From the NCBI GenBank assembly GCA_947648905.1, contig CANSPP010000007.1:11158-75157 (forward strand): a stretch of 64,000 nucleotides of DNA. Reading direction: 5' to 3'. A program made the translations under genes and the position numbers. The notes under the pieces were generated by a model. The model was not told where the DNA came from and ran no database searches. It saw nothing but the letters and a program-made list of their open reading frames with translations. This document shows, one piece after another, positions 1-64,000 of this stretch (position 1 is the stretch's first letter; each line of letters opens with the position of its first letter). Source of the stretch: an uncultured Clostridium sp. (GTDB lineage Bacteria > Bacillota > Clostridia > TANB77 > CAG-508).

Positions 1-1592
1 TAGTAATATACATTTTTCTTGACTTTATATGGGTCATTCTCACTTTCTTGGTAGCTTGTTTCTACTGTTCTTCTTTCAAAGTCTGTATTAAGTAAACCTA
101 TTGCATTATCCAAATTCGTGCTGGTATCTGTTAACTTTTCATCTGTTATTCTATAATATGTACCATTTAATAAAATATATATAGAATCTTCTGATACAAA
201 GTCTTCGTTAATGTCATTTGGTACTATTGCATATCCACTATATACTTTTCCACCTATGTTTAATCCTTGTAAGAATGTAATCATAGATATGTTTGTTGTT
301 AGTTCTTCCCATTCTTCATCTTTTAATTTTGGCATAGCAAAATTAACTCCAGATGTTGATACATTATTATAGTTTGAAATCGCTACTATTAAATTTGATT
401 CTATTGAGTTTCTTATTACATCTTTTCTATGTGTATTAAATTTTGAATTTTCGTCCTCTATAAATGTTCCTGTAGTATTAAATAATTCATCAAAAATATT
501 TTCTCCCTTTGCATTTGAATATGGATTACTATCTCCTGAATATACTGATTCATCAGTGTATTTATTTCCATGTGCATCTATTGCATCATTTACTGATAAA
601 TATCTTAATGCAGCTAAACTTCCACCAGCTTGAAATTTTTGTTTAAATTCATAAGCTTTTTTGTAAAATTCTTTTGCATTTGTATTTGTTGTAATTGAAT
701 TTGTGTCAACAGATGTAGCTCGAATAACATTATGGTTTATCATAGAGAATACTCCACCATTATCTTGGTCAATATAATATTTAGTTCCATTTAGTTTTCT
801 ATATGGATATTTTTTTATTACACCTGCTATTTTTTGTTCTTCTGTTGTATCTGTCTTATAGTTTATTGTAATTGGTGTACCTGAACCTACATTTTCCTCT
901 CCTGGAATATATACTTTTTGTGTTAGCCCTTCTTTATTTTGTTCTTCTGGTATCTCTATTCCTCTATAGTATACTTTATCTCCAATAACATTAACTCCGC
1001 TCAATAAATATCCAGATTCATTAACTGTCTCTGTACCAATTGTTCCTTGTATTGTTACATATGAATCTAATGAATATGTTATTACAATATCATAGTTTGA
1101 ATTTTTATACCTGCAACTATAATATATATATGGCTTTAATCCATACAAATCCTCGCCATCTTTATATGTTGCATCTGAATAAAATCTATCACCATCTGGA
1201 TTATTGCTTTCATTATGAACATCTAAATCATTTTTATAATCTGAATATATATAATATCCGTCATATAATGTATATACAATTGCTGGCACATAATCTTGCA
1301 ATACATCTTCCCCATAACCAGACATATTAAATTGACTTGCTAATGAATTATAAAATGTTTTTATTGCAGCTTTTATATCTCTCATCTTAGAGTCAGAAAA
1401 GTCTGATGTTGCACTATTTGACATATTCATTTGAAATGCCTTTATTCCATCATATGTTGCAACTTTTAATCTAGAGTCATAATTCATTTGTAAGTCCAAT
1501 GTTTTTACTTGGTTAGCCGAATAGCTATTTAATATTATAGCCATTGGCAAAATTATTACTATTGCTAAAACAGCTAATCCTTGTATTTTCAT
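1..1592 (-). CDS. hypothetical N-terminally anchored protein, distal gene of the Tad-like operon (partial, runs off window)
   Basis: ATG 1592..1590 sits behind a GAGAGGGA RBS. My hand translation (MKIQGLAVLAIVIILPMAIILNSYSANQVKTLDLQ...) stays open to base 1. One N-terminal hydrophobic helix. Absent from the ORF track because there is no stop in the window. Confidence 0.55.
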   Translation of the reverse strand, partial: MKIQGLAVLAIVIILPMAIILNSYSANQVKTLDLQMNYDSRLKVATYDGIKAFQMNMSNSATSDFSDSKMRDIKAAIKTFYNSLASQFNMSGYGEDVLQDYVPAIVYTLYDGYYIYSDYKNDLDVHNESNNPDGDRFYSDATYKDGEDLYGLKPYIYYSCRYKNSNYDIVITYSLDSYVTIQGTIGTETVNESGYLLSGVNVIGDKVYYRGIEIPEEQNKEGLTQKVYIPGEENVGSGTPITINYKTDTTEEQKIAGVIKKYPYRKLNGTKYYIDQDNGGVFSMINHNVIRATSVDTNSITTNTNAKEFYKKAYEFKQKFQAGGSLAALRYLSVNDAIDAHGNKYTDESVYSGDSNPYSNAKGENIFDELFNTTGTFIEDENSKFNTHRKDVIRNSIESNLIVAISNYNNVSTSGVNFAMPKLKDEEWEELTTNISMITFLQGLNIGGKVYSGYAIVPNDINEDFVSEDSIYILLNGTYYRITDEKLTDTSTNLDNAIGLLNTDFERRTVETSYQESENDPYKVKKNVYY

Positions 1593-1684
1593 AGCTTCCC
1601 TCTCTTTAGTTTGATTTAAACTTTTATTTTATTTGCAAATAGCTTGTAATTAATTATATTACAAGCTATTTTCTTTATCTATAA

Positions 1685-2209
1685 TTATCTTCCATTTGCT
1701 GTTACAATTCCTGCATGATTTGCAGCAACTGTATATGTATCATTTCCTGTTACTGTATAAAAGAAATTCTTTAGTTGTTGTGATATTGTTTGGTTTGTAT
1801 TTTTTACACGTGCAGAAATGATATCTCCTTCTTTACAGTAATATATTCCATTATTTTTCTTCATTTCGTCTTCGATTTGTGAAGTATATACTGTGTATGA
1901 TGCATTTTCCCCTATTTTATCAGCTTGCACCATTGAAGTTTTCTTTCCCAAATTTGTGTCTCTTACTTCTACTTCTAATTCTACATCATAAGTATTACCT
2001 GTAGATGTTATTGTTTCAAGAAATTTATCGTAATTAGCCTGTGTTATTTTCCCCGTTGTTCTTGCTGTATCAACAAATTCTGTTGTAGCTGTTTTTACTG
2101 CTAATTGGGATACGTCATCTGTTCTATCTGATATTGTCATTAGTGGAAATACAAACATTAAAATTGCTGCTAATGCTATAGCAATTACTGTTATTAAGGT
2201 ATCACTCAT
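1685..2209 (-). CDS. pilus-associated minor protein with a pseudopilin/TadE-like N-terminal helix
   Basis: 174 aa ORF. The N-terminus MSDTLITVIAIALAAILMFVFPL is a single hydrophobic helix. Embedded in the Tad-like operon. Confidence 0.5.
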   Translation of the reverse strand: MSDTLITVIAIALAAILMFVFPLMTISDRTDDVSQLAVKTATTEFVDTARTTGKITQANYDKFLETITSTGNTYDVELEVEVRDTNLGKKTSMVQADKIGENASYTVYTSQIEDEMKKNNGIYYCKEGDIISARVKNTNQTISQQLKNFFYTVTGNDTYTVAANHAGIVTANGR

Positions 2210-2258
2210 AATATCTCCTCCTTTATTTACAATTAATACTTATAATGTAAAGTATTTT

Positions 2259-2912
2259 TTATATTGATTCAAATGTGTATGTTATAACTCTTAGTTCACG
2301 TTTGTTGACATCTGAAATTTCAGATGGGTTGCCTTCCTCATCTTTTCTTATATTCAAACGATTTTCTTCTGCATCCATTCTGTCTTCCATATAATAAGTT
2401 CCTAGTGTTTCCTTTATTTTATAAGTTCTCAATTTGTCACTAAGATAGTCATATAAAGATTGCGAATGTAATTGTCTTCTATCATTTGGTCCAAAATTTC
2501 CTTTACTAGGATCATATTTACCATATACTATTCCATTTAAAAAATCTAGTTTATCAGAAATCCCGCTTTCTTCGACTGAGTCTATTTTATATACTTCCCT
2601 ATCTTCGATTTTGTTTTTATATAAATAGTGAGAATCAGGAAACTTAAATACTACTTTATAACTTTCGCTAAATGCTCTATATATTGTTGGTATTATTGTT
2701 TCTATTCCAACATATCTTTGTGTGTCATTACTATTTGCTAAATAATAAAATCTCTCATTTCTTTCTATGCTAGAATACTCTCTGTCTGAATATTTAATTA
2801 CTGTTTCTATTGCTTCTCTTGCTTGTGTAAAAGATAGCATAGCTATGGAAAGTGCAATCACAAATAATAGGACTGAACCTGCCATTTTTAGTGCTTCTAC
2901 TGCATTTTCCAT
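2259..2912 (-). CDS. pilin-like protein, divergent member of the MENAxxAL family
   Basis: 217 aa. The N-terminus MENAVEALKMAGSVLLFVIALSIAML resembles the three neighbouring MENASKAL paralogs. Confidence 0.5.
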   Translation of the reverse strand: MENAVEALKMAGSVLLFVIALSIAMLSFTQAREAIETVIKYSDREYSSIERNERFYYLANSNDTQRYVGIETIIPTIYRAFSESYKVVFKFPDSHYLYKNKIEDREVYKIDSVEESGISDKLDFLNGIVYGKYDPSKGNFGPNDRRQLHSQSLYDYLSDKLRTYKIKETLGTYYMEDRMDAEENRLNIRKDEEGNPSEISDVNKRELRVITYTFESI

Positions 2913-2937
2913 AGTATACCTCCTTTATTTGATATTT

Positions 2938-3330
2938 CTATTTTTTAGTTATTGTTATTTCACTTACTCTTCCGTTTGCATATTTACTTAAATTAACCTC
3001 ATATGTTTCGCTAGTTGAAATTGCAGAACTACCTTCTGAAGTTAAATCTTTAGAATTATATAGAACTTTTACTGATATGCTGTTGCTAGAGTTATTATCA
3101 TCTGCATTTGCTGCTATTGCTTCATTTACTAATGCTTTTACTTCTGAACCTTTTCTAGTTCCTTCATATTTTAGAAATTTGTTGTTAAATGATGTTGTTG
3201 CAGCCTCGTTCATTCCACTATTATTTACTGTGTCTTGTGCTTGAGCAAAAATCATAATTCCTAAAGATATTAATAATATAGCTAATAATATAGCACCTGC
3301 TATAATTAACGCTTTTGATGCATTCTCCAT
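2938..3330 (-). CDS. pilin-like protein (MENASKAL family paralog 1)
   Basis: 130 aa. MENASKALIIAGAILLAILLISLG is followed by a hydrophilic domain. C-terminal motif NGRVSEITI is shared with the paralogs. Confidence 0.6.
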   Translation of the reverse strand: MENASKALIIAGAILLAILLISLGIMIFAQAQDTVNNSGMNEAATTSFNNKFLKYEGTRKGSEVKALVNEAIAANADDNNSSNSISVKVLYNSKDLTSEGSSAISTSETYEVNLSKYANGRVSEITITKK

Positions 3331-3411
3331 AGTACATCTCTCCTTTCATTTGTAAACAATTCTTTTTATAATTTATACTAAATTTTAATTTAGTAATGTT
3401 AATAACATAAT

Positions 3412-3843
3412 TTATTCTGTAATTTGTTCAAATTTCATATATTTTATTTTTCCTGTTGCTTTATGGTATTGAACTTCATTACATTTAAATATAATTCCCC
3501 TATAGTTTTGAACAAAATTTGCTATTCCTGCTTGTCCTATTCTTTCTATATTGTAAGTTACATCAATATCTATAAATGTTATGTCCATTTTTATTGAGTT
3601 TTCACTATTTTCTATATAGTTTCCATTTTTGTCTTGGAGAATTTTATTTTTTTCGTTTGTGTCTAATACTCTGTTTAGTATTGTTGCTAAGTCTTGTCCT
3701 GTCATTTCTTGATCCTGTTTTATATTAAACTGTGCATTTTCTTTTTGTAATTGTCTATTTGTTGCTATCTGGTTTAGGTATATGTAAGCAACTGTAGATA
3801 TTATTGCTATTATTATAATAAAAAATATCGCTATTTTCTTCAT
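3412..3843 (-). CDS. membrane-anchored hypothetical protein in the pilus operon
   Basis: Start moved to MKKIAIFFIIIIAI (ATG 3843) behind a TAGGAG RBS. C-terminal FKCNEVQYHKATGKIKYMKFEQI resembles the C-termini of the pilin-like paralogs. Confidence 0.5.
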   Translation of the reverse strand: MKKIAIFFIIIIAIISTVAYIYLNQIATNRQLQKENAQFNIKQDQEMTGQDLATILNRVLDTNEKNKILQDKNGNYIENSENSIKMDITFIDIDVTYNIERIGQAGIANFVQNYRGIIFKCNEVQYHKATGKIKYMKFEQITE

Positions 3844-3906
3844 TGTAACTCCTATTTTATTATAGCATTTTTTTGTCATTTTTTCAAGTATTTGTGTTTT
3901 TTATCA

Positions 3907-4395
3907 CTATAATTGTTTAAAAACAACTTTTGAAACTCTTCCGTTTGAATGATACTCTACTTTAGTACATTCGTATTTTACTTTTGCCTCCACTGACACT
4001 TCGTTATTGGCATCTGTTTTCTTCTCAACATCGTTGTTATCTGTGATATATTTTAATTTTTCTTCTTCAGTAACTATATCTGATGCTAAATCTTTAACAC
4101 CTAATACTATCTCTATTTTATAGCTATCTGCAAAAGTTCCGTCATCTTTATACTTATCGTTATTTTCCTTTGCTAAATTAACTAACGAAATTATTTGATA
4201 AATAGTAACATCTTTTCTTGTTTCATATACATTAAATTGTGCATTAAATTGTGTTAATTGATTTGATGTTATTTGGTCATGTATTCGCTCTGCTTTTCCA
4301 CCAAAGTCTATAAATAGATATACTGCTAATGATAAAATAAGTATTCCTATTAATACTCCTCCTGCCATAATTAATGCTTTTGATGCATTTTCCAT
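3907..4395 (-). CDS. pilin-like protein (MENASKAL family paralog 2)
   Basis: 162 aa. N-terminus MENASKALIMAGGVLIGILILSLAVYLF. C-terminal YHSNGRVSKVVFKQL motif. Confidence 0.6.
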   Translation of the reverse strand: MENASKALIMAGGVLIGILILSLAVYLFIDFGGKAERIHDQITSNQLTQFNAQFNVYETRKDVTIYQIISLVNLAKENNDKYKDDGTFADSYKIEIVLGVKDLASDIVTEEEKLKYITDNNDVEKKTDANNEVSVEAKVKYECTKVEYHSNGRVSKVVFKQL

Positions 4396-4426
4396 ATCTT
4401 CCTCCTACTATGACACTTCAACTATT

Positions 4427-4885
4427 TTAATTAATATCAAAGTACATTTTGCTAATTCTACCATCTAAATTTTTATATTCTATACTGCCTTCTATACATT
4501 TGAATTTTAAATTTTGTTTCTTTTCATCGTCTATTGTTCTAAAACCTGTTGCAGTTAAAAATTTTTCATAATCACTATTTGCTAGTCCTGCTTTCGTCTT
4601 TAATAATTCTGCATTTATGTTGTGGTCAATAGTATATTCTGGATGTTGAGCATTATTACTCTCTATCTTATTATAAACACTTTTGAGCTCCATTAGTGTC
4701 AGATTATTTTTATTATAAGGCTCAAACTGATTATTAAACTCTGCAATTTGAGAATTTTTTGTCATATCATTATTAGCATTTTGATAGGTTTGTAAATTAG
4801 TCATTAGCAAAACAAGTGCACCTAATATTAATAATGCTATTAAAATCCCCCCTGCCATAAGCAGGGCTTTTGATGCATTTTCCAT
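4427..4885 (-). CDS. pilin-like protein (MENASKAL family paralog 3)
   Basis: 152 aa. N-terminus MENASKALLMAGGILIALLILGALVLL. C-terminal LDGRISKMYFDIN motif. Confidence 0.6.
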   Translation of the reverse strand: MENASKALLMAGGILIALLILGALVLLMTNLQTYQNANNDMTKNSQIAEFNNQFEPYNKNNLTLMELKSVYNKIESNNAQHPEYTIDHNINAELLKTKAGLANSDYEKFLTATGFRTIDDEKKQNLKFKCIEGSIEYKNLDGRISKMYFDIN

Positions 4886-4899
4886 AGTTTCCTCCTATT

Positions 4900-6978
4900 C
4901 TATAATGTTGACATAGTAGCAAATGAGTTTGACATACTTGTTAATCCTATAAATACTAATGGTATAATTAAGTATCCACAGAACATTGATACCATTGGTG
5001 CAAAACCAATTCCTTTTCCAATCATACCTTTTCTTTTTATTAATCTTTCATTTGATTCCTTACGTTTTTCTTTATAGTAATCTCTTTCTGAGTCTAATTC
5101 ATCAAAAGCATCTCTAATTGGTATTTTCTCTACTGCTGCTTGTAAGCTTTCCACTATTCTGATTAATGGTTGATATGAAATTTCTTCTTTCATAGCTTCT
5201 AGAGCTTCCCAAGCTCCTGCTTCATAGTTGTTCACACACTTAGTAATTGGTGCTCTGAATATGTTTGAATATCTTTCCAACCAATCTAGTATAATTTCAA
5301 CATTTACCCTTTCAATTCTCATAAGCATTAATATAATTGTTTGGAATTGCATTACTTCGTCTTCCATTTCTAGCTTTCTCATTATTACTTGGAACATTAG
5401 CAATCCAATTGGTGACATATATCCAATTAATGCAAATGCTATTGCTAGTAAAATTTCGAACCATTGTAAGTATTCGGTATTAATTATAGCTAATTTATCT
5501 TCTACAATTCTTTCTGCTATTACAGAAATTTCTTCGTCACCCATATCTTCTTCATAGTATTTTGACCTTCTAAATGCTCTTTCTACATCTGCTGTCGTAG
5601 TATCTAGTTTTCCTCTAAACATATCTAGAAAATAGTTGTCCATTTCTGTTACTTCCATAGCCTTTTTCTTGTCTTTATCTGTTAGTTCACCTATGATGTT
5701 ATAGTCTGTGGTCGGTTCTGTATATATGTAATTTATTGCAACTGAGTGCAGTTGTGCAAACAGTATAATTGATGCAATAAATGTTACTATACATATGGTT
5801 AGCCTATTTACATAGAGCCATTCCATTTTTAAGTGTGATGCAGAGTCTTTTAGCATTTGTTGATTTTTTTTGTATTCTTTTGTTCCTTCTTTTGGGATAA
5901 ATAAGTCTACAAATTTTTTGATTATTTTTTTACTATATAATTTTTGTTGCCATGGGTTTTCTGTGTTTCTTGTGTTCATTGCTGTTGACCCATTGTCTTT
6001 TAATTTTCTAACTAGTATGTAACACATAACAGTAATTAGTATTATTAGTATTTGAACTATCAATCCTGGTTTTCCTTCATACCAACTTTGCGTGAATGAG
6101 AAGTTTGATATTGACCAGCTTTTTAGTGGTTCTAGTAGTAATACTGGTACTACTGATATTACTGATAAACTTTGAAATACATAGTTTAATTTGTCTCTTT
6201 TCAAGATTTCTAGTTGCATTTCTTGTGTTATGTTGTTTATATTTTTTAGGTATAGTGATGCTCCGTCTACTTTTCTGTCACCAAATTCTTTTGTTAAGTA
6301 TGATACTCCAGCAAATTCTTTTAGATAACTGTTTGGAGCTATATCGTAATATTTTTCTAGTTCATTTTCAGGGTCATCAGATATTAATATTTCATATATC
6401 TTTTCACCTTGTCTTGATACCTCTTTTTCATCATCTTGTGATACTTGGTATATTGCTTCTTCTACCATATTAAATTCATGATATGCGTGCCTTATTTCTG
6501 AGAAGAATTCTATTTGTTGTTTTAGTATGTTATTGTCTATTTTATCTACTGAACCGTCTATAAATGTGTCTACCATAAATAGCTCAAATATTAGTAGAAT
6601 TGACATTAATAAATAGTTTGAAGATGTTATTGCTATTGTTACAATCATAAGAGGTACTATTATTGCTAGTGCAACTGAAAGGATTTTGGCTGTTCCTCTT
6701 CTTGTGTTGTATTCATCGTCTATATTGATTATTTCTAATCTTCTTCTTATTTTTAATACATATCTTTTTAAGAATGGTATTTTTATATATGTTAAGTATA
6801 ATTTTTGTAGTAAAACTTCAGCTGAAAATTTTCTATCTTTTGTTCCTTCTTGTAATTGTTTTATTTTTTTGTATTCTGATTTTTGCATTTTTTTAGATAA
6901 TATTACATAAACAAGTATTATTACCACAAGGGCTGCAACTGCTCCCCCCATTATATAGACTAACATTTGGTTGTTCAC
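4900..6978 (-). CDS. polytopic membrane platform protein, fused TadB/TadC (GspF-like)
   Basis: 692 aa with multiple hydrophobic segments. It sits immediately downstream of the CpaF-type ATPase, as in Tad loci. The call rests on position and topology, not on a recognised motif. Confidence 0.55.
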   Translation of the reverse strand: MNNQMLVYIMGGAVAALVVIILVYVILSKKMQKSEYKKIKQLQEGTKDRKFSAEVLLQKLYLTYIKIPFLKRYVLKIRRRLEIINIDDEYNTRRGTAKILSVALAIIVPLMIVTIAITSSNYLLMSILLIFELFMVDTFIDGSVDKIDNNILKQQIEFFSEIRHAYHEFNMVEEAIYQVSQDDEKEVSRQGEKIYEILISDDPENELEKYYDIAPNSYLKEFAGVSYLTKEFGDRKVDGASLYLKNINNITQEMQLEILKRDKLNYVFQSLSVISVVPVLLLEPLKSWSISNFSFTQSWYEGKPGLIVQILIILITVMCYILVRKLKDNGSTAMNTRNTENPWQQKLYSKKIIKKFVDLFIPKEGTKEYKKNQQMLKDSASHLKMEWLYVNRLTICIVTFIASIILFAQLHSVAINYIYTEPTTDYNIIGELTDKDKKKAMEVTEMDNYFLDMFRGKLDTTTADVERAFRRSKYYEEDMGDEEISVIAERIVEDKLAIINTEYLQWFEILLAIAFALIGYMSPIGLLMFQVIMRKLEMEDEVMQFQTIILMLMRIERVNVEIILDWLERYSNIFRAPITKCVNNYEAGAWEALEAMKEEISYQPLIRIVESLQAAVEKIPIRDAFDELDSERDYYKEKRKESNERLIKRKGMIGKGIGFAPMVSMFCGYLIIPLVFIGLTSMSNSFATMSTL

Positions 6979-7008
6979 TTAAAAGTAGCACCTCCTTTTG
7001 TCTTGTTA

Positions 7009-8977
7009 TTATATTTCATTTTTCTTTTTTCTTCCTCTTCTTTTTGGTTCTTCTGCTGTTGCTGATACTTCTACTGTTTCTTTATGTGAATATGTTTTTC
7101 CCCAATGTTTTTTAACAAATTTGTCAAATTCTTCAAGGTCTGTGTCGTCCATGTTTAGTCTCATTTCACTTAAGTTTTTGTCTGTTATTGGGTTTGTTAT
7201 TATATATTCTCCATCAACATATTCTAATATGTTTCTGTGCATATACAATTGTCTGTCTGTTACTTTTTCAAAATATCTTGTTGCATTGTCAAAGAATTTA
7301 TCGAATTTTCCTTCTAGTGTTTTTTCTTTTCTGTGGTCAAATGTATATTCATTTTTTTCTTCAATTGGTATACATTCTGTTATTCTTTCTACATATCTTT
7401 TTCCTCTAAAGTCTTTTGTTAAATGAATGTCAAAGTTTAATACTTGTACAACTTGTTCTTCTGCTGTTTTTTCGTTTTTAAATACTCCTGCTCTTAACAT
7501 TGAGTTTCTAAGTGCTGTAACTAAGTTTGGAAATGTTTTTGCGTGGTGAGTAAATAATGTAAACTTTGATGCTACTTGGGCTGCTTGTATCATCCAAGAT
7601 GCTACGGGGTCTGTTGCAACCTCTCCGGATTATATTAACAGAACCGTCAGTTTTCTTTTGAACGTCTAGACCTTCTTGTCCAGAAATTGTATCTGTTTCA
7701 CGGAATGTTAATATGTTTCTTGTTGGGTATATTTTTCTTAAGTGAAGCTCGAATGCTGTTTCCTGAACACGGATGTTCATTGTTTCATATATGTTTTCAA
7801 TCATTCCCATAAGCATTGTTGTTTTACCACAACCTTGCTCACCAGTGATTGATATAATTCTTGCTCCTTTTACTAAGTATTTTAATAATTCAATTGATTC
7901 TAATGAACCTGGTTCTCCTTTGAACCATTGTTCAAGTGTTGAACGTTTTACGTCAAACTTTCTTACGAAGAATGCCCATGTTTCAGAGAAACTTGGTCTT
8001 ACAACAACGACACGTGAACCATCTTTCATTTCATTGATTTTGTATCCATTTGTGTCTGATAATTGTCCTGGGTTGTTGTATTTATATATGTTTTGACATA
8101 CTCTTTTTAGTTCTGATTCTGTTCCAAATGATAAGAATGCTAGTCTTATAGATTTACCTTGGAAGAATATCCATATACTGTCACACGCTCTTGGAACTTT
8201 GTGTTCTGCTATTTGTTCTAAGTAGTCTCCATCGCTTTGTGCTACTTGGCTTAAGAAACTCTCTGGAAGTCCAGATACACCACCAGATACACCGTCTATG
8301 TTCATATCTCTTACTTCATCTATACTGCTATAACCTTTGTAGTGTTGATATATTCTTTGTACTATTACACTTAGCTTGTCTGAAAATGATAACATTATAT
8401 TTTCTTTTTCGTAAATATCTTCAATTTCTTTGCTTGTTATTACGTAAGATGGTTTTGTTTCACCTTCGACATATTTTAGTTCTGCTAAGTTATATTTTTT
8501 TATTAGTTCTGTTAGTGCCTCATATCCAAATTCTTTTTTGTATGCATATATTAGTATGTCGAATTTGTCTTGTGCTGTTAAAAGTGATGGTATGTCAAAT
8601 GGAATTGCCTTTGATATATTACTTTCTGTTACTCCATATTCTTTTTGAAGTATGTCGAATATTAACTCTTTTACGTATTTTTTATCGTTAACATCTCCAT
8701 ATGTACATCCTTTTAAGGCTTTTTTCAATTCGTATTTTTTGTTCTTTCTTCTTTTTAATTCTTCTTCTGAAAGACCTATATCATATAAGTTTATTTTTGT
8801 TATCTCGTCTAGTCTTTTCTTTACGAATTCTGTCATTTTTTCTATGGTATAAGTTTTGTCATCTACTTCTATTAGTGTTTCTACTTCTGCTGTTTTTTTC
8901 TTTTTTATGACATAAGTTACTGCATATGCAGCAATTCCTAATACCACGATGATTAGCACAATGTTCATTATTGTCAT
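7009..8977 (-). CDS. tadA: CpaF/TadA-type pilus secretion ATPase, interrupted by a +1 frame break at CGG 7625..7627
   Basis: The ORF track gives two pieces, 7508..8977 and 7009..7593. Walker A (GEQGCGKTT) is in the first piece and the THHAKT His-box region is in the second. Skipping the C at 7627 joins ...DGSVNII to GEVATDPVASWMIQAAQ..., about 655 aa in total. The N-terminal helix MTIMNIVLIIVVLGIAAYAV is unusual. Confidence 0.85.
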
Positions 8978-8991
8978 TTAAAGGTTCCTCC

Positions 8992-9831
8992 TTACATTTT
9001 CATTGCTAAGTCTTGTATCCTGTATATTATATTGTCATCAGCTCTTTTTACTTCTGATAGAAATATTACATTTCTATCTTCACTATCTGTTACTTTTTTC
9101 ATTCTGAAGAATAAGTCTACTACTTCAGCTTCTTCAGCTGCTTCAAAGAACAGTGTGTTGTATGGTATTGCTATTACCTGATTTTTTTCGTTTAAATATC
9201 TTGAAATGTTTTTTGTGTTGTATTTTGAAAATTTGTCATATCTTCCTATTGATATTATTGTTTTTTGTGATTTTAATATTGGCTTTTCTTCTCTTATTTT
9301 CGCAAATTCATTGATACTTGATAGTCGTTGTCCTATGTTTGCTACTATTACATTTGATTTGTTTAATATCAATTCTTCTATGTCGTTGCCTAGTTCTTTA
9401 TCTAAGTCTACCAATATTAAATCATAATATGAATTAGCTATTGTTATTATTTCTGAATATGCTTTTTTTAGTGTTTCATACTCCATAGCATTTCCTTTGA
9501 AACTTTGTAATACTTCTAATCTATCTTTTAATACTACTTTTGTATAATTCTTTATGTCTTCTGGTGATAGTTTGTTGCTATTCATTGCTTTTATTACTCC
9601 TGATATACCGTCTTCTAACCCTATGTTAGTATTTGGCCCGAATAGCCCACGATTTTTTTTACGTGTGACTTGTTTCCAAAAGCAATTGTCTAGTGTTTTA
9701 TCTTGATATCCTGTTGAAATAATAAGTATTTTATAGTTGTGTTCTATTGCCATATGTGTACCAATAGCTGCTACTGCTAATGTTTTTCCTGTTTGTTCTT
9801 TTCCATTGCTCCAAAATGTTACAATTGACAT
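8992..9831 (-). CDS. ParA/MinD-type ATPase, TadZ/CpaE-like
   Basis: 279 aa. Deviant Walker A near the N-terminus (SNGKEQTGKTLAVAAIG). Adjacent to the ATPase gene. Confidence 0.65.
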   Translation of the reverse strand: MSIVTFWSNGKEQTGKTLAVAAIGTHMAIEHNYKILIISTGYQDKTLDNCFWKQVTRKKNRGLFGPNTNIGLEDGISGVIKAMNSNKLSPEDIKNYTKVVLKDRLEVLQSFKGNAMEYETLKKAYSEIITIANSYYDLILVDLDKELGNDIEELILNKSNVIVANIGQRLSSINEFAKIREEKPILKSQKTIISIGRYDKFSKYNTKNISRYLNEKNQVIAIPYNTLFFEAAEEAEVVDLFFRMKKVTDSEDRNVIFLSEVKRADDNIIYRIQDLAMKM

Positions 9832-9832
9832 C

Positions 9833-10531
9833 TTACACTCCTCTTTCTATTATTTTTATTGCTCTCCTTGTTGCACTTGAATTTTCATTTCCTAAGATTT
9901 CATCAGCTAAGTATCCTAAACCGTCTTTGTATGCAACGCTTAGTCTTTTAAACTTTACTTTTGCTACTTTTTGATTTTCATGTATTACTGATAAATCTCC
10001 ATTTTCAAATGGGAAGTATAGTCTTTGTTCATTCCATGCTACTTTGTACCCTAATGAAAGGAAATTTAGGTAGTCGTCTTCTTCTTTGTCCATTGTTCTA
10101 GAAAATAACACTTTTGTTAGACTTATTACTCTGCTTAGTCCTACAAATACTTCAAGTCCCTTTTTTAGTGAGTATGCATCAAATGAAGTTACAAAGTAAT
10201 TTCTTTGCGCTTCTTCTAAACTGTAATTTTCAAATCCTTTTGAGTTGTCAGTGTCTATAAATACAAAGTCATACTCTAGGTCTTGCCCTTCAGTAAGACC
10301 TAGGTATCTTTTTATATCTTCCATATTAGAGAAACCAACAGCTATATCAATTTCTTCATATTCTGTTACATATTTTATTGTAGGATTTATTGCTGGTATC
10401 ACATATCTTGCTTTTTGATTTGTTGTTGCATCTATTACTAACACTTTTTTGTCTAAAGTTGTTAATATTTTAGCAACATATATGATTAAATCTATTTTGT
10501 CATAAGCACCTATAAAGCCTATTTTTTTCAT
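9833..10531 (-). CDS. ParA/MinD-fold protein without a recognisable Walker A (degenerate TadZ-like)
   Basis: 232 aa. MKKIGFIGAYDKIDLIIYVAKILTTLDKKVLVIDAT resembles a MinD-fold N-terminus but lacks GKT. Confidence 0.45.
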   Translation of the reverse strand: MKKIGFIGAYDKIDLIIYVAKILTTLDKKVLVIDATTNQKARYVIPAINPTIKYVTEYEEIDIAVGFSNMEDIKRYLGLTEGQDLEYDFVFIDTDNSKGFENYSLEEAQRNYFVTSFDAYSLKKGLEVFVGLSRVISLTKVLFSRTMDKEEDDYLNFLSLGYKVAWNEQRLYFPFENGDLSVIHENQKVAKVKFKRLSVAYKDGLGYLADEILGNENSSATRRAIKIIERGV

Positions 10532-10553
10532 ATGTATTTTCTCCTTCTTTCTT

Positions 10554-11672
10554 TTATTGTGCAGTTGTACTTGTTGTTGGTGTAGCTAGTGATTCTACGT
10601 ATTCTTTTCTTGTGTTTTTAGAGTTTGTTACACTTTCTTCTATTTTTGTTTGTACGTTTGATTGTGTATCTATATTTTCATTATTTAATTGTCCATTAAT
10701 TTGTTCTCTTATTGCCACATTACCTTCCCCACTGTATCTTCTTGCTATTTCTGTCATAGCTTTTTCAACTATATTTGGATCATTTCTTAATTGTGTCAAT
10801 GTTTCGCTGTTTACTATATATGTTGGTGTTGCTGCTTTTTGCATTCCTGGATCTGTGTATTTGTTTGCATATATTTTACTTCCTGGTATTTTTGCAGCTT
10901 CTATTATTGCACAACTCATATGTAATATTTCGTCTTCTGATAAGTTTGCCCAAATTGTATCTATTGAGTCCATTCCTGCTATATTTGGTATTTCTACTTC
11001 TTTTTTAGATACTACTATGAAATCTTGTCCGTTTGGGAACATAACTCTTATATCTATGTAGTCTCCTGTTGCTATATCTACTGGTAATACAACTATGTTG
11101 TATTCTTGTTTTCTAATATCATCTTTTACTAAATTATCACTTCTTGTTATTAAGTCTTGTGTTAATACTGTGTTTTTGTTTAAGTCCACTTTTGCCACTA
11201 ATGGTACACTATTTAACTCTATATATTCTTTTTCATTTCTTACTTCAACATAGTATTGTTCTGTTTCTTCTTCTTGTTGTACTTGGTATTCTGTTCCATC
11301 ACGTCTTATATATAATTTATACATACCGTTGTCATCTTTTTCGCTTCCTTTTATATATATTTCGTTTCCTTCTTTATCTTGCATTTTCCAAGCTTCAATT
11401 ACGTCCATATTGCTTGTAGCATTTGCTGGTACGAATTTTTTATATACATTCTCTTTTACTAGCATATCGCTTGTAATTACTTGTCCTGATTTCACGTCTT
11501 CTTTTAACACATAAACGCTTACCATTTCTAGTTTTTCTTGATTTTCTTCTTTCATTTTATTGATAAGTTGCATAGCTAAAAATGCTATAATTACTCCTGC
11601 TATTATTAACATCAATAGCATTCCTAATAAAAATGAATTTCTTGCTTTTCTTTGCATTGGATTTGTTGCCAT
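10554..11672 (-). CDS. cpaB: Flp pilus assembly protein CpaB/RcpC (SAF domain)
   Basis: 372 aa. An N-terminal TM helix is followed by a SAF-like segment (VYVLKEDVKSGQVITSDMLV). First gene of the operon. Confidence 0.7.
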   Translation of the reverse strand: MATNPMQRKARNSFLLGMLLMLIIAGVIIAFLAMQLINKMKEENQEKLEMVSVYVLKEDVKSGQVITSDMLVKENVYKKFVPANATSNMDVIEAWKMQDKEGNEIYIKGSEKDDNGMYKLYIRRDGTEYQVQQEEETEQYYVEVRNEKEYIELNSVPLVAKVDLNKNTVLTQDLITRSDNLVKDDIRKQEYNIVVLPVDIATGDYIDIRVMFPNGQDFIVVSKKEVEIPNIAGMDSIDTIWANLSEDEILHMSCAIIEAAKIPGSKIYANKYTDPGMQKAATPTYIVNSETLTQLRNDPNIVEKAMTEIARRYSGEGNVAIREQINGQLNNENIDTQSNVQTKIEESVTNSKNTRKEYVESLATPTTSTTAQ

Positions 11673-11776
11673 TACAAATTCCTCCCTTTATTTTATTTTT
11701 ATATTTTTAACAAATACTCATTTACTTTATTTTATAACAAATAGTATGTGAAATCAACTATTATCGACAAGTGTAA

Positions 11777-12661
11777 TTAAAAGTTAATATCATTGTAATA
11801 TTTCTGTAATATTTTAGCCACCCCATCTTCATTATTGCTTGGCGCAATATCGTTTGCAACATCTGTAACTACACTTGTACTGCCACTCATAGCTATTCCT
11901 AGTCCTGCATTTTCAATCATTTTTTTGTCATTAACATTGTCACCTATTGCTATTACTTCTTCTGGCTTTATTTCTAATTTTTTTATTAAAAATTCTATGG
12001 CATTCCATTTATCAACATCTGCTAATGAAATTTCTGTATAGTAGTATTCTATTGGAACTTCTTCTGTTCCTTGTTTAATCATTTTTCTTGACATATGTGA
12101 TACATCTAAAACTTCTATATTGTCTATTTTTTTAAGTTTTCTTATTATTGAATTAAATACTATTTTATTTTCATCACATATTGTAATTTTTAAGAAATTT
12201 TCTTCTTGCATATTCTTTACATATTCATACATATTTTTAACAATACTAATATTAGTTTTTTTATTTTCTTCTTTTTTTAGATTTTCTTTATGATAATACA
12301 AAACATTGTGTTTTAGTGCTGTTGCAAGTATTGTTTTATCTGTATATACATTGTATGCTATACTATTTTCTTCACATATTTTTATTACTTCTAAAACTTT
12401 TTGTTTTGACATATTTTTTTTGTATATTATTTCGTCTTTTTCGATATCATAAGTAATAGCACCATTTCCTGCTATAAAATATTTTTCGCTACCTATTTCT
12501 TTTGCTATAGTTTTTATAGAATCTATTGGTCTACCTGATGCTATTATCACTTCTACTCCTTGTTCTATTATTTTTTTAATTGTATTTTTGGTGTTTTCTG
12601 TTACAACTCCATAACTATTTAACATTGTTCCATCTAAATCTATTGCTACAAATTTATACAT
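11777..12661 (-). CDS. Cof-type HAD-IIB phosphatase
   Basis: 294 aa. DLDGT motif at the N-terminus (VAIDLDGTMLN) and GDNVNDKKM near the C-terminus. Confidence 0.85.
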   Translation of the reverse strand: MYKFVAIDLDGTMLNSYGVVTENTKNTIKKIIEQGVEVIIASGRPIDSIKTIAKEIGSEKYFIAGNGAITYDIEKDEIIYKKNMSKQKVLEVIKICEENSIAYNVYTDKTILATALKHNVLYYHKENLKKEENKKTNISIVKNMYEYVKNMQEENFLKITICDENKIVFNSIIRKLKKIDNIEVLDVSHMSRKMIKQGTEEVPIEYYYTEISLADVDKWNAIEFLIKKLEIKPEEVIAIGDNVNDKKMIENAGLGIAMSGSTSVVTDVANDIAPSNNEDGVAKILQKYYNDINF

Positions 12662-12682
12662 ATCCTCTCATTTCCTCCTTAG

Positions 12683-12713
12683 TGTCCAATTGGGGACGTT
12701 TCTCTCTTGGACA
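12683..12713. repeat. GGGGACG-core palindromic repeat, subfamily A, solo copy
   Basis: TGTCCAATTGGGGACGTTTCTCTCTTGGACA, with stem TGTCCAA/TTGGACA. Sits just upstream of the Cof hydrolase RBS. Confidence 0.85.
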
Positions 12714-12885
12714 TTTGCCATATTTAAGATATTTTTCGACATTCTTATTATATATTTAAACTTTTTAAATTGCAATTTATTTTTGCTAAAAATTTCCTGT
12801 TTATTTTTTCTCTTTTTTGCAGATTATAGTATTAGAAAAAGCAAAGGTTTTTTCTATATGTAATATTACAGGAGGTGAAAAAACA

Positions 12886-13083
12886 ATGGCAAACTCAAGT
12901 AACAAAAAATTAGTTCCAGAAGCTATGACTGCTTTAGATAAATTCAAATATGAAGTAGCTAGTGAAGTTGGTGTTAACCTAAAAGACGGATATAATGGTG
13001 ATATATCTGCTAGAGACGCTGGAAAAATCGGTGGACAAATGGTTAAAAAAATGATAGAACAAGCTGAAAGAAACATGAAATAG
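12886..13083 (+). CDS. small acid-soluble spore protein, alpha/beta type
   Basis: ATG 12886 after an AGGAGGTG RBS. MANSSNKKLVPEAMTALDKFKYEVASEVGV...GGQMVKKMIEQAE is a typical alpha/beta SASP. Confidence 0.9.
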   Translation: MANSSNKKLVPEAMTALDKFKYEVASEVGVNLKDGYNGDISARDAGKIGGQMVKKMIEQAERNMK

Positions 13084-13147
13084 TTAAACTTTTAAATCAT
13101 TTTGCAGGAAGTTAAATTTTGTTTTTATATATTTTTAGAAATACATA

Positions 13148-13180
13148 AAGGCAGGATTTGATTTCCTGCCTTCTTTTTGT
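13148..13180. terminator. bidirectional rho-independent terminator (SASP / hpf)
   Basis: Stem AAGGCAGGA ... TCCTGCCTT followed by a T-run. Confidence 0.8.
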
Positions 13181-13190
13181 TTTTTACTTA

Positions 13191-13718
13191 TTATGCTTCT
13201 GGTTCTACTAAACCATAATTTTTTCCATCTTTTAATCTATGCACAACATTTACTTTTCCTGTTTCAACATTTATAAATGCTAGGAAATTGTGTGTTGGTT
13301 TTTCTTGTAGTTTTAAAACTGCATCTTCTGGTAACATTGGTTTTATTTCATAGTATGATGTTTTTACTATTTCATCTTTTATTTCAGTTGTTTGTTCATT
13401 TGCAACTTCCATTGTTCTTATTGATGCGTCTTTCATCATTTTTTCTCTTTTTGTTTTTGCTTTTCTTATTTGTCCTTCTAATATGTCTATATCTTTATCA
13501 ATAGATGCATACATATCTTTATCTTCTGTTACTGCTCTGTATTTTTCTCCATTTGCTGTAACATAGATTTCTGCTATTTGCTCATTTTTTTCTGTTCTTA
13601 AAGTAACTTCTGCCTCTGCATCTTCGAAATATTTATCTATTCTGTCTAATTTTCTTTCTACATAATCGTTGATTGCTTCTGTTATCTTTAGTTCCTTTCC
13701 TGTTATTTTTATTTTCAT
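13191..13718 (-). CDS. hpf: ribosome hibernation promoting factor (long HPF)
   Basis: 175 aa. S30AE N-domain (MKIKITGKELKITEAINDYVERK) plus a C-terminal dimerisation domain. Confidence 0.9.
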   Translation of the reverse strand: MKIKITGKELKITEAINDYVERKLDRIDKYFEDAEAEVTLRTEKNEQIAEIYVTANGEKYRAVTEDKDMYASIDKDIDILEGQIRKAKTKREKMMKDASIRTMEVANEQTTEIKDEIVKTSYYEIKPMLPEDAVLKLQEKPTHNFLAFINVETGKVNVVHRLKDGKNYGLVEPEA

Positions 13719-13812
13719 AAAAATCGCTCCTCTCTTTTTCGTTTTTCTACATAGATTATATTTTTATTATATACATTAATTTTTCTATTGTCAACTTTTA
13801 TTTTTTGTTTCG

Positions 13813-13900
13813 AAAATCTGCCAATGGGGACGGACCTTCGCATTTTCTTTTTTTAATATTAAAAATCTGCCAAAAAGGTCCGTCCCCATTGGCAGATTTT
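13813..13900. repeat. GGGGACG-core repeat, subfamily B, inverted pair (MITE-like)
   Basis: CTGCCAATGGGGACGGACC (13818..13836) and its exact reverse complement GGTCCGTCCCCATTGGCAG (13877..13895). The right copy is itself a hairpin (AAAATCTGCCA...TGGCAGATTTT) directly after the recO stop. Confidence 0.9.
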
Positions 13901-13912
13901 CAAAATAAATTT

Positions 13913-14624
13913 CTAATATTCTTTTTCCAGCTTTTCATTAAAATAAATTTTTGTTACTAACTTAAATTCTTCTAAAGCTTCATCTTTCAAATTAAATGAG
14001 TATAGCTTTTTAGGTGGTGCTGTTACTGTATACTTTATTGCATTTAGTGTACTTTCACTTATTGCAATCGTACTTGTATCTTGTTTGCCACATATTTTAC
14101 ATTTTAATCCATTTTCTTTTATACTAAAGTATGTTAAATTTTCTTTTTCTTTGCAACTTGTACATTCTTGTATTTGAGGTGTAAATCCCAATATACATAA
14201 TAGGCGCAATTTAAATACACCCATTACCATATCCAAATTTTTATCAGTTTCTGATATGGTATATAGTGTATTTAACAATAGTTGCAATATTCTGTAGCAA
14301 TTTTGATTTTCGTGTGTTACGTCTTGCACAATTTTATTTATATGTACAGCATATTGTAATTTATCTAAGTCTATTCTAAGATTATAAAATACTTCTATTG
14401 GTTCTACTGAGTTTATATGATATGTTTGTGAGCCTTTGTATACTAAATATTCCCCAAAGCTAAATATCTGTGTTCCAGCCAAAAGAGCACTTTTAGGTCT
14501 TCGTGCTCCTTTGGCAACACATGATATTTTTCCGCAAGTTAGGAGTTAGTATTGTTAGCATTTTGTCAAAGTCTCCTACATTACTTTCTGATAATACTAT
14601 TCCATTTATTTTCGTATTCGCCAT
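13913..14624 (-). CDS. recO: DNA repair protein RecO, interrupted by a +1 frame break at CGG 14532..14534
   Basis: ATG 14624 gives MANTKINGIVLSESNVGDFDKMLTILTPNL, then CGG. Skipping the C continues GKISCVAKGARRPKSALLAGTQIF... into track ORF 13913..14482. Total 236 aa, with the C-terminal Cys4 region present. Confidence 0.85.
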
Positions 14625-14730
14625 CTTTAACTTCTATTCCTTCTTCTATTTTTTCTATTTGTCTTAGTTCCATAAATGCATTGATGTCACCTGTGTTTTT
14701 AAATGTTTCCCACGCTATTTTTTTAATCAT
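14581..14730 (-). CDS. YqzL-family small protein
   Basis: 49 aa (MIKKIAWETFKNTGDINAFMELRQIEKIEEG...) behind an AAGGAGAG RBS. It sits between era and recO, as yqzL does in Bacillus. Too short for the ORF track. Confidence 0.6.
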   Translation of the reverse strand: MIKKIAWETFKNTGDINAFMELRQIEKIEEGIEVKDGEYENKWNSIIRK

Positions 14731-14806
14731 AAGCTTACTCTCCTTTGTTTAAAGTTTTACCTTTAATTTTATCTTTTGCCTTTTTATTGTTTTTTATACA
14801 ATTATA

Positions 14807-15715
14807 TTATTTTAATTTAAATTTGTTAACAATAGAGTCATTTGATTGCCAGTCCGGTTTTACTTTTACCCAAGTTTTTAAATTGATTTTTAATCCAAAA
14901 TTTTCTTCCATATCAATTCTAGATAATCTTCCTATTCTTTTTAGCATTTCTCCATTTTTCCCTATAATTATTCCCTTGTGAGAATCTCTTAAGCAATAAA
15001 TTGTTGCTTCTATGTCATATATTTCTTCGCCTTTTTTATTTTTTCTTTGTTTCATTTTTTCTACTTCAACATAAATTCCGTGTGGTACTTCATCTTGCAA
15101 TAATTTTAAAGCTTTCTCCCTGATTGTTTCTTCTGCTAGTTGTCTCAACGTTTGATCTGTATATTCGTCTACATCATAATATGCTGGACCTGGCTTTAAG
15201 TTTTTTTCTATTTCGTTTAATATTATTTCTTTATATTTTGAATTTGTTGCTGATATAGGAATTACTGCTTCAAAATTATATTCTTTGCTGTAGATATCAA
15301 TTAAGTTTAGCAATTTTTCTCTTTTTACTAAGTCTATTTTATTAATAATTAGAATTGTTTTTCTTTTTGCTTCTTTTATTTTTTCTAATATTATACTGTC
15401 TCCTCTACCAATATTTTCACTTGTTGCTTCTATTAGAAATAGTACCACATCTGCATCTGATATACTTGTGAATGATGTTTCTACCATTGTTTCATTTAGT
15501 TTTGTTTTTGGCTTGTGAATTCCTGGCGTATCTGTGAATATTATCTGGCTGTTTGGTCTATTTACTATTCCTTTTATCGCTGTCCTTGTTGTTTGAACTT
15601 TATTTGCTATTGCCGCAACTTTTTCTCCTACTAATAAATTTAATAATGTTGATTTTCCCACATTTGTTCTTCCTATTAGTGTTACAAATCCTGATTTAAA
15701 TTCTGCTTCTTTCAT
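14807..15715 (-). CDS. era: GTPase Era
   Basis: 302 aa. G1 motif GRTNVGKST, DTPG, and a KH domain at the C-terminus. Confidence 0.95.
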   Translation of the reverse strand: MKEAEFKSGFVTLIGRTNVGKSTLLNLLVGEKVAAIANKVQTTRTAIKGIVNRPNSQIIFTDTPGIHKPKTKLNETMVETSFTSISDADVVLFLIEATSENIGRGDSIILEKIKEAKRKTILIINKIDLVKREKLLNLIDIYSKEYNFEAVIPISATNSKYKEIILNEIEKNLKPGPAYYDVDEYTDQTLRQLAEETIREKALKLLQDEVPHGIYVEVEKMKQRKNKKGEEIYDIEATIYCLRDSHKGIIIGKNGEMLKRIGRLSRIDMEENFGLKINLKTWVKVKPDWQSNDSIVNKFKLK

Positions 15716-15820
15716 ATTTACTCCTTGTTTTATTTTTCATACTTCTATATTATACACCATTTTTTTGCTAAATTTGTAGAATTTACGAAATTATTTAATT
15801 TTCTTTTTAGAATATCAAAA

Positions 15821-15851
15821 CCTGCCAAAAAGGTCCGTCCCCTTTGGCAGG
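15821..15851. repeat. GGGGACG-core repeat, subfamily B, solo copy (terminator position)
   Basis: CCTGCCAAAAAGGTCCGTCCCCTTTGGCAGG lies 14 nt downstream of the glycosyltransferase stop. A T-run follows it on the minus strand. Confidence 0.85.
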
Positions 15852-15864
15852 CTGCATTTTTATA

Positions 15865-17157
15865 TTATGCATATGCTTGACGTTTTTTAAAGCTAAGTAA
15901 ATTTGTAATTTCGCTTTCTGTATTTTTAGCTTTTTTAGTTTTCTTTGCTCTTTCTTGTTCAAGTTCTCTTTTTTGTTTTTCTGCCATTGATTGACAAATT
16001 GCTTTTTGATAAGTAAAATGAGTGTCTTGTGCTATTTTGCTCCAATTATATTCATTTCTTACTTTATTTTTGGCTTTTTTAGTAATTTCACTGCAAAGTT
16101 TATGGTCATATAATAATTCTAGTATTGAATCTGCAATTGAATTTGGATTTCCACAATATGCTTTCATTCCGTTTACTCTGTGGTCTACTATTTCGTTTAA
16201 TCCGCCAATGTCTGACACTACTATTGGATTTTCTGATAACATTGCTTCTAGTGCAACTATTCCAAATGGTTCGTATGTACTTGGGAATACTGCTATGTCT
16301 GCTGCCTTGTACATCCTTTGTACATCTTTTCCATTCATATATCCTGCAAAGTATACTTTATCTCTTATTCCCATTGCATTTACTTGGTTCTGCAATTCTT
16401 GTTGCATTCCACCTTTTCCACATATTACAAGTTTAGCATCGTGATATCCATTTAAAATTTTAGGCATTGCTGATATTAGGTGTTGTATTCCTTTTTCATA
16501 TACTAGTCTTCCCATAAATAGTATTATTTTTTCGTTGTCCATTGCATATTTTCTTCTAAAATTATAGTCTCTTTCTATTCCATTAAATAATCCTAGGTTT
16601 ACTCCATTTGGTATTACATTTATTTTTTCATATGGTAATCCAAATAGTCTCTGTAATTCACCTTTCATGTAGTTGCTGTTTACTATTACTTCTGCTGATT
16701 CGTATGTTAGCATCCATTCTGTATCGTTTATATATCTTTGTTGCTCGGTGTGTATTCCGCTGTTTCTTCCTGCTTCTGTTGCATGTATTGTTGCTACTAT
16801 TGGTATGTTGTATGAATTTTTTAGTGTTTTTGCTGCATATGCTACTAGCCAATCGTGTGCATGTATTACATCAAAATTCCCTTGTTCTGCCATTATTTCG
16901 TTTGCTTTTGCTACTAAATTAAAGTTTAATTGCATTACCCAGTCTATGAAGTTATTAGGATTTATCATATAGTTGTCTACTCTATATACTTTTACTCCTT
17001 TATCATCTTCAAAATATGGTGCATCTCCATCTTTGTATGTGATTACTGTTACATCGTGTCCGTCTTTTAACAAAGTTCTTGATATATCATATACTACTCT
17101 AGCAATTCCTCCTACTACTCTTGGGGGATATTCCCATGTTAACATTAGTATTTTCAT
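15865..17157 (-). CDS. GT4-family glycosyltransferase (glycogen-synthase-like fold) with a Lys-rich C-terminal tail
   Basis: Start chosen at MKILMLTWEYPP (ATG 17157). GT-B motifs are present, including EPFGIVALEAM. Confidence 0.8.
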   Translation of the reverse strand: MKILMLTWEYPPRVVGGIARVVYDISRTLLKDGHDVTVITYKDGDAPYFEDDKGVKVYRVDNYMINPNNFIDWVMQLNFNLVAKANEIMAEQGNFDVIHAHDWLVAYAAKTLKNSYNIPIVATIHATEAGRNSGIHTEQQRYINDTEWMLTYESAEVIVNSNYMKGELQRLFGLPYEKINVIPNGVNLGLFNGIERDYNFRRKYAMDNEKIILFMGRLVYEKGIQHLISAMPKILNGYHDAKLVICGKGGMQQELQNQVNAMGIRDKVYFAGYMNGKDVQRMYKAADIAVFPSTYEPFGIVALEAMLSENPIVVSDIGGLNEIVDHRVNGMKAYCGNPNSIADSILELLYDHKLCSEITKKAKNKVRNEYNWSKIAQDTHFTYQKAICQSMAEKQKRELEQERAKKTKKAKNTESEITNLLSFKKRQAYA

Positions 17158-17244
17158 TGATATACTTCCTTTCTCTTTTTTACATTTTCTTTTGTTTTTT
17201 GACAATTTTTTCATTTTAATATATTCTATACAAAAAATTAAAAA

Positions 17245-17280
17245 AAGTAAATGCTTTTTTGAAAAACATTTACTTTTTTT
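17245..17280 (-). terminator. terminator after the WG-repeat gene
   Basis: Stem AGTAAATG ... CATTTACT flanked by A/T runs. Confidence 0.7.
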
Positions 17281-17324
17281 CTAATTTTTTATTTGATTAT
17301 CTTATTAATCTTACTTTTTTGTTG

Positions 17325-18809
17325 TTATTCTTGGTTTTCTACTTCTTGAAATTCTTGATTTTCCTGATTTTCTTGTTCATTATTTTGTTCATTGTTGTTT
17401 TCGTAATTATTTTGCTCATTTTGTTCTTCTTGTCTGTTTTCTTCATTGTTGTTTGTTTGTGTATTTTGATTATTTGATTTAGGATTTACATCAATTTGGT
17501 TTAGATAATCTTCTGCATCCATTGTTTGATTATTCGCTGTTATATAATAGTGTTTCTTTCCACCATCAATTGTCATATAGATGTCATCTGCTACTGGTCC
17601 GCTAAATAATTCTTCTCCAATGTTGTTTAACAATGTATATTTTCTATCTTTGCATGCAACAAGTACATTGTAATCTGGTATTACTAATAAACTTAATGCA
17701 TTTCTACTGCTTGTTGCTGTATATCCTAAGCTATCATATTGATAATCTACTAATAGATTTCCTTTTGTATCATATAGTCCCCATACTCTGTCTTTTCTTA
17801 CTGGTATCATATTTTCTGCCAATATATATTTGTTTTTAATTCCATTTTCTTTGAATTTTGATGTATCTATTCCTATTTCGTCATTTTCTATATATATTAT
17901 TACTTTTCCTCTTAAGTCTAAAACACCATATTTTCTGTCTTTACTTGCTACATATAATCCTGCATCTAAGTCTAATAGCTCAATTGAGTCATATATTAGT
18001 TGGATTTTTGTTTCTCTGTTTTTAGACATAACACCAACTTTGCCGTTATCTTCTACTAAAAAGTCTCCGCCTTCTCCAACACTTGGTAAGTATGTAACAT
18101 TTGAATATTTAACTTCTAATATTGATTTTCCGTCTGTATCTATTACGCCAACTCTTTTATTATTATCTGTTACCACTAACATATTGTTTAAAATTGCTTT
18201 TTGATTTGCAAAAACTTCACTTATTCCTACATATCCCCAATTTAGTACATATGGATTATAGAAGTTTACTAAATATGATAGTGTAAATATTTGTACTGTG
18301 TTTTTTTCTTCATTATAGCTGAATCTTACATTAAATGCCTTTTCTATTGCTTCTGATGTTGCATATAACTCTCCATCTATTGCTTTTACTGGTTGTTTTG
18401 AATATACATATTCATAATTTTCTGCTCTTGCATTTAGGTCTAATTTATATATTTTTCTAGAATTTAATTCAAAGTTTGCTACTTCGTTTTCACTTTCTAC
18501 ATAACATTTACTGGTACTTTCTGATTTTTCAAAATATTCTCCATTGTAACTATTATATCCTAAATAGCTTGCAATTCTTTTAATTGGTGCATATACTGTT
18601 CCATTTTCAAATACTAGCATTTTCTTTACATCATTATTTGCATTTCCATCAAGGCTTACTTTTAGTTCTTGTCCTTTTATATATGCCATATATGATACTA
18701 TTCCAATTATCATTATTACTACTACTATTATTGCTGCTAATACTATTCTTATTGCTGTTTTTTTATTTTTTTCTTCCTTTGTTTGGAAGCTTTCTTCAAT
18801 TAAATTCAT
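17325..18809 (-). CDS. surface protein with a copper-amine-oxidase-like N-domain, WG repeats and an N/E/Q-rich tail
   Basis: 494 aa. N-terminal anchor. Repeated ...VWGLYDTKGNLLVDYQYD... and ...KYGVLDLRGKVII... units. Low-complexity C-terminus. Confidence 0.6.
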   Translation of the reverse strand: MNLIEESFQTKEEKNKKTAIRIVLAAIIVVVIMIIGIVSYMAYIKGQELKVSLDGNANNDVKKMLVFENGTVYAPIKRIASYLGYNSYNGEYFEKSESTSKCYVESENEVANFELNSRKIYKLDLNARAENYEYVYSKQPVKAIDGELYATSEAIEKAFNVRFSYNEEKNTVQIFTLSYLVNFYNPYVLNWGYVGISEVFANQKAILNNMLVVTDNNKRVGVIDTDGKSILEVKYSNVTYLPSVGEGGDFLVEDNGKVGVMSKNRETKIQLIYDSIELLDLDAGLYVASKDRKYGVLDLRGKVIIYIENDEIGIDTSKFKENGIKNKYILAENMIPVRKDRVWGLYDTKGNLLVDYQYDSLGYTATSSRNALSLLVIPDYNVLVACKDRKYTLLNNIGEELFSGPVADDIYMTIDGGKKHYYITANNQTMDAEDYLNQIDVNPKSNNQNTQTNNNEENRQEEQNEQNNYENNNEQNNEQENQENQEFQEVENQE

Positions 18810-18824
18810 TTTTATACCCCCTAA

Positions 18825-19967
<1,143 letters not shown>

Positions 19968-20991
19968 TTAATTTATAAACATTGCATCTCCGAAGCTAAA
20001 AAATCTATATCTCTCTTTTACCGCTTCTTCATATGCATTCATAACAAAGTCTTTTCCTGCTAATGCTGATACCAACATTAAAAGTGTTGATTGTGGTAAA
20101 TGGAAATTTGTTATTAATCCATCTAAACATTTAAATTTATATCCTGGATAGATAAATATTTGTGTATCGCCTTCTGTAGGTTTTACCATTCCATTTTCAT
20201 CTGCTATTGTTTCTAATACTCTGCAAGATGTTGTTCCGAACAGCAATTACTCTTCTTCCTTCTTTTTTTGCAAGATTGATTTTTTCTACATCTTCTTGCT
20301 TTATATAAAAATGTTCTGAGTGCATTTCGTGATTTTCTACAGTATCTTCTTTTACTGGTCTAAATGTTCCAATTCCTACGTGAAGAGTTACATTTGCTAT
20401 TTGCACTCCTTTTTCTTCTAGTTGTTCTAAAAGTTCTGGTGTAAAGTGTAGACCTGCTGTTGGTGCTGCTGCTGAACCATTATGTTTTGCATATACTGTT
20501 TGATATCTTCCTTTTTCTTTTAATGTTTCGTGTATATATGGTGGTAGTGGCATAAGTCCTATTTCGTCTAGTATTTCGTTAAAAATTCCATTATAGTGGA
20601 ATTTTACTTTTCTTGTTCCACCTGGCATTACCTCTAAAATTTCTGCTTGTAATTTTCCTTCACCAAAATTTACTTTTGTGCCAATATGTAATTTGTTTCC
20701 AGGTCTAACTATGCTTTCCCAAATATCTCCTTCTATGTTATTTAATAATAAGAATTCTACTTTCGCTCCTGTTTCTTTTTGTCCATATAATCTTGCTGGA
20801 ATTACTTTTGTATTGTTTCTTACTAATACATCTCCTGGTTTTAGATATTCTAGTATGTTTTTAAATTTTTTGTGTTCTATTGTTTGGTTTTTTCTGTTTA
20901 GTATCATTAGTCTTGATTCGTCTCTTTTTTCTAATGGTGTTTGTGCTATTAGTTCTTCTGGTAGTTCGTAATTAAATTCTGATACTTTCAA
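19968..20991 (-). CDS. queA: S-adenosylmethionine:tRNA ribosyltransferase-isomerase QueA, interrupted by a +1 frame break at CGG 20236..20238
   Basis: Track pieces are 20197..20991 and 19968..20246. GTT C GGA ACA restores the conserved [16 protein letters not shown] motif. Total 340 aa. Confidence 0.9.
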
Positions 20992-21025
20992 CTTTCTCTC
21001 TCCCTCTATGTATTATTTCTAAACT

Positions 21026-21067
21026 AAAAGACTGTGTAATTTTTATGGTCTTGCACAGTCTTTTTTG
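21026..21067. terminator. terminator after pnp
   Basis: Stem AAAAGACTGTG ... CACAGTCTTTT. Confidence 0.75.
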
Positions 21068-21108
21068 TTTAAATGAGCCTTTATTTTTTATCAAGCCCTC
21101 TTGTGTTA

Positions 21109-23235
21109 TTATTCTTCTGATGTTACTTTGTTTTCAGCTAAATCTTTCATACTTAAGTTTATTCTTCCTTGGTCATCGATTTCTATTACTTTAACTGTAA
21201 CTTTATCTCCAATATGAAGTACATCTTCCACATTTTTTACTCTTTCTTTTGATATTTTAGAGATGTGTAATAATCCTTCTTTTCCATTTATTCCTAAGTC
21301 TACAAATGCTCCAAAGTTCATTATTCTTACTACTTCTCCATAGTAGATTTCGCCTACTTCTACTTCTCTTACGATGTCTTCTATCATTTCTAATGCTTGT
21401 TTTGCTTTCTCTCCATCTGTTGAGTAGATAAATACTTGTCCATCTTCTTCAATATCAATTTTTACTCCTGTTTCGTCAATGATTTTGTTTATCATTTTTC
21501 CACCAGGTCCTATTACGTCTTTAATTTTTTCTGTTTTGATTGTTGTGTTTACTATTCTTGGTGCATATTCAGATACTTCTTCTCTTGGTTTTGATATTAC
21601 TGGTAACATTACGTTTTCTAATATATGCATTCTTGCATTTCTTGTTCTTTCAAATGCTTCGCTTATAATTTCGTATGTTAAACCATCACATTTAATATCA
21701 ACTTGAATTGCTGTAATTCCTTTTTCTGTTCCACCTACTTTAAAGTCCATATCTCCAAAGAAATCTTCTAATCCTTGGATATCTAATAACATTACGTAAT
21801 CTTCGTCATTATCTGGGTTTGTAACTAAACCTGTTGAAATTCCTGCTACTGGTCTTTTAATTGGTACACCTGCATCCATTAATGCTAATGTGCTTCCACA
21901 TATACTTGCTTGTGATGTTGAACCATTTGAAGATAATACTTCTGATACAACTCTTATTGCATATGGGAATTCTTCTTTTGATGGAATTACTGGGACTAGT
22001 GCTTTTTCTGCTAATGCTCCATGTCCTACTTCTCTTCTTCCAGGTCCACGAGATGGTCTTGCTTCTCCTACTGAGTAACTTGGGAAGTTGTAGTGATGCA
22101 TATATCTTTTAGATGCCTCTGTGTCTATTCCATCTAATACTTGTTCTTCGCTTACCATTCCTAATGTCGCAATTGACATTACTTGTGTTTGTCCTCTTGT
22201 GAATAATGCGCTTCCATGTACTCTTGGAAGTAAAGCGACTTCACAAGATAGTGGTCTAATTTGGTCTAATGCTCTTCCGTCTACTCTTTTATGTTCAACG
22301 AAAATCATTTCTCTTACACATTTTTTCTCTAATTTATAAATTGCTTCTCCTAGGTCTGCTTTGTGTTCTTCGTAAGCTTCTTCTCCATATTTTTCTTTAT
22401 AAGCCTCTTCTATTTTTGCTGTTAGTTCATCTATGTTGTTGTCTCTTGTTTCTTTGTCTGCTTCTTGAACTTTTTCTTTCATTTCTTCTTTAAAATTTGT
22501 TTCTACAAATTCATATACATCGTGGTCAACTTCAAATGATTTGTATTCAAATTTTGGTTTTCCTATTTCATTTTGAATATTTGTTATAAATTCACATACT
22601 TTTTTGATTTCTTCGTGTGCTGCTTTTATTGCATCTAACATTACGTCATCTGGTACTTCATTTGCACCAGCTTCTATCATTGTTATTTTTGTTGGTGTTG
22701 CTGCTACTGTTAATGTTAAATCTGTTTTTTCTCTTTGAGCTTCTGTTGGGTTTATAACAATTTGTCCATCAACTAGTCCAACATTTACAGCTGCTGTTGG
22801 TCCATTAAATGGTATATCTGATATTGCTAGCGCTGCTGCTGCACCTATCATTGCTGCTACTTCTGGCGAATTGTCTTGTTCAACACATAATACTGTTGCA
22901 ACAACAACTACATCATTTCTAAAATCTTTTGGGAATAGTGGTCTTAAAGGTCTATCAATTGCTCTTGATGTTAGTATTGCTTTATCACTTGGTTTACCTT
23001 CTCTTTTTAAAAATCCACCTGGTATTTTTCCTACTGAATATAATTTTTCTTCAAAATCTACTGATAATGGAAAGAAATCAATTCCTTCCCTTGGTTCTTT
23101 TGAAGCTGTTACATTTACTAATACACATGTATCTCCATATCTTACTAGTACACTTCCATTAGCTAGTCCTGCCATTTTTCCTGTTTCAATTACTAGCTTT
23201 CTTCCAGCTAGTTCTGTTTCATAAGTTTTAAACAT
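21109..23235 (-). CDS. pnp: polyribonucleotide nucleotidyltransferase (PNPase)
   Basis: 708 aa. Two RNase PH domains, then KH and S1 domains. Confidence 0.97.
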   Translation of the reverse strand: MFKTYETELAGRKLVIETGKMAGLANGSVLVRYGDTCVLVNVTASKEPREGIDFFPLSVDFEEKLYSVGKIPGGFLKREGKPSDKAILTSRAIDRPLRPLFPKDFRNDVVVVATVLCVEQDNSPEVAAMIGAAAALAISDIPFNGPTAAVNVGLVDGQIVINPTEAQREKTDLTLTVAATPTKITMIEAGANEVPDDVMLDAIKAAHEEIKKVCEFITNIQNEIGKPKFEYKSFEVDHDVYEFVETNFKEEMKEKVQEADKETRDNNIDELTAKIEEAYKEKYGEEAYEEHKADLGEAIYKLEKKCVREMIFVEHKRVDGRALDQIRPLSCEVALLPRVHGSALFTRGQTQVMSIATLGMVSEEQVLDGIDTEASKRYMHHYNFPSYSVGEARPSRGPGRREVGHGALAEKALVPVIPSKEEFPYAIRVVSEVLSSNGSTSQASICGSTLALMDAGVPIKRPVAGISTGLVTNPDNDEDYVMLLDIQGLEDFFGDMDFKVGGTEKGITAIQVDIKCDGLTYEIISEAFERTRNARMHILENVMLPVISKPREEVSEYAPRIVNTTIKTEKIKDVIGPGGKMINKIIDETGVKIDIEEDGQVFIYSTDGEKAKQALEMIEDIVREVEVGEIYYGEVVRIMNFGAFVDLGINGKEGLLHISKISKERVKNVEDVLHIGDKVTVKVIEIDDQGRINLSMKDLAENKVTSEE

Positions 23236-23413
23236 ATTATTTTTTCTCCTTTTTATTTTTTCGCACCTATTTTGTTTTTAAGTAAGTTTAGATGGTAACC
23301 TCTATAATACATTATTTGCTATTTTGATAATATATTATACAAGCTACTGACCTATTCTTACTTAAAATTTCTTGATAAAAGCCCACGCTGAATAAGCATA
23401 GGCTTTTTACCAA

Positions 23414-23677
23414 TTATTTTCTTAATCCTAATTTTTCAACGATTTCTCTGTATCTGTTAACATCTTTTTTAGCTAAGTAGTTAAGTAAATTTCTTCTTTT
23501 ACCAACCATTTTTAAAAGTCCACGTCTAGAGTGATTATCTTTTTTGTGTACTTTTAAGTGTTCTGTTAATTCGTTGATTCTTTCTGTTAAAAGAGCTATT
23601 TGAACTTCTGGTGAACCAGTATCGTTTGCTTCTCTTTTATATGTTGATATTACTTCTTGTTTTCTTTCCTTTGTCAT
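23414..23677 (-). CDS. rpsO: 30S ribosomal protein S15
   Basis: 87 aa, typical S15 sequence. Confidence 0.97.
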
Positions 23678-23865
23678 TTTTTTACACCTCCTATTTTTTC
23701 TTATTGCCTTAAACCGAGCTTTGGTTTAGGTGCTTGCCTTTAAGCTAAGTATAAGGTCTATTTTTTTAACATATCTATTTTACTATATTTTGCCATAAAA
23801 TTCAAGTCTTTTTTCAAACTTTTAGGCAAAGAGGAAAATTTAATCATAACTTTTTAGATTTTTTA

Positions 23866-23912
23866 GGTCCGTACCAAAAATGTTTGTTGGGACAAAAAAG
23901 AAACGTCCCAAA
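23866..23912. repeat. degenerate copies of the repeat family
   Basis: AGGTCCGTACC is followed by TTGGGACAAAAAAGAAACGTCCCAAAA, with stem TGGGAC/GTCCCA. Sits downstream of folA. Confidence 0.5.
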
Positions 23913-23920
23913 ATATCCCT

Positions 23921-24409
23921 TTAAATTCTTTCATATGTTACAAATTCATAGTCTAAATTATTTTCTTCATTTTTTGTTCCTTTTTCTCTTGAAACTTCTT
24001 TCCACGTATTTTCACTAATTACAGGGAAAAACGCATCTCCATCAAATTCTTGGTCTATTTGTGTTACATACATTTTTTTAACATATGGCATCAAGAAATT
24101 GTATATCATTGCTCCACCTATTACAAAAGCTTCTTCTTCACCTTCAATTAATTCTTGTATTTGTAATAAAGAATGTACTACTTCTACATTTTCATCTTTT
24201 ACTTTAAAGTCTGGATTTTGGCTAAATATGATGTGTTTTCTGTTTGGTAATACTCTTCCTAATGATTCAAATGTTTTTCTTCCCATTATTATTTTGTGTC
24301 CTGTTGTTAGTTCTTTAAAGTGTCTTAGGTCTTCTGGCAAGTGCCATACTAACTTATTGTCCTTTCCTATTATATTATTTTTTGCTTTTGCTACTATTAT
24401 ACTTAACAT
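23921..24409 (-). CDS. folA: dihydrofolate reductase
   Basis: 162 aa. Contains the MLSIIVAKAKNNIIGKDNKLVWHLPEDLRHFKELT motif. Confidence 0.93.
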   Translation of the reverse strand: MLSIIVAKAKNNIIGKDNKLVWHLPEDLRHFKELTTGHKIIMGRKTFESLGRVLPNRKHIIFSQNPDFKVKDENVEVVHSLLQIQELIEGEEEAFVIGGAMIYNFLMPYVKKMYVTQIDQEFDGDAFFPVISENTWKEVSREKGTKNEENNLDYEFVTYERI

Positions 24410-24439
24410 TTTCTTTTACTCCTTCTTTCTTTTATGTTT

Positions 24440-25297
24440 TTATTCTGCTACTGGTATTTTTCCTAATTTTATTTCTTTGTTATAATCATAATTTTGAATT
24501 TCAAAGTCTTCTACTTTGAATTCATAAAAGTTTTTTGTTGGATTTTTTATTACTAATTTTGGATGTACATCCATTGCTTCTGCTTCTATTAGTTTTTTTA
24601 CAAGTGGTATGTGTCTATCATAAATGTGACAGTCTCCAATATTGTGTGTTAAAGTTCCAACTTCTAGCCCTACAACTTGTGCAAACATATATTGTAATGC
24701 CGCATATTGCATTACGTTCCATCCATTTGCTGCTAACATATCTTGTGAACGTTGATTTAAGATTAAATGCAATTTTCCTTCTTTTACTATCCATTGTGTT
24801 CCATATACACATGGTTCTAATGCCATATCTTTTAATTCTTCGTGATTGAATATGTTTGTCATTATTCTTCTACTTGATGTGTCATTTTTTAGTAAGTTTA
24901 ATACAAAGTCTACTTGGTCCATTTCTTGGATTCCTTGTTTTGTTTTGAATTGATATTTTTTACCCATTTGGTATCCATATGCTTTTCCTATTGTTCCTTT
25001 TTCGTCAGTCCATTGATCCCATATGTGTGAGTTTAGGTCATTTGTATTATTAGATTTTTTTTGCCATATCCATAGTACTTCATCTATTGCTCTTTTTACT
25101 GTTCCTGTGTTGTTTCGAAGGGTTATCATTGGGAATTCTTTTCCTACGTCATATTTGTTTGTTACTCCTATTATTGATATGTAGTTTGCTTCTGTTCCGT
25201 CTTCCCATCTTGTTCTTACATTGGTGCCTTCTGATGAGTATCCGTTCTCTATTATTTCTTTACAGGTTTCTATAAAATGTTTGTCTGCTTGCGTCAT
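24440..25297 (-). CDS. thyA: thymidylate synthase (ThyA)
   Basis: 285 aa. ThyA-like, with a catalytic-Cys region (ALEPCVYGTQW). Confidence 0.9.
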   Translation of the reverse strand: MTQADKHFIETCKEIIENGYSSEGTNVRTRWEDGTEANYISIIGVTNKYDVGKEFPMITLRNNTGTVKRAIDEVLWIWQKKSNNTNDLNSHIWDQWTDEKGTIGKAYGYQMGKKYQFKTKQGIQEMDQVDFVLNLLKNDTSSRRIMTNIFNHEELKDMALEPCVYGTQWIVKEGKLHLILNQRSQDMLAANGWNVMQYAALQYMFAQVVGLEVGTLTHNIGDCHIYDRHIPLVKKLIEAEAMDVHPKLVIKNPTKNFYEFKVEDFEIQNYDYNKEIKLGKIPVAE

Positions 25298-25461
25298 TTT
25301 ATTCCCCCCTTAATTTTATTTTTTCTTTTGAAGTATATCATAACATTTTTTTGTTGTAAACTGTTATTTTAACTTTTATAAACATACAAAAACACTCTCA
25401 AAAAAAGAATGTTTTTGTAACTTATTGGGTAATGAAAAATACTTTGAATTTATTTCCAAAT

Positions 25462-26367
25462 TCAAAGTATTTTATCATCAAATTCCCATTGTGGAACATA
25501 TTCTTCTTCATGTTCACCCAATTCTTGAACATAGCCATTCTCTATTTCAAGTTCATATATATAATCTTCTATTTCTTCCCATTCTTCTTTAGTTAACTTT
25601 CTATTCAAATCTATCATATCTTTAGCTTTATATGTTGGAAAATACTGCGCCATAACACTTATATAAGTGTTTTTAGGCAAATTCTCTCTTATCCACTTTA
25701 GCACTTTTTTACTATTTTCTACATTGTTTGGTAAGACCAAATGCCTTATAAGCACACCTTTTTGCATCATTCCATTTTCGTCTATTTTTGTTTCTCCCAC
25801 TTGCCTTATCATTTCTTTTATTGCTTGTGTTGCTATTTCAAAATAATTTTCTATGTTAGAGTATTTTTTTGCAAGTTCATTGTCTACATATTTTAGGTCT
25901 GGCAAATATATGTCTACATATCCTTCTAGCATTTTTATAGTTTCAATATTTTCATATGAATTTGTATTGTATACTATTGGAAGTTTTAGTCCTTTTGCTC
26001 TGGCCATTTTTATAGCTTCTATTATTTGTGGCACATAACTTGTTGGTGTTACTAAATTGATGTTTTCTACGTCTTTTGCTTGTTGCTTTAAAAATATGTC
26101 TGCCAATTCTTCTATTGTTATTTCTTTTCCTTTTCCTAGCTGACTTATTTCGTAATTTTGGCAGTATACACAATTCAAATTACAATTAGAAAAAAACACA
26201 GTTCCTGAGCCTTTTTCTCCGCTAATACATGGTTCTTCAAAATCATGTGTTGAGTATAACGCTATTTTCACTGTATCTTTTGCTTTACATCTACCTATTT
26301 GATTTTCATTTCTGTTTATTTTGCATTTGTGTGGACATATTGCACATTTATCTAATTCTTCTAACAT
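25462..26367 (-). CDS. radical SAM protein, PflA/PflX activase-like
   Basis: 301 aa. Contains the CNLNCVYCQN radical-SAM cluster motif. Confidence 0.8.
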   Translation of the reverse strand: MLEELDKCAICPHKCKINRNENQIGRCKAKDTVKIALYSTHDFEEPCISGEKGSGTVFFSNCNLNCVYCQNYEISQLGKGKEITIEELADIFLKQQAKDVENINLVTPTSYVPQIIEAIKMARAKGLKLPIVYNTNSYENIETIKMLEGYVDIYLPDLKYVDNELAKKYSNIENYFEIATQAIKEMIRQVGETKIDENGMMQKGVLIRHLVLPNNVENSKKVLKWIRENLPKNTYISVMAQYFPTYKAKDMIDLNRKLTKEEWEEIEDYIYELEIENGYVQELGEHEEEYVPQWEFDDKIL

Positions 26368-26389
26368 CTATTCTCTTTGCCTTTCTCAT

Positions 26390-27052
26390 TTATTTTTCCA
26401 CTTTTTGTACTGTTAATGTTTCTTCTTTATTATTTAGATATATTTTTTTCTTACTAAATCTATCTATATTGTTTTTTACTATTTCTTGCATCTTTGTTTC
26501 GCTGTCATTTATTCCTACTCTGCCTATTTCTTCGTTATCAAGATTTTTTATTATTACACTTTGTTCTTCTGAATAATTTTCTAGGTATTCTACAATTTCT
26601 ACTGTATATCCATCTTTCGTTTTTTTGATATCACTTAATAAAAACGTATCTGCATCTTCATCTAGTCCCATTCCTGTTGTATAGTACATTTCTGTTTCTT
26701 CATTATATTTTATTGTTTCACTTCCTTCTTTTGGAAATGGTTTTGTAAATTCTTGTCCAAATATTTTTTTCGCTGTTTCTTCTATTTCGTTATATGTTAT
26801 TTCGTAGTTTTCTAGATTTTGGTTTATTACTTCCCATAGCCATATCTCTGGGGCTTCATTTATGTTTGTAAATGTTGGTAATGCTTCGTTTGTTACTTCT
26901 TGCCACATATATATTTTGGTTATATATTCTTCTATTTTTTCTATTTCTTGTATATTTATATTGTCTTTTGCTCCTACAGCCGTTTTGCGGTATATAATCA
27001 TTCCTACAAGTATTGTTGCTAAAATTATTATTATTATAAACATTTTTTTCAT
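26390..27052 (-). CDS. hypothetical membrane-anchored protein
   Basis: 220 aa. N-terminal helix MKKMFIIIIILATILVGMIIY. No recognised domain. Confidence 0.5.
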   Translation of the reverse strand: MKKMFIIIIILATILVGMIIYRKTAVGAKDNINIQEIEKIEEYITKIYMWQEVTNEALPTFTNINEAPEIWLWEVINQNLENYEITYNEIEETAKKIFGQEFTKPFPKEGSETIKYNEETEMYYTTGMGLDEDADTFLLSDIKKTKDGYTVEIVEYLENYSEEQSVIIKNLDNEEIGRVGINDSETKMQEIVKNNIDRFSKKKIYLNNKEETLTVQKVEK

Positions 27053-27136
27053 TGTTTTCCTCCCATTTTAGCATATCTCTTTGACTGTTTTTTATTCTAT
27101 CACATTAATTTTTTAGTTTCAAGATTTTTGAAACTT

Positions 27137-27160
27137 TTTAGGTCTGTCCCCAAAAATCTA
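27137..27160. repeat. degenerate half copy, subfamily B
   Basis: TTTTAGGTCTGTCCCCAAAAATC resembles AAAAGGTCCGTCCCCATTGG. Confidence 0.4.
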
Positions 27161-27230
27161 TTCTAAAATTAAAAATTTGACTTTTTATGTAAATTGTAGT
27201 ATAATTGGTTGTATGATTGGAGGTATATAT

Positions 27231-27650
27231 ATGAAAAACATCGAAAAGGAACGGTTCCAGAGCGACTGTTTAACTTTCTGCGAAATGAATCGCATTCATC
27301 CATTAGACAAAAAGTACTTGGATAGGTGTCTTAGAATACCTAATGACGGAATTGCTGTTAAATACAATTGCATAAATCTTTGCAATACGTATTATCCTAT
27401 TGTTACTACAGATGTCTTTGACAGTAGTGTTGAAAAAGCAATTGGACATTACGATACCAATAATGATGTTATCGTTTTCGTTTATATTGATGCTAGCACT
27501 TATGTAACAAGGGACTGGAATGTTTTTACTGCTTTGTCTAAAGCAGGATACGTTTTAGGAGATTTTCCTGTACCATTGTCTTATGATGAAACAATTTGTG
27601 ATAATAAAATCAGAAAGAAATGGGACTCTTTACCTAGAACGACATTTTAA
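27231..27650 (+). CDS. orphan hypothetical protein, compositionally atypical, contains an in-frame CGG
   Basis: ATG 27231 after a GGAGG RBS, 139 aa (MKNIEKERFQSDCLTF...). Visibly richer in G/C-containing codons than its neighbours. Codon 8 is CGG (27252..27254). Confidence 0.45.
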   Translation: MKNIEKERFQSDCLTFCEMNRIHPLDKKYLDRCLRIPNDGIAVKYNCINLCNTYYPIVTTDVFDSSVEKAIGHYDTNNDVIVFVYIDASTYVTRDWNVFTALSKAGYVLGDFPVPLSYDETICDNKIRKKWDSLPRTTF

Positions 27651-27696
27651 CTGTTTTTCATTATTGAAGGGATTTAACTAACTCTTTTCAATCTAG

Positions 27697-27729
27697 CAAA
27701 AAATCCAGCTTTATCGCTGGATTTTTTCT
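27697..27729. terminator. bidirectional terminator (orphan ORF / clpX)
   Basis: AAAAAATCCAGC ttta tc GCTGGATTTTTT. Confidence 0.8.
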
Positions 27730-27741
27730 ATTTTTATTATA

Positions 27742-29064
27742 CTATGCGGTTTCTTTTTCTGAATTTTTTGGTGTTTGTCTTTTTTTCTTCACATTAACTA
27801 CTTTTGGTTGTTTATTTTCATTAATGACAATTTCTGGTTCTTTATTTTCTACCACTGTTTCTCTAGTAATAATACATTTTTCTATATTTGGGTTAGATGG
27901 TATTTCGAACATTATATCTCTCATTATTTCTTCTATAATTGAGCGAAGTCCTCTTGCTCCTGTTTTCCTTTCTATTGCTTTGTCAACTATTGCTTCTAGA
28001 GCTTCTGGCTCTAATACTAATTCTACATCATCTATCTCAAATAATTTTTGATATTGTTTTACTAATGAATTTTTTGGTTCTACTAGAATTTTTATTAATG
28101 CTTGTTTGTCTAATTCTTTTAAAGTTGCTATTATTGGTAGTCTTCCTATAAATTCTGGTATTAATCCGAATTTTAGTAAGTCTTGTGGTAATAGTTCTTT
28201 AAATATTTCAAATTGTTCTAAATCTTTTTTAGTTTTTACTTGTTTTCCAAATCCTATTGCTTTTTCACCTGTTCTATCTTTTATTATGTTTTCTAGGCCT
28301 TCAAATGCTCCACCACATATTATTAAGATATTTTCAGTGTTTATTTGTAGCAATTCTTGGTTTGGATGTTTTCTTCCACCTTGTGGTGGTACTGATGCAA
28401 TTGTTCCTTCTATTATTTTTAGTAGAGCTTGTTGCACTCCTTCTCCACTAACATCCCTTGTTATTGATGGATTTTCTGATTTTCTTGTTATTTTATCGAT
28501 TTCATCGATATATATAATCCCTTTTTCAGCTTTTGCTATATCTCCATCTGCTGCTTGAATTAGTTTTAATAGGATATTTTCAACGTCTTCTCCTACATAT
28601 CCTGCTTCTGTTAGTGTTGTTGCATCTGCTATTGCAAATGGCACATTTAGTATTTTTGCTAAAGTTCTTGCCAATAAGGTTTTTCCACATCCTGTTGGGC
28701 CTAATAGCAAGATATTGCTTTTTTGTATTTCTATGTCGTCTTTTTGTGCATTTTCTTCGTGTGCTATTCTTTTATAATGATTATAAACAGCTACTGATAG
28801 TGTTCTTTTTGCATCATCTTGACCTATTACATATTCGTCTAATATTTGTTTTATTTCTTTTGGACTTGGTACATTGTTTAGTTCATTTAATGTATATCCT
28901 GCTTTTTCGTCTTCATACATTTCTTGTTCTATTATACTTGTACAAAGGTCTACACATTCATCACATATATATACCCCTGGTCCTGCTACTATTTTTCTTA
29001 CGTTCTCTTGTGCTTTTCCACAAAATGAACATCTTATACTCTTTGGAGTATCATTTCTTGCCAT
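27742..29064 (-). CDS. clpX: ATP-dependent Clp protease ATP-binding subunit ClpX
   Basis: 440 aa. N-terminal zinc finger CSFCGK...CDEC and Walker A GPTGCGKT. Confidence 0.97.
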
Positions 29065-29088
29065 TTCACTTTCTCCCTTTGCAAATAA

Positions 29089-29694
29089 TTATTTTCTTTT
29101 GTCCATAATACCGTCTATTAATCCATATTTTAAAGCTTCTTCAGCTGTCATATAGTTGTCTCTTTCAGTATCTTTCTGAATTGTTTCAACTGTTTGACCT
29201 GTTCTTTCGCTTAAAAATTTGTTTAATTTTTCTCTTGTTTTTACAAGATGGTCTGCGTGTATTTTTATTTCTGTTGCTTGACCTGATAGTCCGCCACCAC
29301 CGATTAATGGTTGATGGATTAGTATTTCTGCATTTGGAGTTGCAAATCTTTTTCCTTTTTCTCCTGCTGCAAGTAAAGCTGCTCCCATACTTGCTGCCAT
29401 TCCTATACATATTGTTGATACTGGACATGTTATATAGTTCATTGTGTCTATTATTCCCATTCCGTCTGTTATTGAACCACCTGGTGAGTTGATGTATAAG
29501 CTTATTTCTTTGTCTGGGTCTTCTGATTCTAAGAATAGTAATTGTGCTATTATTAGACTTGATGTTGTTGGATTTACATCTTCACCTAAGAATATTATTC
29601 TATCTTTTAGTAGTCTAGAGAATATATCATATGATCTTTCCCCTTTACTTGTTTGTTCAACTACGTATGGTACTAAACTGTTTCTTTCTAACAT
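29089..29694 (-). CDS. clpP: ATP-dependent Clp protease proteolytic subunit
   Basis: 201 aa, typical ClpP (GMAASMGA, catalytic Ser/His). Confidence 0.97.
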
Positions 29695-29723
29695 TGTTTT
29701 CCTCCTTGGTTTTTGTTTTCAAT

Positions 29724-31010
29724 TTATTTTATTTTTGCGTTTTTAACTAAGAAGTCGATTGCTTTTTCTGAAGCTATTCCTTGTTTTATGTAGTTTTTAA
29801 CATTTTCATTTTTTAGGAATTCTTCGTCATTTTCTTTTCCGTAATTTTTTGCCATTTCTTTCATTTTTTCTTCTATTTCGCTATCTGTTGCTTCTATTTT
29901 TTCTGCTTTAATTACTGCTTCTAAAGCTAGTCTTGATTTTATTCCTTCAATTGCTTGTGGTTCATATTCTTTTTTGATATCTGCTTCTGTTTTACCCATC
30001 ATTTGAAGGTATTGTTCTAGTTTTAGACCTTGGTATGATAAACGTTGTTCGATGTCTTTTAACATATTTTCAACTTCTAGTTCTATCATTCCTGTTGGTA
30101 TTTCAACTTTTAAGTCTTCACATAAAGCTTTAACTACTGCTTCTTGTGTTTCGTATTTTACTCTTTCTTCATTTTGTTTTTCTTTTTTTGCTTTGATGTC
30201 TGCTTTTAATTCTTCTAATGTATCAAATTCACTTACATCTTTTGCAAATTCGTCATCTAATTCTGGTAGTTCTTTTTTCTTGATTTCGTGAACTTTTACT
30301 TTAAATGTTGCTTCTTTTCCTGCTAATTCTTTAGAGAAGTATTCTTCTGGGAATGTTACAACGATGTCTTTTTCTTCATCTATTTTCATTCCTATTACTT
30401 GGTCTTCAAATCCTGGTATAAATGTGTTGCTTCCTATTTCTAGGTCGTGGTGTTCTGCTTTTCCACCTTCAAATGCTGTTCCATCTACAAATCCTTCGAA
30501 GTCTATTGTTGCGATATCTCCACTTTCTACTGCTCTATCGTCTATTGATACTAATCTTGAGTTGTGTTCTTGCATATGTCCTAATTCGTGTTCGATGTCT
30601 TCGTCTGTTACATTATACTCTATTTTTTTGATTTCTATACCTTTATATTTTCCAAGTTCTGCTTCTGGTTTTGTTTGCATAGTTGCTGTGAATATTAAGT
30701 CTTTTCCTTTTTCTATTTGTGTTACATCTATATCTGGTCTAGATACAACTTCTAGGTTGTTTTCTTTTACTGCTTCTTCTAGTGCTTCTTCTGCTACTTC
30801 GTTGAATGCATCTTCATAGAATATTTCTTTTCCATAATATTTTTCTACTATTTGCATTGGTGCTTTTCCCTTTCTAAATCCTGGGATGTTAAAATATTTT
30901 GCACTTTTAAAATATACTTTTTTTATAGCTTCTTCAAACTTTTGTGCCTCTACTGCTATTTCTAGTTTTACTTCATTTGCATTTTTTGTTTTTTCTAATT
31001 TACAATTCAT
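29724..31010 (-). CDS. tig: trigger factor
   Basis: About 428 aa. GFRKGKAP ribosome-binding motif and an FKBP domain. ATG 31010 is preferred over the track's TTG at 31019. Confidence 0.95.
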   Translation of the reverse strand: MNCKLEKTKNANEVKLEIAVEAQKFEEAIKKVYFKSAKYFNIPGFRKGKAPMQIVEKYYGKEIFYEDAFNEVAEEALEEAVKENNLEVVSRPDIDVTQIEKGKDLIFTATMQTKPEAELGKYKGIEIKKIEYNVTDEDIEHELGHMQEHNSRLVSIDDRAVESGDIATIDFEGFVDGTAFEGGKAEHHDLEIGSNTFIPGFEDQVIGMKIDEEKDIVVTFPEEYFSKELAGKEATFKVKVHEIKKKELPELDDEFAKDVSEFDTLEELKADIKAKKEKQNEERVKYETQEAVVKALCEDLKVEIPTGMIELEVENMLKDIEQRLSYQGLKLEQYLQMMGKTEADIKKEYEPQAIEGIKSRLALEAVIKAEKIEATDSEIEEKMKEMAKNYGKENDEEFLKNENVKNYIKQGIASEKAIDFLVKNAKIK

Positions 31011-31178
31011 TGTTTTCAATCCTTTCTTTTATTCATATAGCTTAATTATTATACCACAAATTTCCCATTTTGCAAGGAATTTTTTATATTTTTAAAAAAA
31101 TACTTGTTTTTTTTTATTTTTTGTGTTAAACTTAATAACAGTCAATTTATTTAGATTATTAGGAGGTGCAATTTAGAT

Positions 31179-31376
31179 ATGGCAAAATGTGAAATTTGTG
31201 AAAAAACAGCTAGTCACGGAAATAAACTTAGCATTACTCGTTCTCATATAAGTAAAAGATCACCACGTACTTGGAAACCAAACTTAAGAAGCGTTAAAGC
31301 TGAAATAGATGGTGAAGTTAAAAGAATCAATGTATGTGCTAAATGTTTAAGAGATGGAAAAGTAAAAAGAGCTTAA
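31179..31376 (+). CDS. rpmB: 50S ribosomal protein L28
   Basis: 65 aa, MAKCEICEKTASHGNKLSITRSHISKRSPRTWKPNL. Confidence 0.95.
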   Translation: MAKCEICEKTASHGNKLSITRSHISKRSPRTWKPNLRSVKAEIDGEVKRINVCAKCLRDGKVKRA

Positions 31377-31393
31377 TTAACAGCTCTTTTTTT
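31366..31393 (+). terminator. terminator after rpmB
   Basis: Stem AAAGAGC ... GCTCTTT followed by a T-run. Confidence 0.7.
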
Positions 31394-31515
31394 GTGTCTT
31401 ATTGTATTTTAATTATGTAATTAATCTTTTATTCCAAAAATCAACTTTACAAATCCCCTTAAAAATTTGGGTACTTTTTTTACTACTATCGTCATATAAA
31501 CCCTCCCTTTCTTCG

Positions 31516-31665
31516 TTAACACGCAAGCCACATAAATCCAACGCAGACAACTGTGACTCCTATTATAAATAACCAACCTGCTATTGGAAGTAATAAAACT
31601 AATAATATCCCTAATCCTAGCCCTATTAAACATACTGCCAGTGTCTTTTTAAATAGACATTTCAT
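31516..31665 (-). CDS. possible small membrane protein (49 aa)
   Basis: ATG 31665 after an AGGAGG RBS. MKCLFKKTLAVCLIGLGLGILLVLLLPIAGWLFIIGVTVVCVGFMWLAC has two hydrophobic helices. Not in the ORF track. Confidence 0.3.
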   Translation of the reverse strand: MKCLFKKTLAVCLIGLGLGILLVLLLPIAGWLFIIGVTVVCVGFMWLAC

Positions 31666-31808
31666 ATTTTCATTACCTCCTATCTTTGTATATTATATTA
31701 TGTTTTTTTCTTATTTGTTCCTTTTTATGTTTATGTTTTTGGGGATGATGCATCATTCAGTTGACTAATTATTTTTTATTTTGTAAAATATAATTGAGGT
31801 GAAAAAAA

Positions 31809-32444
31809 ATGAAGAAAAGTGAAGCAAAAGAATTCGTAGAAGTTTTACAAAAGACATACCCAGATGCAACTTGTAGTTTAGATTTTACTACTCCATTTGA
31901 ATTAGTTATAGCTGTTATGCTTTCTGCTCAATGTACTGATGAGAGAGTAAATAAAACTACTCCTGCACTATTCAACAGATGTAAAACTATTCAGGATTTT
32001 GCAGATATTGATATTAAAGAATTAGAGGATCTTATTCATCCTTGTGGATTTTATAAAAATAAAGCTAAAAATATAAAATTATGTGCTAAACAAGTTTTAG
32101 AAAATTTTAATGGTGTTGTTCCACATACTATGGAAGAATTAACTTCTCTTGCTGGTGTGGGTAGAAAAAGTGCTAATGTTATTATGTTAGAGGTTTTTGG
32201 AATTGCTCAAGGTATTGCTGTTGATACTCACGCTAAAAGGATTTCAAATTTAGTTGGTTTATCTAATAAGAAAGAACCTGAAAAAATTGAACAAGATTTG
32301 CTTAAAATTTTTCCAAAAGAGTGTTTAAAAGATATTAATCATTTATTTGTATGGCACGGCAGAAATACTTGTATTGCTAGAAAGCCTAAGTGTGAGGCTT
32401 GCTCAATTAATCATTGGTGTAAACACTACAAAAAAATAAATTAA
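31809..32444 (+). CDS. nth: endonuclease III
   Basis: 211 aa. HhH-GPD region (LAGVGRKSANV) and a C-terminal 4Fe-4S Cys cluster. Confidence 0.95.
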   Translation: MKKSEAKEFVEVLQKTYPDATCSLDFTTPFELVIAVMLSAQCTDERVNKTTPALFNRCKTIQDFADIDIKELEDLIHPCGFYKNKAKNIKLCAKQVLENFNGVVPHTMEELTSLAGVGRKSANVIMLEVFGIAQGIAVDTHAKRISNLVGLSNKKEPEKIEQDLLKIFPKECLKDINHLFVWHGRNTCIARKPKCEACSINHWCKHYKKIN

Positions 32445-32518
32445 TTATTTTATTGACTTTTATTAAATTAAGATATATATTCATTTTATTAAAATATAAA
32501 TTTTAGGAGGTATTTTTT

Positions 32519-33739
32519 ATGTTAAAAAACAAATTAAAAATAATTGCTTTATTAACATTAATCGTTTTAGCACTTACTACTCCTTTTGTAAATGCTGAAA
32601 ATGAAGCAGTAGAAGCAACATCTGATGAAAATTCTGCTGCAACCGCCACAGATGTTTCTGATGACGAAAATCCCCAAGAAGGAGAGCAAGCCCAAGATAC
32701 AACTACAGACAATAGTTTAAAAAGTTCTGATGCTTATCTATTTGGTGACACAATTACTGTAGATTACATAGTTGACGGAAATGCTTTTATTTTTGCAAAT
32801 AAAGTTGTAATCAATTCTCAAATTGGTGGAAACGTTTTTGTTTGTGCAAAAGAAGTTACTGTTGAAGAAAATGGATTTGTAGTTAATAGTCTATTCGGAT
32901 TTGCAGAAAAAATTACAGTTTCTGGTGTAGTATGCGATTTATATGCTGCTGCTAAAACTGTTGATGTTACAGGTTATATCTATAGAGATATGAGAACTGG
33001 TTCTGAAACATTAAACTTAACTGGAATTGTTGGAAGAGATGCTTTTGTTGAAGCTGATAAAATTAATTTTACAGCTTCTGATGAAAATTCTAATATTATT
33101 CAAGGAGCTACAATAGGTAACAATTTTAATTATACTTCTTCTGAAGAAATAACAATTCCTGAAAATATGGTTAAAGGTAATGTAGATTTTAAGAAATCAG
33201 TAGATGTTACTTCTATGAAATCAATTAATGATTACATTTTAGATTTAGGAACTTTTGTATGTACAGTTGCTGTTATTTGGTTATTAGCATTATGGTTAGC
33301 ACCTAAATTTGTTAAAAACCCTTATAACATATTATCTAAAAAAGTTTTACCAGTCCTTGGATATGGAATTTTAACACCAATTGTTTTTGCGTTTGCATTT
33401 GTTATATTCATTTTATTAGGTATTACTGCTAATATTGCATTATTATCATTGGCACTACTAGTTATGCTTATGGCTATTAGCTCAAGTGCTTTTGTAATCA
33501 CTGCAAATGGTTTAGTTTGCTCTAAACTAAAAATAGAAAAAACAATTCAAACTTTTGGAATTCTAATTATATCAGCTATTGTTTACTGGCTAATTACTTT
33601 AATTCCAATTGTTGGTTCTATAATAAGCTTAGTAGCTTGCATTATTGGTTTAGGAATTATTGTGTATAACATTCTTCCTTTAAAAGCAAAAGCTGATAAA
33701 ACTGAAGTTGTTGAAGCAAAATCAGATAAAACTAAATAA
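32519..33739 (+). CDS. hypothetical membrane protein: signal peptide, acidic linker, repeat-rich ectodomain, C-terminal TM bundle
   Basis: 406 aa. The topology is evident from the sequence. No confident family assignment. Confidence 0.5.
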   Translation: MLKNKLKIIALLTLIVLALTTPFVNAENEAVEATSDENSAATATDVSDDENPQEGEQAQDTTTDNSLKSSDAYLFGDTITVDYIVDGNAFIFANKVVINSQIGGNVFVCAKEVTVEENGFVVNSLFGFAEKITVSGVVCDLYAAAKTVDVTGYIYRDMRTGSETLNLTGIVGRDAFVEADKINFTASDENSNIIQGATIGNNFNYTSSEEITIPENMVKGNVDFKKSVDVTSMKSINDYILDLGTFVCTVAVIWLLALWLAPKFVKNPYNILSKKVLPVLGYGILTPIVFAFAFVIFILLGITANIALLSLALLVMLMAISSSAFVITANGLVCSKLKIEKTIQTFGILIISAIVYWLITLIPIVGSIISLVACIIGLGIIVYNILPLKAKADKTEVVEAKSDKTK

Positions 33740-33763
33740 TTAAAAGTTTAGAAATTAATAATA

Positions 33764-33800
33764 AAAAGAGAATTCAAATTTAATTGAATTCTCTTTTTTA
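33764..33800. terminator. bidirectional terminator (membrane protein gene / rpe)
   Basis: Stem AAAGAGAATTCAA ... TTGAATTCTCTTT. Confidence 0.8.
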
Positions 33801-34466
33801 TTTCTTTAGTTCTTTTATAATTACACTATAATCATTTGCCATTAAAATCGCAGTTCCTGCAACTAAAATATTTGCTCCAGCTTCTTTTACTTTTTCAGCT
33901 GTATTTAAGTTTATCCCGCCATCAGCTTCTATATCAATTTCAATCTTGTTTTCGTCTATATATTTTCTTAAAGTTGATATTTTTTGCACCATATCTGTTA
34001 ACAATGTTTGACCACCTTTGCCTGGTTCTACTGTCATAACTAAGCACATATGGATATGTGGTAGAAATTCATATACTTCTTCTATTTTCGTATCTGGCTT
34101 TACAGAAATTCCTACTTTGCAATTATTTTCTTTGATATATTTAATTAATTCATATACTTCTTCTTTGCTTTTGCAAGCCTCTAGATGAAATGTTATTATG
34201 TTTGGCTCTACTGCTAAAAAGTCATCAATTGCACTTTTAACATCCTCTACCATTAAATGTACATCTAGTGGCAAATTTGAAATTCTTCTTATATATGATG
34301 CATATTCTAGCATTTTTTGATAAGTGTCTTTTTCTACAAATTTTCCATCCATAACGTCAATGTGAAAATAATCTGTTTTTCCCGCTTCTAATTCTAAAAA
34401 AGCTGTATTTTCGTCTTCCTTTTTTAGTGATAATATTGATGTTGATACTTCAAATTCATTTACCAT
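33798..34466 (-). CDS. rpe: ribulose-phosphate 3-epimerase
   Basis: 222 aa. Contains the HIDVMDGKFV and HLMV motifs. Confidence 0.93.
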   Translation of the reverse strand: MVNEFEVSTSILSLKKEDENTAFLELEAGKTDYFHIDVMDGKFVEKDTYQKMLEYASYIRRISNLPLDVHLMVEDVKSAIDDFLAVEPNIITFHLEACKSKEEVYELIKYIKENNCKVGISVKPDTKIEEVYEFLPHIHMCLVMTVEPGKGGQTLLTDMVQKISTLRKYIDENKIEIDIEADGGINLNTAEKVKEAGANILVAGTAILMANDYSVIIKELKK

Positions 34467-35353
34467 TTTTTCCTACTCTCCTTTTCTTTTAGTTCTTCAT
34501 AAATTTTGCAAAATCTTGTATATCTTTCTTCTGTTATAATTCCTTTTTTTATCGCCTCTTTAATTCCGCAATTCTCCTCTTTTATATGCGTGCAACCTAC
34601 AAATTCGCAATTTTCTATATTTTCCTCAAACTCCTTAAAATATTTATCTAAGTCTTTACTCTCTATTTCGGAAATATCAAAAGTAGAAAATCCAGGTGTA
34701 TCTGCTATAAAAGTATTATCATCAATTTCATAAAGTTTTATTGCTGTTGTAGTATTTTTACCACGCTTATTCTTCTTGCTAATTTCACCTTCTTGTGTAA
34801 CATCTGTATTAAAAATTGCATTAATTAACGTAGATTTACCAACTCCAGAATTTCCAGAAAAAGCATTAATGTTATTTTTTAAAGCCTTCTTCAAGTCTTC
34901 TACTCCCTTTTGGCTTTTTGCTTCTGTTTCTATAACTTTATACCCAACTTTTTCATATACAGCTTTTATATTCTTAAATTGCTTATCTTTATCTAAATCA
35001 GTCTTATTTAAAACAATTAAAGCCTTAACCCCTAAAAACTCTACAAAAGCAAGTTGTTTATCAAGCATAAGTAAATCTGGTTTTGGGTCTTTGCTAGACA
35101 CCACAAACACAATCTGTGTTATATTCGCAAGCTTTGGTCTTTTTACATACACCTCTCTTGGCTTTATCTCATCAATTACAGCTATTTTCTTATCTTCGTC
35201 AACAATATCTATCTCTACTTTATCTCCAACAACAGGGCTAATCTCTTCTTTCTTGAATTTTCCTCTTGCTGTTGCCTCATACATTTGCTTTGTTGGCTTT
35301 TCTACTGCTATTTTATATAAATTTGAAATACTCTCTACTATGATTCCTTGCAT
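34460..35353 (-). CDS. rsgA: ribosome small subunit-dependent GTPase A
   Basis: 297 aa. Circularly permuted GTPase (NKTDL ... GNSGVGKST) with a C-terminal zinc-binding Cys/His cluster. Confidence 0.93.
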   Translation of the reverse strand: MQGIIVESISNLYKIAVEKPTKQMYEATARGKFKKEEISPVVGDKVEIDIVDEDKKIAVIDEIKPREVYVKRPKLANITQIVFVVSSKDPKPDLLMLDKQLAFVEFLGVKALIVLNKTDLDKDKQFKNIKAVYEKVGYKVIETEAKSQKGVEDLKKALKNNINAFSGNSGVGKSTLINAIFNTDVTQEGEISKKNKRGKNTTTAIKLYEIDDNTFIADTPGFSTFDISEIESKDLDKYFKEFEENIENCEFVGCTHIKEENCGIKEAIKKGIITEERYTRFCKIYEELKEKESRKKW

Positions 35354-35370
35354 TCACTCTCTCCTTGCAT

Positions 35371-35410
35371 CCAATTTGGGACATTTGGGGACGTTTCCTT
35401 TTTGTCCAAT
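35371..35410. repeat. GGGGACG-core repeat, subfamily A, rearranged copy
   Basis: CCAATTTGGGACATTTGGGGACGTTTCCTTTTTGTCCAAT, between the prkC stop and the rsgA start. Confidence 0.75.
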
Positions 35411-35520
35411 TCTTGAACACATTTATTTACTTTTATTATATTTGAATTGTAGCATTATTATTTTATTTTGTCAAAATTTTAAGGGAACGAATAATCCATC
35501 GCTCCCTCCTTAATTAATTT

Positions 35521-37488
35521 TTATTCAAAAGTACAAGATGTTGTTGTATTTAAGTTAATTTCCTTTGTTCCTTTTAAAATATCATCTACATACACTTTTA
35601 TAGTCACATTACCCTTTGCATTAAAGTTTGCAGTTATGTTTGTTGATGTCTTTTCTTTTGTTTCATTGTATATAGTGTCATTTCCCACTACTATTTTTAC
35701 TTTTCCTTTTTCTATTACTTCTTCTCCGTCTTCATCTTTTGATGGAGTATAGTTTAGTAATGATTTTAAGTTTACTGTTACTTTTCCTTGTTTCATCTCT
35801 GCCAATTTATTTATCGTTACAGTTATTGTTGTTCCCTCGTCTACTGTCTTTCCTGCTTCAATGCTTTGTTTTAGTACTACTCCATTATCTTTTGAAGAAT
35901 CTTCGTCATAAGCTATATTAACCTTTAGTCCTAATGCTTCTAATGATTTTTTAGCATCTTCTTCTGTTTTTCCAGCTACACTAATTACATTTACTTGTTT
36001 TATTCCTGTTCCTATACTTACGTGAATTTTTACTGTATCACCAGCAAATGCTTCTGTGTCTGGGTCTGTTTCTTGGCTAATTACATATCCTTCTTCTACT
36101 TTTTTACTTGTTTCTTCAATTATTTCTACTTCTAGTTTAGCATCTTTTAAAGCTTGTTCTGCCTCTTCTTTTTCTAATCCTACTACTTTTGGCACTGTTG
36201 TTTTTTCTTGTCCTTTACTTACAATTACGCTAATTTTGCTTCCTTCTTTTACTGTTGGTAAGTTAGTTACATCTTTTACGTGATTTCCTATTTCTGTTTT
36301 TAGTGATATAATGTGTCCTTCTGGCACATCTTTGTTATATTCTTCTTTTTCTACTTCATATACCAATTTTGCTTCTTCAATTTTTTGTTTTGCTTCTTCT
36401 TGTGATATTCCAATTATATCTGGCACTTTTACTTCTGCTGGGTTTGTTAGTTTTAATGCTAACATTGTTCCGCCCAAACTTAGTGCAAATAATAGTATTA
36501 ATCCTATTACTATGCTTAGCTTTTTATGATTTTTTATGAATGCCACAAATTTGTTGTCTTTTTTACCTTTATTTTTTTGCGCATTTCTATATTGATTTGT
36601 ATTTATTACTTGTGTTCTTGCTGTTGGGTCATATTCCACATCATCAATAAATTCTCCATCTGGGTCTTTTAGCGCTTTTTTTAGGTCTTCTAACATTTCT
36701 GTTGCTGTTTGATATCTAAGTGTTGTATCTTTTTGTAAAGCTCTCATTATTATTTTATTTACTGCCATTGGTACATTTGGATTTACTTCTATTGGTTCTT
36801 CTGGTTCTTCTTGCATATGTTTTAATGCAACTGAAACTGGTGTATCTGCATCAAATGGAACTCTTCCTGTTACCATTTCGTACATTACTACACCTAAAGA
36901 ATATAAGTCAGATTTCGCATCTGTAAATCCACCTCTTGCGTGTTCTGGCGAGAAGTAGTGTACTGAACCTATTGTTTTTCCAAATGCTGTTATTGTTGAA
37001 TTTGATACAGCTTTTGCTATTCCAAAATCTGTTACTTTTGCTACTCCATCTTCTGTTATTATTATGTTATGTGGCTTTATATCTCTATGAACAATATTAT
37101 TTCTGTGTGCCATTTCTAGTGCTGACGCTATTTGTATCGCAACATTTATTGACCATTTCCAAGGTAGTGGTCCTCTTTCCTTTATTATAATTTCTTTTAG
37201 TGTTTTTCCTTGTATTAACTCCATTACTATGTAATATAAGTTTCCATCTACACCTACATCATAAATTGATACTATGTTTGCGTGTGCTAATCTTGCTGCT
37301 GATTGTGCTTCTGCTTCAAATCTTCTTATAAATTCTTCGTCTGTTGTAAATTCATCTCTTAATATTTTTACTGCAACATTTCTTTTTAGTACTTTGTCTA
37401 TTGCTTTGTATACAGTAGCCATTCCACCATTTCCTACTTTTTCGATTATCTCATATCGACTACCTAGTAGTTTACCTTCTAAATTCAT
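35521..37488 (-). CDS. prkC: Ser/Thr protein kinase PrkC/PknB with PASTA repeats
   Basis: 655 aa. Kinase domain (HRDIKPHN, DFG), a TM helix, and three PASTA-like repeats. Confidence 0.93.
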   Translation of the reverse strand: MNLEGKLLGSRYEIIEKVGNGGMATVYKAIDKVLKRNVAVKILRDEFTTDEEFIRRFEAEAQSAARLAHANIVSIYDVGVDGNLYYIVMELIQGKTLKEIIIKERGPLPWKWSINVAIQIASALEMAHRNNIVHRDIKPHNIIITEDGVAKVTDFGIAKAVSNSTITAFGKTIGSVHYFSPEHARGGFTDAKSDLYSLGVVMYEMVTGRVPFDADTPVSVALKHMQEEPEEPIEVNPNVPMAVNKIIMRALQKDTTLRYQTATEMLEDLKKALKDPDGEFIDDVEYDPTARTQVINTNQYRNAQKNKGKKDNKFVAFIKNHKKLSIVIGLILLFALSLGGTMLALKLTNPAEVKVPDIIGISQEEAKQKIEEAKLVYEVEKEEYNKDVPEGHIISLKTEIGNHVKDVTNLPTVKEGSKISVIVSKGQEKTTVPKVVGLEKEEAEQALKDAKLEVEIIEETSKKVEEGYVISQETDPDTEAFAGDTVKIHVSIGTGIKQVNVISVAGKTEEDAKKSLEALGLKVNIAYDEDSSKDNGVVLKQSIEAGKTVDEGTTITVTINKLAEMKQGKVTVNLKSLLNYTPSKDEDGEEVIEKGKVKIVVGNDTIYNETKEKTSTNITANFNAKGNVTIKVYVDDILKGTKEINLNTTTSCTFE

Positions 37489-37581
37489 ATTTATCTCATT
37501 CCTTCCTTTAAGGAGTAAATCAGAATGAATAGTATATTATTCAACCTTATCTTTCCTTATTTTATGTCCATTTGTGGATTG

Positions 37582-38317
37582 TTATATGTTTTTTATGATT
37601 ATAACTGTTATATTGTCATAACCGCCGTTGTCATTTGCTTTTTTCACCAATTCTTTTGGTGCTTGTTCTATATCTTTTTTGGCTTCATTAAAGATTTCCT
37701 CTACTGATACTAAATTTGTCAGTCCATCTGAGTTCATTATTAATATATCATCTTTTAGAAATCCTTTTACCATAACATCTGGTTCTACAAATGCATTACA
37801 ACCGCAGTGCTTTCATTAACATATTTTTTTGTGGATGGTGCTGTGCTTCTTCTTGTGTTATTGTGCCATCTTTTACTAGTTTTTGTACATAACTGTGGTC
37901 TTGTGTTAGCTTTCTCATAAATTCTTTTCTAATTCTGTATATTCTGCTGTCTCCTACATGCCCAATAAATACTTTATTATTATATATTAAACAAATTTCT
38001 AATGTAGTACCCATTCCTTCTAATTCTTTGTTTTCTTTTGATTTTTCATATACTACCATATTTGCATATTCAATACTACTTCCAATTAGTTGAATTATGC
38101 TATCTCTATCTTTTTCTATTTCTTTAAAATTATTTTCTATGTAATTTTTGGCGGTTTGTATTGCTAGTTTACTTGCTACCTCTCCACCATTATAGCCTCC
38201 CATTCCGTCTGCTAACATATACAATTGTACTTCTGATAGGGAATCTGATATGTAAAAAGAATCTTGGTTTATTTCTCTTACTTTTCCTATGTCTGATTTT
38301 GCATAAGCTTTAATCAT
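37582..38317 (-). CDS. stp: PP2C-family Ser/Thr phosphatase Stp/PrpC, interrupted by a +1 frame break at CGG 37802..37804
   Basis: ATG 38317 (MIKAYAKSDIGKVREINQDSF). Track pieces are 37796..38374 and 37582..37773. CTG C GGT TGT restores ...NMLMKAL-GCNAFVEPDVMVKGF...SDGLTN. Total 244 aa. Confidence 0.9.
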
Positions 38318-38394
38318 ATATTCACCTCTTTTTCTTTCCATTTCCTTTATATCACAACTTTGTTTTTTTTGCAATATTTTCTATATAAATTTGA

Positions 38395-38467
38395 TGTCCA
38401 ATTGGGGACGTTTCCTTTCTGGACATTTTTAAAGTATGTCCAAGAAAGAAACGTCCCCAATTGGACA
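38395..38467. repeat. GGGGACG-core repeat, subfamily A, inverted pair
   Basis: TGTCCAATTGGGGACGTTTCCTTTCTGGACA (38395..38425) and TGTCCAAGAAAGAAACGTCCCCAATTGGACA (38437..38467) are separated by 11 nt. They lie in the divergent stp/mutS2 intergenic region. Confidence 0.9.
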
Positions 38468-38520
38468 TTTTCCCATTTTTCCTGTATAATAGTAGCAGTA
38501 TAAATTTAGGAGATTTTATT

Positions 38521-40920
38521 ATGAGCACATATTTAGATAAATTAGAATTTAATAAGATATTAGAAAATTTAGAAAACTACTGTATAACAATTCAAGGAAA
38601 GACCTTGGCAACCAGCTTAGTTCCTAGTAATGTAACAGATACAGTACGAATTTTATTAAGTGAAACTGAGGAAGCTGTAAACTTAATTTATAGAAATTCT
38701 ATACCAAGTTTTTATGAGATTAATCCAATTGATGTAGAACTAAAGAAACTTGAAAGTGGTATTTCTCTTTCTTGTAAAGAGCTTTTGAATTTAAACAAAA
38801 TTTTCAAAACAGCTTTTAATTTAAAAGAATATTTTGATAAAGATTTTTTAGATTTAAATGATTTTCCTATTTTGTCTTCTTTATTTGAAAAACTTTATTT
38901 TAATAAGAATATTATGGATAAAATTGATTCTTGTATATTAGAAGTGTCCAATAAAGAAACGTCCCCAATTGGACAAATTGATGATAAGGCTTCTTCCACT
39001 TTGCAATCTATTAGGAAGAAAAAGAGAAATTTAGAATTAGATATTCGTGAAAAGTTGAATAATATGGTTCATTCTTCTAGCTATTCTAAATATATTCAAG
39101 AGAACATTATTACTATTCGTAATGAACGTTTTGTTATACCTGTAAAAGAAGAGTACCGTTCACAGATAAAAGGATTTGTCCATGATATTTCAAATGCTGG
39201 TTCTACTGTGTTTATTGAGCCTATTGCAGTTTTTGAGATGAATAATGATTTAAGTAAATTGAAAATTGAAGAGGAAATTGAGATAGAGAAAATTTTGCAA
39301 GAACTTAGTTCTTTATTTGCGCCATATGTTGAAGAACTTCAGTCTTCTCTTGATTTAATTGGAAGATTAGACTTTATTTTTGCAAAAGCAAAATATTCTA
39401 AAGAGATTAAAGGAATTACTCCAAAAATTAATAGCAAAAAAGAAATAAATTTAATTAATGCAAGACATCCTCTAATTGCTAAAGAAAAAGCTGTTCCTAT
39501 TTCCGTAAATTTAGGAATTAATTTTTCTACACTTTTAATTACTGGACCAAATACTGGTGGTAAGACTGTCGCTTTAAAAACTGTTGGACTGCTTTGTTCT
39601 ATGGCTTGTAGTGGTCTTAATATTCCAGCAGATGAGAAGTCTAGTGTTTATGTTTTTTCTAATATTTTCTCAGATATTGGAGATGACCAAAGTATTTCAG
39701 ATTCTTTGAGTACTTTTTCTTCTCATATGATTAATCTTGTTGAAATATTAAAAAATGTAACTGAAAATTCTCTTGTTTTGGTTGATGAACTGGGCTCTGG
39801 TACTGACCCTATTGAAGGTGCAAATCTTGCTATTGCTATTTTGGCTCATTTAAAAAATGTTGGAGCTTTAACAATTGCAACTACTCATTATCAAGAGTTG
39901 AAACAATATGCACTTGTAACTGATGGTTTTGAAAATGCTTCTGTTGAGTTTGATGTTTCTACTTTAACTCCAACCTATAAGCTATTGGTTGGTATTCCTG
40001 GCAAGAGTAATGCTTTTGAAATTAGTAAAAATCTTGGATTGGACGATAACATTATTTCTGAGGCAAAATCTCTTATGACTTCTAACCAAGTTAATATAGA
40101 AGAATTGCTTAAAAATATCTACGATAACAAAGCTGAAATTGAAAAGGAAAAGGCTGAAATTGATAGTAAATTACAAAACATTTCAACTTTAGAAAGCAAA
40201 TTGCAAAGCGACTACGAAACTTTAAAAAATAAAGAACAAGAACTGATTTCTAATGCTAAAATTAAAGCCAGAAATATTTTATTAGACGCCAAAGACGAAG
40301 CAAATGAAATTATAAAGCAGATGAATACGCTCTCTTCTTCTGATAGAAAACTTGCAGATTCTATGAGAAATAAGCTAAATGAAAAAATCAAAAATACTAA
40401 TAACATAGAAGAAAATCACAATTCTTCAGATAAAGAAAGAGTTCAAACTCTTACACCAAATGACATCAAACTTAATATGGAAGTTTTTGTTAGATCTTTT
40501 GAAAAAAATGGAATTGTTGTTTCTCACATTTCTAAATCTAATGAAGTTCAAGTTCAAATTGGAATGCTTAAAACAAATATAAAATTAAGTGACTTGGAAT
40601 TAGTAAAAACAAATTCAGCAAAGAAAACTCCAAAAGTTCAAACTTCTGGATATGGTAGCTTTAATAAATCAAAAACTGTTAAATCTGAGGTTAATGTTAT
40701 TGGATTAAATGTTGAAGAAGCACTTTTCGTAGTTGATAAATTTTTAGATGACTGTAGTTTAGCTAAACTTAAAACTGTTCGCATTGTTCACGGCAAAGGT
40801 ACTGGCAAATTAAAAAACAGCATTCATCAATTTTTGAAAACTAATTCTCATATTGATTCTTATCGATTAGGCACTTATGGAGAAGGCGAATCTGGAGTTA
40901 CTGTTGTTACTCTCAAATAA
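38521..40920 (+). CDS. mutS2: endonuclease MutS2 (carries an in-frame repeat insertion)
   Basis: ATG 38521 after a TAGGAG RBS (MSTYLDKLEFNKILE). Walker A GPNTGGKT and a C-terminal Smr domain. The track's start at 38461 reads through an intergenic repeat and is rejected. Confidence 0.95.
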   Translation: MSTYLDKLEFNKILENLENYCITIQGKTLATSLVPSNVTDTVRILLSETEEAVNLIYRNSIPSFYEINPIDVELKKLESGISLSCKELLNLNKIFKTAFNLKEYFDKDFLDLNDFPILSSLFEKLYFNKNIMDKIDSCILEVSNKETSPIGQIDDKASSTLQSIRKKKRNLELDIREKLNNMVHSSSYSKYIQENIITIRNERFVIPVKEEYRSQIKGFVHDISNAGSTVFIEPIAVFEMNNDLSKLKIEEEIEIEKILQELSSLFAPYVEELQSSLDLIGRLDFIFAKAKYSKEIKGITPKINSKKEINLINARHPLIAKEKAVPISVNLGINFSTLLITGPNTGGKTVALKTVGLLCSMACSGLNIPADEKSSVYVFSNIFSDIGDDQSISDSLSTFSSHMINLVEILKNVTENSLVLVDELGSGTDPIEGANLAIAILAHLKNVGALTIATTHYQELKQYALVTDGFENASVEFDVSTLTPTYKLLVGIPGKSNAFEISKNLGLDDNIISEAKSLMTSNQVNIEELLKNIYDNKAEIEKEKAEIDSKLQNISTLESKLQSDYETLKNKEQELISNAKIKARNILLDAKDEANEIIKQMNTLSSSDRKLADSMRNKLNEKIKNTNNIEENHNSSDKERVQTLTPNDIKLNMEVFVRSFEKNGIVVSHISKSNEVQVQIGMLKTNIKLSDLELVKTNSAKKTPKVQTSGYGSFNKSKTVKSEVNVIGLNVEEALFVVDKFLDDCSLAKLKTVRIVHGKGTGKLKNSIHQFLKTNSHIDSYRLGTYGEGESGVTVVTLK
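38945..38975. repeat. GGGGACG-core repeat, subfamily A, copy inside the mutS2 coding sequence
   Basis: TGTCCAATAAAGAAACGTCCCCAATTGGACA is translated in frame as VSNKETSPIGQ. Confidence 0.9.
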
Positions 40921-40934
40921 AAAATTTTATATTA

Positions 40935-40965
40935 AAAGGACATCAAATAATTTGATGTCCTTTTA
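40935..40965. terminator. bidirectional terminator (mutS2 / orphan ORF)
   Basis: Stem AGGACATCAAA ... TTTGATGTCCT followed by TTT. Confidence 0.8.
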
Positions 40966-41388
40966 TGACTTTGTGAATCTTTTTTCATGCCTTGAGAATC
41001 TTGCAACTCTTGTCATTTTGTATTTGGCTTCGCTTATTGCTGACCAAACTAATTGATAAGTAATTACAGATTCAATTAGCTCATCTGTCAGTTGTTCAAT
41101 ATTGAGTCTAATTGCTTTAGTTACAGCTTCTTTCAATATTGCTGAAATAATGTTATCAATTATTTCAGTCTGAATAGATTCTTTGTTATATTTAGAAGTA
41201 TCTTCTAAATATGAGCCTTTGATTTCCTCCATTACTTCTTTTGGAATGTGTTCTTCTAAAAGCTCCCGAATATACTCTTCGTCGACAATTGCTTGAAGCT
41301 TTTCTTTGCTTTTTTTACCAAATACATTGTCAGCAATACGAATCTTCTCAATGCTAGAAAGTACGTCAATTGGTTTGTTTTGATTCAT
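40963..41388 (-). CDS. orphan hypothetical protein, compositionally atypical, contains an in-frame CGG
   Basis: ATG 41388 after a GGAGGA RBS (MNQNKPIDVLSSIEKIRIADNVF...), 141 aa. In-frame CGG at 41266..41268 (EEYI-R-ELLEE). No recognised family. Confidence 0.45.
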   Translation of the reverse strand: MNQNKPIDVLSSIEKIRIADNVFGKKSKEKLQAIVDEEYIRELLEEHIPKEVMEEIKGSYLEDTSKYNKESIQTEIIDNIISAILKEAVTKAIRLNIEQLTDELIESVITYQLVWSAISEAKYKMTRVARFSRHEKRFTKS

Positions 41389-41455
41389 ATAGTCCTCCAT
41401 ACACAAGCTTACTTGCTTGCTACTGTTATTATTATAACATATAAAATTTAATAAA

Positions 41456-42259
41456 TCAATTGTATTTTTCAATTAATATCACTGTTCTCCCGCTTCTTGT
41501 AGTACCTGTAAACTCTTTTACAACAAACCTACCTTTTCCACGAATTGTAATTATATCTCCTAGTTTTATTGCCTTTGACAATTTTGTTTCGTTTTGGCCA
41601 TTAACAAAAACTCTTTCTTGCTCAATAATTTGGGCCGCCTTGCTTCTAGAAGTTTTAGCTAAGTCTGATACAATATTATCAAGTCTTAATGATGGTACAA
41701 TTATTTTTACTTGTTCCATATTTACTTCTTTTTTTCTTAAGTTACTTATTTCTTCTATTGTTATTTCACTTTTTTCAAAACGTGTAAGAGAACCTAACTC
41801 ATTTCTTAAAATCTCTGCAAATTCCTCAACTACAATAATATCTGCCCCATCTGGTTGAACTAATATGTCTCCTACCTTTTCTCTTTTTAGTCCTAATTTT
41901 ACAATCCCACCTAAATAATTTCTATGTGCATATTTTCCGTGGTCTTCCTCTGGAAGCTTTACTCTAATTATTTTTAGCATCTTATTATAGTTCTTTTTTA
42001 ACATATCTTCATTATATTTTTCTGGATATATGATTAATATTTTTCTTTCGCTATCTTCATATCCACCATATAATTTGTAATTTTCTATCTTGTTTTTTCT
42101 TAAAAAATTTTGTACTAATGATATTTGATACATATCTAAAAATTCTGTTTTTTCGATTTTCTCACGTGTTTTAGAAAATTCTATTTTGTCTAAAACTTGT
42201 GATAAGCACATTTTATCCTCTTGCTTTTTATAATCTTTTAAAAGCTCTTGTTTGTTCAT
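41456..42259 (-). CDS. YlmH-like RNA-binding S4-domain protein
   Basis: Start chosen at MNKQELLKDY (ATG 42259). C-terminal S4 domain (LRLDNIVSDLAKTSRSKAAQIIEQERVFVNG). Confidence 0.8.
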   Translation of the reverse strand: MNKQELLKDYKKQEDKMCLSQVLDKIEFSKTREKIEKTEFLDMYQISLVQNFLRKNKIENYKLYGGYEDSERKILIIYPEKYNEDMLKKNYNKMLKIIRVKLPEEDHGKYAHRNYLGGIVKLGLKREKVGDILVQPDGADIIVVEEFAEILRNELGSLTRFEKSEITIEEISNLRKKEVNMEQVKIIVPSLRLDNIVSDLAKTSRSKAAQIIEQERVFVNGQNETKLSKAIKLGDIITIRGKGRFVVKEFTGTTRSGRTVILIEKYN

Positions 42260-42278
42260 TTCCTTTCCCTTTCTGAAT

Positions 42279-44147
42279 TTATATTTTAACCATATAATCA
42301 GCATTCACTATGTCGTTGGCTATACTTTCTGCATCTTGTCCATATAATTTTTCTAGTTCATCTACTGTTCCATGTTGTATAAAATTATCTGGATATGCAT
42401 AGTTTCTAACTTCAATATTTTCTAGATTTTCATCTACTATTAATTCTTTTACAGCTGTTCCTAGCCCATTTATTATTGTTCCATCTTCTAATGTTATTAT
42501 TCTTCTTGTTTTTTCAATTGATGTCTTTATTGTTTCTTTATCCAATGGTTTTAAAAATCTTGCATTTATTACTTCTGTGCTGACATTTTCTTTTTCTAAC
42601 ATTTTTGCAATAATTTGTGCTCTTTCTACTGTTTTTCCAATTGCTAAAATCGTTATATCATTTCCTTGTTTTAATATTTCAGCTTTTCCTAATTCTATTT
42701 TTTCATTTGACTCTATTTCTTCTTTACCTTGTCCACCTCTTGGATATCTTATAACAACTGGTTTATTTAAATTTACCGCAAACTCTAGCATATCTTCTAA
42801 TTCTTTAAAGTTTTTTGGTGCCATTATTGTTAGGTTTGGCACTAGCCTGAAGAATGACATATCAAATTGACCTTGGTGTGTTTCTCCGTCTGCACCTACT
42901 ATTCCTGCTCTATCTACACACATAACAACTGGTAAATTTTGAAGGGCAATGTCGTGAATTACTTGGTCATATGCTCTTTGATAAAATGATGAGTAAATTG
43001 GAACTACTGGAATAACTCCATCTTTTGCCATTCCTGCTGCTAAACCTAAAGCGTGTTGCTCTGCAATTCCTATATCGAAAAATCTATCTGGAAATTCCTT
43101 TTGAAACTTTCCTAATCCTGTTCCATCTTTCATTGACGCAGTTATTGCAACTATTCTATTATCTTTTTTAGCCAATTCTACTAGCTTGTTTCCAAATATT
43201 TTAGAATAGTCATCACCTTTTGCCTTCTTAGGTTTACCTGTTTCTATATCAAATGGCCCTGTTGCGTGGAATTTATCTGGATTTTCTTCTGCTATTTTAT
43301 ATCCTTTTCCCTTTTTAGTTAAAACGTGTAATAAAACTGGTCCATCTAGCTCTTTGCTTATTTTTAACATTCTTTCTAATTCTGCTATATTATGTCCATC
43401 TACTGGTCCTAAATATCTAAAACCTATATCTTCAAAAAACATCTTTGGAATTACTAGTTGTTTTATACTTCTCTTCATTCTTTGAACTATTTTAACAGTT
43501 GGCTTTCCAATTACAGGTATTTTACTTATAATTTTCTTTCCTGAAATATTAGACTTTGTATATGTTCTTCTAGTTCTCAATTTACTTAGCAACATATTTA
43601 TTCCACCAATATTTTTAGAAATACTCATTTCATTATCATTTAAAATTACTGTTAATTTTGCCTTGCTACAACCTGCATCATTTAAAGCTTCTAAAGCCAT
43701 TCCACCTGTTAAAGCACCATCACCTATTACAGCTAAAACGTGATTATCCTCTTTCTTTATATCCCTTGCTCTCGCCATACCTAAAGCTGCTGAAATTGAA
43801 GTACTACTATGCCCTGTATTAAAGCAATCTGCTTCGCACTCATTCGTCTTTGGGAAACCTGCTATTCCGTTTAACTTTCTTATATTTTTTAGTTCTTCTC
43901 TTCTTCCAGTTATAATTTTGTGTACATATGTCTGATGACCTACGTCCCATACAATCTTATCTTTAGGCAAATCAAACACTGTATGTAATGCAATCGTTAA
44001 CTCCACTACTCCTAAGTTTGATGCTAAATGCCCACCATTTTCTGATACGACTTCTAATATGTATTTTCTTATTTCTTCTGCTAATTTCTTTTGTTCTTCT
44101 ATATTTAACCTTTTTACATCTTCTGCTGAATTTATTTTTTCTAACAT
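42279..44147 (-). CDS. dxs: 1-deoxy-D-xylulose-5-phosphate synthase
   Basis: 622 aa. Thiamine diphosphate motif GDGALTGGMALEALN. Confidence 0.96.
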   Translation of the reverse strand: MLEKINSAEDVKRLNIEEQKKLAEEIRKYILEVVSENGGHLASNLGVVELTIALHTVFDLPKDKIVWDVGHQTYVHKIITGRREELKNIRKLNGIAGFPKTNECEADCFNTGHSSTSISAALGMARARDIKKEDNHVLAVIGDGALTGGMALEALNDAGCSKAKLTVILNDNEMSISKNIGGINMLLSKLRTRRTYTKSNISGKKIISKIPVIGKPTVKIVQRMKRSIKQLVIPKMFFEDIGFRYLGPVDGHNIAELERMLKISKELDGPVLLHVLTKKGKGYKIAEENPDKFHATGPFDIETGKPKKAKGDDYSKIFGNKLVELAKKDNRIVAITASMKDGTGLGKFQKEFPDRFFDIGIAEQHALGLAAGMAKDGVIPVVPIYSSFYQRAYDQVIHDIALQNLPVVMCVDRAGIVGADGETHQGQFDMSFFRLVPNLTIMAPKNFKELEDMLEFAVNLNKPVVIRYPRGGQGKEEIESNEKIELGKAEILKQGNDITILAIGKTVERAQIIAKMLEKENVSTEVINARFLKPLDKETIKTSIEKTRRIITLEDGTIINGLGTAVKELIVDENLENIEVRNYAYPDNFIQHGTVDELEKLYGQDAESIANDIVNADYMVKI

Positions 44148-44272
44148 ATTTCATCACCTTTTTTGTTTTTTAGCTTTTAGATTATACCATATTTACTAGC
44201 TAAAAACAAGTCTCCACTTCTTGCCAGTGGATACGGTCCTTCTTGCTATGCTATCAACAAAAGTAATAATGA

Positions 44273-44303
44273 TGTCCAAAAAGGAAACGTCCCCAATTGG
44301 ACA
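44273..44303. repeat. GGGGACG-core repeat, subfamily A, solo copy
   Basis: TGTCCAAAAAGGAAACGTCCCCAATTGGACA lies 5 nt downstream of the clpC stop. A degenerate B-like stretch, TTGCCAGTGGATACGGTCC, is at 44221..44239. Confidence 0.85.
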
Positions 44304-44307
44304 TTTC

Positions 44308-46758
44308 CTAATTTGATACTACTACTTTTTCATCTTTTACTCCAATTTTAGCTGGAGTATCTTTCTTCAAATTACCATCTAAAATTTCTTCAGCAAGCCT
44401 ATCTTCAAGTACACTTTGAATAGTTCTACGTAATGGTCTTGCTCCAAAGTTTTTATCAATTCCCTTATTTGCAATTAATTTTTTTACTTCTGGTTCTAGC
44501 TCTATTTTTATCTTTTGAGCTTCTAGTCTATTTACCACTTCTTTTAGCATTATATCAATTATTTGATTTACTTCATTGTCAGTTAATTTATGGAATACAA
44601 TTATTTCGTCAATACGATTAATAAATTCTGGGCGTAGTTCACGTTTCAATGTTTCCATTACTTGTTTTTTTGTTTCTTCATATTCTTTTTTGCTACTATC
44701 TTCTGTTTCTCCTGTTTTTGTAAATCCTAATGTTTTTTTGTCTGTTATTAGTCTTGCTCCTATGTTTGATGTCATTATTATTACTGTGTTTTTAAAGTTG
44801 ACTGTTCTTCCGTTTGAGTCTGTAAGCCTTCCGTCTTCTAGTATTTGTAGCAACATATTCATTACGTCTGGATGTGCTTTTTCTATTTCGTCAAATAAGA
44901 TTACTGAATATGGTTTTCTTCTTATTTTTTCTGTTAGTTGACCACCTTCGTCAAAGCCTACATATCCTGGAGGTGAGCCTATTAATTTTGATACTGAGTG
45001 TGGTTCCATATATTCTGACATATCTACTCTTATCATAGAGCTTTCATCTCCAAATAGTACCTCTGCTAATGCTTTTGATAATTCTGTTTTTCCTACCCCT
45101 GTTGGTCCTAAGAATAGGAATGAACCTATTGGTCTGTTTGGGTCTTTTAGTCCCACTCTTCCTCTTCTTATTGCTTTTGCTACTGCTGATACAGCTTCTT
45201 CTTGTCCAATTACTCTTTCGTGTAAGTTTTTTTCAAGATTTTTTAATTTTTCGTTTTCGTCCTCTGTTATTTTATTTGCTGGTATTCCAGTCCAACTCGC
45301 AATTACTTCTGCAATATTTTCCTCTGTTATATTTGTAATTGCTTTTGTTTTTTTGTTTTTCCATTTTTTTAGTTCTGCTTCATATGTTTCTTTTAATTCT
45401 TTTTGTTTGTCACGTAGCTTAGCTGCTTTTTCAAACTTTTGTATTCTAACAGCTTCTTCTTTGTTTTTTGCTACTTCTTCTATTTCTTCTTCTAATTTTT
45501 TTAGTTTGTCTGGTTCTGTATATGATTTCAATTTTGCTTTTGATGCTGCCTCATCTATTAAGTCTATTGCTTTGTCTGGCAAATATCTATCATTTATATA
45601 TCTTGTTGACATTTTTACTGCTGCTTCAATTGCTTCGTCTGTTATTTTTACTCCGTGATGTGCTTCATATTTGTCTCTAATTCCTTGTAATATTTTTATT
45701 GTGTCTTTTGAGCTTGGTTCGTTTACAGTTACTGGGCTAAATCTTCTTTCTAGTGCTGCATCTTTTTCTATATATTTTCTGTATTCATTTAAAGTTGTTG
45801 CTCCTATTAACTGAATTTCTCCTCTTGCAAGTAGTGGTTTTAAGATATTTGCTGCATCAATTGCACCTTCTGCTGCTCCTGCTCCTACTATTGTATGAAT
45901 TTCGTCTATAAATAAAATTATGTCTTTTGCTTTTTTCACTTCATTTAATGCCTTTTTTATTCTTTCTTCAAAATCTCCTCTATATTTACTTCCTGCAACC
46001 ATTCCAGAGATATCCATTGTTACCACTCTTTTTTCTTTTAATATTTCTGGAACATCTCCTGCAACAATTTTTTGTGCTAAACCTTCTACTGCTGCTGTTT
46101 TTCCAACTCCTGGTTCACCTATTAAACAAGGATTGTTTTTTGTTCTTCTTGATAATATTTGTATTACCCTTTCTATTTCATCTTTTCTTCCTATTATTGG
46201 GTCTAGCTTTCCTTCTTCTGCCTTCTTTGTAAGGTCTTCTCCGAATTGATTTAATGTTGGTGTTGAATTGTAACTTCCTTTTCCCTTTCCTCCTTTGGCT
46301 TTATCTTCAGACTTTGCGCTTTCTTCTCCTTCATTTATTACTTTTACTATTTCATTATATAATTTTGGTATATTTACATCTAATTCTAATAAAATTCTTG
46401 TTGCTATACTATCCGCTTCTTTTATCATTCCTATTAGAAGATGCTCTGTTCCTATATAATTAAATCCAAGTTTTCGTGCTTCTATAAATGAATTCTCAAT
46501 AACTCTTTTTGTTCTAGGAGTAAATCCAAAAGTTCCATCAATTGGGGCTTCATTACCCAATAATTCCACAATTTTATCTATAATCATATCTGATGAAATC
46601 TCTTGATTTTCCAAAACTTTATATGCAATTCCACTTCCTTCTTTAGAAAGTCCATATAAAATATGCTCTGTACCTATATAATTATGCCCTAACTCCATAG
46701 CCAAACTGCTTGCTAGCTCTATAGCCTTTTTAGCTCTATTTGTAAATTTATATGTCAT
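44308..46758 (-). CDS. clpC: ATP-dependent Clp protease ATP-binding subunit ClpC
   Basis: 816 aa. Clp N-repeat, two AAA+ modules and a UVR-like linker. Confidence 0.97.
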   Translation of the reverse strand: MTYKFTNRAKKAIELASSLAMELGHNYIGTEHILYGLSKEGSGIAYKVLENQEISSDMIIDKIVELLGNEAPIDGTFGFTPRTKRVIENSFIEARKLGFNYIGTEHLLIGMIKEADSIATRILLELDVNIPKLYNEIVKVINEGEESAKSEDKAKGGKGKGSYNSTPTLNQFGEDLTKKAEEGKLDPIIGRKDEIERVIQILSRRTKNNPCLIGEPGVGKTAAVEGLAQKIVAGDVPEILKEKRVVTMDISGMVAGSKYRGDFEERIKKALNEVKKAKDIILFIDEIHTIVGAGAAEGAIDAANILKPLLARGEIQLIGATTLNEYRKYIEKDAALERRFSPVTVNEPSSKDTIKILQGIRDKYEAHHGVKITDEAIEAAVKMSTRYINDRYLPDKAIDLIDEAASKAKLKSYTEPDKLKKLEEEIEEVAKNKEEAVRIQKFEKAAKLRDKQKELKETYEAELKKWKNKKTKAITNITEENIAEVIASWTGIPANKITEDENEKLKNLEKNLHERVIGQEEAVSAVAKAIRRGRVGLKDPNRPIGSFLFLGPTGVGKTELSKALAEVLFGDESSMIRVDMSEYMEPHSVSKLIGSPPGYVGFDEGGQLTEKIRRKPYSVILFDEIEKAHPDVMNMLLQILEDGRLTDSNGRTVNFKNTVIIMTSNIGARLITDKKTLGFTKTGETEDSSKKEYEETKKQVMETLKRELRPEFINRIDEIIVFHKLTDNEVNQIIDIMLKEVVNRLEAQKIKIELEPEVKKLIANKGIDKNFGARPLRRTIQSVLEDRLAEEILDGNLKKDTPAKIGVKDEKVVVSN

Positions 46759-46777
46759 AATTTTCCCTCCTTAATTC

Positions 46778-46806
46778 CTGCCATTGGGGACGGAGATTAA
46801 TGGCAG
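46778..46806. repeat. GGGGACG-core repeat, subfamily B, solo copy between mcsB and clpC
   Basis: CTGCCATTGGGGACGGAGATTAATGGCAG, with stem CTGCCATT/AATGGCAG. Confidence 0.85.
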
Positions 46807-46810
46807 ATTT

Positions 46811-47806
46811 TTAATTTTCTTTTATAATTTGCTTAATTACTTCTGCTCTTTTTATTTCTAGTTCTTCTTTATCATATTTTTGCCCTAGATATTTTTGTAA
46901 ATTTGCTGGTTTACTATATAAATATAATTTTTGCACTTTAACATCTGTAAGCTCGTCTAATATTCCTAAGTCCACTCCTAGTTTTATATTTGATAAAAGT
47001 TCTATTTCTTCTTCGCTTGATATTTTTCTGCAATTTGATAATATTCCAAAACTCCTATATATTAAATCACTTAGGTTTATTTCGTCTTGTGCTATTAATT
47101 TTCTTGCTTGTCTTTCTTGCTCAATTACTGTTTGCACAATTACTTTTAAGTTTTTTACTATTTCTTTTTCGCTTATTCCTAGTGTTTTTTTATTTGAGAT
47201 TTGATACATGTCCCCTTTGCCTTTATAGACTTCTTTTATGTTGATGCCAAAATCTCCAATTGCATCAAATACTTTTCTTGTATTTCTCGTTTTAGAAATA
47301 GCTGGTAAATGTACTCTAACAGAAGCTTTAAGTCCTGTTCCTATATTGCTTGGTGAACTTGTTAGGTATCCATATTTTTTATTTACTGCATATCCTAACA
47401 ATTCCCCTATTTTTTCGTCTAATTCTATTGCTAAATTTAGTGTATTTTCTAGGTCTAACCCAGCACTAAATACTTGTATTTTTAGATGGTCTTCTCCACC
47501 TATCATAATACAAATATTTTCTTCATCATTTATTAGAATACTTCCATATCTTTTTATTGAAAAGCTTGAACTTATTAATTCTTTTTCTACTAGGCTCTTT
47601 TTTGTTATTTCATCCATATCTTGTAATCTTAAAAATTTTAGTCCATATCCAATATCATACAAGTTTTCTTTTACTTTATTTTCTAACTTTTCTATTTCTT
47701 CTTTGCTTTTTAAGTTAAATTTGAATTCACTTAAATTTCTTGAAAATTTGATTTTCGTACTTTTTACTACATCTGAATTTTCGTTACTATATAAATACCA
47801 ATTCAT
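46811..47806 (-). CDS. mcsB: protein arginine kinase McsB
   Basis: ATG:guanido phosphotransferase domain. Start preferred at MNWYLYSNENSD (47806), because the track start at 47836 lies inside a repeat element. Confidence 0.9.
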   Translation of the reverse strand: MNWYLYSNENSDVVKSTKIKFSRNLSEFKFNLKSKEEIEKLENKVKENLYDIGYGLKFLRLQDMDEITKKSLVEKELISSSFSIKRYGSILINDEENICIMIGGEDHLKIQVFSAGLDLENTLNLAIELDEKIGELLGYAVNKKYGYLTSSPSNIGTGLKASVRVHLPAISKTRNTRKVFDAIGDFGINIKEVYKGKGDMYQISNKKTLGISEKEIVKNLKVIVQTVIEQERQARKLIAQDEINLSDLIYRSFGILSNCRKISSEEEIELLSNIKLGVDLGILDELTDVKVQKLYLYSKPANLQKYLGQKYDKEELEIKRAEVIKQIIKEN

Positions 47807-47828
47807 TTTTTCAATTCCTTTCTTTAAT

Positions 47829-47891
47829 CCTGCCATGGGGGACGGTCCTTTTTAGCAGATTTCTGCCATTAAGGTCCGTCCCTGTTGGCAG
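47829..47891. repeat. GGGGACG-core repeat, subfamily B, inverted pair between mcsA and mcsB
   Basis: CCTGCCATGGGGGACGGTCCTTTTTAGCAG and CTGCCATTAAGGTCCGTCCCTGTTGGCAG. The first copy supplies the ATG used by the ORF track for mcsB. Confidence 0.85.
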
Positions 47892-47892
47892 A

Positions 47893-48441
47893 TTATTTTT
47901 CTAATTTTTTTATTTCGTCTCTTATTTTTGCAGCATCTTCGTATCTTTCTTCTTCTATTGCTTTTTTCAAGTTTTCTTTTAATTTTTCTATTTCTGTTTG
48001 TTCTTTTGATTTTTTGTCGTTTTCCTTTTTATTTTCTTCTGGGACTACAATTTTACTGTCTATTACTTTCCCAATTCTTCCTATATGATTCTCTGCTCCT
48101 TGAATTCTTTTTATTATTGGATTTAGGTGTTCTTCAAATACTGTATAGCAATTTTGACATCCTAATCTTCCTGTTTTTACTATATCATCAAAAGTATATC
48201 CGCAGTTTTCACATTTTAGTGTTTTTACGTCATTTAAAAATGGCATAAATTCTTGATTTTCAAATTCTTCAAAAAATCCACTAAAGAAGTTTGGAAAGTC
48301 AATTGGCATATTGAAGTCAAATTTGTTTATTCCTAGTTTTTGACTACATTCTTCACATAAATTTAATTCCTTTTTTCTTCCGTTTATATTTTCTTGATAT
48401 CTTACATTTGCTTCTCTTTTTCCACAATTATCACATAACAT
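47893..48441 (-). CDS. mcsA: McsA, zinc-finger activator of McsB with a UVR motif
   Basis: 182 aa. CxxC pairs (CDNCGK, CEEC, CENCG, CQNC) and a C-terminal UVR-like EERYEDAAKIRDEIKKLE. Confidence 0.9.
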   Translation of the reverse strand: MLCDNCGKREANVRYQENINGRKKELNLCEECSQKLGINKFDFNMPIDFPNFFSGFFEEFENQEFMPFLNDVKTLKCENCGYTFDDIVKTGRLGCQNCYTVFEEHLNPIIKRIQGAENHIGRIGKVIDSKIVVPEENKKENDKKSKEQTEIEKLKENLKKAIEEERYEDAAKIRDEIKKLEK

Positions 48442-48453
48442 ATCTCTTTCCTC

Positions 48454-48900
48454 CTATTCTAAATTCAATATCATATTTTTAAATATTCTTGCTCTCACTT
48501 GGTCTTTTATCTCTTTTGGTAATTTTAGTACGTTGTCACTTGTTGCAACTTTTAGAAGCTTTGCTTCTTTGCTTGTTATTAAATTGTATGATAGAAAATC
48601 ACTTATTAATATATCAACTTCATTTGATGTTAGGTTATTTTCTATGTTTTCTATTATGTGCATTATATATTCTTCTTTGCTGTTGCTTACTTTCCTTATT
48701 GTGATATGTCCTCCACCACCTCTTCTACTTTCTACATAGTATCCTTGTGATGGTTTAAATCTTGTTGATATTACATAGTTTATTTGTGATGGTACACAGT
48801 TAAATTGTTCTGCTAATTCGTTTCTTCGTATTTCTATTGCTTCGTTTTCTTCATCAAATAAATCTTTGATGAATTCTTCTATTAAATCTGACATTCTCAT
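48454..48900 (-). CDS. ctsR: class III stress gene repressor CtsR
   Basis: Start at MRMSDLIEEFIK (48900). Typical CtsR with RRGGGGHI. Two CtsR boxes lie upstream. Confidence 0.93.
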   Translation of the reverse strand: MRMSDLIEEFIKDLFDEENEAIEIRRNELAEQFNCVPSQINYVISTRFKPSQGYYVESRRGGGGHITIRKVSNSKEEYIMHIIENIENNLTSNEVDILISDFLSYNLITSKEAKLLKVATSDNVLKLPKEIKDQVRARIFKNMILNLE

Positions 48901-48930
48901 TTTATTTTCTCCCTTCATTTGTAAGTTGAC

Positions 48931-48947
48931 TTTGACTTTCTTTGACC
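48931..48947 (-). promoter_or_regulatory. CtsR operator (promoter-proximal)
   Basis: The minus strand reads GGTCAAAGAAAGTCAAA, matching the CtsR heptad direct-repeat consensus (A/GGTCAAA NAN A/GGTCAAA). It lies just downstream of the -10. Confidence 0.85.
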
Positions 48948-48956
48948 TACAATATT

Positions 48957-48984
48957 ATTATACTACCCTTAAAAAATTTTTCAA
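48957..48984 (-). promoter_or_regulatory. sigma-A type promoter of the ctsR operon
   Basis: Minus strand: TTGAAA, 16 nt, TATAAT. Flanked by the two CtsR boxes. Confidence 0.6.
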
Positions 48985-48991
48985 GGGCTTT

Positions 48992-49008
48992 TTTGACTTT
49001 CTTTGACC
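48992..49008 (-). promoter_or_regulatory. CtsR operator (promoter-distal)
   Basis: An identical 17-mer, GGTCAAAGAAAGTCAAA, upstream of the -35. Confidence 0.85.
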
Positions 49009-49031
49009 TTTATCGTTCTTTTTCTTTTTAT

Positions 49032-49187
49032 TTATCTCTCTTTTTCTTCGTTTTTCTCACTTTTTGTCATATTTTCTAACTTTTCCACTACATTTTTTTG
49101 TTTCTCGGGTGGTACCCAAGCAAAGTATGTTGAGATGAATTCTCCATATTTAGTTACATCTTCCCCATGTTCTTCTTTTCTTTCCAT
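49032..49187 (-). CDS. small acidic hypothetical protein
   Basis: About 51 aa from MERKEEHGEDVTKYGEFISTYFAWVPPEKQ, after an AAGAGG RBS. Unknown family. Confidence 0.35.
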   Translation of the reverse strand: MERKEEHGEDVTKYGEFISTYFAWVPPEKQKNVVEKLENMTKSEKNEEKER

Positions 49188-49305
49188 ATCATACCTCTTT
49201 ATTTTTAATTTCATATTATATGTATTTACACTTTTTTATATTTTTATACTTGTTTTATTTAAATATATAGGCATTTTTTCTTACAGAGTTTCTGTTATTG
49301 GCATA

Positions 49306-49334
49306 TTGAAACTTACTTAAAAATATGTTATAAT
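49306..49334 (+). promoter_or_regulatory. sigma-A type promoter of the nfeD-SPFH operon
   Basis: TTGAAA (49306..49311), a 17 nt spacer, then an extended -10, TGTTATAAT (49326..49334). Confidence 0.6.
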
Positions 49335-49369
49335 ATCATTAGTTGGTAAATTTAAGGAGGATTAATTAT

Positions 49370-49795
49370 ATGTGGTACATTTGGTTAATTATGGCAGGAA
49401 TATTTTTAGTAGTAGAAATTATAACAGTAGGTTTTTTAATTTTTTGGCTATCAATTGGTTCACTACTTGCTATGATTACAAGTCTTTTTACAGATAATCT
49501 TGTTATACAAACAGCAGTATTTGTAATATCATCTACAATACTGATTTTTGCAACAAAGCCATTTGTAAAAAAATTTGCTACAAATAAAAATCCTATCAAA
49601 ACGAACGTATACTCTATTATAGGAAAAGATGGAATAGTAACAGAAGAAATTGACCCTATAAAAGCAATTGGGCAAATCAAAATTTCTGGAGAAGTTTGGT
49701 CTGCAATCAGCCAAGATAATCAAATTATTCCAAAAGACACTAAAATAAGAGTTGTAGAAATAAAGGGTGTAAAAGCAACTGTTGAACCTATTTAA
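49370..49795 (+). CDS. NfeD-family membrane protein
   Basis: ATG 49370 after a TAAGGAGG RBS. Hydrophobic N-half and a C-terminal OB-like domain (GQIKISGEVWSA). Paired with the SPFH gene. Confidence 0.85.
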   Translation: MWYIWLIMAGIFLVVEIITVGFLIFWLSIGSLLAMITSLFTDNLVIQTAVFVISSTILIFATKPFVKKFATNKNPIKTNVYSIIGKDGIVTEEIDPIKAIGQIKISGEVWSAISQDNQIIPKDTKIRVVEIKGVKATVEPI

Positions 49796-49836
49796 ATGAC
49801 CACTAAATTTAATATATAATAAAAGGAGGATTTATT

Positions 49837-50742
49837 ATGTGGATTTTATTAGTATTACTTGTTATTATTTTAATAATAGCAGCAGCATCAATCAAAATCG
49901 TTAAACAATCTGAGGTTTATATCATTGAAAGATTAGGTAAGTTCTATAAAGTAGCAGACGCTGGACTTACAATTATCATACCTTTCTTTGATCACGTTAG
50001 AAGTGTTGTTAGTTTAAAACAACAGACTATGGACGTTCCACCTCAAGGAGTTATTACTAAAGATAATGTTACAATTACAATAGACACTGTTGTTTTCTAT
50101 CAAATAACAGATCCAGCAAAAGCAGTTTATGAAATTCAAAGCTTAAAGAAAGGTATTGAATACCTTGCAATCACAACAATTCGTGATATCATTGGTAAAA
50201 TGGACTTAGATGAAACATTTAGTTCTAGAGATGGTATTAACAACAAATTAAGAGTTGTTTTAGATGAAGCTACTGACAGATGGGGATGTAAAATTGATAG
50301 AGTTGAAATTAAAGACATTACACCACCTGCTGACATTAGAGACGCAATGGAAAAAGAAATGAATGCAGAGAGAAATAAAAGAGCTATGATACTAGAGTCT
50401 GAAGCTCAAAGACAATCTGCTATCACTATTGCAGAAGGTAAAAAACAAGCAGCTATCTTAGAAGCAGAGGCTGACAAAGAATCTCAAATAAGAAGAGCTG
50501 ATGGTGAGGCTCAAGCTATCAAAGCTGTTGCAGAAGCAAAAGCTAAAGAAATTAAAATGGTTTATGAAGCTATGAAAAACGCAGCACCTGATGATAAATT
50601 AGTACAATTAAAATCTTTAGAAGCTTTAGAAGAAGTTGCAAAAGGTGAAGCAAATAAAGTGTTTATCCCTTTTGAAGCAACTAGTGCTTTAAGCTCACTT
50701 GGAGCAATTAAAGAAGTTTTAAAAGATGATAAGAAGAAATAA
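49837..50742 (+). CDS. SPFH/band-7 (stomatin/prohibitin-like) protein
   Basis: 301 aa. N-terminal TM helix, an SPFH domain and an Ala/Glu-rich coiled tail. Confidence 0.9.
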   Translation: MWILLVLLVIILIIAAASIKIVKQSEVYIIERLGKFYKVADAGLTIIIPFFDHVRSVVSLKQQTMDVPPQGVITKDNVTITIDTVVFYQITDPAKAVYEIQSLKKGIEYLAITTIRDIIGKMDLDETFSSRDGINNKLRVVLDEATDRWGCKIDRVEIKDITPPADIRDAMEKEMNAERNKRAMILESEAQRQSAITIAEGKKQAAILEAEADKESQIRRADGEAQAIKAVAEAKAKEIKMVYEAMKNAAPDDKLVQLKSLEALEEVAKGEANKVFIPFEATSALSSLGAIKEVLKDDKKK

Positions 50743-50750
50743 ACTTTTGA

Positions 50751-50780
50751 GACGGAGCAAAAATAGCTCCGTCCTTTTTA
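50751..50780. terminator. bidirectional terminator (SPFH gene / LRR gene)
   Basis: Stem GACGGAGC ... GCTCCGTC followed by CTTTTT. Confidence 0.8.
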
Positions 50781-52665
50781 TTCTTTCCATTTTATTGCTC
50801 TTAATCCATAAGTACATTTCCATGGTGCACCTGTTAAAGTTCCATCATTTTTCTTATCAATAATAATTTCTGCTAAATTATCCGCACCACCAAATGCACC
50901 ATCATTAATAAATTGTATAGTAGATGGTATTTCTATCTTTTTGGTTTTTGCAAAATATAATATTGCATCGTCTATTCTTTTCACTTTTCCTGGTAATTTT
51001 ACATTTTCTGCTACTATACACATTAATGAATTCATTTTTATTGTTTCTACTGTTTCTGGTATCTGAACATTTGCTAAAGATGGTTTTACCCAGTATAGTT
51101 CCTTTTCGTCTTTGCTTAATATATATTCATTATTAATAGATTTAAATGTCATATTTTCACTAGATACTTCGATGCTTTTCACTTTTATATATGACTGTTG
51201 AAAAAACCTATTAACATTCTTTGGTAGAAGCAAATAATCAATTTCGGGAAAAATTCCCCAACTATTTGTATCGTCTCCAGTATAGCTTTCTGGTAATGTA
51301 ATACTTTTATATACACTACCACAAAATGCTCCTCTTCGTATATTTTCGACACCCTCTTTTATTATCACATCTCCTTTGTCAAATATTCTATATAACACCT
51401 TTCCATCATAACTATATAAATTGTTTTTATCATCTGTTGTAAAATACATATTGTTTGGGTCTACTGTTATTTTTGATAATTTATTATTTTCAAAAGTCAA
51501 GTCTCCTATTTGTTGAACATTAGCTGGTATATTAATTTCTGTTAATAAACTACATGTTTTAAAAGCGCTTCCTTTTATAGCTGTAACAGTATTTTCAATA
51601 TTTACACTTGTGCAGCTAGCAATTGCCATTATTAGTATCTGCATATTTTTATTATATAAAATACCACCTTTGAAAGTATAATAATCATTTTCAGAAGTAT
51701 CAATTTCTTTTAGTGCATAAATATTTAGTGCTGCATCTTCTATATTTTCTAAATTTTTAGGAAGTTTGAGATTTACTATTGATGTGGCACTCAAAGAGCT
51801 ACTTTTTAAAGTTTTCAGCTCTTTTGATAATTCTATTTGTTTTAAGCTCGAACAACCTTCAAATGTAAGCATTTCGATTGTGGTTAAATTTTTTGGTAAT
51901 TTTACATTATCTAATTTATAGCAATATCTAAAACATTCGATTCCTATATCAATTATGCTATCTGGTAATGTTATTGCTTGTAAGTTTTCACAACTATAAA
52001 AAGCTCTATCCCCTATTCTTTCTACACCGTTATTTATTTCAACTTTTTCTATGTCTTTATTATTTGAAAATGCATTCCTTGCAATTTCTTTTACTGTTCC
52101 TGGTATTACTATTTTTTTAAGTCCTGATACATTGGCAAAAGCTCCTTCTCCAATTTTTGTTACATTCTCTGGAATTACTATTGTTCCTGTTTCTTCGTCC
52201 ATTAAGTATAAATTTGTATCTGCAGACATTAATTCTCCATCTATTATTAAGTATGGACTTACTTTTATTCCTATCTCTTGTGCCCACTTTAGCTCTTGTC
52301 TATTTTGGCTTGAATATATTAACTCTCCTTTTATTATCTCAAAGCTATCTACATATTTCTTATCCGAATTTTTTAATACTGTATATATGTTTCCTTCTTC
52401 TTGAACCGAGTCATATATTAGGGCATTTTTCCCTGCATATAGTGCTCCTTCTTCAAAGTTTCTATCTTTTGAAGTTCTTTCTATTACATATAAATCATAT
52501 TCTTCTGCTACTGCTGATAACTCTGTTTTAAATTTTGCTTCTCCTGCTTTTCCTATTATGCCATTGTCTCCTGTTAGTGTTGCTATTGTTACTCCGTGCC
52601 AAAATTAATAAAATTATTATTGTTATTACTAGCGCTATTAGTGTTATTCCATAATCTTTTCTCAT
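50778..52665 (-). CDS. prepilin-type N-terminal domain protein fused to BspA-like leucine-rich repeats, interrupted by a +1 frame break at CGG 52594..52596
   Basis: ATG 52665 gives MRKDYGITLIALVITIIILLILA, then CGG. Skipping the C gives GVTIATLTGDNGIIGKAGEAKF..., which is open and in frame with track ORF 50778..52229. The N-terminus parallels the intact paralog at 59767..60810 (LILAGVAIGSITGNKGII). Confidence 0.8.
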
Positions 52666-52769
52666 TTCTCATCGCCCCTTCTATCTTTTGTTTTATCATT
52701 ATTCTACTTTTCAAAAAGGTTTTATGTCAATAAGTAATACGCTAATATAAAAATATTTTAGTTGACAAA

Positions 52770-52805
52770 AGGTGGACAAAACCGTATTTTGGTATATGTC
52801 CACCT
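52770..52805 (-). terminator. hairpin after the GGGtGRT gene
   Basis: Stem AGGTGGACA ... TGTCCACCT. The T-tail on the minus strand is weak. Confidence 0.5.
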
Positions 52806-52850
52806 CTATTATTTTTATTATTATACTTTCTTAAAATCCAGTATTATCAA

Positions 52851-53852
52851 TTATTTCATAGCTTCTTCTACTGCAACTGCTACCGCAACTGATGCTCCAA
52901 CCATTGGGTTGTTACCCATACCGATTAATCCCATCATTTCAACGTGTGCTGGTACTGATGAAGAACCTGCAAATTGTGCATCTGAATGCATTCTTCCCAT
53001 TGTATCTGTCATACCATAAGAAGCTGGTCCAGCTGCCATATTGTCTGGGTGTAGTGTTCTACCTGTTCCACCACCTGATGCAACTGAGAAGTATTTTTTA
53101 TTTTCTGCTAATCTTTCTTTTTTATATGTTCCTGCTACTGGATGTTGGAATCTTGTTGGGTTTGTTGAGTTTCCTGTAATAGATACATCAACATCTTCCA
53201 TCCACATTATTGCAACACCTTCTCTTACGTCATTTGCTCCATAGCATCTAACTTTTGATCTTTCTCCATCTGAGTAAGCTATTTCTTCAACTACTTTTAC
53301 TTTTCCTGTAAAGAAATCAAAGTCTGTTTTTACATATGTAAATCCATTTATTCTTGATATAACTTGTGCTGCGTCTTTTCCAAGTCCATTTAAGATTACT
53401 CTTAATGGTTCTTTTCTTACTTTGTTAGCTGATTTTGCTATACCAATAGCTCCTTCAGCTGCTGCAAAGCTTTCGTGTCCTGCTAAGAATGCAAAACATT
53501 TTGTGTCTTCTGATAATAGCATAGATGCTAGGTTTCCATGTCCTAATCCTACTTTTCTATCATCTGCAACAGAACCTGGGATACAGAATGCTTGTAATCC
53601 TTCCCCTATTGCTTTTGCTGCATCTGCTGCTTTTACACAACCTTTTTTAACAGCGATTGCTGCTCCTAATGTATATGCCCAAGCTGCGTTTTCAAAACAA
53701 ATTGGTTGAACTCCTTTTACTATTTCGTATGGATTAAAACCTTTATCTGTACATATTTTTAATGCTTCTTCAAAATCTTTTATTCCGTATTTTTCCATTA
53801 CTGGTTTAATTTGGTCTATTCTTCTTTCATAACTTTCAAATGTTACTGCCAT
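52851..53852 (-). CDS. GGGtGRT family protein
   Basis: 333 aa. Contains the eponymous motif SGGGTGRTLHPDN. Confidence 0.85.
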   Translation of the reverse strand: MAVTFESYERRIDQIKPVMEKYGIKDFEEALKICTDKGFNPYEIVKGVQPICFENAAWAYTLGAAIAVKKGCVKAADAAKAIGEGLQAFCIPGSVADDRKVGLGHGNLASMLLSEDTKCFAFLAGHESFAAAEGAIGIAKSANKVRKEPLRVILNGLGKDAAQVISRINGFTYVKTDFDFFTGKVKVVEEIAYSDGERSKVRCYGANDVREGVAIMWMEDVDVSITGNSTNPTRFQHPVAGTYKKERLAENKKYFSVASGGGTGRTLHPDNMAAGPASYGMTDTMGRMHSDAQFAGSSSVPAHVEMMGLIGMGNNPMVGASVAVAVAVEEAMK

Positions 53853-53876
53853 TTTTTATTCCTCCTATTTTTAATT

Positions 53877-54569
53877 TTATTGTTTTCTTGGGTCTATTCT
53901 TTTCACGGATTCATCAAATCTTCCATATGTTCCAGAAGCCTTTTCAATTGCTTCTGTTGGTTCGATTCCTGCTTTAATGTTATCCATCATTTTTCCTAAA
54001 TGAACATATTTGTAACCAATAATTTGGTCATCTTTATCTAATCCTATTTCTACTATGTATCCTTCTGCTAGATTTAAGTATCTAGGTCCTTTTAAAGTGC
54101 TTGAGTATATTGTACCAACTTGGCTTGTATGTCCTTTTCCTAGGTCTTCAAGTCCTGCTCCTACTGGTAATCCACCTTCTGAGAAAGCTGTTTGTGTTCT
54201 TCCATATACTATTTGTAAGAATAATTCTCTCATAGCTGTGTTTATAGCATCACATACTAAGTCTGTGTTTAATGCTTCTAATATTGTTTTTCCTGTTAAT
54301 ATTTCTCCTGCCATTGCAGCTGAATGTGTCATTCCTGAACATCCTATTGTTTCTATTAATGCTTCTTGGATTATTCCGTCTTTTACGTTTAGTGTTAGTT
54401 TACATGCGCCTTGTTGTGGTGCACACCATCCTATACCATGTGTTAATCCTGATATGTCTTTTACATCTTTTGCTTTTACCCATTTTCCTTCTTCTGGAAT
54501 TGGTGCTGGTCCGTGGTCTACTCCTTTACGAACTGTGCACATTTCTTCTAATTCTTTTGAATAAATCAT
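53877..54569 (-). CDS. NifU-N/IscU-like Fe-S scaffold-like protein, partner of the GGGtGRT protein
   Basis: Start at MIYSKELEEM (54569) after an AAAGGAG RBS. Conserved Cys residues (GWCAPQQGAC, GCSGMTH). Adjacent to the GGGtGRT gene. Confidence 0.65.
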   Translation of the reverse strand: MIYSKELEEMCTVRKGVDHGPAPIPEEGKWVKAKDVKDISGLTHGIGWCAPQQGACKLTLNVKDGIIQEALIETIGCSGMTHSAAMAGEILTGKTILEALNTDLVCDAINTAMRELFLQIVYGRTQTAFSEGGLPVGAGLEDLGKGHTSQVGTIYSSTLKGPRYLNLAEGYIVEIGLDKDDQIIGYKYVHLGKMMDNIKAGIEPTEAIEKASGTYGRFDESVKRIDPRKQ

Positions 54570-54691
54570 TTTTCTTGCTCCTTTCAATTTCTTAGTTTTT
54601 AGTTCTTTTATTTTTCTTTTAGGTTAATTCTAGGTTGACCTAAATCTAATAACATAATTGTTGGGTGGATGTTTTATTTTCCACCTGATTT

Positions 54692-55420
54692 TTATTGTTC
54701 TTTCATTTTTTTAAGTTCATCTTCTGATAGTAATATTTGATTTTTCTTTTTCTTTTTTGGTTTGATTTCTTCTTTAATTTCTACTACTTCCTGTTTTTCT
54801 ACATTTTTCATTGCTTCATTTTCTTCTGTTGTATTATATGCTACCATATTTCCAACATCTCTTATGTAAATTTTATCTTCATATATATCTGTTTTTGATG
54901 TGGTCTTATTGGCCTGAACTTGGGCTATATATCTATTTATTATTTGTCTATCTTTATTGTTTACTTGTTCTGGTCCTATATTTAAATATTGATATCTCCA
55001 TATTATGTGTCTTTCATAACTATCAAATGGGCTACTTAATAAATCATTATAATTGTATTCTACTTTGAAATTTAAATCTTCTATTGACATAGTCAGGTTA
55101 GACCACAATGGGTCTAAGCCTGTTTCTTTAAATTCATTTCTTAAGTTTTTTATTTGCTCATATATGATTTTTACAAATTGCATATATTCATTTTCATCAA
55201 GATTAAATTTATTAGGTATTTCATATACGTTTACTGGTTTCTTTTTTAGTATTCCTTTTGGTATATAATAAAAGTATAGTTCTCCAGATTGTTCTCCATT
55301 TTCTTTGTCTATGACTGAAGCATATAGGTACAGTTGGTTCCATTTTTCTGGAATCATATAATAGATTTTCGTTTGTATATTTTCATATATTTTTCTTATT
55401 TTTTTTGTATGATGTAACAT
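54692..55420 (-). CDS. possible YezG/DUF600-like immunity protein with a Lys/Glu-rich C-terminal extension
   Basis: 242 aa. The pattern WNQLYLYASV...SGELYFYYIP...LRNEFKETGLDPWSNLTMSI...FKVEYNYND resembles DUF600 immunity proteins. Assignment is from memory only. Confidence 0.35.
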   Translation of the reverse strand: MLHHTKKIRKIYENIQTKIYYMIPEKWNQLYLYASVIDKENGEQSGELYFYYIPKGILKKKPVNVYEIPNKFNLDENEYMQFVKIIYEQIKNLRNEFKETGLDPLWSNLTMSIEDLNFKVEYNYNDLLSSPFDSYERHIIWRYQYLNIGPEQVNNKDRQIINRYIAQVQANKTTSKTDIYEDKIYIRDVGNMVAYNTTEENEAMKNVEKQEVVEIKEEIKPKKKKKNQILLSEDELKKMKEQ

Positions 55421-55425
55421 ATTTT

Positions 55426-56976
55426 TTATTCCTTATCTAATAAGCTTGTTCCTGTCATTTCTTCTGGCTGTTCTAAATTCATTAAATCAAGCATTGTTGG
55501 TGCTAAGTCTGCTAACTTTCCACCATCTTTTAGTTTTAGTTTTGTGTTAGCTGTTACTAGCATTAATGGTACTGGGTTTGTTGTGTGTGCTGTGTGTGGC
55601 TCTCCTGTTTTGTAGTCTATCATTTGCTCAGCATTTCCGTGGTCAGCTGTAATTAGCATATTTCCTTGTTTTTCTTCTACTAATGCTACTACTTTTCCTA
55701 CACATTCGTCTACTGCTTCTACTGCTTTTATTGCTGCTGTTAGACTTCCTGTGTGCCCTACCATATCTGTATTTGCATAATTTAAAATTATTGCATCATA
55801 TTTATCAGATTTTATTGCTTCTAATACTTTTTCTGTTACTTCATATGCACTCATTTCTGGTTTTTGGTCATATGTTTCTACTTTTGGTGATGGTACTAAT
55901 ATTCTGTCTTCTCCTTCATATTGTTTTTCTTCTCCACCATTAAAGAAGAATGTAACGTGTGCATATTTTTCTGTTTCAGCTATTCTTAGTTGTGTATATC
56001 CTTTTCCACTTATATATTCTCCAAATGTATTTGCTAATGGTTCTTTTTTGAATGCAATATGAACATTTGGCATTGTTTCATCATAATTTGTAAAGCATAC
56101 AAAATATAGATTTAAATCTTTCTTAGTTTCAAATCCATCAAAGTTTGGATCAACTAATGCTCTTGTTATTTCTCTTGCTCTATCTGGTCTAAAGTTGAAG
56201 AATATTACAGAGTCATTTTCTTCTATTTTTGCTATTGGCTCTTTTCCATTGCAAATTATTGTTGGTTCTATAAATTCATCAAATACTTCTTTTTGGTATG
56301 AGTCTTCTATTGCTTTTACACTACTTCCTGCTTTATTTCCTTCTCCTTTTACTAAAGCATCATAGCATTTCTTTACTCTTTCCCATCTTTTATCTCTATC
56401 CATTGCATAAAATCTTCCTGAAATTGATGCTATTTTTCCAACTTTTTTCTCTGCCATCTTTTCTTCTAGTTTCATTACATAGTTTTCAGCTGATGCTGGT
56501 GGTGTATCTCTTCCGTCTAAGAAGCAGTGTACATATACATCTTCAAAATCTCTTCTTTTTGCCATTTCTAACAATCCATATAGATGTCTGTTATGGCTGT
56601 GTACTCCACCATCTGATACTAATCCTAGTATGTGTAATTTTGAATTGTTCTTTTTGCAGTTTTCAATTGCTGATATAAATTCTGGATTTGTAAAAAAGTC
56701 TCCATCTTCTATTGATTTTGTTATTCTTGTTAACTCTTGGTATACTATTCTTCCTGCTCCTATATTTGTGTGTCCTACTTCTGAATTACCCATTTGTCCT
56801 TCTGGTAGTCCTACTGCTAATCCACTTGTGTTTATATCTACTGTACTGTATTTTTTCATTAGTTTATCTATATTAGGTGTTTTGGCTAATTTAATAGCAT
56901 TTCCATCTGTATTTTTATTGTCTCCAAATCCATCTAATATCATTAGCATTGTTAGTTTATCTTTCATTTCTACCAT
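55426..56976 (-). CDS. gpmI: 2,3-bisphosphoglycerate-independent phosphoglycerate mutase
   Basis: 516 aa (start may be ATG 56967). Typical iPGM, with LMILDGFG and GNSEVGHTNIGAGR. Confidence 0.96.
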   Translation of the reverse strand: MVEMKDKLTMLMILDGFGDNKNTDGNAIKLAKTPNIDKLMKKYSTVDINTSGLAVGLPEGQMGNSEVGHTNIGAGRIVYQELTRITKSIEDGDFFTNPEFISAIENCKKNNSKLHILGLVSDGGVHSHNRHLYGLLEMAKRRDFEDVYVHCFLDGRDTPPASAENYVMKLEEKMAEKKVGKIASISGRFYAMDRDKRWERVKKCYDALVKGEGNKAGSSVKAIEDSYQKEVFDEFIEPTIICNGKEPIAKIEENDSVIFFNFRPDRAREITRALVDPNFDGFETKKDLNLYFVCFTNYDETMPNVHIAFKKEPLANTFGEYISGKGYTQLRIAETEKYAHVTFFFNGGEEKQYEGEDRILVPSPKVETYDQKPEMSAYEVTEKVLEAIKSDKYDAIILNYANTDMVGHTGSLTAAIKAVEAVDECVGKVVALVEEKQGNMLITADHGNAEQMIDYKTGEPHTAHTTNPVPLMLVTANTKLKLKDGGKLADLAPTMLDLMNLEQPEEMTGTSLLDKE

Positions 56977-56987
56977 CCTTTTCCCTT

Positions 56988-57097
56988 GAAGGTATTTTTT
57001 GGGACAGTGCTAAAAAACACCTTCTTCGTCATTTATATATTTATTTATTTTTTCTTAAATTCCTAGATGTTTTTTTGCACTGTCCCAAAAAACACCT
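56988..57097. repeat. related palindromic repeat, subfamily C, inverted pair
   Basis: GAAGGTATTTTTTGGGACAGTGCTAAAAAACACCTTC (56988..57024) and AGATGTTTTTTTGCACTGTCCCAAAAAACACCT (57065..57097) are inverted copies. They lie between the tpiA stop and the gpmI start. Confidence 0.75.
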
Positions 57098-57842
57098 AAA
57101 AATTAACTATCTTGCTAAATTCTTCTGCCTTAAGACTAGCTCCACCAACTAGGCCACCGTCTATGTCAGACATTTCAAATAGTTCTTTAGCGTTGCTTGA
57201 TTTTACGCTTCCGCCATATTGTATTATAACTCTTGAAGCTGTCTCTTGTCCATAGATTTCTTCTATTTTCTTTCTAATTTCTTTTACACTATTGTTAGCG
57301 TCTTCACTTGTTGCTGTTTTTCCTGTCCCAATTGCCCATATTGGTTCATAAGCAATTATTGTACTCTCTACTTGTTCATTTGTCAAGCCTTCTAATGCTA
57401 ATTCTGTTTGTTTTGTTATAATTTCAGCTGTTTTTCCAGCTTCTCTTTCTTCTAATGTTTCTCCAACACATACTATTGGTTTTAGCTCATTTGCAAATGC
57501 TGCTTTTATTTTCTTGTTTACTGTTTCGTCTGTTTCGTTAAAATATTGTCTTCTTTCTGAATGTCCTATTATTACATATTCTACGTTTATTGATTTTAGC
57601 ATTTTTGCTGATACTTCTCCTGTGTATGCTCCATTTTCTTCAAAGTGCATATTTTGCGCTCCTATTTTGATGTTTGTTCCTTGTGCTGTAAGTAGCGCAT
57701 AAAATAGGTCTGTGTATGGTACACATAGTATTACTTCGTTTTCTGTGTCTTTAACTAATGGTGTTAAGTCTTCTATAAATTTTATTGCTTCATTTGGAAG
57801 CATATTCATTTTCCAGTTTCCTGCAATTACTTTTCTTCTCAT
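57096..57842 (-). CDS. tpiA: triosephosphate isomerase
   Basis: 248 aa. Contains the AGNWKMN, IIGHSERR and AYEPIWAIGTG motifs. Confidence 0.97.
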   Translation of the reverse strand: MRRKVIAGNWKMNMLPNEAIKFIEDLTPLVKDTENEVILCVPYTDLFYALLTAQGTNIKIGAQNMHFEENGAYTGEVSAKMLKSINVEYVIIGHSERRQYFNETDETVNKKIKAAFANELKPIVCVGETLEEREAGKTAEIITKQTELALEGLTNEQVESTIIAYEPIWAIGTGKTATSEDANNSVKEIRKKIEEIYGQETASRVIIQYGGSVKSSNAKELFEMSDIDGGLVGGASLKAEEFSKIVNF

Positions 57843-57877
57843 ATTAATCTTTCTCCTTTTTATCTTTTAAACCTTCA

Positions 57878-58444
57878 CTATACATTTATACATTCTCTTA
57901 GTCGTTCTTTTACTACTTTTATTAATTGTTTTTGAGATGCTTCTGTATAATCGTTTACAAATATATAATCAAATTGATTTTGTAAATCTTTATCTTTTGA
58001 AAATCTCTCTATATGCTCTTTCATTTCTTGTATTCTTTTTTTCTCTACATCTTTTGGTAATCCTCTCTTTTTTAATTCTGATTTTGCTCTTTTAAAATCA
58101 GATGGAAGCATATATATTGAAAATACATCTTTTGCATTTTCTTTGAATTGATAAATTGTACTGTAATGTACTTCTGTTACTTGATTTTCTTCAGAATTTA
58201 AATCTTTCTTTTTGTATGCATATTTTGAACCTAAAAATTCAAAATCCACTAATATTTCATTCTTTATTTTTAGTTCTTCAAATTGCTCATCTGTTACAAA
58301 TTCCTTGTCAATTCCTTTTATTTCATTTTTTCTTTTTGCTCTTGTTGTTACAATTATTAAATTTTTAACTCCTAATTCTTTAACAATTACATTTTTAAAA
58401 AATGATTTTCCTGTTCCTGTTATTCCTGATAGTGTTATAATCAT
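57878..58444 (-). CDS. guanylate-kinase-like P-loop kinase
   Basis: 188 aa. P-loop LSGITGTGKS followed by TTRAKRKNE, which is similar to the guanylate kinase TTR motif. Confidence 0.55.
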   Translation of the reverse strand: MIITLSGITGTGKSFFKNVIVKELGVKNLIIVTTRAKRKNEIKGIDKEFVTDEQFEELKIKNEILVDFEFLGSKYAYKKKDLNSEENQVTEVHYSTIYQFKENAKDVFSIYMLPSDFKRAKSELKKRGLPKDVEKKRIQEMKEHIERFSKDKDLQNQFDYIFVNDYTEASQKQLIKVVKERLRECINV

Positions 58445-58463
58445 ATCTTCATATTAACCTTTT

Positions 58464-59648
58464 TTATTTATCTTGTAAACATTCAATACCTGGTAGTTTT
58501 TTACCTTCTAAAAATTCTAGTGATGCTCCACCACCTGTTGATATGTGTGTCATTTTATCAGCTAACCCTGCTTTTTTTACTGCAGCTGCTGAGTCTCCAC
58601 CACCAATTATTGTTGTTGCATCCATTTCAGATAATACTTTTGCAATTGTATTTGTTCCAATAGCAAATTGTTCAAACTCTGATAATCCTAGTGGTCCGTT
58701 CCATACTACTGTTTTTGCTTTTTTAATTTCTTCTGAAAACATTTCTATTGATTTTTCTCCAATGTCAAATCCCTCCCAGTCTGATGGTATTTCTGTCCAA
58801 GGAACTGTTTTGCTTTCTGTGTCTGGTTTAAATTCTTTTCCAACTTTTGTATCTACTGGAAGAATTAATTTTACACCTTTTGCTTTTGCTTTTTCCATTA
58901 GTTCTTTTGCTAAATCTAATTTGTCTAGTTCACAAAGTGAATTTCCAACTTCATATCCTTGTGCCTTAAAGAATGTATATGCCATTCCTCCACCTATTAT
59001 TAATGTATCTACTTTTTCTAATAGGCTGTCTATTACTCCTATTTTATCTGATACTTTCGCTCCACCTAGTATTGCTACAAATGGTCTTTCTGGGTTTGTT
59101 ACAGCATTTCCTAAGAATTTTAATTCTTTTTCTATTAATAGCCCTGATACTGCTGGTAAGTATTGTGCTACTCCTGCTGTTGATGCATGTGCTCTGTGTA
59201 CTGCTCCAAATGCATCGCTTACATATATTTCTGCCATATTTGCTAATTTTTTTGCAAATTCTGGGTCATTGTCTGTTTCTTCTCTATGAAATCTTACGTT
59301 TTCTAGTAGCATTATTTGTCCTGGTTGTAGGCTTTCAGCTTTTGCATTAGCATCTTCTCCTACTACGTCTTTTGCCATTATTACTTCTACCCCTAATAGT
59401 CTTGATAGTTCTTTTGCTACTGGTGCTAGTGAAAATTCTGATTTGAATTCTCCTTTTGGTCTTCCTAAGTGTGAACATAGTATTATTGCACAGTTTTTCT
59501 CCATTAGGTATCTTATTGTTGGCATTGCTGCTACTATTCTTGTGTTGTCTGTTATATTTTTTTCTTCGTCCATTGGTACGTTAAAGTCACATCTTACTAA
59601 TACTTTTTTCCCTTCTAACTCAATGTCTTTTATTGTTTTCTTATTCAT
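58464..59648 (-). CDS. pgk: phosphoglycerate kinase
   Basis: 394 aa, typical Pgk. Confidence 0.97.
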
Positions 59649-59726
59649 TTTTGTTTCCTCCTTGTTCTTTATTGTCTTAGTATTTACACATTTTTTCCAT
59701 TTTATTAAGACATTCCTATTTTATCT

Positions 59727-59758
59727 CAAAAAAGAACACTTTTCAAGTGTTCTTTTTA
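59727..59758 (-). terminator. terminator after the LamG pseudopilin gene (member of a similar-sequence terminator set)
   Basis: AAAAAAGAACACTTTTCAAGTGTTCTTTTT. Confidence 0.75.
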
Positions 59759-59766
59759 TATTTGTT

Positions 59767-60810
59767 TTAGAATTTAAAACGATGTTTGTCTATTTCATAA
59801 TTATGGTTTATTTCTTCTTGTGTTAATGCTCTATTGTACATTCTTATTGAATATATATTTCCTTTTGTATATGTGTCATTATATCTTCCTATATTTGTTT
59901 CATTCATTTGGTTATATGTATCTATTATTTGTTCCTTTTCATTGTCATATATACTATTGATGTAAATTTTAGTTAGATTATTTTCAGTACTTGCTCCTAC
60001 ATGATATATGTGATTTAGCATTAGGCTTTTATTGGAATGTAGATATTTATTTGCACCCAGAGTACGAGTTCTTCCATATGATACATCGAATTGATTATTA
60101 TTGCTAATACCATTTAACTCTACTGTATAACCATACCATCTTACAAATATAATCCCTCTTCCCATTACATAATTCTTGTCTTCGTTAACCGCTCTACCTG
60201 TTCTATTAAACACAATCTCAATTGTTTGGTCATTTGGCTTCATAGTTGCACTATCCTTAATAACTGCATAATCGTCTATTCCGTCTAGTTTTAAACAATT
60301 ATCGTCCCAACCACTTTCAGCATCACTTTGATTAATATTAGTTAATGTTGCATCATTTCCATTTCCGCTTAAGTCTTTCCATATGTTACTAGTATCACTG
60401 TGCTTGCTATCTCCTTCTCCAATATTATCTATTGCGTCTAAGTGTAGCACTAGCCCATCTTCAATATAACCTTCCCAGCCCAAAATTTCATCATAATTAA
60501 TTGTATATTTACCGTCTTTTGAGGTAAAGTTATCTTCTGACAAAGTCTCGCTATATCCATTTGTTTCAATAATTTTCTTTAGCTCTGACTTTGTTGGTCT
60601 CTTTCCTGTTTTTATTTTTTCATTATACAAATCCGCTTCTATTTTTTCTATTATGCTTTCTCTTTCAGCCTCTGCCGAACTATTCTCTGCTTCTTTTATT
60701 ATTCCTTTATTGCCTGTAATAGAACCTATTGCTACTCCTGCTAATATTAGTAATATTATAATTGTTATTGCTAATGCTATTAAAGTTATACCATTTTCTT
60801 TTTTTATCAT
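59767..60810 (-). CDS. prepilin-type N-terminal domain protein with a LamG/concanavalin-like domain
   Basis: 347 aa. MIKKENGITLIALAITIIILLILAGVAIGSITG N-terminus. LamG-like segment (WKDLSGNGNDATL...LKLDGIDDYAVI). Confidence 0.7.
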   Translation of the reverse strand: MIKKENGITLIALAITIIILLILAGVAIGSITGNKGIIKEAENSSAEAERESIIEKIEADLYNEKIKTGKRPTKSELKKIIETNGYSETLSEDNFTSKDGKYTINYDEILGWEGYIEDGLVLHLDAIDNIGEGDSKHSDTSNIWKDLSGNGNDATLTNINQSDAESGWDDNCLKLDGIDDYAVIKDSATMKPNDQTIEIVFNRTGRAVNEDKNYVMGRGIIFVRWYGYTVELNGISNNNQFDVSYGRTRTLGANKYLHSNKSLMLNHIYHVGASTENNLTKIYINSIYDNEKEQIIDTYNQMNETNIGRYNDTYTKGNIYSIRMYNRALTQEEINHNYEIDKHRFKF

Positions 60811-60851
60811 TTGCGTGCCTCCTATTTCTCTTTTGATATATTTATTGTATA

Positions 60852-60881
60852 CAAAAAAAGAATACTTTGCAAGTATTCTTT
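60852..60881 (-). terminator. terminator after the pseudopilin remnant (same set)
   Basis: AAAAAAAGAATACTTTGCAAGTATTCTTT. Confidence 0.7.
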
Positions 60882-60914
60882 AATATTTTTTATTCTTCCC
60901 ATTTTATTTCTAGT

Positions 60915-61198
60915 CTATTTCCAATTGTACTTCCCCAAGGATAACCTAAGAGCAAATGGACCATAATTAATTTGTTCAACAGATTTTAGTTCTATTTCGG
61001 TCATCTCCGTTTGAGCATAGAAATCATTCTCCCTAATTACTTTTACTTTATCATCTACAACAATTTTTCCTTTTATTTTATTCAACACTGTTACTAGTAT
61101 CGCTTTATTGTTGCTATTACTGTTTTTATATGCAACATCATTATTCCTTTATTGTCCTTAACAGAACCTATTGCTAATACTATTAAATTTATACCATT
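60915..61198 (-). pseudogene. decayed paralog of the pseudopilin gene (N-terminal deletion plus frame change)
   Basis: Reads NGINLIVLAIG-SVKDNKGIMM, then a stop. A second frame continues for about 70 codons. The DNA aligns to 60760..60800, except that roughly 40 nt encoding the hydrophobic core are missing. Its 5' end is overlapped by the Rpn gene's stop. Confidence 0.5.
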
Positions 61199-62208
61199 TT
61201 TAATTCTTTTAGTTTTTCCTCGTCTATTTGTGCTATTTTCATTATTTGTTCATCACTTATGTGATTTTTTATCATTTGTTTTATCATCTTAGAAACTCCA
61301 CGTTTTTCTCCGCGTTTTTCGCCACGTTTTTCTCCACTTTTTATCCCTTCTTTTATTCCTTTTTTAAAATTATCTTCTAATGCTTGTAAAAATGTTTCTT
61401 CAAATCTCATATCTTTCGCATCTCCCTTCATTATTTTTTCAAAATATTCGCTATTACTTGGCAATATTTTTCTTATTTTATTTGAATATTTAAGTATCTT
61501 TGTAATACATTTTCTTTCTTCTATTGTCAAAACTTTTTGATTTAACTTTTCTAGCATTTTTATTACGTCTTTTGATTTTACTTTTTCAAACAATAGTGCT
61601 TTTGATAATTCTGTATTTTCTTTTATCAATCTTTCATTGCTATAATTGTTTATATCAATTAAACTATAAACTGGATAGTTTGATTTCTGAATACCATAAT
61701 CGTAACTATCTTGTTCTGAAATCTCTATAGTTGTTGGTATATTCCATTTTCTATTGCCTGTATATAATACTATTGGATATATTGTAGGGAATTTACCTTT
61801 ATTGTATTTACATACTGTTTTTCCTAATTCTAAACAATATTCTACCATTCTAATTGGCATATTTTTATCTACCTTTGATTGATGTTCGATTAATATATAT
61901 ACATTCTTATCTTTTATTTTGTATATCATATCAGCTTCTTTGACTTTTAAATTTGATGTTATAAATTTTTGTCTGCAATTCTCTATTTCTTCCTCCTCTA
62001 CTTTTTTAAATTTATCGTTTTCTAAATAATATTTTATAAAATATAATAACTCTTTTCTATTGTCTAATATTTCTTTAAATATTTTATCCTGATATTGATG
62101 CGTAGCTTTTTGAGAAATGTTATACTCTTCTTTATCTTCCATTAGTATCCATTTCTCCAAAAATTTTGGTGCATATTTCATATAATTTTCAATTGTAAAA
62201 CTTACCAT
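61189..62208 (-). mobile_element. Rpn/YhgA-like recombination-promoting nuclease / putative transposase (PD-(D/E)xK)
   Basis: 339 aa. FKEILDNRKELL ... ADMIYKIKDKNVYILIEHQSKVDKNMPIRMVEYCLEL matches the Rpn family core. C-terminal GEKRGEKRGEKRG repeat. Confidence 0.7.
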
Positions 62209-62630
62209 ATTCTATTCTCCTTTTATTATATCCTTTCTTTATTTCATTGTCAATATTTCTTTATTGGTAAATATAAGACTATTTCTAATTATTTCTCTAA
62301 CATTCTTTTCCTTTCGCTTTTTTTCTTATTTTTGATTTTTTTAGAATTAATTTTTGATTTAAAAACTTTTGACTAAATACTTTAACACTATAACAAAATT
62401 TTTCTTCTTTTTCAATACTTTTATTGAGCTTTTTTCAACTTCTCATCGCAAAATTCGACCTTTTTCGACATTCTTTATTTGCATAAGCCACTTCTTTATA
62501 TTCAGTTAAAATTCATATTTAGCATATGTACTTTGTTATATCCTAACAATAAATGCCTGAAAAATACAATCTCTTATTTTAAACTGTATCTTTCAAGCAT
62601 TATTTAATATTTATTCTTATTCTCTTCTAA

Positions 62631-63647
<1,017 letters not shown>

Positions 63648-63691
63648 TTAATTTTATTTTGCCCTTCTTAGGACATTCCTATTCTATAACA

Positions 63692-63719
63692 AAAAAAAAG
63701 ACTTTTCAAGTCTTTTTTT
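63692..63719 (-). terminator. terminator after the GH15 gene (same set)
   Basis: AAAAAAAAAGACTTTTCAAGTCTTTTTTT. Confidence 0.75.
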
Positions 63720-63723
63720 AATC

Positions 63724-64000
63724 TTATCCATATAATTTTTCTAAAACTATAATAAACATTGCGTGAGACCAACCAAGTCCAATAACCCAATTAGGCTTTA
63801 ATGTAGAATTATCAACCTGTTCACCCAAATAAAAATGTTTTCCTGCTGTTTTAACAACAAAATCAAAAGTTTCTTTAGCAAGTTTCTTTTCTCCTGCTTC
63901 TAAATAATATAAAGTCATCCAAAGGTTTGCAATAGGCCAAGGATTTCCATTCATATATCCATCTTGTTCATATCTTTGATATCCACCAGTATAAGTTCTT
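63724..64000 (-). CDS. GH15 glucoamylase-like protein, C-terminal part (5' end outside window)
   Basis: The open frame continues to the window edge. The C-terminal ...NGNPWPIANLWMTLYYLEAG...GLGWSHAMFI resembles the GH15 (alpha/alpha)6 barrel end. Confidence 0.6.
   Translation of the reverse strand, partial: RTYTGGYQRYEQDGYMNGNPWPIANLWMTLYYLEAGEKKLAKETFDFVVKTAGKHFYLGEQVDNSTLKPNWVIGLGWSHAMFIIVLEKLYG

Follow-up and report, generated by a model that had tools for sequence, protein, structure and literature searches.

Short palindromes sharing a G-rich core are scattered along the window, the 64-kb stretch of DNA analysed here, raising the question of whether they form a genuine repeat family and what kind of element they represent. 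A sequence-only reading had described them as a dispersed family of GC-rich hairpins, solo or in inverted pairs, resembling REP, MITE or RPE elements. Searches of the window resulted in 13 clear units of 26–33 nt (five type A, six type B, and two type C) and four degenerate ones (Table 1), built from a stem of 6–13 bp and a loop of 5–17 nt that starts with (TT)GGG(G)AC. The CCAATTGGGGACG core occurs five times and the CCAATGGGGACG-type core four times (at most one mismatch), and neither was found in dinucleotide shuffles. All type A units (E ~1e-10) and all type B units (E 1e-6 to 4e-9) were strong matches in a profile scan. A search by structure only, requiring a GGGAC core within a perfectly paired stem of 6 bp or more, recovered 12 units, whereas 20 shuffles averaged 0.7. 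When folded as single-stranded DNA, solo units gave z = -3.1 to -5.0 and the four doublets z = -6 to -11. The stems differ by subfamily and species (TGTCCAA/TTGGACA, CTGCCAA/TTGGCAG, TGTTTTTT/AAAAAACA), with the loop start GGG(G)AC(G) conserved. The repeat density is about one per 4–5 kb of the window, and 18 of 31 GGGAC/GTCCC sites are intergenic, intergenic DNA making up 16% of the window. No Rfam family matches the units. The palindromes are confirmed as real repeats of a low-GC gut Clostridia chromosome, very probably of the REP/REPIN type.

The proposed pairing was also borne out, with four inverted doublets in the window (13804–13909, 38394–38468, 47829–47892 and 56990–57097), all head-out and with unit-to-unit spacers of 1–42 nt. 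The degenerate copies fared unevenly: the profile scan gave E = 2e-4 at 35385–35410, 0.03 at 23894–23909 (within the 23889 remnant), 0.19 at 44222–44246 (the 44221 copy), and 2 at 27140–27152 (the 27137 copy), where, despite this value, a 9-bp hairpin is formed around GGGGACAGACCT. The earlier reading needs correcting for the unit at 38945, which is not intergenic but is translated in frame within mutS2 (..EVSNKETSPIGQ..); in an alignment, 15 of 15 MutS2 homologues lack eight residues exactly at this insert. The region's best promoter match (38462–38490, TGGACA-17-TATAAT, 11 of 12 consensus positions) takes its -35-like box, TGGACA, from the outer end of the 38437 unit. The 15821 unit (dG = -10.3 kcal/mol, z = -5.0) is followed by TTTT on the mRNA strand and thus looks like a terminator.

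Table 1. Repeat units and remnants in the window, with supporting evidence and genomic setting.
Type	Coordinates	Strand	Sequence and evidence	Setting
A, solo	12683..12713	+	TGTCCAA-TTGGGGACGTTTCTCTC-TTGGACA; profile and structure searches, fold	Divergent spacer, HAD-type hydrolase gene (11777–12661, -) / SASP gene (~12886–13083, +); between promoter-like TTGCAA-N17-TATAAT (read by eye) and hydrolase-gene ribosome-binding site
B, doublet left member	13818..13843	+	CTGCCAATGGGGACGGACCTTCGCAT, lacking the 3' arm; profile E = 1e-6	
B, doublet right member	13865..13895	-	CTGCCAA-TGGGGACGGACCTTT-TTGGCAG; profile, structure, fold	
B, solo	15821..15851	-	CCTGCCAAA-GGGGACGGACCT-TTTGGCAGG; profile and structure searches	Past stop codon of glycosyltransferase gene (15865–17214, -)
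Degenerate A-like remnant	23889..23913	-	TTTTGGGACGTTTCTTTTTTGTCCC; profile E = 0.03, weak support	Adjoined by B-like fragment GGTCCGTACC at 23866
Weak variant hairpin, membership uncertain	27122..27159	-	AGATTTTTG-GGGACAGACCTAAAAAGTTT-CAAAAATCT; 9-bp stem, z = -1.7, E = 2	
Rearranged A-type copy, swapped arms	35371..35411	+	CCAATTTGGGACA-TTTGGGGACGTTTCC-TTTTTGTCCAATT; profile E = 2e-4	Immediately upstream of rsgA (34460–35353, -) ribosome-binding site
A, doublet left member	38395..38425	+	Core search, inverted-pair search, profile scan	Divergent spacer, PP2C phosphatase gene (-) / mutS2 (+); doublet 75 nt, spacer 9–11 nt, dG = -32.3 kcal/mol, z = -11.4
A, doublet right member	38437..38467	-	Core search, inverted-pair search, profile scan	As above
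A, inside coding sequence	38945..38975	-	Core search, profile scan	mutS2 (38521–40920, +)
Possible degenerate B copy	44221..44246	+	TTGCCAGTGGATACGGTCCTTCTTGC; profile E = 0.19, not significant	Overlaps - strand terminator-like hairpin (44231–44213)
A, solo	44273..44303	-	Core search, fold, profile scan	Starts 4 nt past stop codon of clpC (44308–46758, -)
B, solo	46778..46806	+	Core search, fold, profile scan	mcsB/clpC junction, directly upstream of clpC ribosome-binding site
B, doublet left member	47830..47860	+	Fold, profile scan	Between mcsA and mcsB (doublet 64 nt); arm supplies spurious upstream ATG for mcsB ORF
B, doublet right member	47862..47892	-	Structure search, fold, profile scan	Abuts mcsA stop codon
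C, doublet left member	56990..57022	+	AGGTATTTTTT-GGGACAGTGCT-AAAAAACACCT; inverted-pair and structure searches	tpiA/gpmI spacer; doublet 108 nt, z = -11.4
C, doublet right member	57065..57097	-	Inverted-pair and structure searches, fold	As above

Copies also occur outside the window and are not part of a larger annotated element. The type A 18-mer was identified in at least 110 stretches from at least 40 assemblies. At least 39 of these assemblies are MAGs of low-GC Clostridia, each representing a different species, in agreement with a dispersed family. Because the related loci were chosen by this 18-mer, there is a bias in how often each stem variant is seen in other genomes. Among the matches listed, 58 pairs of neighbouring units were head-out ('+-'), 57 lying within 1 kb, and no tail-out ('-+') pair was closer than 1.2 kb. 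Conservation sets in abruptly with the outermost T of TGTCC. The comparison of empty and filled sites proposed by the sequence-only reading showed that orthologous sites in sister species are empty or carry one, two, or at least three units. Neither L035 nor L021 has a unit at the 12683 site, and the 13818/13865 doublet is missing from L035; the mcsA/mcsB junction is empty in L045 and holds the doublet in L203–L206; the mcsB/clpC junction carries one unit in the window, two in L203, and at least three in L204, sister species that also lack the 44273 unit downstream of clpC. At positions orthologous to the 38395/38437 doublet and neighbouring the 23889 remnant, L014 and L069 carry doublets of 155 and 277 nt, respectively. 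Between two strains of one species (99% identical over 5–7 kb), no gain or loss was seen at three sites; movement is slow or has stopped. Assemblies break at the repeats, leaving RAYT genes on ~1.0 kb contigs and mcsB on ~1.1 kb contigs.

As the earlier reading had noted, the window holds no transposase: a search of it for a Y1 transposase or RAYT was negative, and radA, the syntenic RAYT neighbour elsewhere, is likewise absent from it. Any link between the window copies and a transposase in their own genome is thus drawn from related species. Among these, a Y1 transposase of 257–264 aa is bracketed by inverted units in seven loci; in L065 and L089, inverted units bound elements of ~1035 nt encoding a protein of 257–259 aa. 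The transposase matched Pfam Y1_Tnp with 64 bits (cut-off 23) and carries HUH and Y---NP motifs in which H60, H62, Y119, N123, and P124 are invariant. Its best NCBIfam match was REP_Tyr_transpos, whose score of 69 bits falls short of the curated cut-off of 80, which we counted against a RAYT assignment. We likewise counted against it the absence of the canonical 5' GTAG REP tag from the Clostridia units. The best PDB match of an AF2 model (pLDDT 84) was E. coli TnpA_REP (4ER8_A, E = 1.9e-6, TM 0.67), which ranked above IS608 and ISDra2. In five loci from five genomes (L065, L089, L117, L119, and L121) the gene lies between a small ORF and radA, flanked each time by inverted units and encoding proteins 52–69% identical to the L065 copy. 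Across 60 RAYT loci from genomes of 28–58% GC, the units face the gene (63 upstream '+', 55 downstream '-', 11 others), and their loops stay GGGGACGGTTCT-like while the stems covary: 67.7% of cells are paired compared with 44.9% after shuffling, and the covariation score of 0.556 was reached in none of 500 shuffles (0.213 shuffled; slid controls 0.17–0.21). The loop of the 56990 type C unit resembles units flanking a distant RAYT homologue in L188. Because related genomes have a RAYT-like Y1 transposase bracketed by such units, the earlier REP/MITE/RPE-like description can be narrowed to the REP/RAYT type: the repeats are very probably non-autonomous elements of the REP/REPIN type, belonging to a RAYT system whose RAYT is an HTH-bearing 'TIRYT' HUH tyrosine transposase.

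Classical MITEs, deletion derivatives of DDE-type insertion sequences mobilised via terminal inverted repeats, would fit the absence of coding capacity and the form of the doublets, which span 64–805 nt with conserved inverted ends of 35–46 nt around a variable interior that is in part common to several copies and species (e.g., L010, L058, L040, and L035). We consider this origin highly improbable, however, since no target duplication of 2–9 bp rose above permutation at 38 doublets, the one protein seen between such ends is a Y1 HUH and not a DDE transposase, and solo 31-nt units, themselves hairpins, are common. It is harder still to credit the doublets as invertons, DNA switches flipped by a site-specific recombinase. 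Many doublets lie immediately upstream of genes, and the 61-nt centre of orthologous doublets in L020 and L084 (flanks 87% identical) is inverted, but ordinary recombination or re-insertion can flip a centre between long inverted repeats, the spacers in the window are mostly too short for a promoter, solo units are frequent, and no invertase was seen adjoining the doublets.

The placement of several copies invites a different reading, in which the repeats are immobile cis-regulatory elements of the host (terminators, mRNA stabilisers, or global-regulator sites) under site-wise selection. Copies directly past stop codons and followed by T runs (15821 and 44273), copies abutting ribosome-binding sites (12683, 46778, and 35371), one sequence kept over many species, and stable positions within a species are all compatible with it. 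Yet orthologous junctions differ in occupancy between species, both orientations relative to transcription occur (seven '+' and ten '-' among the 17 listed parts), one unit sits in a coding sequence, 60 loci have a transposase gene bracketed by units, and Rfam holds no matching family; co-option of single copies fits the RAYT explanation too. We judge this reading very unlikely. Finally, the copies could be relics of an extinct amplification that persist passively, the RAYT-like gene having been domesticated for another role. The strains without gain or loss, the syntenic and vertically inherited RAYT, and the degenerate copies in the window point this way. Against it stand near-identical 31-nt units within the genome, the differing unit numbers of sister species, and stems that covary with lineage around fixed loops; in addition, the sharing of an identical 18-mer by at least 39 species with ~20% divergence between their genes argues for continuing homogenisation or renewal. 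The relic reading is thus unlikely.

For the RAYT system, a mechanism can be proposed on the model of TnpA_REP from E. coli and IS608 TnpA, in which the transposase would mobilise the hairpins. One chromosomal RAYT per specificity would bind hairpins folded by single-stranded DNA, a likely place being the replication fork, and would recognise them by the shape of the stem and by the conserved loop, and its HUH/Tyr centre would cut and rejoin DNA such that units and doublets are copied or moved in trans. Some inserted copies have probably been co-opted: hairpins with T runs may serve as terminators or mRNA 3' stabilisers after the glycosyltransferase gene and clpC, another copy may provide the -35 box of mutS2, and MutS2 appears to tolerate an 8-residue insert.

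Several known systems share features with these repeats. The MITEs of Firmicutes and other bacteria (BOX, RUP, bcr1, and Correia) are likewise small, non-coding, intergenic inverted-repeat elements that are co-transcribed with neighbouring genes and can donate promoters or terminators, but they are tied to DDE transposases and make target duplications; the absence of such duplications here argues against a DDE-type MITE. The likeness to RPEs is limited to the one copy inserted in frame, adding eight residues to a functional-looking mutS2; intragenic REPs are often found within replication and repair genes (Di Nocera et al., PMC3733652). RPEs are 100–150 nt long and CGTC-tagged, without a known transposase, whereas in the Clostridia units CGTC lies inside the loop, and the dimensions of CGTC REPs (stem 8–9 bp, loop 4–5 nt) are not matched. 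With IS200/IS605 elements and PATEs the system would share HUH/Y1 chemistry and recognition of single-stranded DNA hairpins; IS200/IS605 elements also make no target duplication and have an enzyme mechanism independent of terminal inverted repeats. Their ends, however, are two unlike subterminal hairpins rather than an inverted pair, they are multi-copy and horizontally mobile whereas the Clostridia gene is syntenic by radA in five loci, and the IS200 model scores the Clostridia transposase poorly (20 bits).

Parallels are also found in gammaproteobacterial REPIN-RAYT systems (Group 2/3 RAYTs), such as E. coli REP/BIME with TnpA_REP and the Pseudomonas REPINs: palindromic units of 20–40 nt, mainly extragenic, occurring solo or as inverted doublets able to form long hairpins; a RAYT whose chromosomal position is conserved and which has its own repeats on either side; more than one unit family per genome; no target duplication; and a transposase fold to which that predicted for the Clostridia protein is closest (4ER8). 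In the Clostridia, by contrast, the conserved motif is in the loop and not at the hairpin foot, the core of the protein shares only ~15% identity with 4ER8 and is accompanied by ~100 additional C-terminal residues, and the host is a Gram-positive spore-former. TIRtrons, encoding TIR-associated tyrosine transposases (TIRYTs; Di Nocera et al. 2013, PMC3733652) that mostly correspond to TnpA-Y1 subclass 2.1 (Quentin et al. 2018, PMC6006769), similarly have a RAYT-like Y1 gene between inverted repeats without GTAG and with a G-rich motif in common (published TIR consensus GGGGWSAS; here GGGGACGK, GGGGACAG in several loci). Their repeats, too, can be dispersed as families of single units, dimers, and clusters, and their proteins, like those of the Clostridia, are long, with a C-terminal extension that has been called HTH-like. 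TIR families have been termed only 'moderately abundant', and Quentin et al. (PMC6006769) found no REP-like secondary structure near subclass 2.1 genes, whereas the Clostridia repeats are dense in the window and are clear hairpins, their stems covarying around a loop that is conserved. The text of neither paper mentions Firmicutes, and Clostridia appear only under the IS200-type subclass 1.1. The repeats described here would extend a mostly proteobacterial REP/RAYT system to Gram-positive gut bacteria.

The window (G+C ~29–30%) carries ordinary housekeeping genes, most of them on the minus strand, of a spore-forming bacterium of the Clostridia type; they include era, recO, ctsR-mcsA-mcsB-clpC, dxs, mutS2, prkC, rsgA, clpX, tpiA, gpmI, and a SASP gene. 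We identified 13 clear repeat units of 26–33 nt in this sequence, 12 of which are extragenic. The core CCAATTGGGGACG is present five times and a CCAATGGGGACG-type core four times, and neither was recovered from shuffled sequences. A structure-only search, in which GGGAC had to be enclosed by 6 bp or more of perfect stem, resulted in 12 units compared to 0.7 in shuffles. Although intergenic DNA makes up 16% of the window, 18 of the 31 GGGAC/GTCCC sites are intergenic. All units are hairpins in which the loop starts with (TT)GGG(G)AC, and paired stem changes set the subfamilies (types A, B, and C) apart, with the beginning of the loop kept. When folded as single-stranded DNA, solo units gave z-scores of -3.1 to -5.0, and the four inverted doublets of the window formed long hairpins with z-scores of -6 to -11. 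A shorter inner hairpin (GTCC..GGAC) flagged in type A by a terminator scan is unsupported by type B, and the covarying outer stem was preferred. No curated RNA family (Rfam 15, gathering threshold) matched anywhere in the window. The sequence-only reading had described the repeats as dispersed, short, REP-like palindromes, a description borne out by the excess over shuffles, the hairpin folding, and a link in related genomes to a REP-associated HUH tyrosine (Y1) transposase (RAYT).

Coordinates of the repeat units and associated features in the window and in related loci (L-numbers)
Feature	Position	Anatomy (arm / loop / arm) or detail	Method
Type A units, strong	starts 12683, 38395, 38437, 38945, 44273	TGTCCAA / TTGGGGACGTTTCYYTY / TTGGACA	profile scan
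Type B units, strong	starts 13818, 13865, 15821, 46778, 47830, 47862	(C)CTGCCAA(A) / GGGGACGGACCT / (T)TTGGCAG(G)	profile scan
Weaker copies	35385-35410 (E = 2e-4), 23894-23909 (E = 0.03), 44222-44246 (E = 0.19)		profile scan
Type C units, separate pair	56990-57022 and 57065-57097	(AGG)TGTTTTTT / GGGACAGTGCW / AAAAAACA(CCT)	
mutS2	38521-40920 (+)	in-frame type A unit at 38945-38975	
-35-like boxes of a doublet	38462-38490 (+), 38400-38373 (-)	outward-facing TGGACA ends	
mcsB start region	47806-47836	conserved start at 47806	
CtsR operator pair	~48920-49010 (-)	GGTCAAAGAAAGTCAAA x2 around TATAAT box	
Five tandem paralogous genes	2259-4885 (-)	130-217 aa, direct-repeat families D1, D2	
Hairpin module, family D4	59702-59775, 60828-60901, 63665-63738	AAAAAAGAACACTTTTCAAGTGTTCTTTTT	
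Three paralogous genes	59767-60810, 61189-62208, 62631-63635	~340 aa	
Composite nested doublets	L046:4286-4652, L013:3213-3583, L049:6774-7050, L090:631-1006	277-376 nt	
Insert at mcsB|clpC junction	L045:2810-3350	~500 nt	
Orthologous doublets, centre inverted	L020:3659-3810, L084:4249-4400	152 nt	

The exact type A 18-mer was found in at least 110 stretches from at least 40 assemblies of a one-genome-per-species collection. At least 39 of these assemblies are MAGs of 25–35% G+C labelled as uncultured Clostridia, Eubacteriales, or Clostridium, originating, among the matches listed, from human, chicken, mouse, and ruminant guts; the single match in Chloroflexia looks like chance. Related loci were picked with this 18-mer, and a unit profile identified 188 copies (E < 1e-3) in the window and the loci among the matches listed. 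Of the neighbouring pairs in the listed matches, 58 are head-out ('+-' order; 57 within 1 kb) and only nine are direct, and no tail-out ('-+') pair closer than 1.2 kb was present in the window and these loci. Conservation of the unit sets in sharply with the outer T of TGTCC and tails off ~35–46 nt inwards. Doublets among the matches listed range from 64 to 805 nt, with variable centres that are often palindromic themselves, and some centres recur both within one genome and between genomes. Composite nested doublets were observed in four loci; behind the outer A unit comes a second unit whose loop is GGGGACAGAC or GGGGACGGAC, all arranged around a shared palindromic centre. Different unit types thus join to build larger modules that look mobile.

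Several loci share synteny with the window (75–84% nucleotide identity), and a comparison of empty and filled sites in these relatives, as the sequence-only reading had proposed, showed that presence and unit number differ between species at orthologous positions. Both L035 and L021 have an empty site at 12683, and L035 also lacks the 13818 doublet. The doublet between mcsA and mcsB is missing in L045 and present in the sister species L203 and L204, the number of units at the mcsB|clpC junction is one in the window but two in L203 and at least three in L204, and the A unit after clpC is absent in both sister species. At the same junction in L045, from a related species, a ~500-nt insert takes the place of the window's single B unit; both of its ends carry a different inverted repeat (ATGTCGCATTRAGTTCGTTTGTCTATGCGACAT), and it also includes a truncated A unit and a small ORF. 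Within the species of the window, two strains with 99% identity over 5–7 kb carry the same three REP sites, with no recent movement caught, suggesting that change is slow; only 3–4 of their 56–68 SNPs fall inside REP DNA.

In related genomes, the repeats accompany a transposase gene. Elements of ~1035 nt in L065 and L089, with inverted units at both ends, encode a protein of 257–259 amino acids that starts at TTG and passed the Pfam model Y1_Tnp at 64 bits. The best NCBIfam model was REP_Tyr_transpos (NF047646), with 69.4 bits falling below the curated cut-off of 80, and IS200 scored 20 bits. Residues H60, H62, Y119, N123, and P124 do not vary among 33 homologues; they make up the HUH motif and the Y---NP signature of class 2, with a HuH-to-Y spacing of 59 residues. 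For an AlphaFold model (pLDDT 84), the best Foldseek match was 4ER8_A, the E. coli TnpA_REP in complex with a REP hairpin (E = 1.9e-6, TM 0.67), with the IS608, ISDra2, and IS200 transposases ranking behind it. The same entry was the sole sequence match of the family profile in the PDB (E = 0.056, with the HUH and Y motifs aligned), and a PDB search with a single RAYT sequence gave one spurious match only. Residues 140–258 are all-helical in the full model (block-mean pLDDT 72–90), and the only Pfam match of the ~100 helical residues beyond the RAYT core was a sub-threshold one to HTH_26 (E = 0.0037, permissive threshold). Modelled alone from a single sequence with AF2, this C-terminal domain gave a poor result (pLDDT 59).

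The RAYT gene has a shared genomic context. Five loci from different genomes (L065, L089, L117, L119, and L121), with RAYTs 52–69% identical to the L065 copy, have the order radical-SAM gene, small ORF ending in ..HDFLFQEITFGKKK, RAYT, radA, and disA. Apart from L065 and L089, this location was seen for three homologues on long contigs (P0028, P0072, and P0113; 54–69% identical), each bracketed by inverted units. The stems of these units differ (TGTCCCA/TGGGACA, TGTCTCA/TGAGACA, TGTCCT/AGGACA, and TGTCCA/TGGACA). The window contains neither radA nor the small-ORF neighbour, and the claim made from the sequence that it lacks a transposase holds, as tblastn and a profile search of six-frame translations found no RAYT there. 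A protein search identified 1215 relatives with E <= 1e-20. The contigs of many are almost exactly 1.0 kb long, suggesting that assemblies break at the flanking repeats.

The metagenome scan with the family profile yielded 80 loci encoding relatives 33–52% identical, in sequences of 28–58% G+C. The flanks of 60 RAYT loci contain 129 distinct units built on a GGGGAC[GA] core, of which 63 are upstream in '+' orientation, 55 are downstream in '-' orientation, and 11 are arranged otherwise; the units therefore bracket the RAYT gene in inverted orientation. The loop consensus at these loci is GGGGACGGTTCT, and the stems vary by locus (for example, GTGTCAA/TTGACAC, AACACAA/TTGTGTT, AAGACAG/CTGTCTT, GAAACGC/GCGTTTC, and GAGTCAA/TTGACTC). 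Covariation was assessed on units selected by the core motif alone in an ungapped alignment. Paired cells made up 67.7% compared to 44.9% after shuffling, and the covariation score was 0.556 compared to 0.213 in shuffles, none of 500 of which reached the observed value; sliding the partners by 1–3 columns gave 0.17–0.21. Double-sided changes were found in eight of nine stem pairs. Because the stems covary around a conserved core, these alignments provide good evidence that the RAYT family recognizes a hairpin with a fixed loop. Judging from homology and anatomy, the transposase would cut and join single strands at the hairpins.

Other origins for the repeats were considered. A DDE-type MITE was ruled out because target-site duplications were not found, with no excess over permuted flanks for k = 2–9 in 38 doublets. 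CGTC-tagged REPs carry an unpaired CGTC at one end, a stem of 8–9 bp, a loop of 4–5 nt, and a CCA tail (PMC3733652), whereas here CGTC is internal as the complement of the loop GACG, the loops span 11–20 nt in the perfect-stem search, and there is no CCA tail, and this candidate was rejected. The doublets could also be invertons, that is, an invertible promoter served by a recombinase. In one pair of orthologous 152-nt doublets from two species, the arms are the same and the flanks 87% identical, and the 61-nt centre of one is inverted relative to the other. With spacers of 1–42 nt, the doublets of the window could hardly accommodate a promoter, and a recombinase was not seen either; we regard invertons as a minor rival to the REP/RAYT reading.

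A number of the repeats touch neighbouring genes. In mutS2, a type A unit is read in frame as ..EVSNKETSPIGQ.. with the ORF intact, and all 15 aligned MutS2 homologues have ..DENT-- at the insert position, without the eight residues; these homologues came from a protein search, as the related loci fetched contain no MutS2 orthologue. The B unit at 15821 lies after a stop codon and, on the mRNA strand, directly precedes TTTT; the A unit at 44273 begins 4 nt past the clpC stop codon. The outward-facing TGGACA ends of a doublet form -35-like boxes on both strands. On the plus strand, the outer TGGACA of the 38437 unit and a TATAAT 17 nt downstream are the best promoter match in 10 kb, just ahead of mutS2. 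As side effects on the host, the repeats may supply terminators and -35 boxes. One arm of the 47830 unit gives mcsB a spurious upstream ATG, and gene callers place the mcsB start at ATGs that fall inside the REP doublet or past it, so that the product has 341 or 352 amino acids (in the window and in L111–L116, L205, and L206); the start conserved in L045 is MNWY... Public contigs of the window's species start or stop exactly at REP sites. The idea that the clpC-operon copies are CtsR operators was dismissed, as the true CtsR boxes lie upstream of ctsR and are unrelated to the repeats; this operator pair is ordinary regulation of the ctsR-mcsA-mcsB-clpC operon.

Two other sets of repeats were noted in the window. 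Five tandem paralogous small genes share the N-terminus MENASKALIMAGG.. and may encode pilin-like proteins or another family of secreted or membrane proteins. An intergenic hairpin module, unrelated to the REP family, goes with three paralogous genes.

The repeats are most likely a REP/RAYT system, apparently of the TIRYT sort and new for the phylum; TIRYTs are TIR-associated tyrosine transposases, characterized by a C-terminal helix-turn-helix domain like Bac_DnaA_C, HTH_23, or HTH_28. REP/RAYT systems offer the best example of replicators that live long in bacterial genomes and are inherited vertically. To our knowledge, they have been studied almost only in Proteobacteria, with just two RAYT groups accepted as having REPINs, and the HTH-bearing class (TIRYT, subclass 2.1, or 'Group 1') is the largest RAYT class and is reported in the literature without REP-like structures or REPINs. 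It is a serious possibility, just short of probable, that the lineage-specific stem with the GGGGACG(G/T)TTCT loop is the missing DNA substrate of these HTH-bearing RAYTs, forming REPIN-like populations of possibly hundreds of copies in uncultured low-GC gut Clostridia, with the transposase fixed next to radA and the stems having co-evolved. If so, Gram-positive bacteria would have their first documented REPIN-RAYT-type symbiosis. A dense, well-defined REP family with a different, putatively HTH-bearing RAYT in gut Clostridia would widen the scope of REP/RAYT systems, and the conserved-loop hairpin is a concrete candidate substrate for an enzyme class without an assigned target. On the practical side, the repeats appear to break metagenome assemblies (leaving RAYT and mcsB on ~1-kb contigs), create spurious start codons and ORF extensions (mcsB), and can sit in genes (mutS2); masking or modelling them is therefore advisable when gut MAGs are annotated.

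The system resembles REP/RAYT systems in its dispersed, mainly extragenic palindromes of the 20–40-nt class, which pair as inverted doublets far more often than in any other way, and in the Y1 HUH gene located between inverted repeats in related genomes (the five radA-adjacent loci and 60 loci overall). Canonical REPs have a 5' GTAG and belong with Group 2/3 RAYTs, the only groups to which the REPIN literature grants REPINs. In contrast to the GTAG at the foot of those hairpins, the conserved motif here is GGG(G)ACG in the loop; GTAG (GT[AG]G) is absent from the 5' foot of the hairpins, which start with TGTCC, CTGCC, or AGGTG. Di Nocera et al. described RAYT-like genes flanked by GGGGWSAS inverted repeats rather than REPs, naming them TIRtrons and TIRYTs and finding the linked repeat families moderately abundant, in a text that does not mention Firmicutes or Clostridia (PMC3733652). 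Our commonest cores, GGGGACGG and GGGGACGT, match GGGGWSAS at seven and six of eight positions, respectively, and GGGGACAG matches at all eight (L124, L130, L134, L166, L170, and window position 27146). Quentin et al. placed 20 of 26 TIRYTs in subclass 2.1, with HTH-type C-termini, and reported no REP-like secondary structure near subclass 2.1 genes (PMC6006769); the spacing of HuH to Y here falls within the 58–67 residues given for that subclass (PMC6006769). Matched by published description, the system appears to fit the TIRYTs best, because it lacks GTAG, has a GGGGAC-type motif, and encodes a long helical C-terminus. It goes beyond the described TIRYTs in that the repeats are true hairpins with covarying stems, reach a REPIN-like density in gut Clostridia, and belong with a syntenic gene that adjoins radA.

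Follow-up and report, generated by a model that had tools for sequence, protein, structure and literature searches.

In-frame coding insertions of palindromic repeats are already known, both as intragenic REPs and as Rickettsia palindromic elements (RPEs). RPE-1 units are 100-150 nt long (30-50 residues), and Rickettsia has dozens of coding insertions. RPEs were reportedly described by Ogata and colleagues in 2000.

Intragenic REPs, both GTAG- and CGTC-tagged, have been catalogued by Di Nocera, De Gregorio & Rocco 2013 (PMC3733652), where RPE-4 and RPE-6 are equated with CGTC REPs. Within the TIRYT group, subclass 2.1 combines the TIR motif GGGGWSAS with a C-terminal HTH/DnaA_C-like domain (PMC6006769). 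We found no description in the literature of in-frame coding copies of TIRYT repeats, and a full-text search for the core motif of the family studied here returned nothing relevant.

Here, we analyse a 64-kb stretch of DNA from an uncultured Clostridium sp. (the window, by which we mean the whole stretch), in which one unit of a repeat family lies within mutS2. The perfect palindromic unit TGTCCAATAAAGAAACGTCCCCAATTGGACA sits on the plus strand inside the mutS2 reading frame (Table 1) and reaches -8.1 kcal/mol when folded as RNA (z = -2.96). A sequence-only reading of this DNA had proposed a 31-nt repeat lying in frame within mutS2, and both the repeat and the preserved frame are indeed there: the 31 nt hold no stop codon in the mutS2 frame, and translation across them gives ...CILE-VSNKETSPIG-QIDDKASS, where VSNKETSPIG is hydrophilic and contains Pro and Gly. 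Ten residues, V142-G151 (nt 38944-38973), are new; they stand where orthologs have two, E-N or E-D, and are flanked by altered codons at E141 and Q152. The gain had been put at about 10 residues, which is accurate for the new residues and too high for the net change of 8 residues or 24 nt, two residues having been replaced. Likewise, the flanks had been matched to the usual MutS2 pattern G-x-I-x-D-x-AS; the terminal G assigned to it is encoded by the repeat.

The true start of mutS2 is the ATG at 38521, preceded by a GGAG ribosome-binding site; the gene ends with a stop codon at 40918-40920. The protein has the MutS2 domain order core/lever, clamp, ABC ATPase, KOW and Smr. Its AlphaFold model, built from a 94-sequence alignment with Bacillus MutS2 among the members, has a mean pLDDT of 78.9 and matches the MutS2 structures 7qv3, 9kce and 7vuf. 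In the model the insert is a coil between H129-138 and H159-183 of the N-terminal core/lever domain, right before the long lever helix, and it is the sole confidence dip of that domain (mean pLDDT of 54 for block 141-150; residues 144-146 below 50). From pLDDT and secondary structure we infer that the insert enlarges an exposed turn of the core/lever domain, and the question of a surface loop, which the earlier reading had proposed to settle by modelling, is answered by a predicted exposed coil.

Table 1. Coordinates in the window of mutS2, its insert and the units of the repeat family.
Feature	Position	Strand	Details
mutS2 (endonuclease MutS2/RqcU homolog), 799 aa, intact	38521..40920	+	E = 6.5e-175 to B. 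subtilis MutS2
Intragenic palindromic unit, 31 nt	38945..38975	+	8-bp stem TGTCCAAT/ATTGGACA, 15-nt loop AAAGAAACGTCCCCA
Replaced segment, 34 nt for 10 nt (TGAAAATTTA) of the empty allele, net +24 nt	38943..38976	+	Filled vs empty DNA alignment
Inverted dimer of family-A units, divergent stp/mutS2 spacer	38394..38468	38394-38426 on -, 38436-38468 on +	
Intergenic family-A unit, 21 nt before ORF 11777-12661 starts	12683..12713	-	
Family-A unit, intergenic, immediately past the clpC stop codon	44272..44304	+	
Family-B inverted pair, intergenic	13804..13909		Stem CTGCCAA, loop ..GGTCCGTCCCC..
Family-B unit, intergenic	15821..15851	+	
Family-B unit, mcsB/clpC spacer	46778..46806	-	0, 1, 2 or 3 units there in relatives
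Family-B inverted pair, mcsA/mcsB spacer	47830..47892		Empty site in L002 and L043
Degenerate unit, rsgA/prkC spacer	35378..35411	-	GGGACATTTGGGGACGTTTCCTTTTTGTCC
Degenerate unit, intergenic	23890..23919	+	GGACAAAAAAGAAACGTCCCAAAATATCCC

We aligned the filled alleles (the window and relatives L081, L082 and L083) with empty ones. The junctions of the insert are identical in the four filled alleles, which come from independent assemblies of different sources. Between the same flanks, 13 relatives (L084, L085, L001, L065 and 9 further) have 7 nt, compared to the 31-nt unit in the window. Orthologs carrying the peptide without the DNA repeat, which the earlier reading had named as the sign of ancestral protein sequence, were not found: the 8 extra residues are missing from 91 of the 94 aligned MutS2 orthologs, including the closest relatives (85-87% identity), and B. 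subtilis MutS2 (PDB 8qpp/7qv3) is likewise without them. Because near and distant relatives share a D-E-N/D context at the site, the empty alleles represent the ancestral state. These alignments confirm, at the level of sequence, a true lineage-specific insertion.

The filled alleles differ from one another by a dS of 0.17-0.57, and the insertion is therefore old. Over that time the insert has stayed 28-30/31 nt identical, a level of conservation similar to that of the coding DNA on either side, so that selection could still act on the peptide. Two of its ten residues vary (N/K and G/E), and substitutions disrupt the stem of the unit in L081-L083. For mutS2 as a whole, dN/dS is 0.11-0.14 (about 0.12) with or without the insert; by this measure the gene is under purifying selection, and a MutS2 carrying the insert looks functional.

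Neighbour-joining trees of the whole gene do not unite the filled alleles in a clade (24/100 and 103/500 bootstraps), whereas the first (5') 600 nt of mutS2 does group them, and recombination or short internal branches are therefore invoked. We argue for a single origin of the insertion from the identical junctions and the similarity of the 5' part of the gene.

The filled allele is also retained in metagenomes. It occurs exactly in at least 20 rodent-gut runs from 9 studies, and contigs from 4 DNA runs and 2 RNA-labelled runs cross the insert gap-free, with single contigs showing 0 differences.

Outside mutS2, the family is almost entirely intergenic. The window holds about 13 units, 12 of which are intergenic and fall in the roughly 15% of the window outside long ORFs (about 85% lies within them). 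Searched with up to 3 mismatches, the 31-mer has 5 sites in the window, at 12683(-), 38395(-), 38437(+), 38945(+) and 44273(+), with 0 expected from 100 dinucleotide shuffles; the 15-nt core occurs exactly 5 times against 0.04 expected. As one strand, the inverted dimer in the spacer upstream of mutS2 folds to a -51 kcal/mol hairpin. Its plus-strand unit lies 478 nt upstream of the intragenic copy in the same orientation and differs from it by 1 mismatch.

The units of the family are REP/TIR-like hairpins, found as singles and inverted pairs, whose stem varies and whose CGTCCCC loop is conserved. Of the CGTCCC sites, 60% in the window and 40% at the loci of relatives are looped out by a perfect stem of 6 bp or more, compared to 3% after shuffling. 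The CGTCCC(C) motif is inside the loop, 1-5 nt ahead of the 3' arm, and the stems vary among subfamilies and species. No conserved unpaired GTAG or CGTC head was found outside the stem.

Other identities for the units were considered. Rfam gave no bacterial RNA family, either at gathering thresholds over the whole window or in a permissive search of 38300-39100, and its matches were limited to plant miRNA models of the generic long-hairpin type on the intergenic dimer. A CtsR operator was considered unlikely for the clpC-operon copies, its consensus being a direct repeat of GGTCAAA. A fixed, 5'-UTR-like orientation toward the downstream gene was ruled out, as both orientations are common between co-directional genes (55 vs 41).

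In metagenomes, reads cover a unit about 130 times as deeply as single-copy sequence, and each metagenome has about 70 contigs with a copy. The metagenome loci include 35 head-to-head pairs; such pairs bound variable inserts, and the repeat borders small MITE-like elements. One identical 224-nt element is found at two unrelated loci. Across species, intergenic sites hold 0 to 3 units, and the family is also widespread among species with an empty mutS2. Contigs break at family units during assembly. With ATG and TTG codons and open frames inside them, the units lead gene callers to run N-termini into the repeat: the call for P0001 is 18-20 residues too long, and the start of the window's mechanical mutS2 ORF also falls within a unit.

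A search of other coding sequences, as the earlier reading had proposed, gave a second intragenic unit, in rimO of relative L041, which brings the intragenic copies to 2 among about 300 units examined. These counts rest on unfiltered scans, since a purine-richness filter discards mutS2 itself (purine fraction 0.53). Further candidates in L065, L051, L064, L043, L111, L120 and L199 were rejected as antisense junk ORFs or as lying upstream of the real start. An 18-mer metagenome scan returned about 29 unrelated matches (about 15 on high-GC contigs) that do not belong to the family; the ORF-internal ones seen share CCCCAACGTCCCCAATTGGACA.

Next, we looked for an enzyme associated with the family. 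In relatives L001, L065, L192, L052 and L063, Y1_Tnp genes (Pfam E = 2e-15) lie between inverted units, with a ..GGGGACG.. unit on the 5' side and a ..CGTCCCC.. unit on the 3' side. The flank motif GGGGACGT/GGGGACGG fits GGGGWSAS at 6 of 8 positions. The best NCBIfam match of the Y1 protein is the REP-associated tyrosine transposase NF047646, at 65.6 bits and below the 80-bit cut-off. Its C-terminal 100 residues or so have a weak sigma-factor-like match (E = 0.0015), and neither a Pfam HTH nor a DnaA_C domain was found in this part at E <= 0.01. The 64-kb window contains no transposase gene. Depth matching in metagenomes suggests that the genome of the window has a Y1 transposase as well: in 3 of 4 metagenomes, a 987-nt contig matching the transposase has the same depth as the genome of the window. 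An IS200-like Y1 HUH transposase of the RAYT/TIRYT type probably mobilises the family in trans.

Taken as a whole, the explanation we favour, with a probability of roughly 0.8, is that a solo REP/TIR-like hairpin from intergenic DNA entered mutS2 and was tolerated there, likely mobilised in trans by a Y1 transposase. The entry would have taken place in the ancestor of a small sub-lineage, with a Y1 HUH transposase acting on single-stranded hairpin DNA. A simple single-unit cut-and-paste fails to explain the junctions, since the unit has 31 nt, the net change is 24 nt and target bases are replaced. Arrival of the unit may have coincided with a small deletion at the target, or a doublet or an insertion that broke the frame may have been trimmed later, and either course would end in 34 nt for 10 nt with the mutS2 frame kept. 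The insert would have been inherited since and evolved as ordinary coding sequence, its hairpin decaying in sister lineages. We could derive neither a target-site duplication nor a conserved insertion motif from the mutS2 copy and the 30 inspected pairs. Solo units may be immobile, and the mutS2 insert most likely rides along as a passenger that the protein tolerates and that has no function itself.

The replaced target bases can also be read in another way. With no target duplication, they are what templated repair predicts, and the unit could have been copied locally from the one at 38437-38467, with no direct role for a transposase, through template switching, gene conversion or microhomology-mediated repair while the hairpin-rich region replicates. 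That the nearest unit is also the most similar and has the same orientation fits such copying, and the 0 to 3 units at single intergenic sites suggest local duplication. Nonetheless, we consider this route unlikely: the 224-nt element found identically at two sites means that the family moves to unrelated loci, the second intragenic copy is in another gene and species, and no clear junction microhomology was identified. The similarity of the neighbour could be mere subfamily identity.

A broader proposal builds on the same observations and is, to us, rather improbable. It would see here an undescribed repeat and Y1-transposase system of gut Clostridia in which the conserved loop ..GGNNNCGTCCCC.. 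is the recognition determinant and stems change from lineage to lineage together with the transposase. The units at the fixed operon junctions mcsA/mcsB/clpC and upstream of mutS2 would be domesticated regulators, and the in-frame copy would be selected as a functional loop of MutS2, a ribosome-rescue ATPase, or as an intragenic regulatory hairpin.

It is more improbable still that the insert was kept because it is useful, either as a MutS2 loop (for example in contacts with the ribosome or a partner) or as a hairpin in the mRNA or DNA that causes pausing, is cut by an RNase or binds a transposase. Such exaptation would agree with the 1-3 changes in 31 nt across a synonymous divergence of 0.4-0.57, with purifying selection on mutS2 and with the recurrence of intragenic REPs in repair and replication genes (PMC3733652). 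However, the insert is no more conserved than the flanking coding DNA, two of its ten residues vary, and the stem is broken in 3 of 4 lineages, which means that no structure is conserved in the RNA or DNA. Every other MutS2 protein does its work with no such loop, and the low model confidence is typical of what would be a flexible loop.

The idea that the segment is ancestral MutS2 sequence lost in most lineages, with the intergenic repeats alike by chance or derived from it, has nothing beyond the gene tree in its favour and deserves practically no credence, being refuted by the ortholog comparison (Bacillus among the 91 without the segment), by the D-E-N/D context common to near and distant empty alleles, by the spread of the family where mutS2 is empty and by the zero chance matches expected. 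Equally negligible is a repeat mis-joined into mutS2 during assembly: short-read assemblers do break at family repeats, but four independent assemblies share the junctions, the exact words recur in the rodent-gut runs of 9 studies, single contigs span the insert without a difference and the reading frame is kept.

The mutS2 insertion offers a clean, datable case in which a selfish hairpin repeat has given a conserved housekeeping enzyme new protein sequence. A functional loop would matter for the way MutS2 engages collided ribosomes; nothing here requires a function of the loop.

Compared with known systems, the family resembles REPs (PMC3733652) in being made of palindromes of about 30 nt that are overwhelmingly intergenic, occur as singles or inverted dimers and lie between co-directional genes, with few in-frame ORF copies, each unit worth about 10 residues and found notably in genes of DNA repair or replication. 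It shows the short stem-loop palindrome, the high-copy, mostly extragenic distribution and the inverted dimers of REP/BIME elements, and lacks their unpaired GTAG/CGTC head at the end of the palindrome. Here, CGTCCC(C) is in the loop instead of an unpaired 5' head, the loop has 13-17 nt instead of 4-5 nt, stems vary widely among subfamilies, and the hosts are low-GC uncultured Clostridia instead of Proteobacteria. Unlike the CGTC REPs described there, which came without a transposase (PMC3733652), the units flank Y1 transposase genes.

This last feature is shared with TIRYTs (2018, PMC6006769): a Y1_Tnp gene with a C-terminal extension, inverted and partly self-complementary flanking repeats with a GGGG-rich motif, and moderately abundant repeat families elsewhere in the genome as singles, dimers and clusters. 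The motif differs, GGGGACG(T/G) here and GGGGWSAS there. As in REPINs and their RAYTs (Bertels & Rainey 2011, PMC3116915; Nunvar et al. 2010, PMC2817692), inverted doublets of the hairpin fold into long hairpins, the repeats border a single-copy Y1 transposase gene, and singlets and doublets coexist. Unlike in those systems, the doublets are separated by 0-340 nt of unrelated AT-rich DNA with no fixed spacing, there is no GTAG head, and the Y1 protein scores under the cut-off of the REP-associated transposase model (65.6 against 80 bits). The Y1 HUH gene between inverted repeats that marks REPtrons and TIRtrons is found in the relatives only. A classical DDE-type MITE was rejected; the ends are TIR-like, but the 30 pairs and the mutS2 copy have no consistent direct duplication.

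The comparison with RPEs made by the sequence-only reading holds for the mode of action, an in-frame palindromic repeat that the protein tolerates, and does not extend to family membership. As with RPEs, a palindromic mobile repeat lies in frame in a conserved housekeeping protein, is absent from orthologs and is apparently surface-exposed in a gene that appears functional. Unlike the 100-150 nt of RPE-1, a single 31-nt unit adds a net 8 residues, and instead of dozens of coding insertions there are the two intragenic copies noted above. The host is unrelated to that of RPEs, as the sequence probably is, and the family is set apart by its host, a low-GC Clostridia MAG lineage, and by an architecture that differs from CGTC REPs. 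The case falls outside the classic Rickettsia and proteobacterial examples, and RAYT/TIRYT-associated repeat families with occasional coding insertions now extend to uncultured low-GC Clostridia of the rodent gut.

The 31-nt repeat unit TGTCCAATAAAGAAACGTCCCCAATTGGACA lies in the window inside a long ORF for MutS2, as a sequence-only reading had placed it. The encoded protein has 799 aa; its start ATG at 38521 has GGAG before it and agrees with the N-termini of orthologs. With up to three mismatches allowed, there are five copies of the unit in the window where none is expected, and its 15-nt core has five exact occurrences compared to 0.04 expected.

We aligned the window MutS2 to its best database relatives. 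The peptide VSNKETSPIG is found in P0001 (90% identity to the window MutS2), with the variants VSKKETSPIG in P0002 and VSKKETSPIE in P0008 (both 88% identity). P0003-P0013 (85-87%) and all remoter orthologs read ...CILDEN--------LIDDKAS..., and the eight residues are missing from 91 of the 94 sequences of a wider alignment, 37 Bacillaceae MutS2 among these. They are likewise absent from B. subtilis MutS2 as solved in 8qpp and 7qv3. Because repeat-free orthologs do not carry the peptide, the insertion reading stands and an origin of the segment in ancestral MutS2 sequence is refuted.

At the DNA level, we compared three alleles with the unit (filled) to several without it (empty). Filled alleles read TTAGA-AGTGTCC...TTGGACAA-ATTGAT and empty alleles TTAGA-TGAAAATTTA-ATTGAT, so that 10 nt are exchanged for 34 nt. 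When anchored on the flanks, the comparison gives 7 nt in 13 relatives versus 31 nt in the window and in L081-L083, the filled loci of relatives. The proposal that the repeat adds about ten residues without breaking the frame holds for the frame (net 24 nt) and needs correction for the length: two codons give way to ten new ones, V142-G151 (38944-38973), leaving eight extra residues.

An assembly artefact is refuted by identical insert junctions in four independent assemblies, by the presence of every 31-mer sampled from 38600-39300 in 20 or more metagenome runs from mouse, rat and faeces (9 studies), and by single contigs that span the insert with zero differences in four of those runs. In RNA-labelled runs, contigs from X25 (4998 nt) and X27 (759 nt, variant strain) cross the insert gap-free, and no skipping joints were seen there at the insert. 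These contigs, which are assembled and open to DNA carry-over, show retention of the insert, not translation.

A first structure model from 25 close sequences was poor and was replaced by a 94-sequence model (mean pLDDT 78.9; N-terminal domain mostly >90), which agrees with the MutS2 structures of B. subtilis, T. maritima and T. thermophilus. Block 141-150 is the sole confidence dip in the N-terminal core/lever domain (mean 54; 144-146 <50). In the DSSP assignment the insert is coil, preceded by helix 129-138 and followed by the long helix 159-183 running to the clamp (domain order from PMC10897456), and the inserted peptide is hydrophilic, with Pro and Gly. Model confidence and secondary structure together point to a surface loop, a placement the sequence-only reading had raised.

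The Walker A and Smr motifs of the window MutS2 are intact. Both filled-filled and filled-empty comparisons give a dN/dS of 0.11-0.14; therefore mutS2 stayed functional after the insertion, which is old given a dS of 0.17-0.57 among filled alleles. The window insert keeps a perfect 8-bp stem, while L081 has one change (TCC to TCA), L082 two (TCT and AAG) and the L083 insert three changes, adding GGA to GAA; every one breaks or weakens the stem. Since the insert identity (28-30 of 31 nt) is also on par with that of the 200-nt flanks (88-92%), the insert acts like ordinary coding sequence in which the hairpin is not preserved.

In trees of the whole gene the filled alleles do not group together as a clade. 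Over the first ~600 nt, identity of the window is higher to each of the three filled alleles (88-92%) than to the empty alleles (83-85%). A single origin of the insert is favoured by the identical junctions; the poor resolution of the tree would come from short internal branches or from recombination.

About 13 units are present in the window and fall into at least two subfamilies, A (stem TGTCCAA, including the mutS2 copy) and B (stem CTGCCAA), with the common loop form ..AAGGNNNCGTCCCC... Of the CGTCCC sites, 60% in the window and 40% in relatives (85 loci picked via mutS2, not via the repeat) are in a loop closed by a perfect stem of 6 bp or more, compared to 3% in shuffled sequence. Across species the stems vary (TTGCCAA, GGGATTT, TGATGA, ATGATTTT and others) and the loop motif persists. 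All but one of the 13 window units are intergenic, though long ORFs fill ~85% of the window, and many form inverted pairs with long hairpins (-51 kcal/mol for 38390-38472). Rfam has no family matching the units.

The family is abundant: depth over a unit is ~130x the single-copy depth, each metagenome has ~70 unit-bearing contigs, and a metagenome scan yielded 124 more family-A copies. Head-to-head pairs, TGTCCAATTGGGGACG ends outward, enclose 0-340 nt of variable AT-rich DNA. At two loci whose flanks are unrelated, a 224-nt element recurs with 100% identity, and two others recur at unrelated-flank loci (L168/L184/L149, 86-88%; L159/L199, 92%). The recurring MITE-like elements measure 158-290 nt and are bounded by units; interiors are otherwise highly variable between elements. 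Orthologous intergenic sites carry 0, 1, 2 or 3 units by species, and no target-site duplication is apparent at insertions. The 18-mer AACGTCCCCAATTGGACA also turns up within long ORFs of other metagenome contigs, sharing the context CCCCAACGTCCCCAATTGGACA, and about 15 of the scan's hits fell on high-GC contigs; none of these belongs to the family.

We also compared the mcsA|mcsB and mcsB|clpC spacers with those of L001, L065, L084, L002, L043, L049 and L039. They hold 0 to 3 units by species, with stems that fit each genome's own subfamily, a pattern suggestive of units inserting repeatedly, or evolving in concert, at the same spots.

Coordinates of repeat units, associated genes and related features
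Feature	Locus	Coordinates	Strand
Unit in mutS2	window	38945-38975	+
stp	window	37582-38317	-
Units in mcsA|mcsB spacer	window	47830-47892	
Unit in mcsB|clpC spacer	window	46778-46806	
Y1 gene with inverted units	L001	8387-9398	
Y1 gene with inverted units	L065	8353-9250	
Y1 gene with inverted units	L192	155-1219	
Y1 gene with inverted units	L052	12367-13271	
Y1 gene with inverted units	L063	about 12400-13400	
Y1 homolog beside tandem array	L047	~6340-6600	
Unit in rimO-like gene	L041	1721-1757	- (coding strand)
Unit at flavoprotein ORF start	L142	~1062-1095	
224-nt element	L098	688-911	
224-nt element	L177	3424-3647	
Unrelated 18-mer hits	L099, L102, L129, L134, L143, L145, L151, L164, L179, L181, L196		

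ORFs with inverted units on both sides encode, in relatives, IS200-like Y1 HUH proteins of RAYT/TIRYT type (Pfam Y1_Tnp E = 2e-15); among NCBIfam models they score best against the REP-associated tyrosine transposase (65.6 bits, under the cut-off of 80). Five of seven Y1 genes have a ..GGGGACG.. unit 5' and a ..CGTCCCC.. unit 3', and in L192 the flanks are exactly family-A units. The Y1 gene adjoins radA in L001, L065 and L192. At L047, a Y1 homolog (43% identity to that of L001) is flanked by a tandem array of a different motif, GGGGTCGGTTC(C/T)GTTTT(T/C)G(C/G)CT, not CGTCCCC hairpins.

No Y1 gene lies within the 64-kb window. Three of the four metagenomes holding the window's genome contain a contig of 987 nt with 84% identity to the L001 Y1 gene, and its depth equals that of the window (19.4, 11 and 64.6, compared to 17.1, 11.7 and 76.2 for the window); in the fourth, X12, the gene is cleanly absent (882-nt skip). 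From known REP/RAYT and IS200/IS605 systems, we infer that the Y1 transposase may move the units.

We propose that a unit of this intergenic, transposase-associated repeat entered mutS2 at an exposed turn with loss of 7-10 target bases, and that the surviving allele is the one whose net length change was a multiple of three. The open frame is unremarkable because, read directly, the mutS2 copy has no stop codon in five of its six frames. MutS2 tolerates the eight extra residues, and the insert probably now drifts as coding sequence. The main rival to such an entry, possible but less likely, is templated copying from the nearest unit, 478 nt upstream, which has the same orientation and one mismatch to the mutS2 copy. 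Exaptation of the insert is possible but unsupported.

Scanning ~300 units (window, 85 relatives' loci, 115 metagenome loci) for in-frame copies elsewhere, we found one more convincing intragenic case. This 37-nt unit, AAGGTTCCTTTTTGGGACGGAGGAAAAAAGGAACCTT, lies in frame and in opposite orientation in the L041 gene for a rimO-like methylthiotransferase; it sits in the linker that joins the N-terminal and radical-SAM domains, which is ~20-29 residues shorter in the L060 ortholog. The remaining candidates proved to be antisense ORFs or to sit ahead of the true start codon. With one further copy among ~300 units, coding insertions are rare exceptions in the family.

Repeat units also mislead start-codon prediction. 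A mechanical ORF call starts mutS2 at TTG 38461, inside the upstream unit, and so adds 38461-38520; P0001 (817 aa) has the same spurious 20-residue N-terminal extension. In L142, the unit ATGTCCCAAAAAGAAACGTCCCCAATTGGACA, read in the frame also used in mutS2, supplies the ATG and first ten codons of a 435-aa flavoprotein ORF (MSQKETSPIGH); either the unit donates the start codon or the annotated start is wrong.

Separately, stp (PP2C phosphatase, upstream of prkC) is broken at ~37796-37805 by one extra C (GCA CTG C GGT TGT AAT). The 0 frame meets a rare CGG codon and a stop two codons on, and the C-terminal 63 residues lie in the +1 frame. L084, L002 and L037 share the extra C and 13 other relatives are in frame; the break may reflect programmed +1 frameshifting, or else stp may be a pseudogene, either recurrent or ancient.

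The Y1 gene and its flanking units fit the REPtron/TIRtron layout of Di Nocera et al. 2013 and subclass 2.1 of Quentin et al. 2018, whose TIR motif GGGGWSAS is close to the GGGGACGK found here. Both intragenic REPs, which often sit in repair genes, and Rickettsia RPEs are well known (PMC3733652), and the mutS2 case resembles both in mode of action, bearing out the suggested analogy to Rickettsia palindromic elements. It differs from them in sequence and in architecture, with a conserved loop and variable stem; its host belongs to the uncultured Clostridia of the rodent gut, and the repeat is associated with a TIRYT-like transposase.
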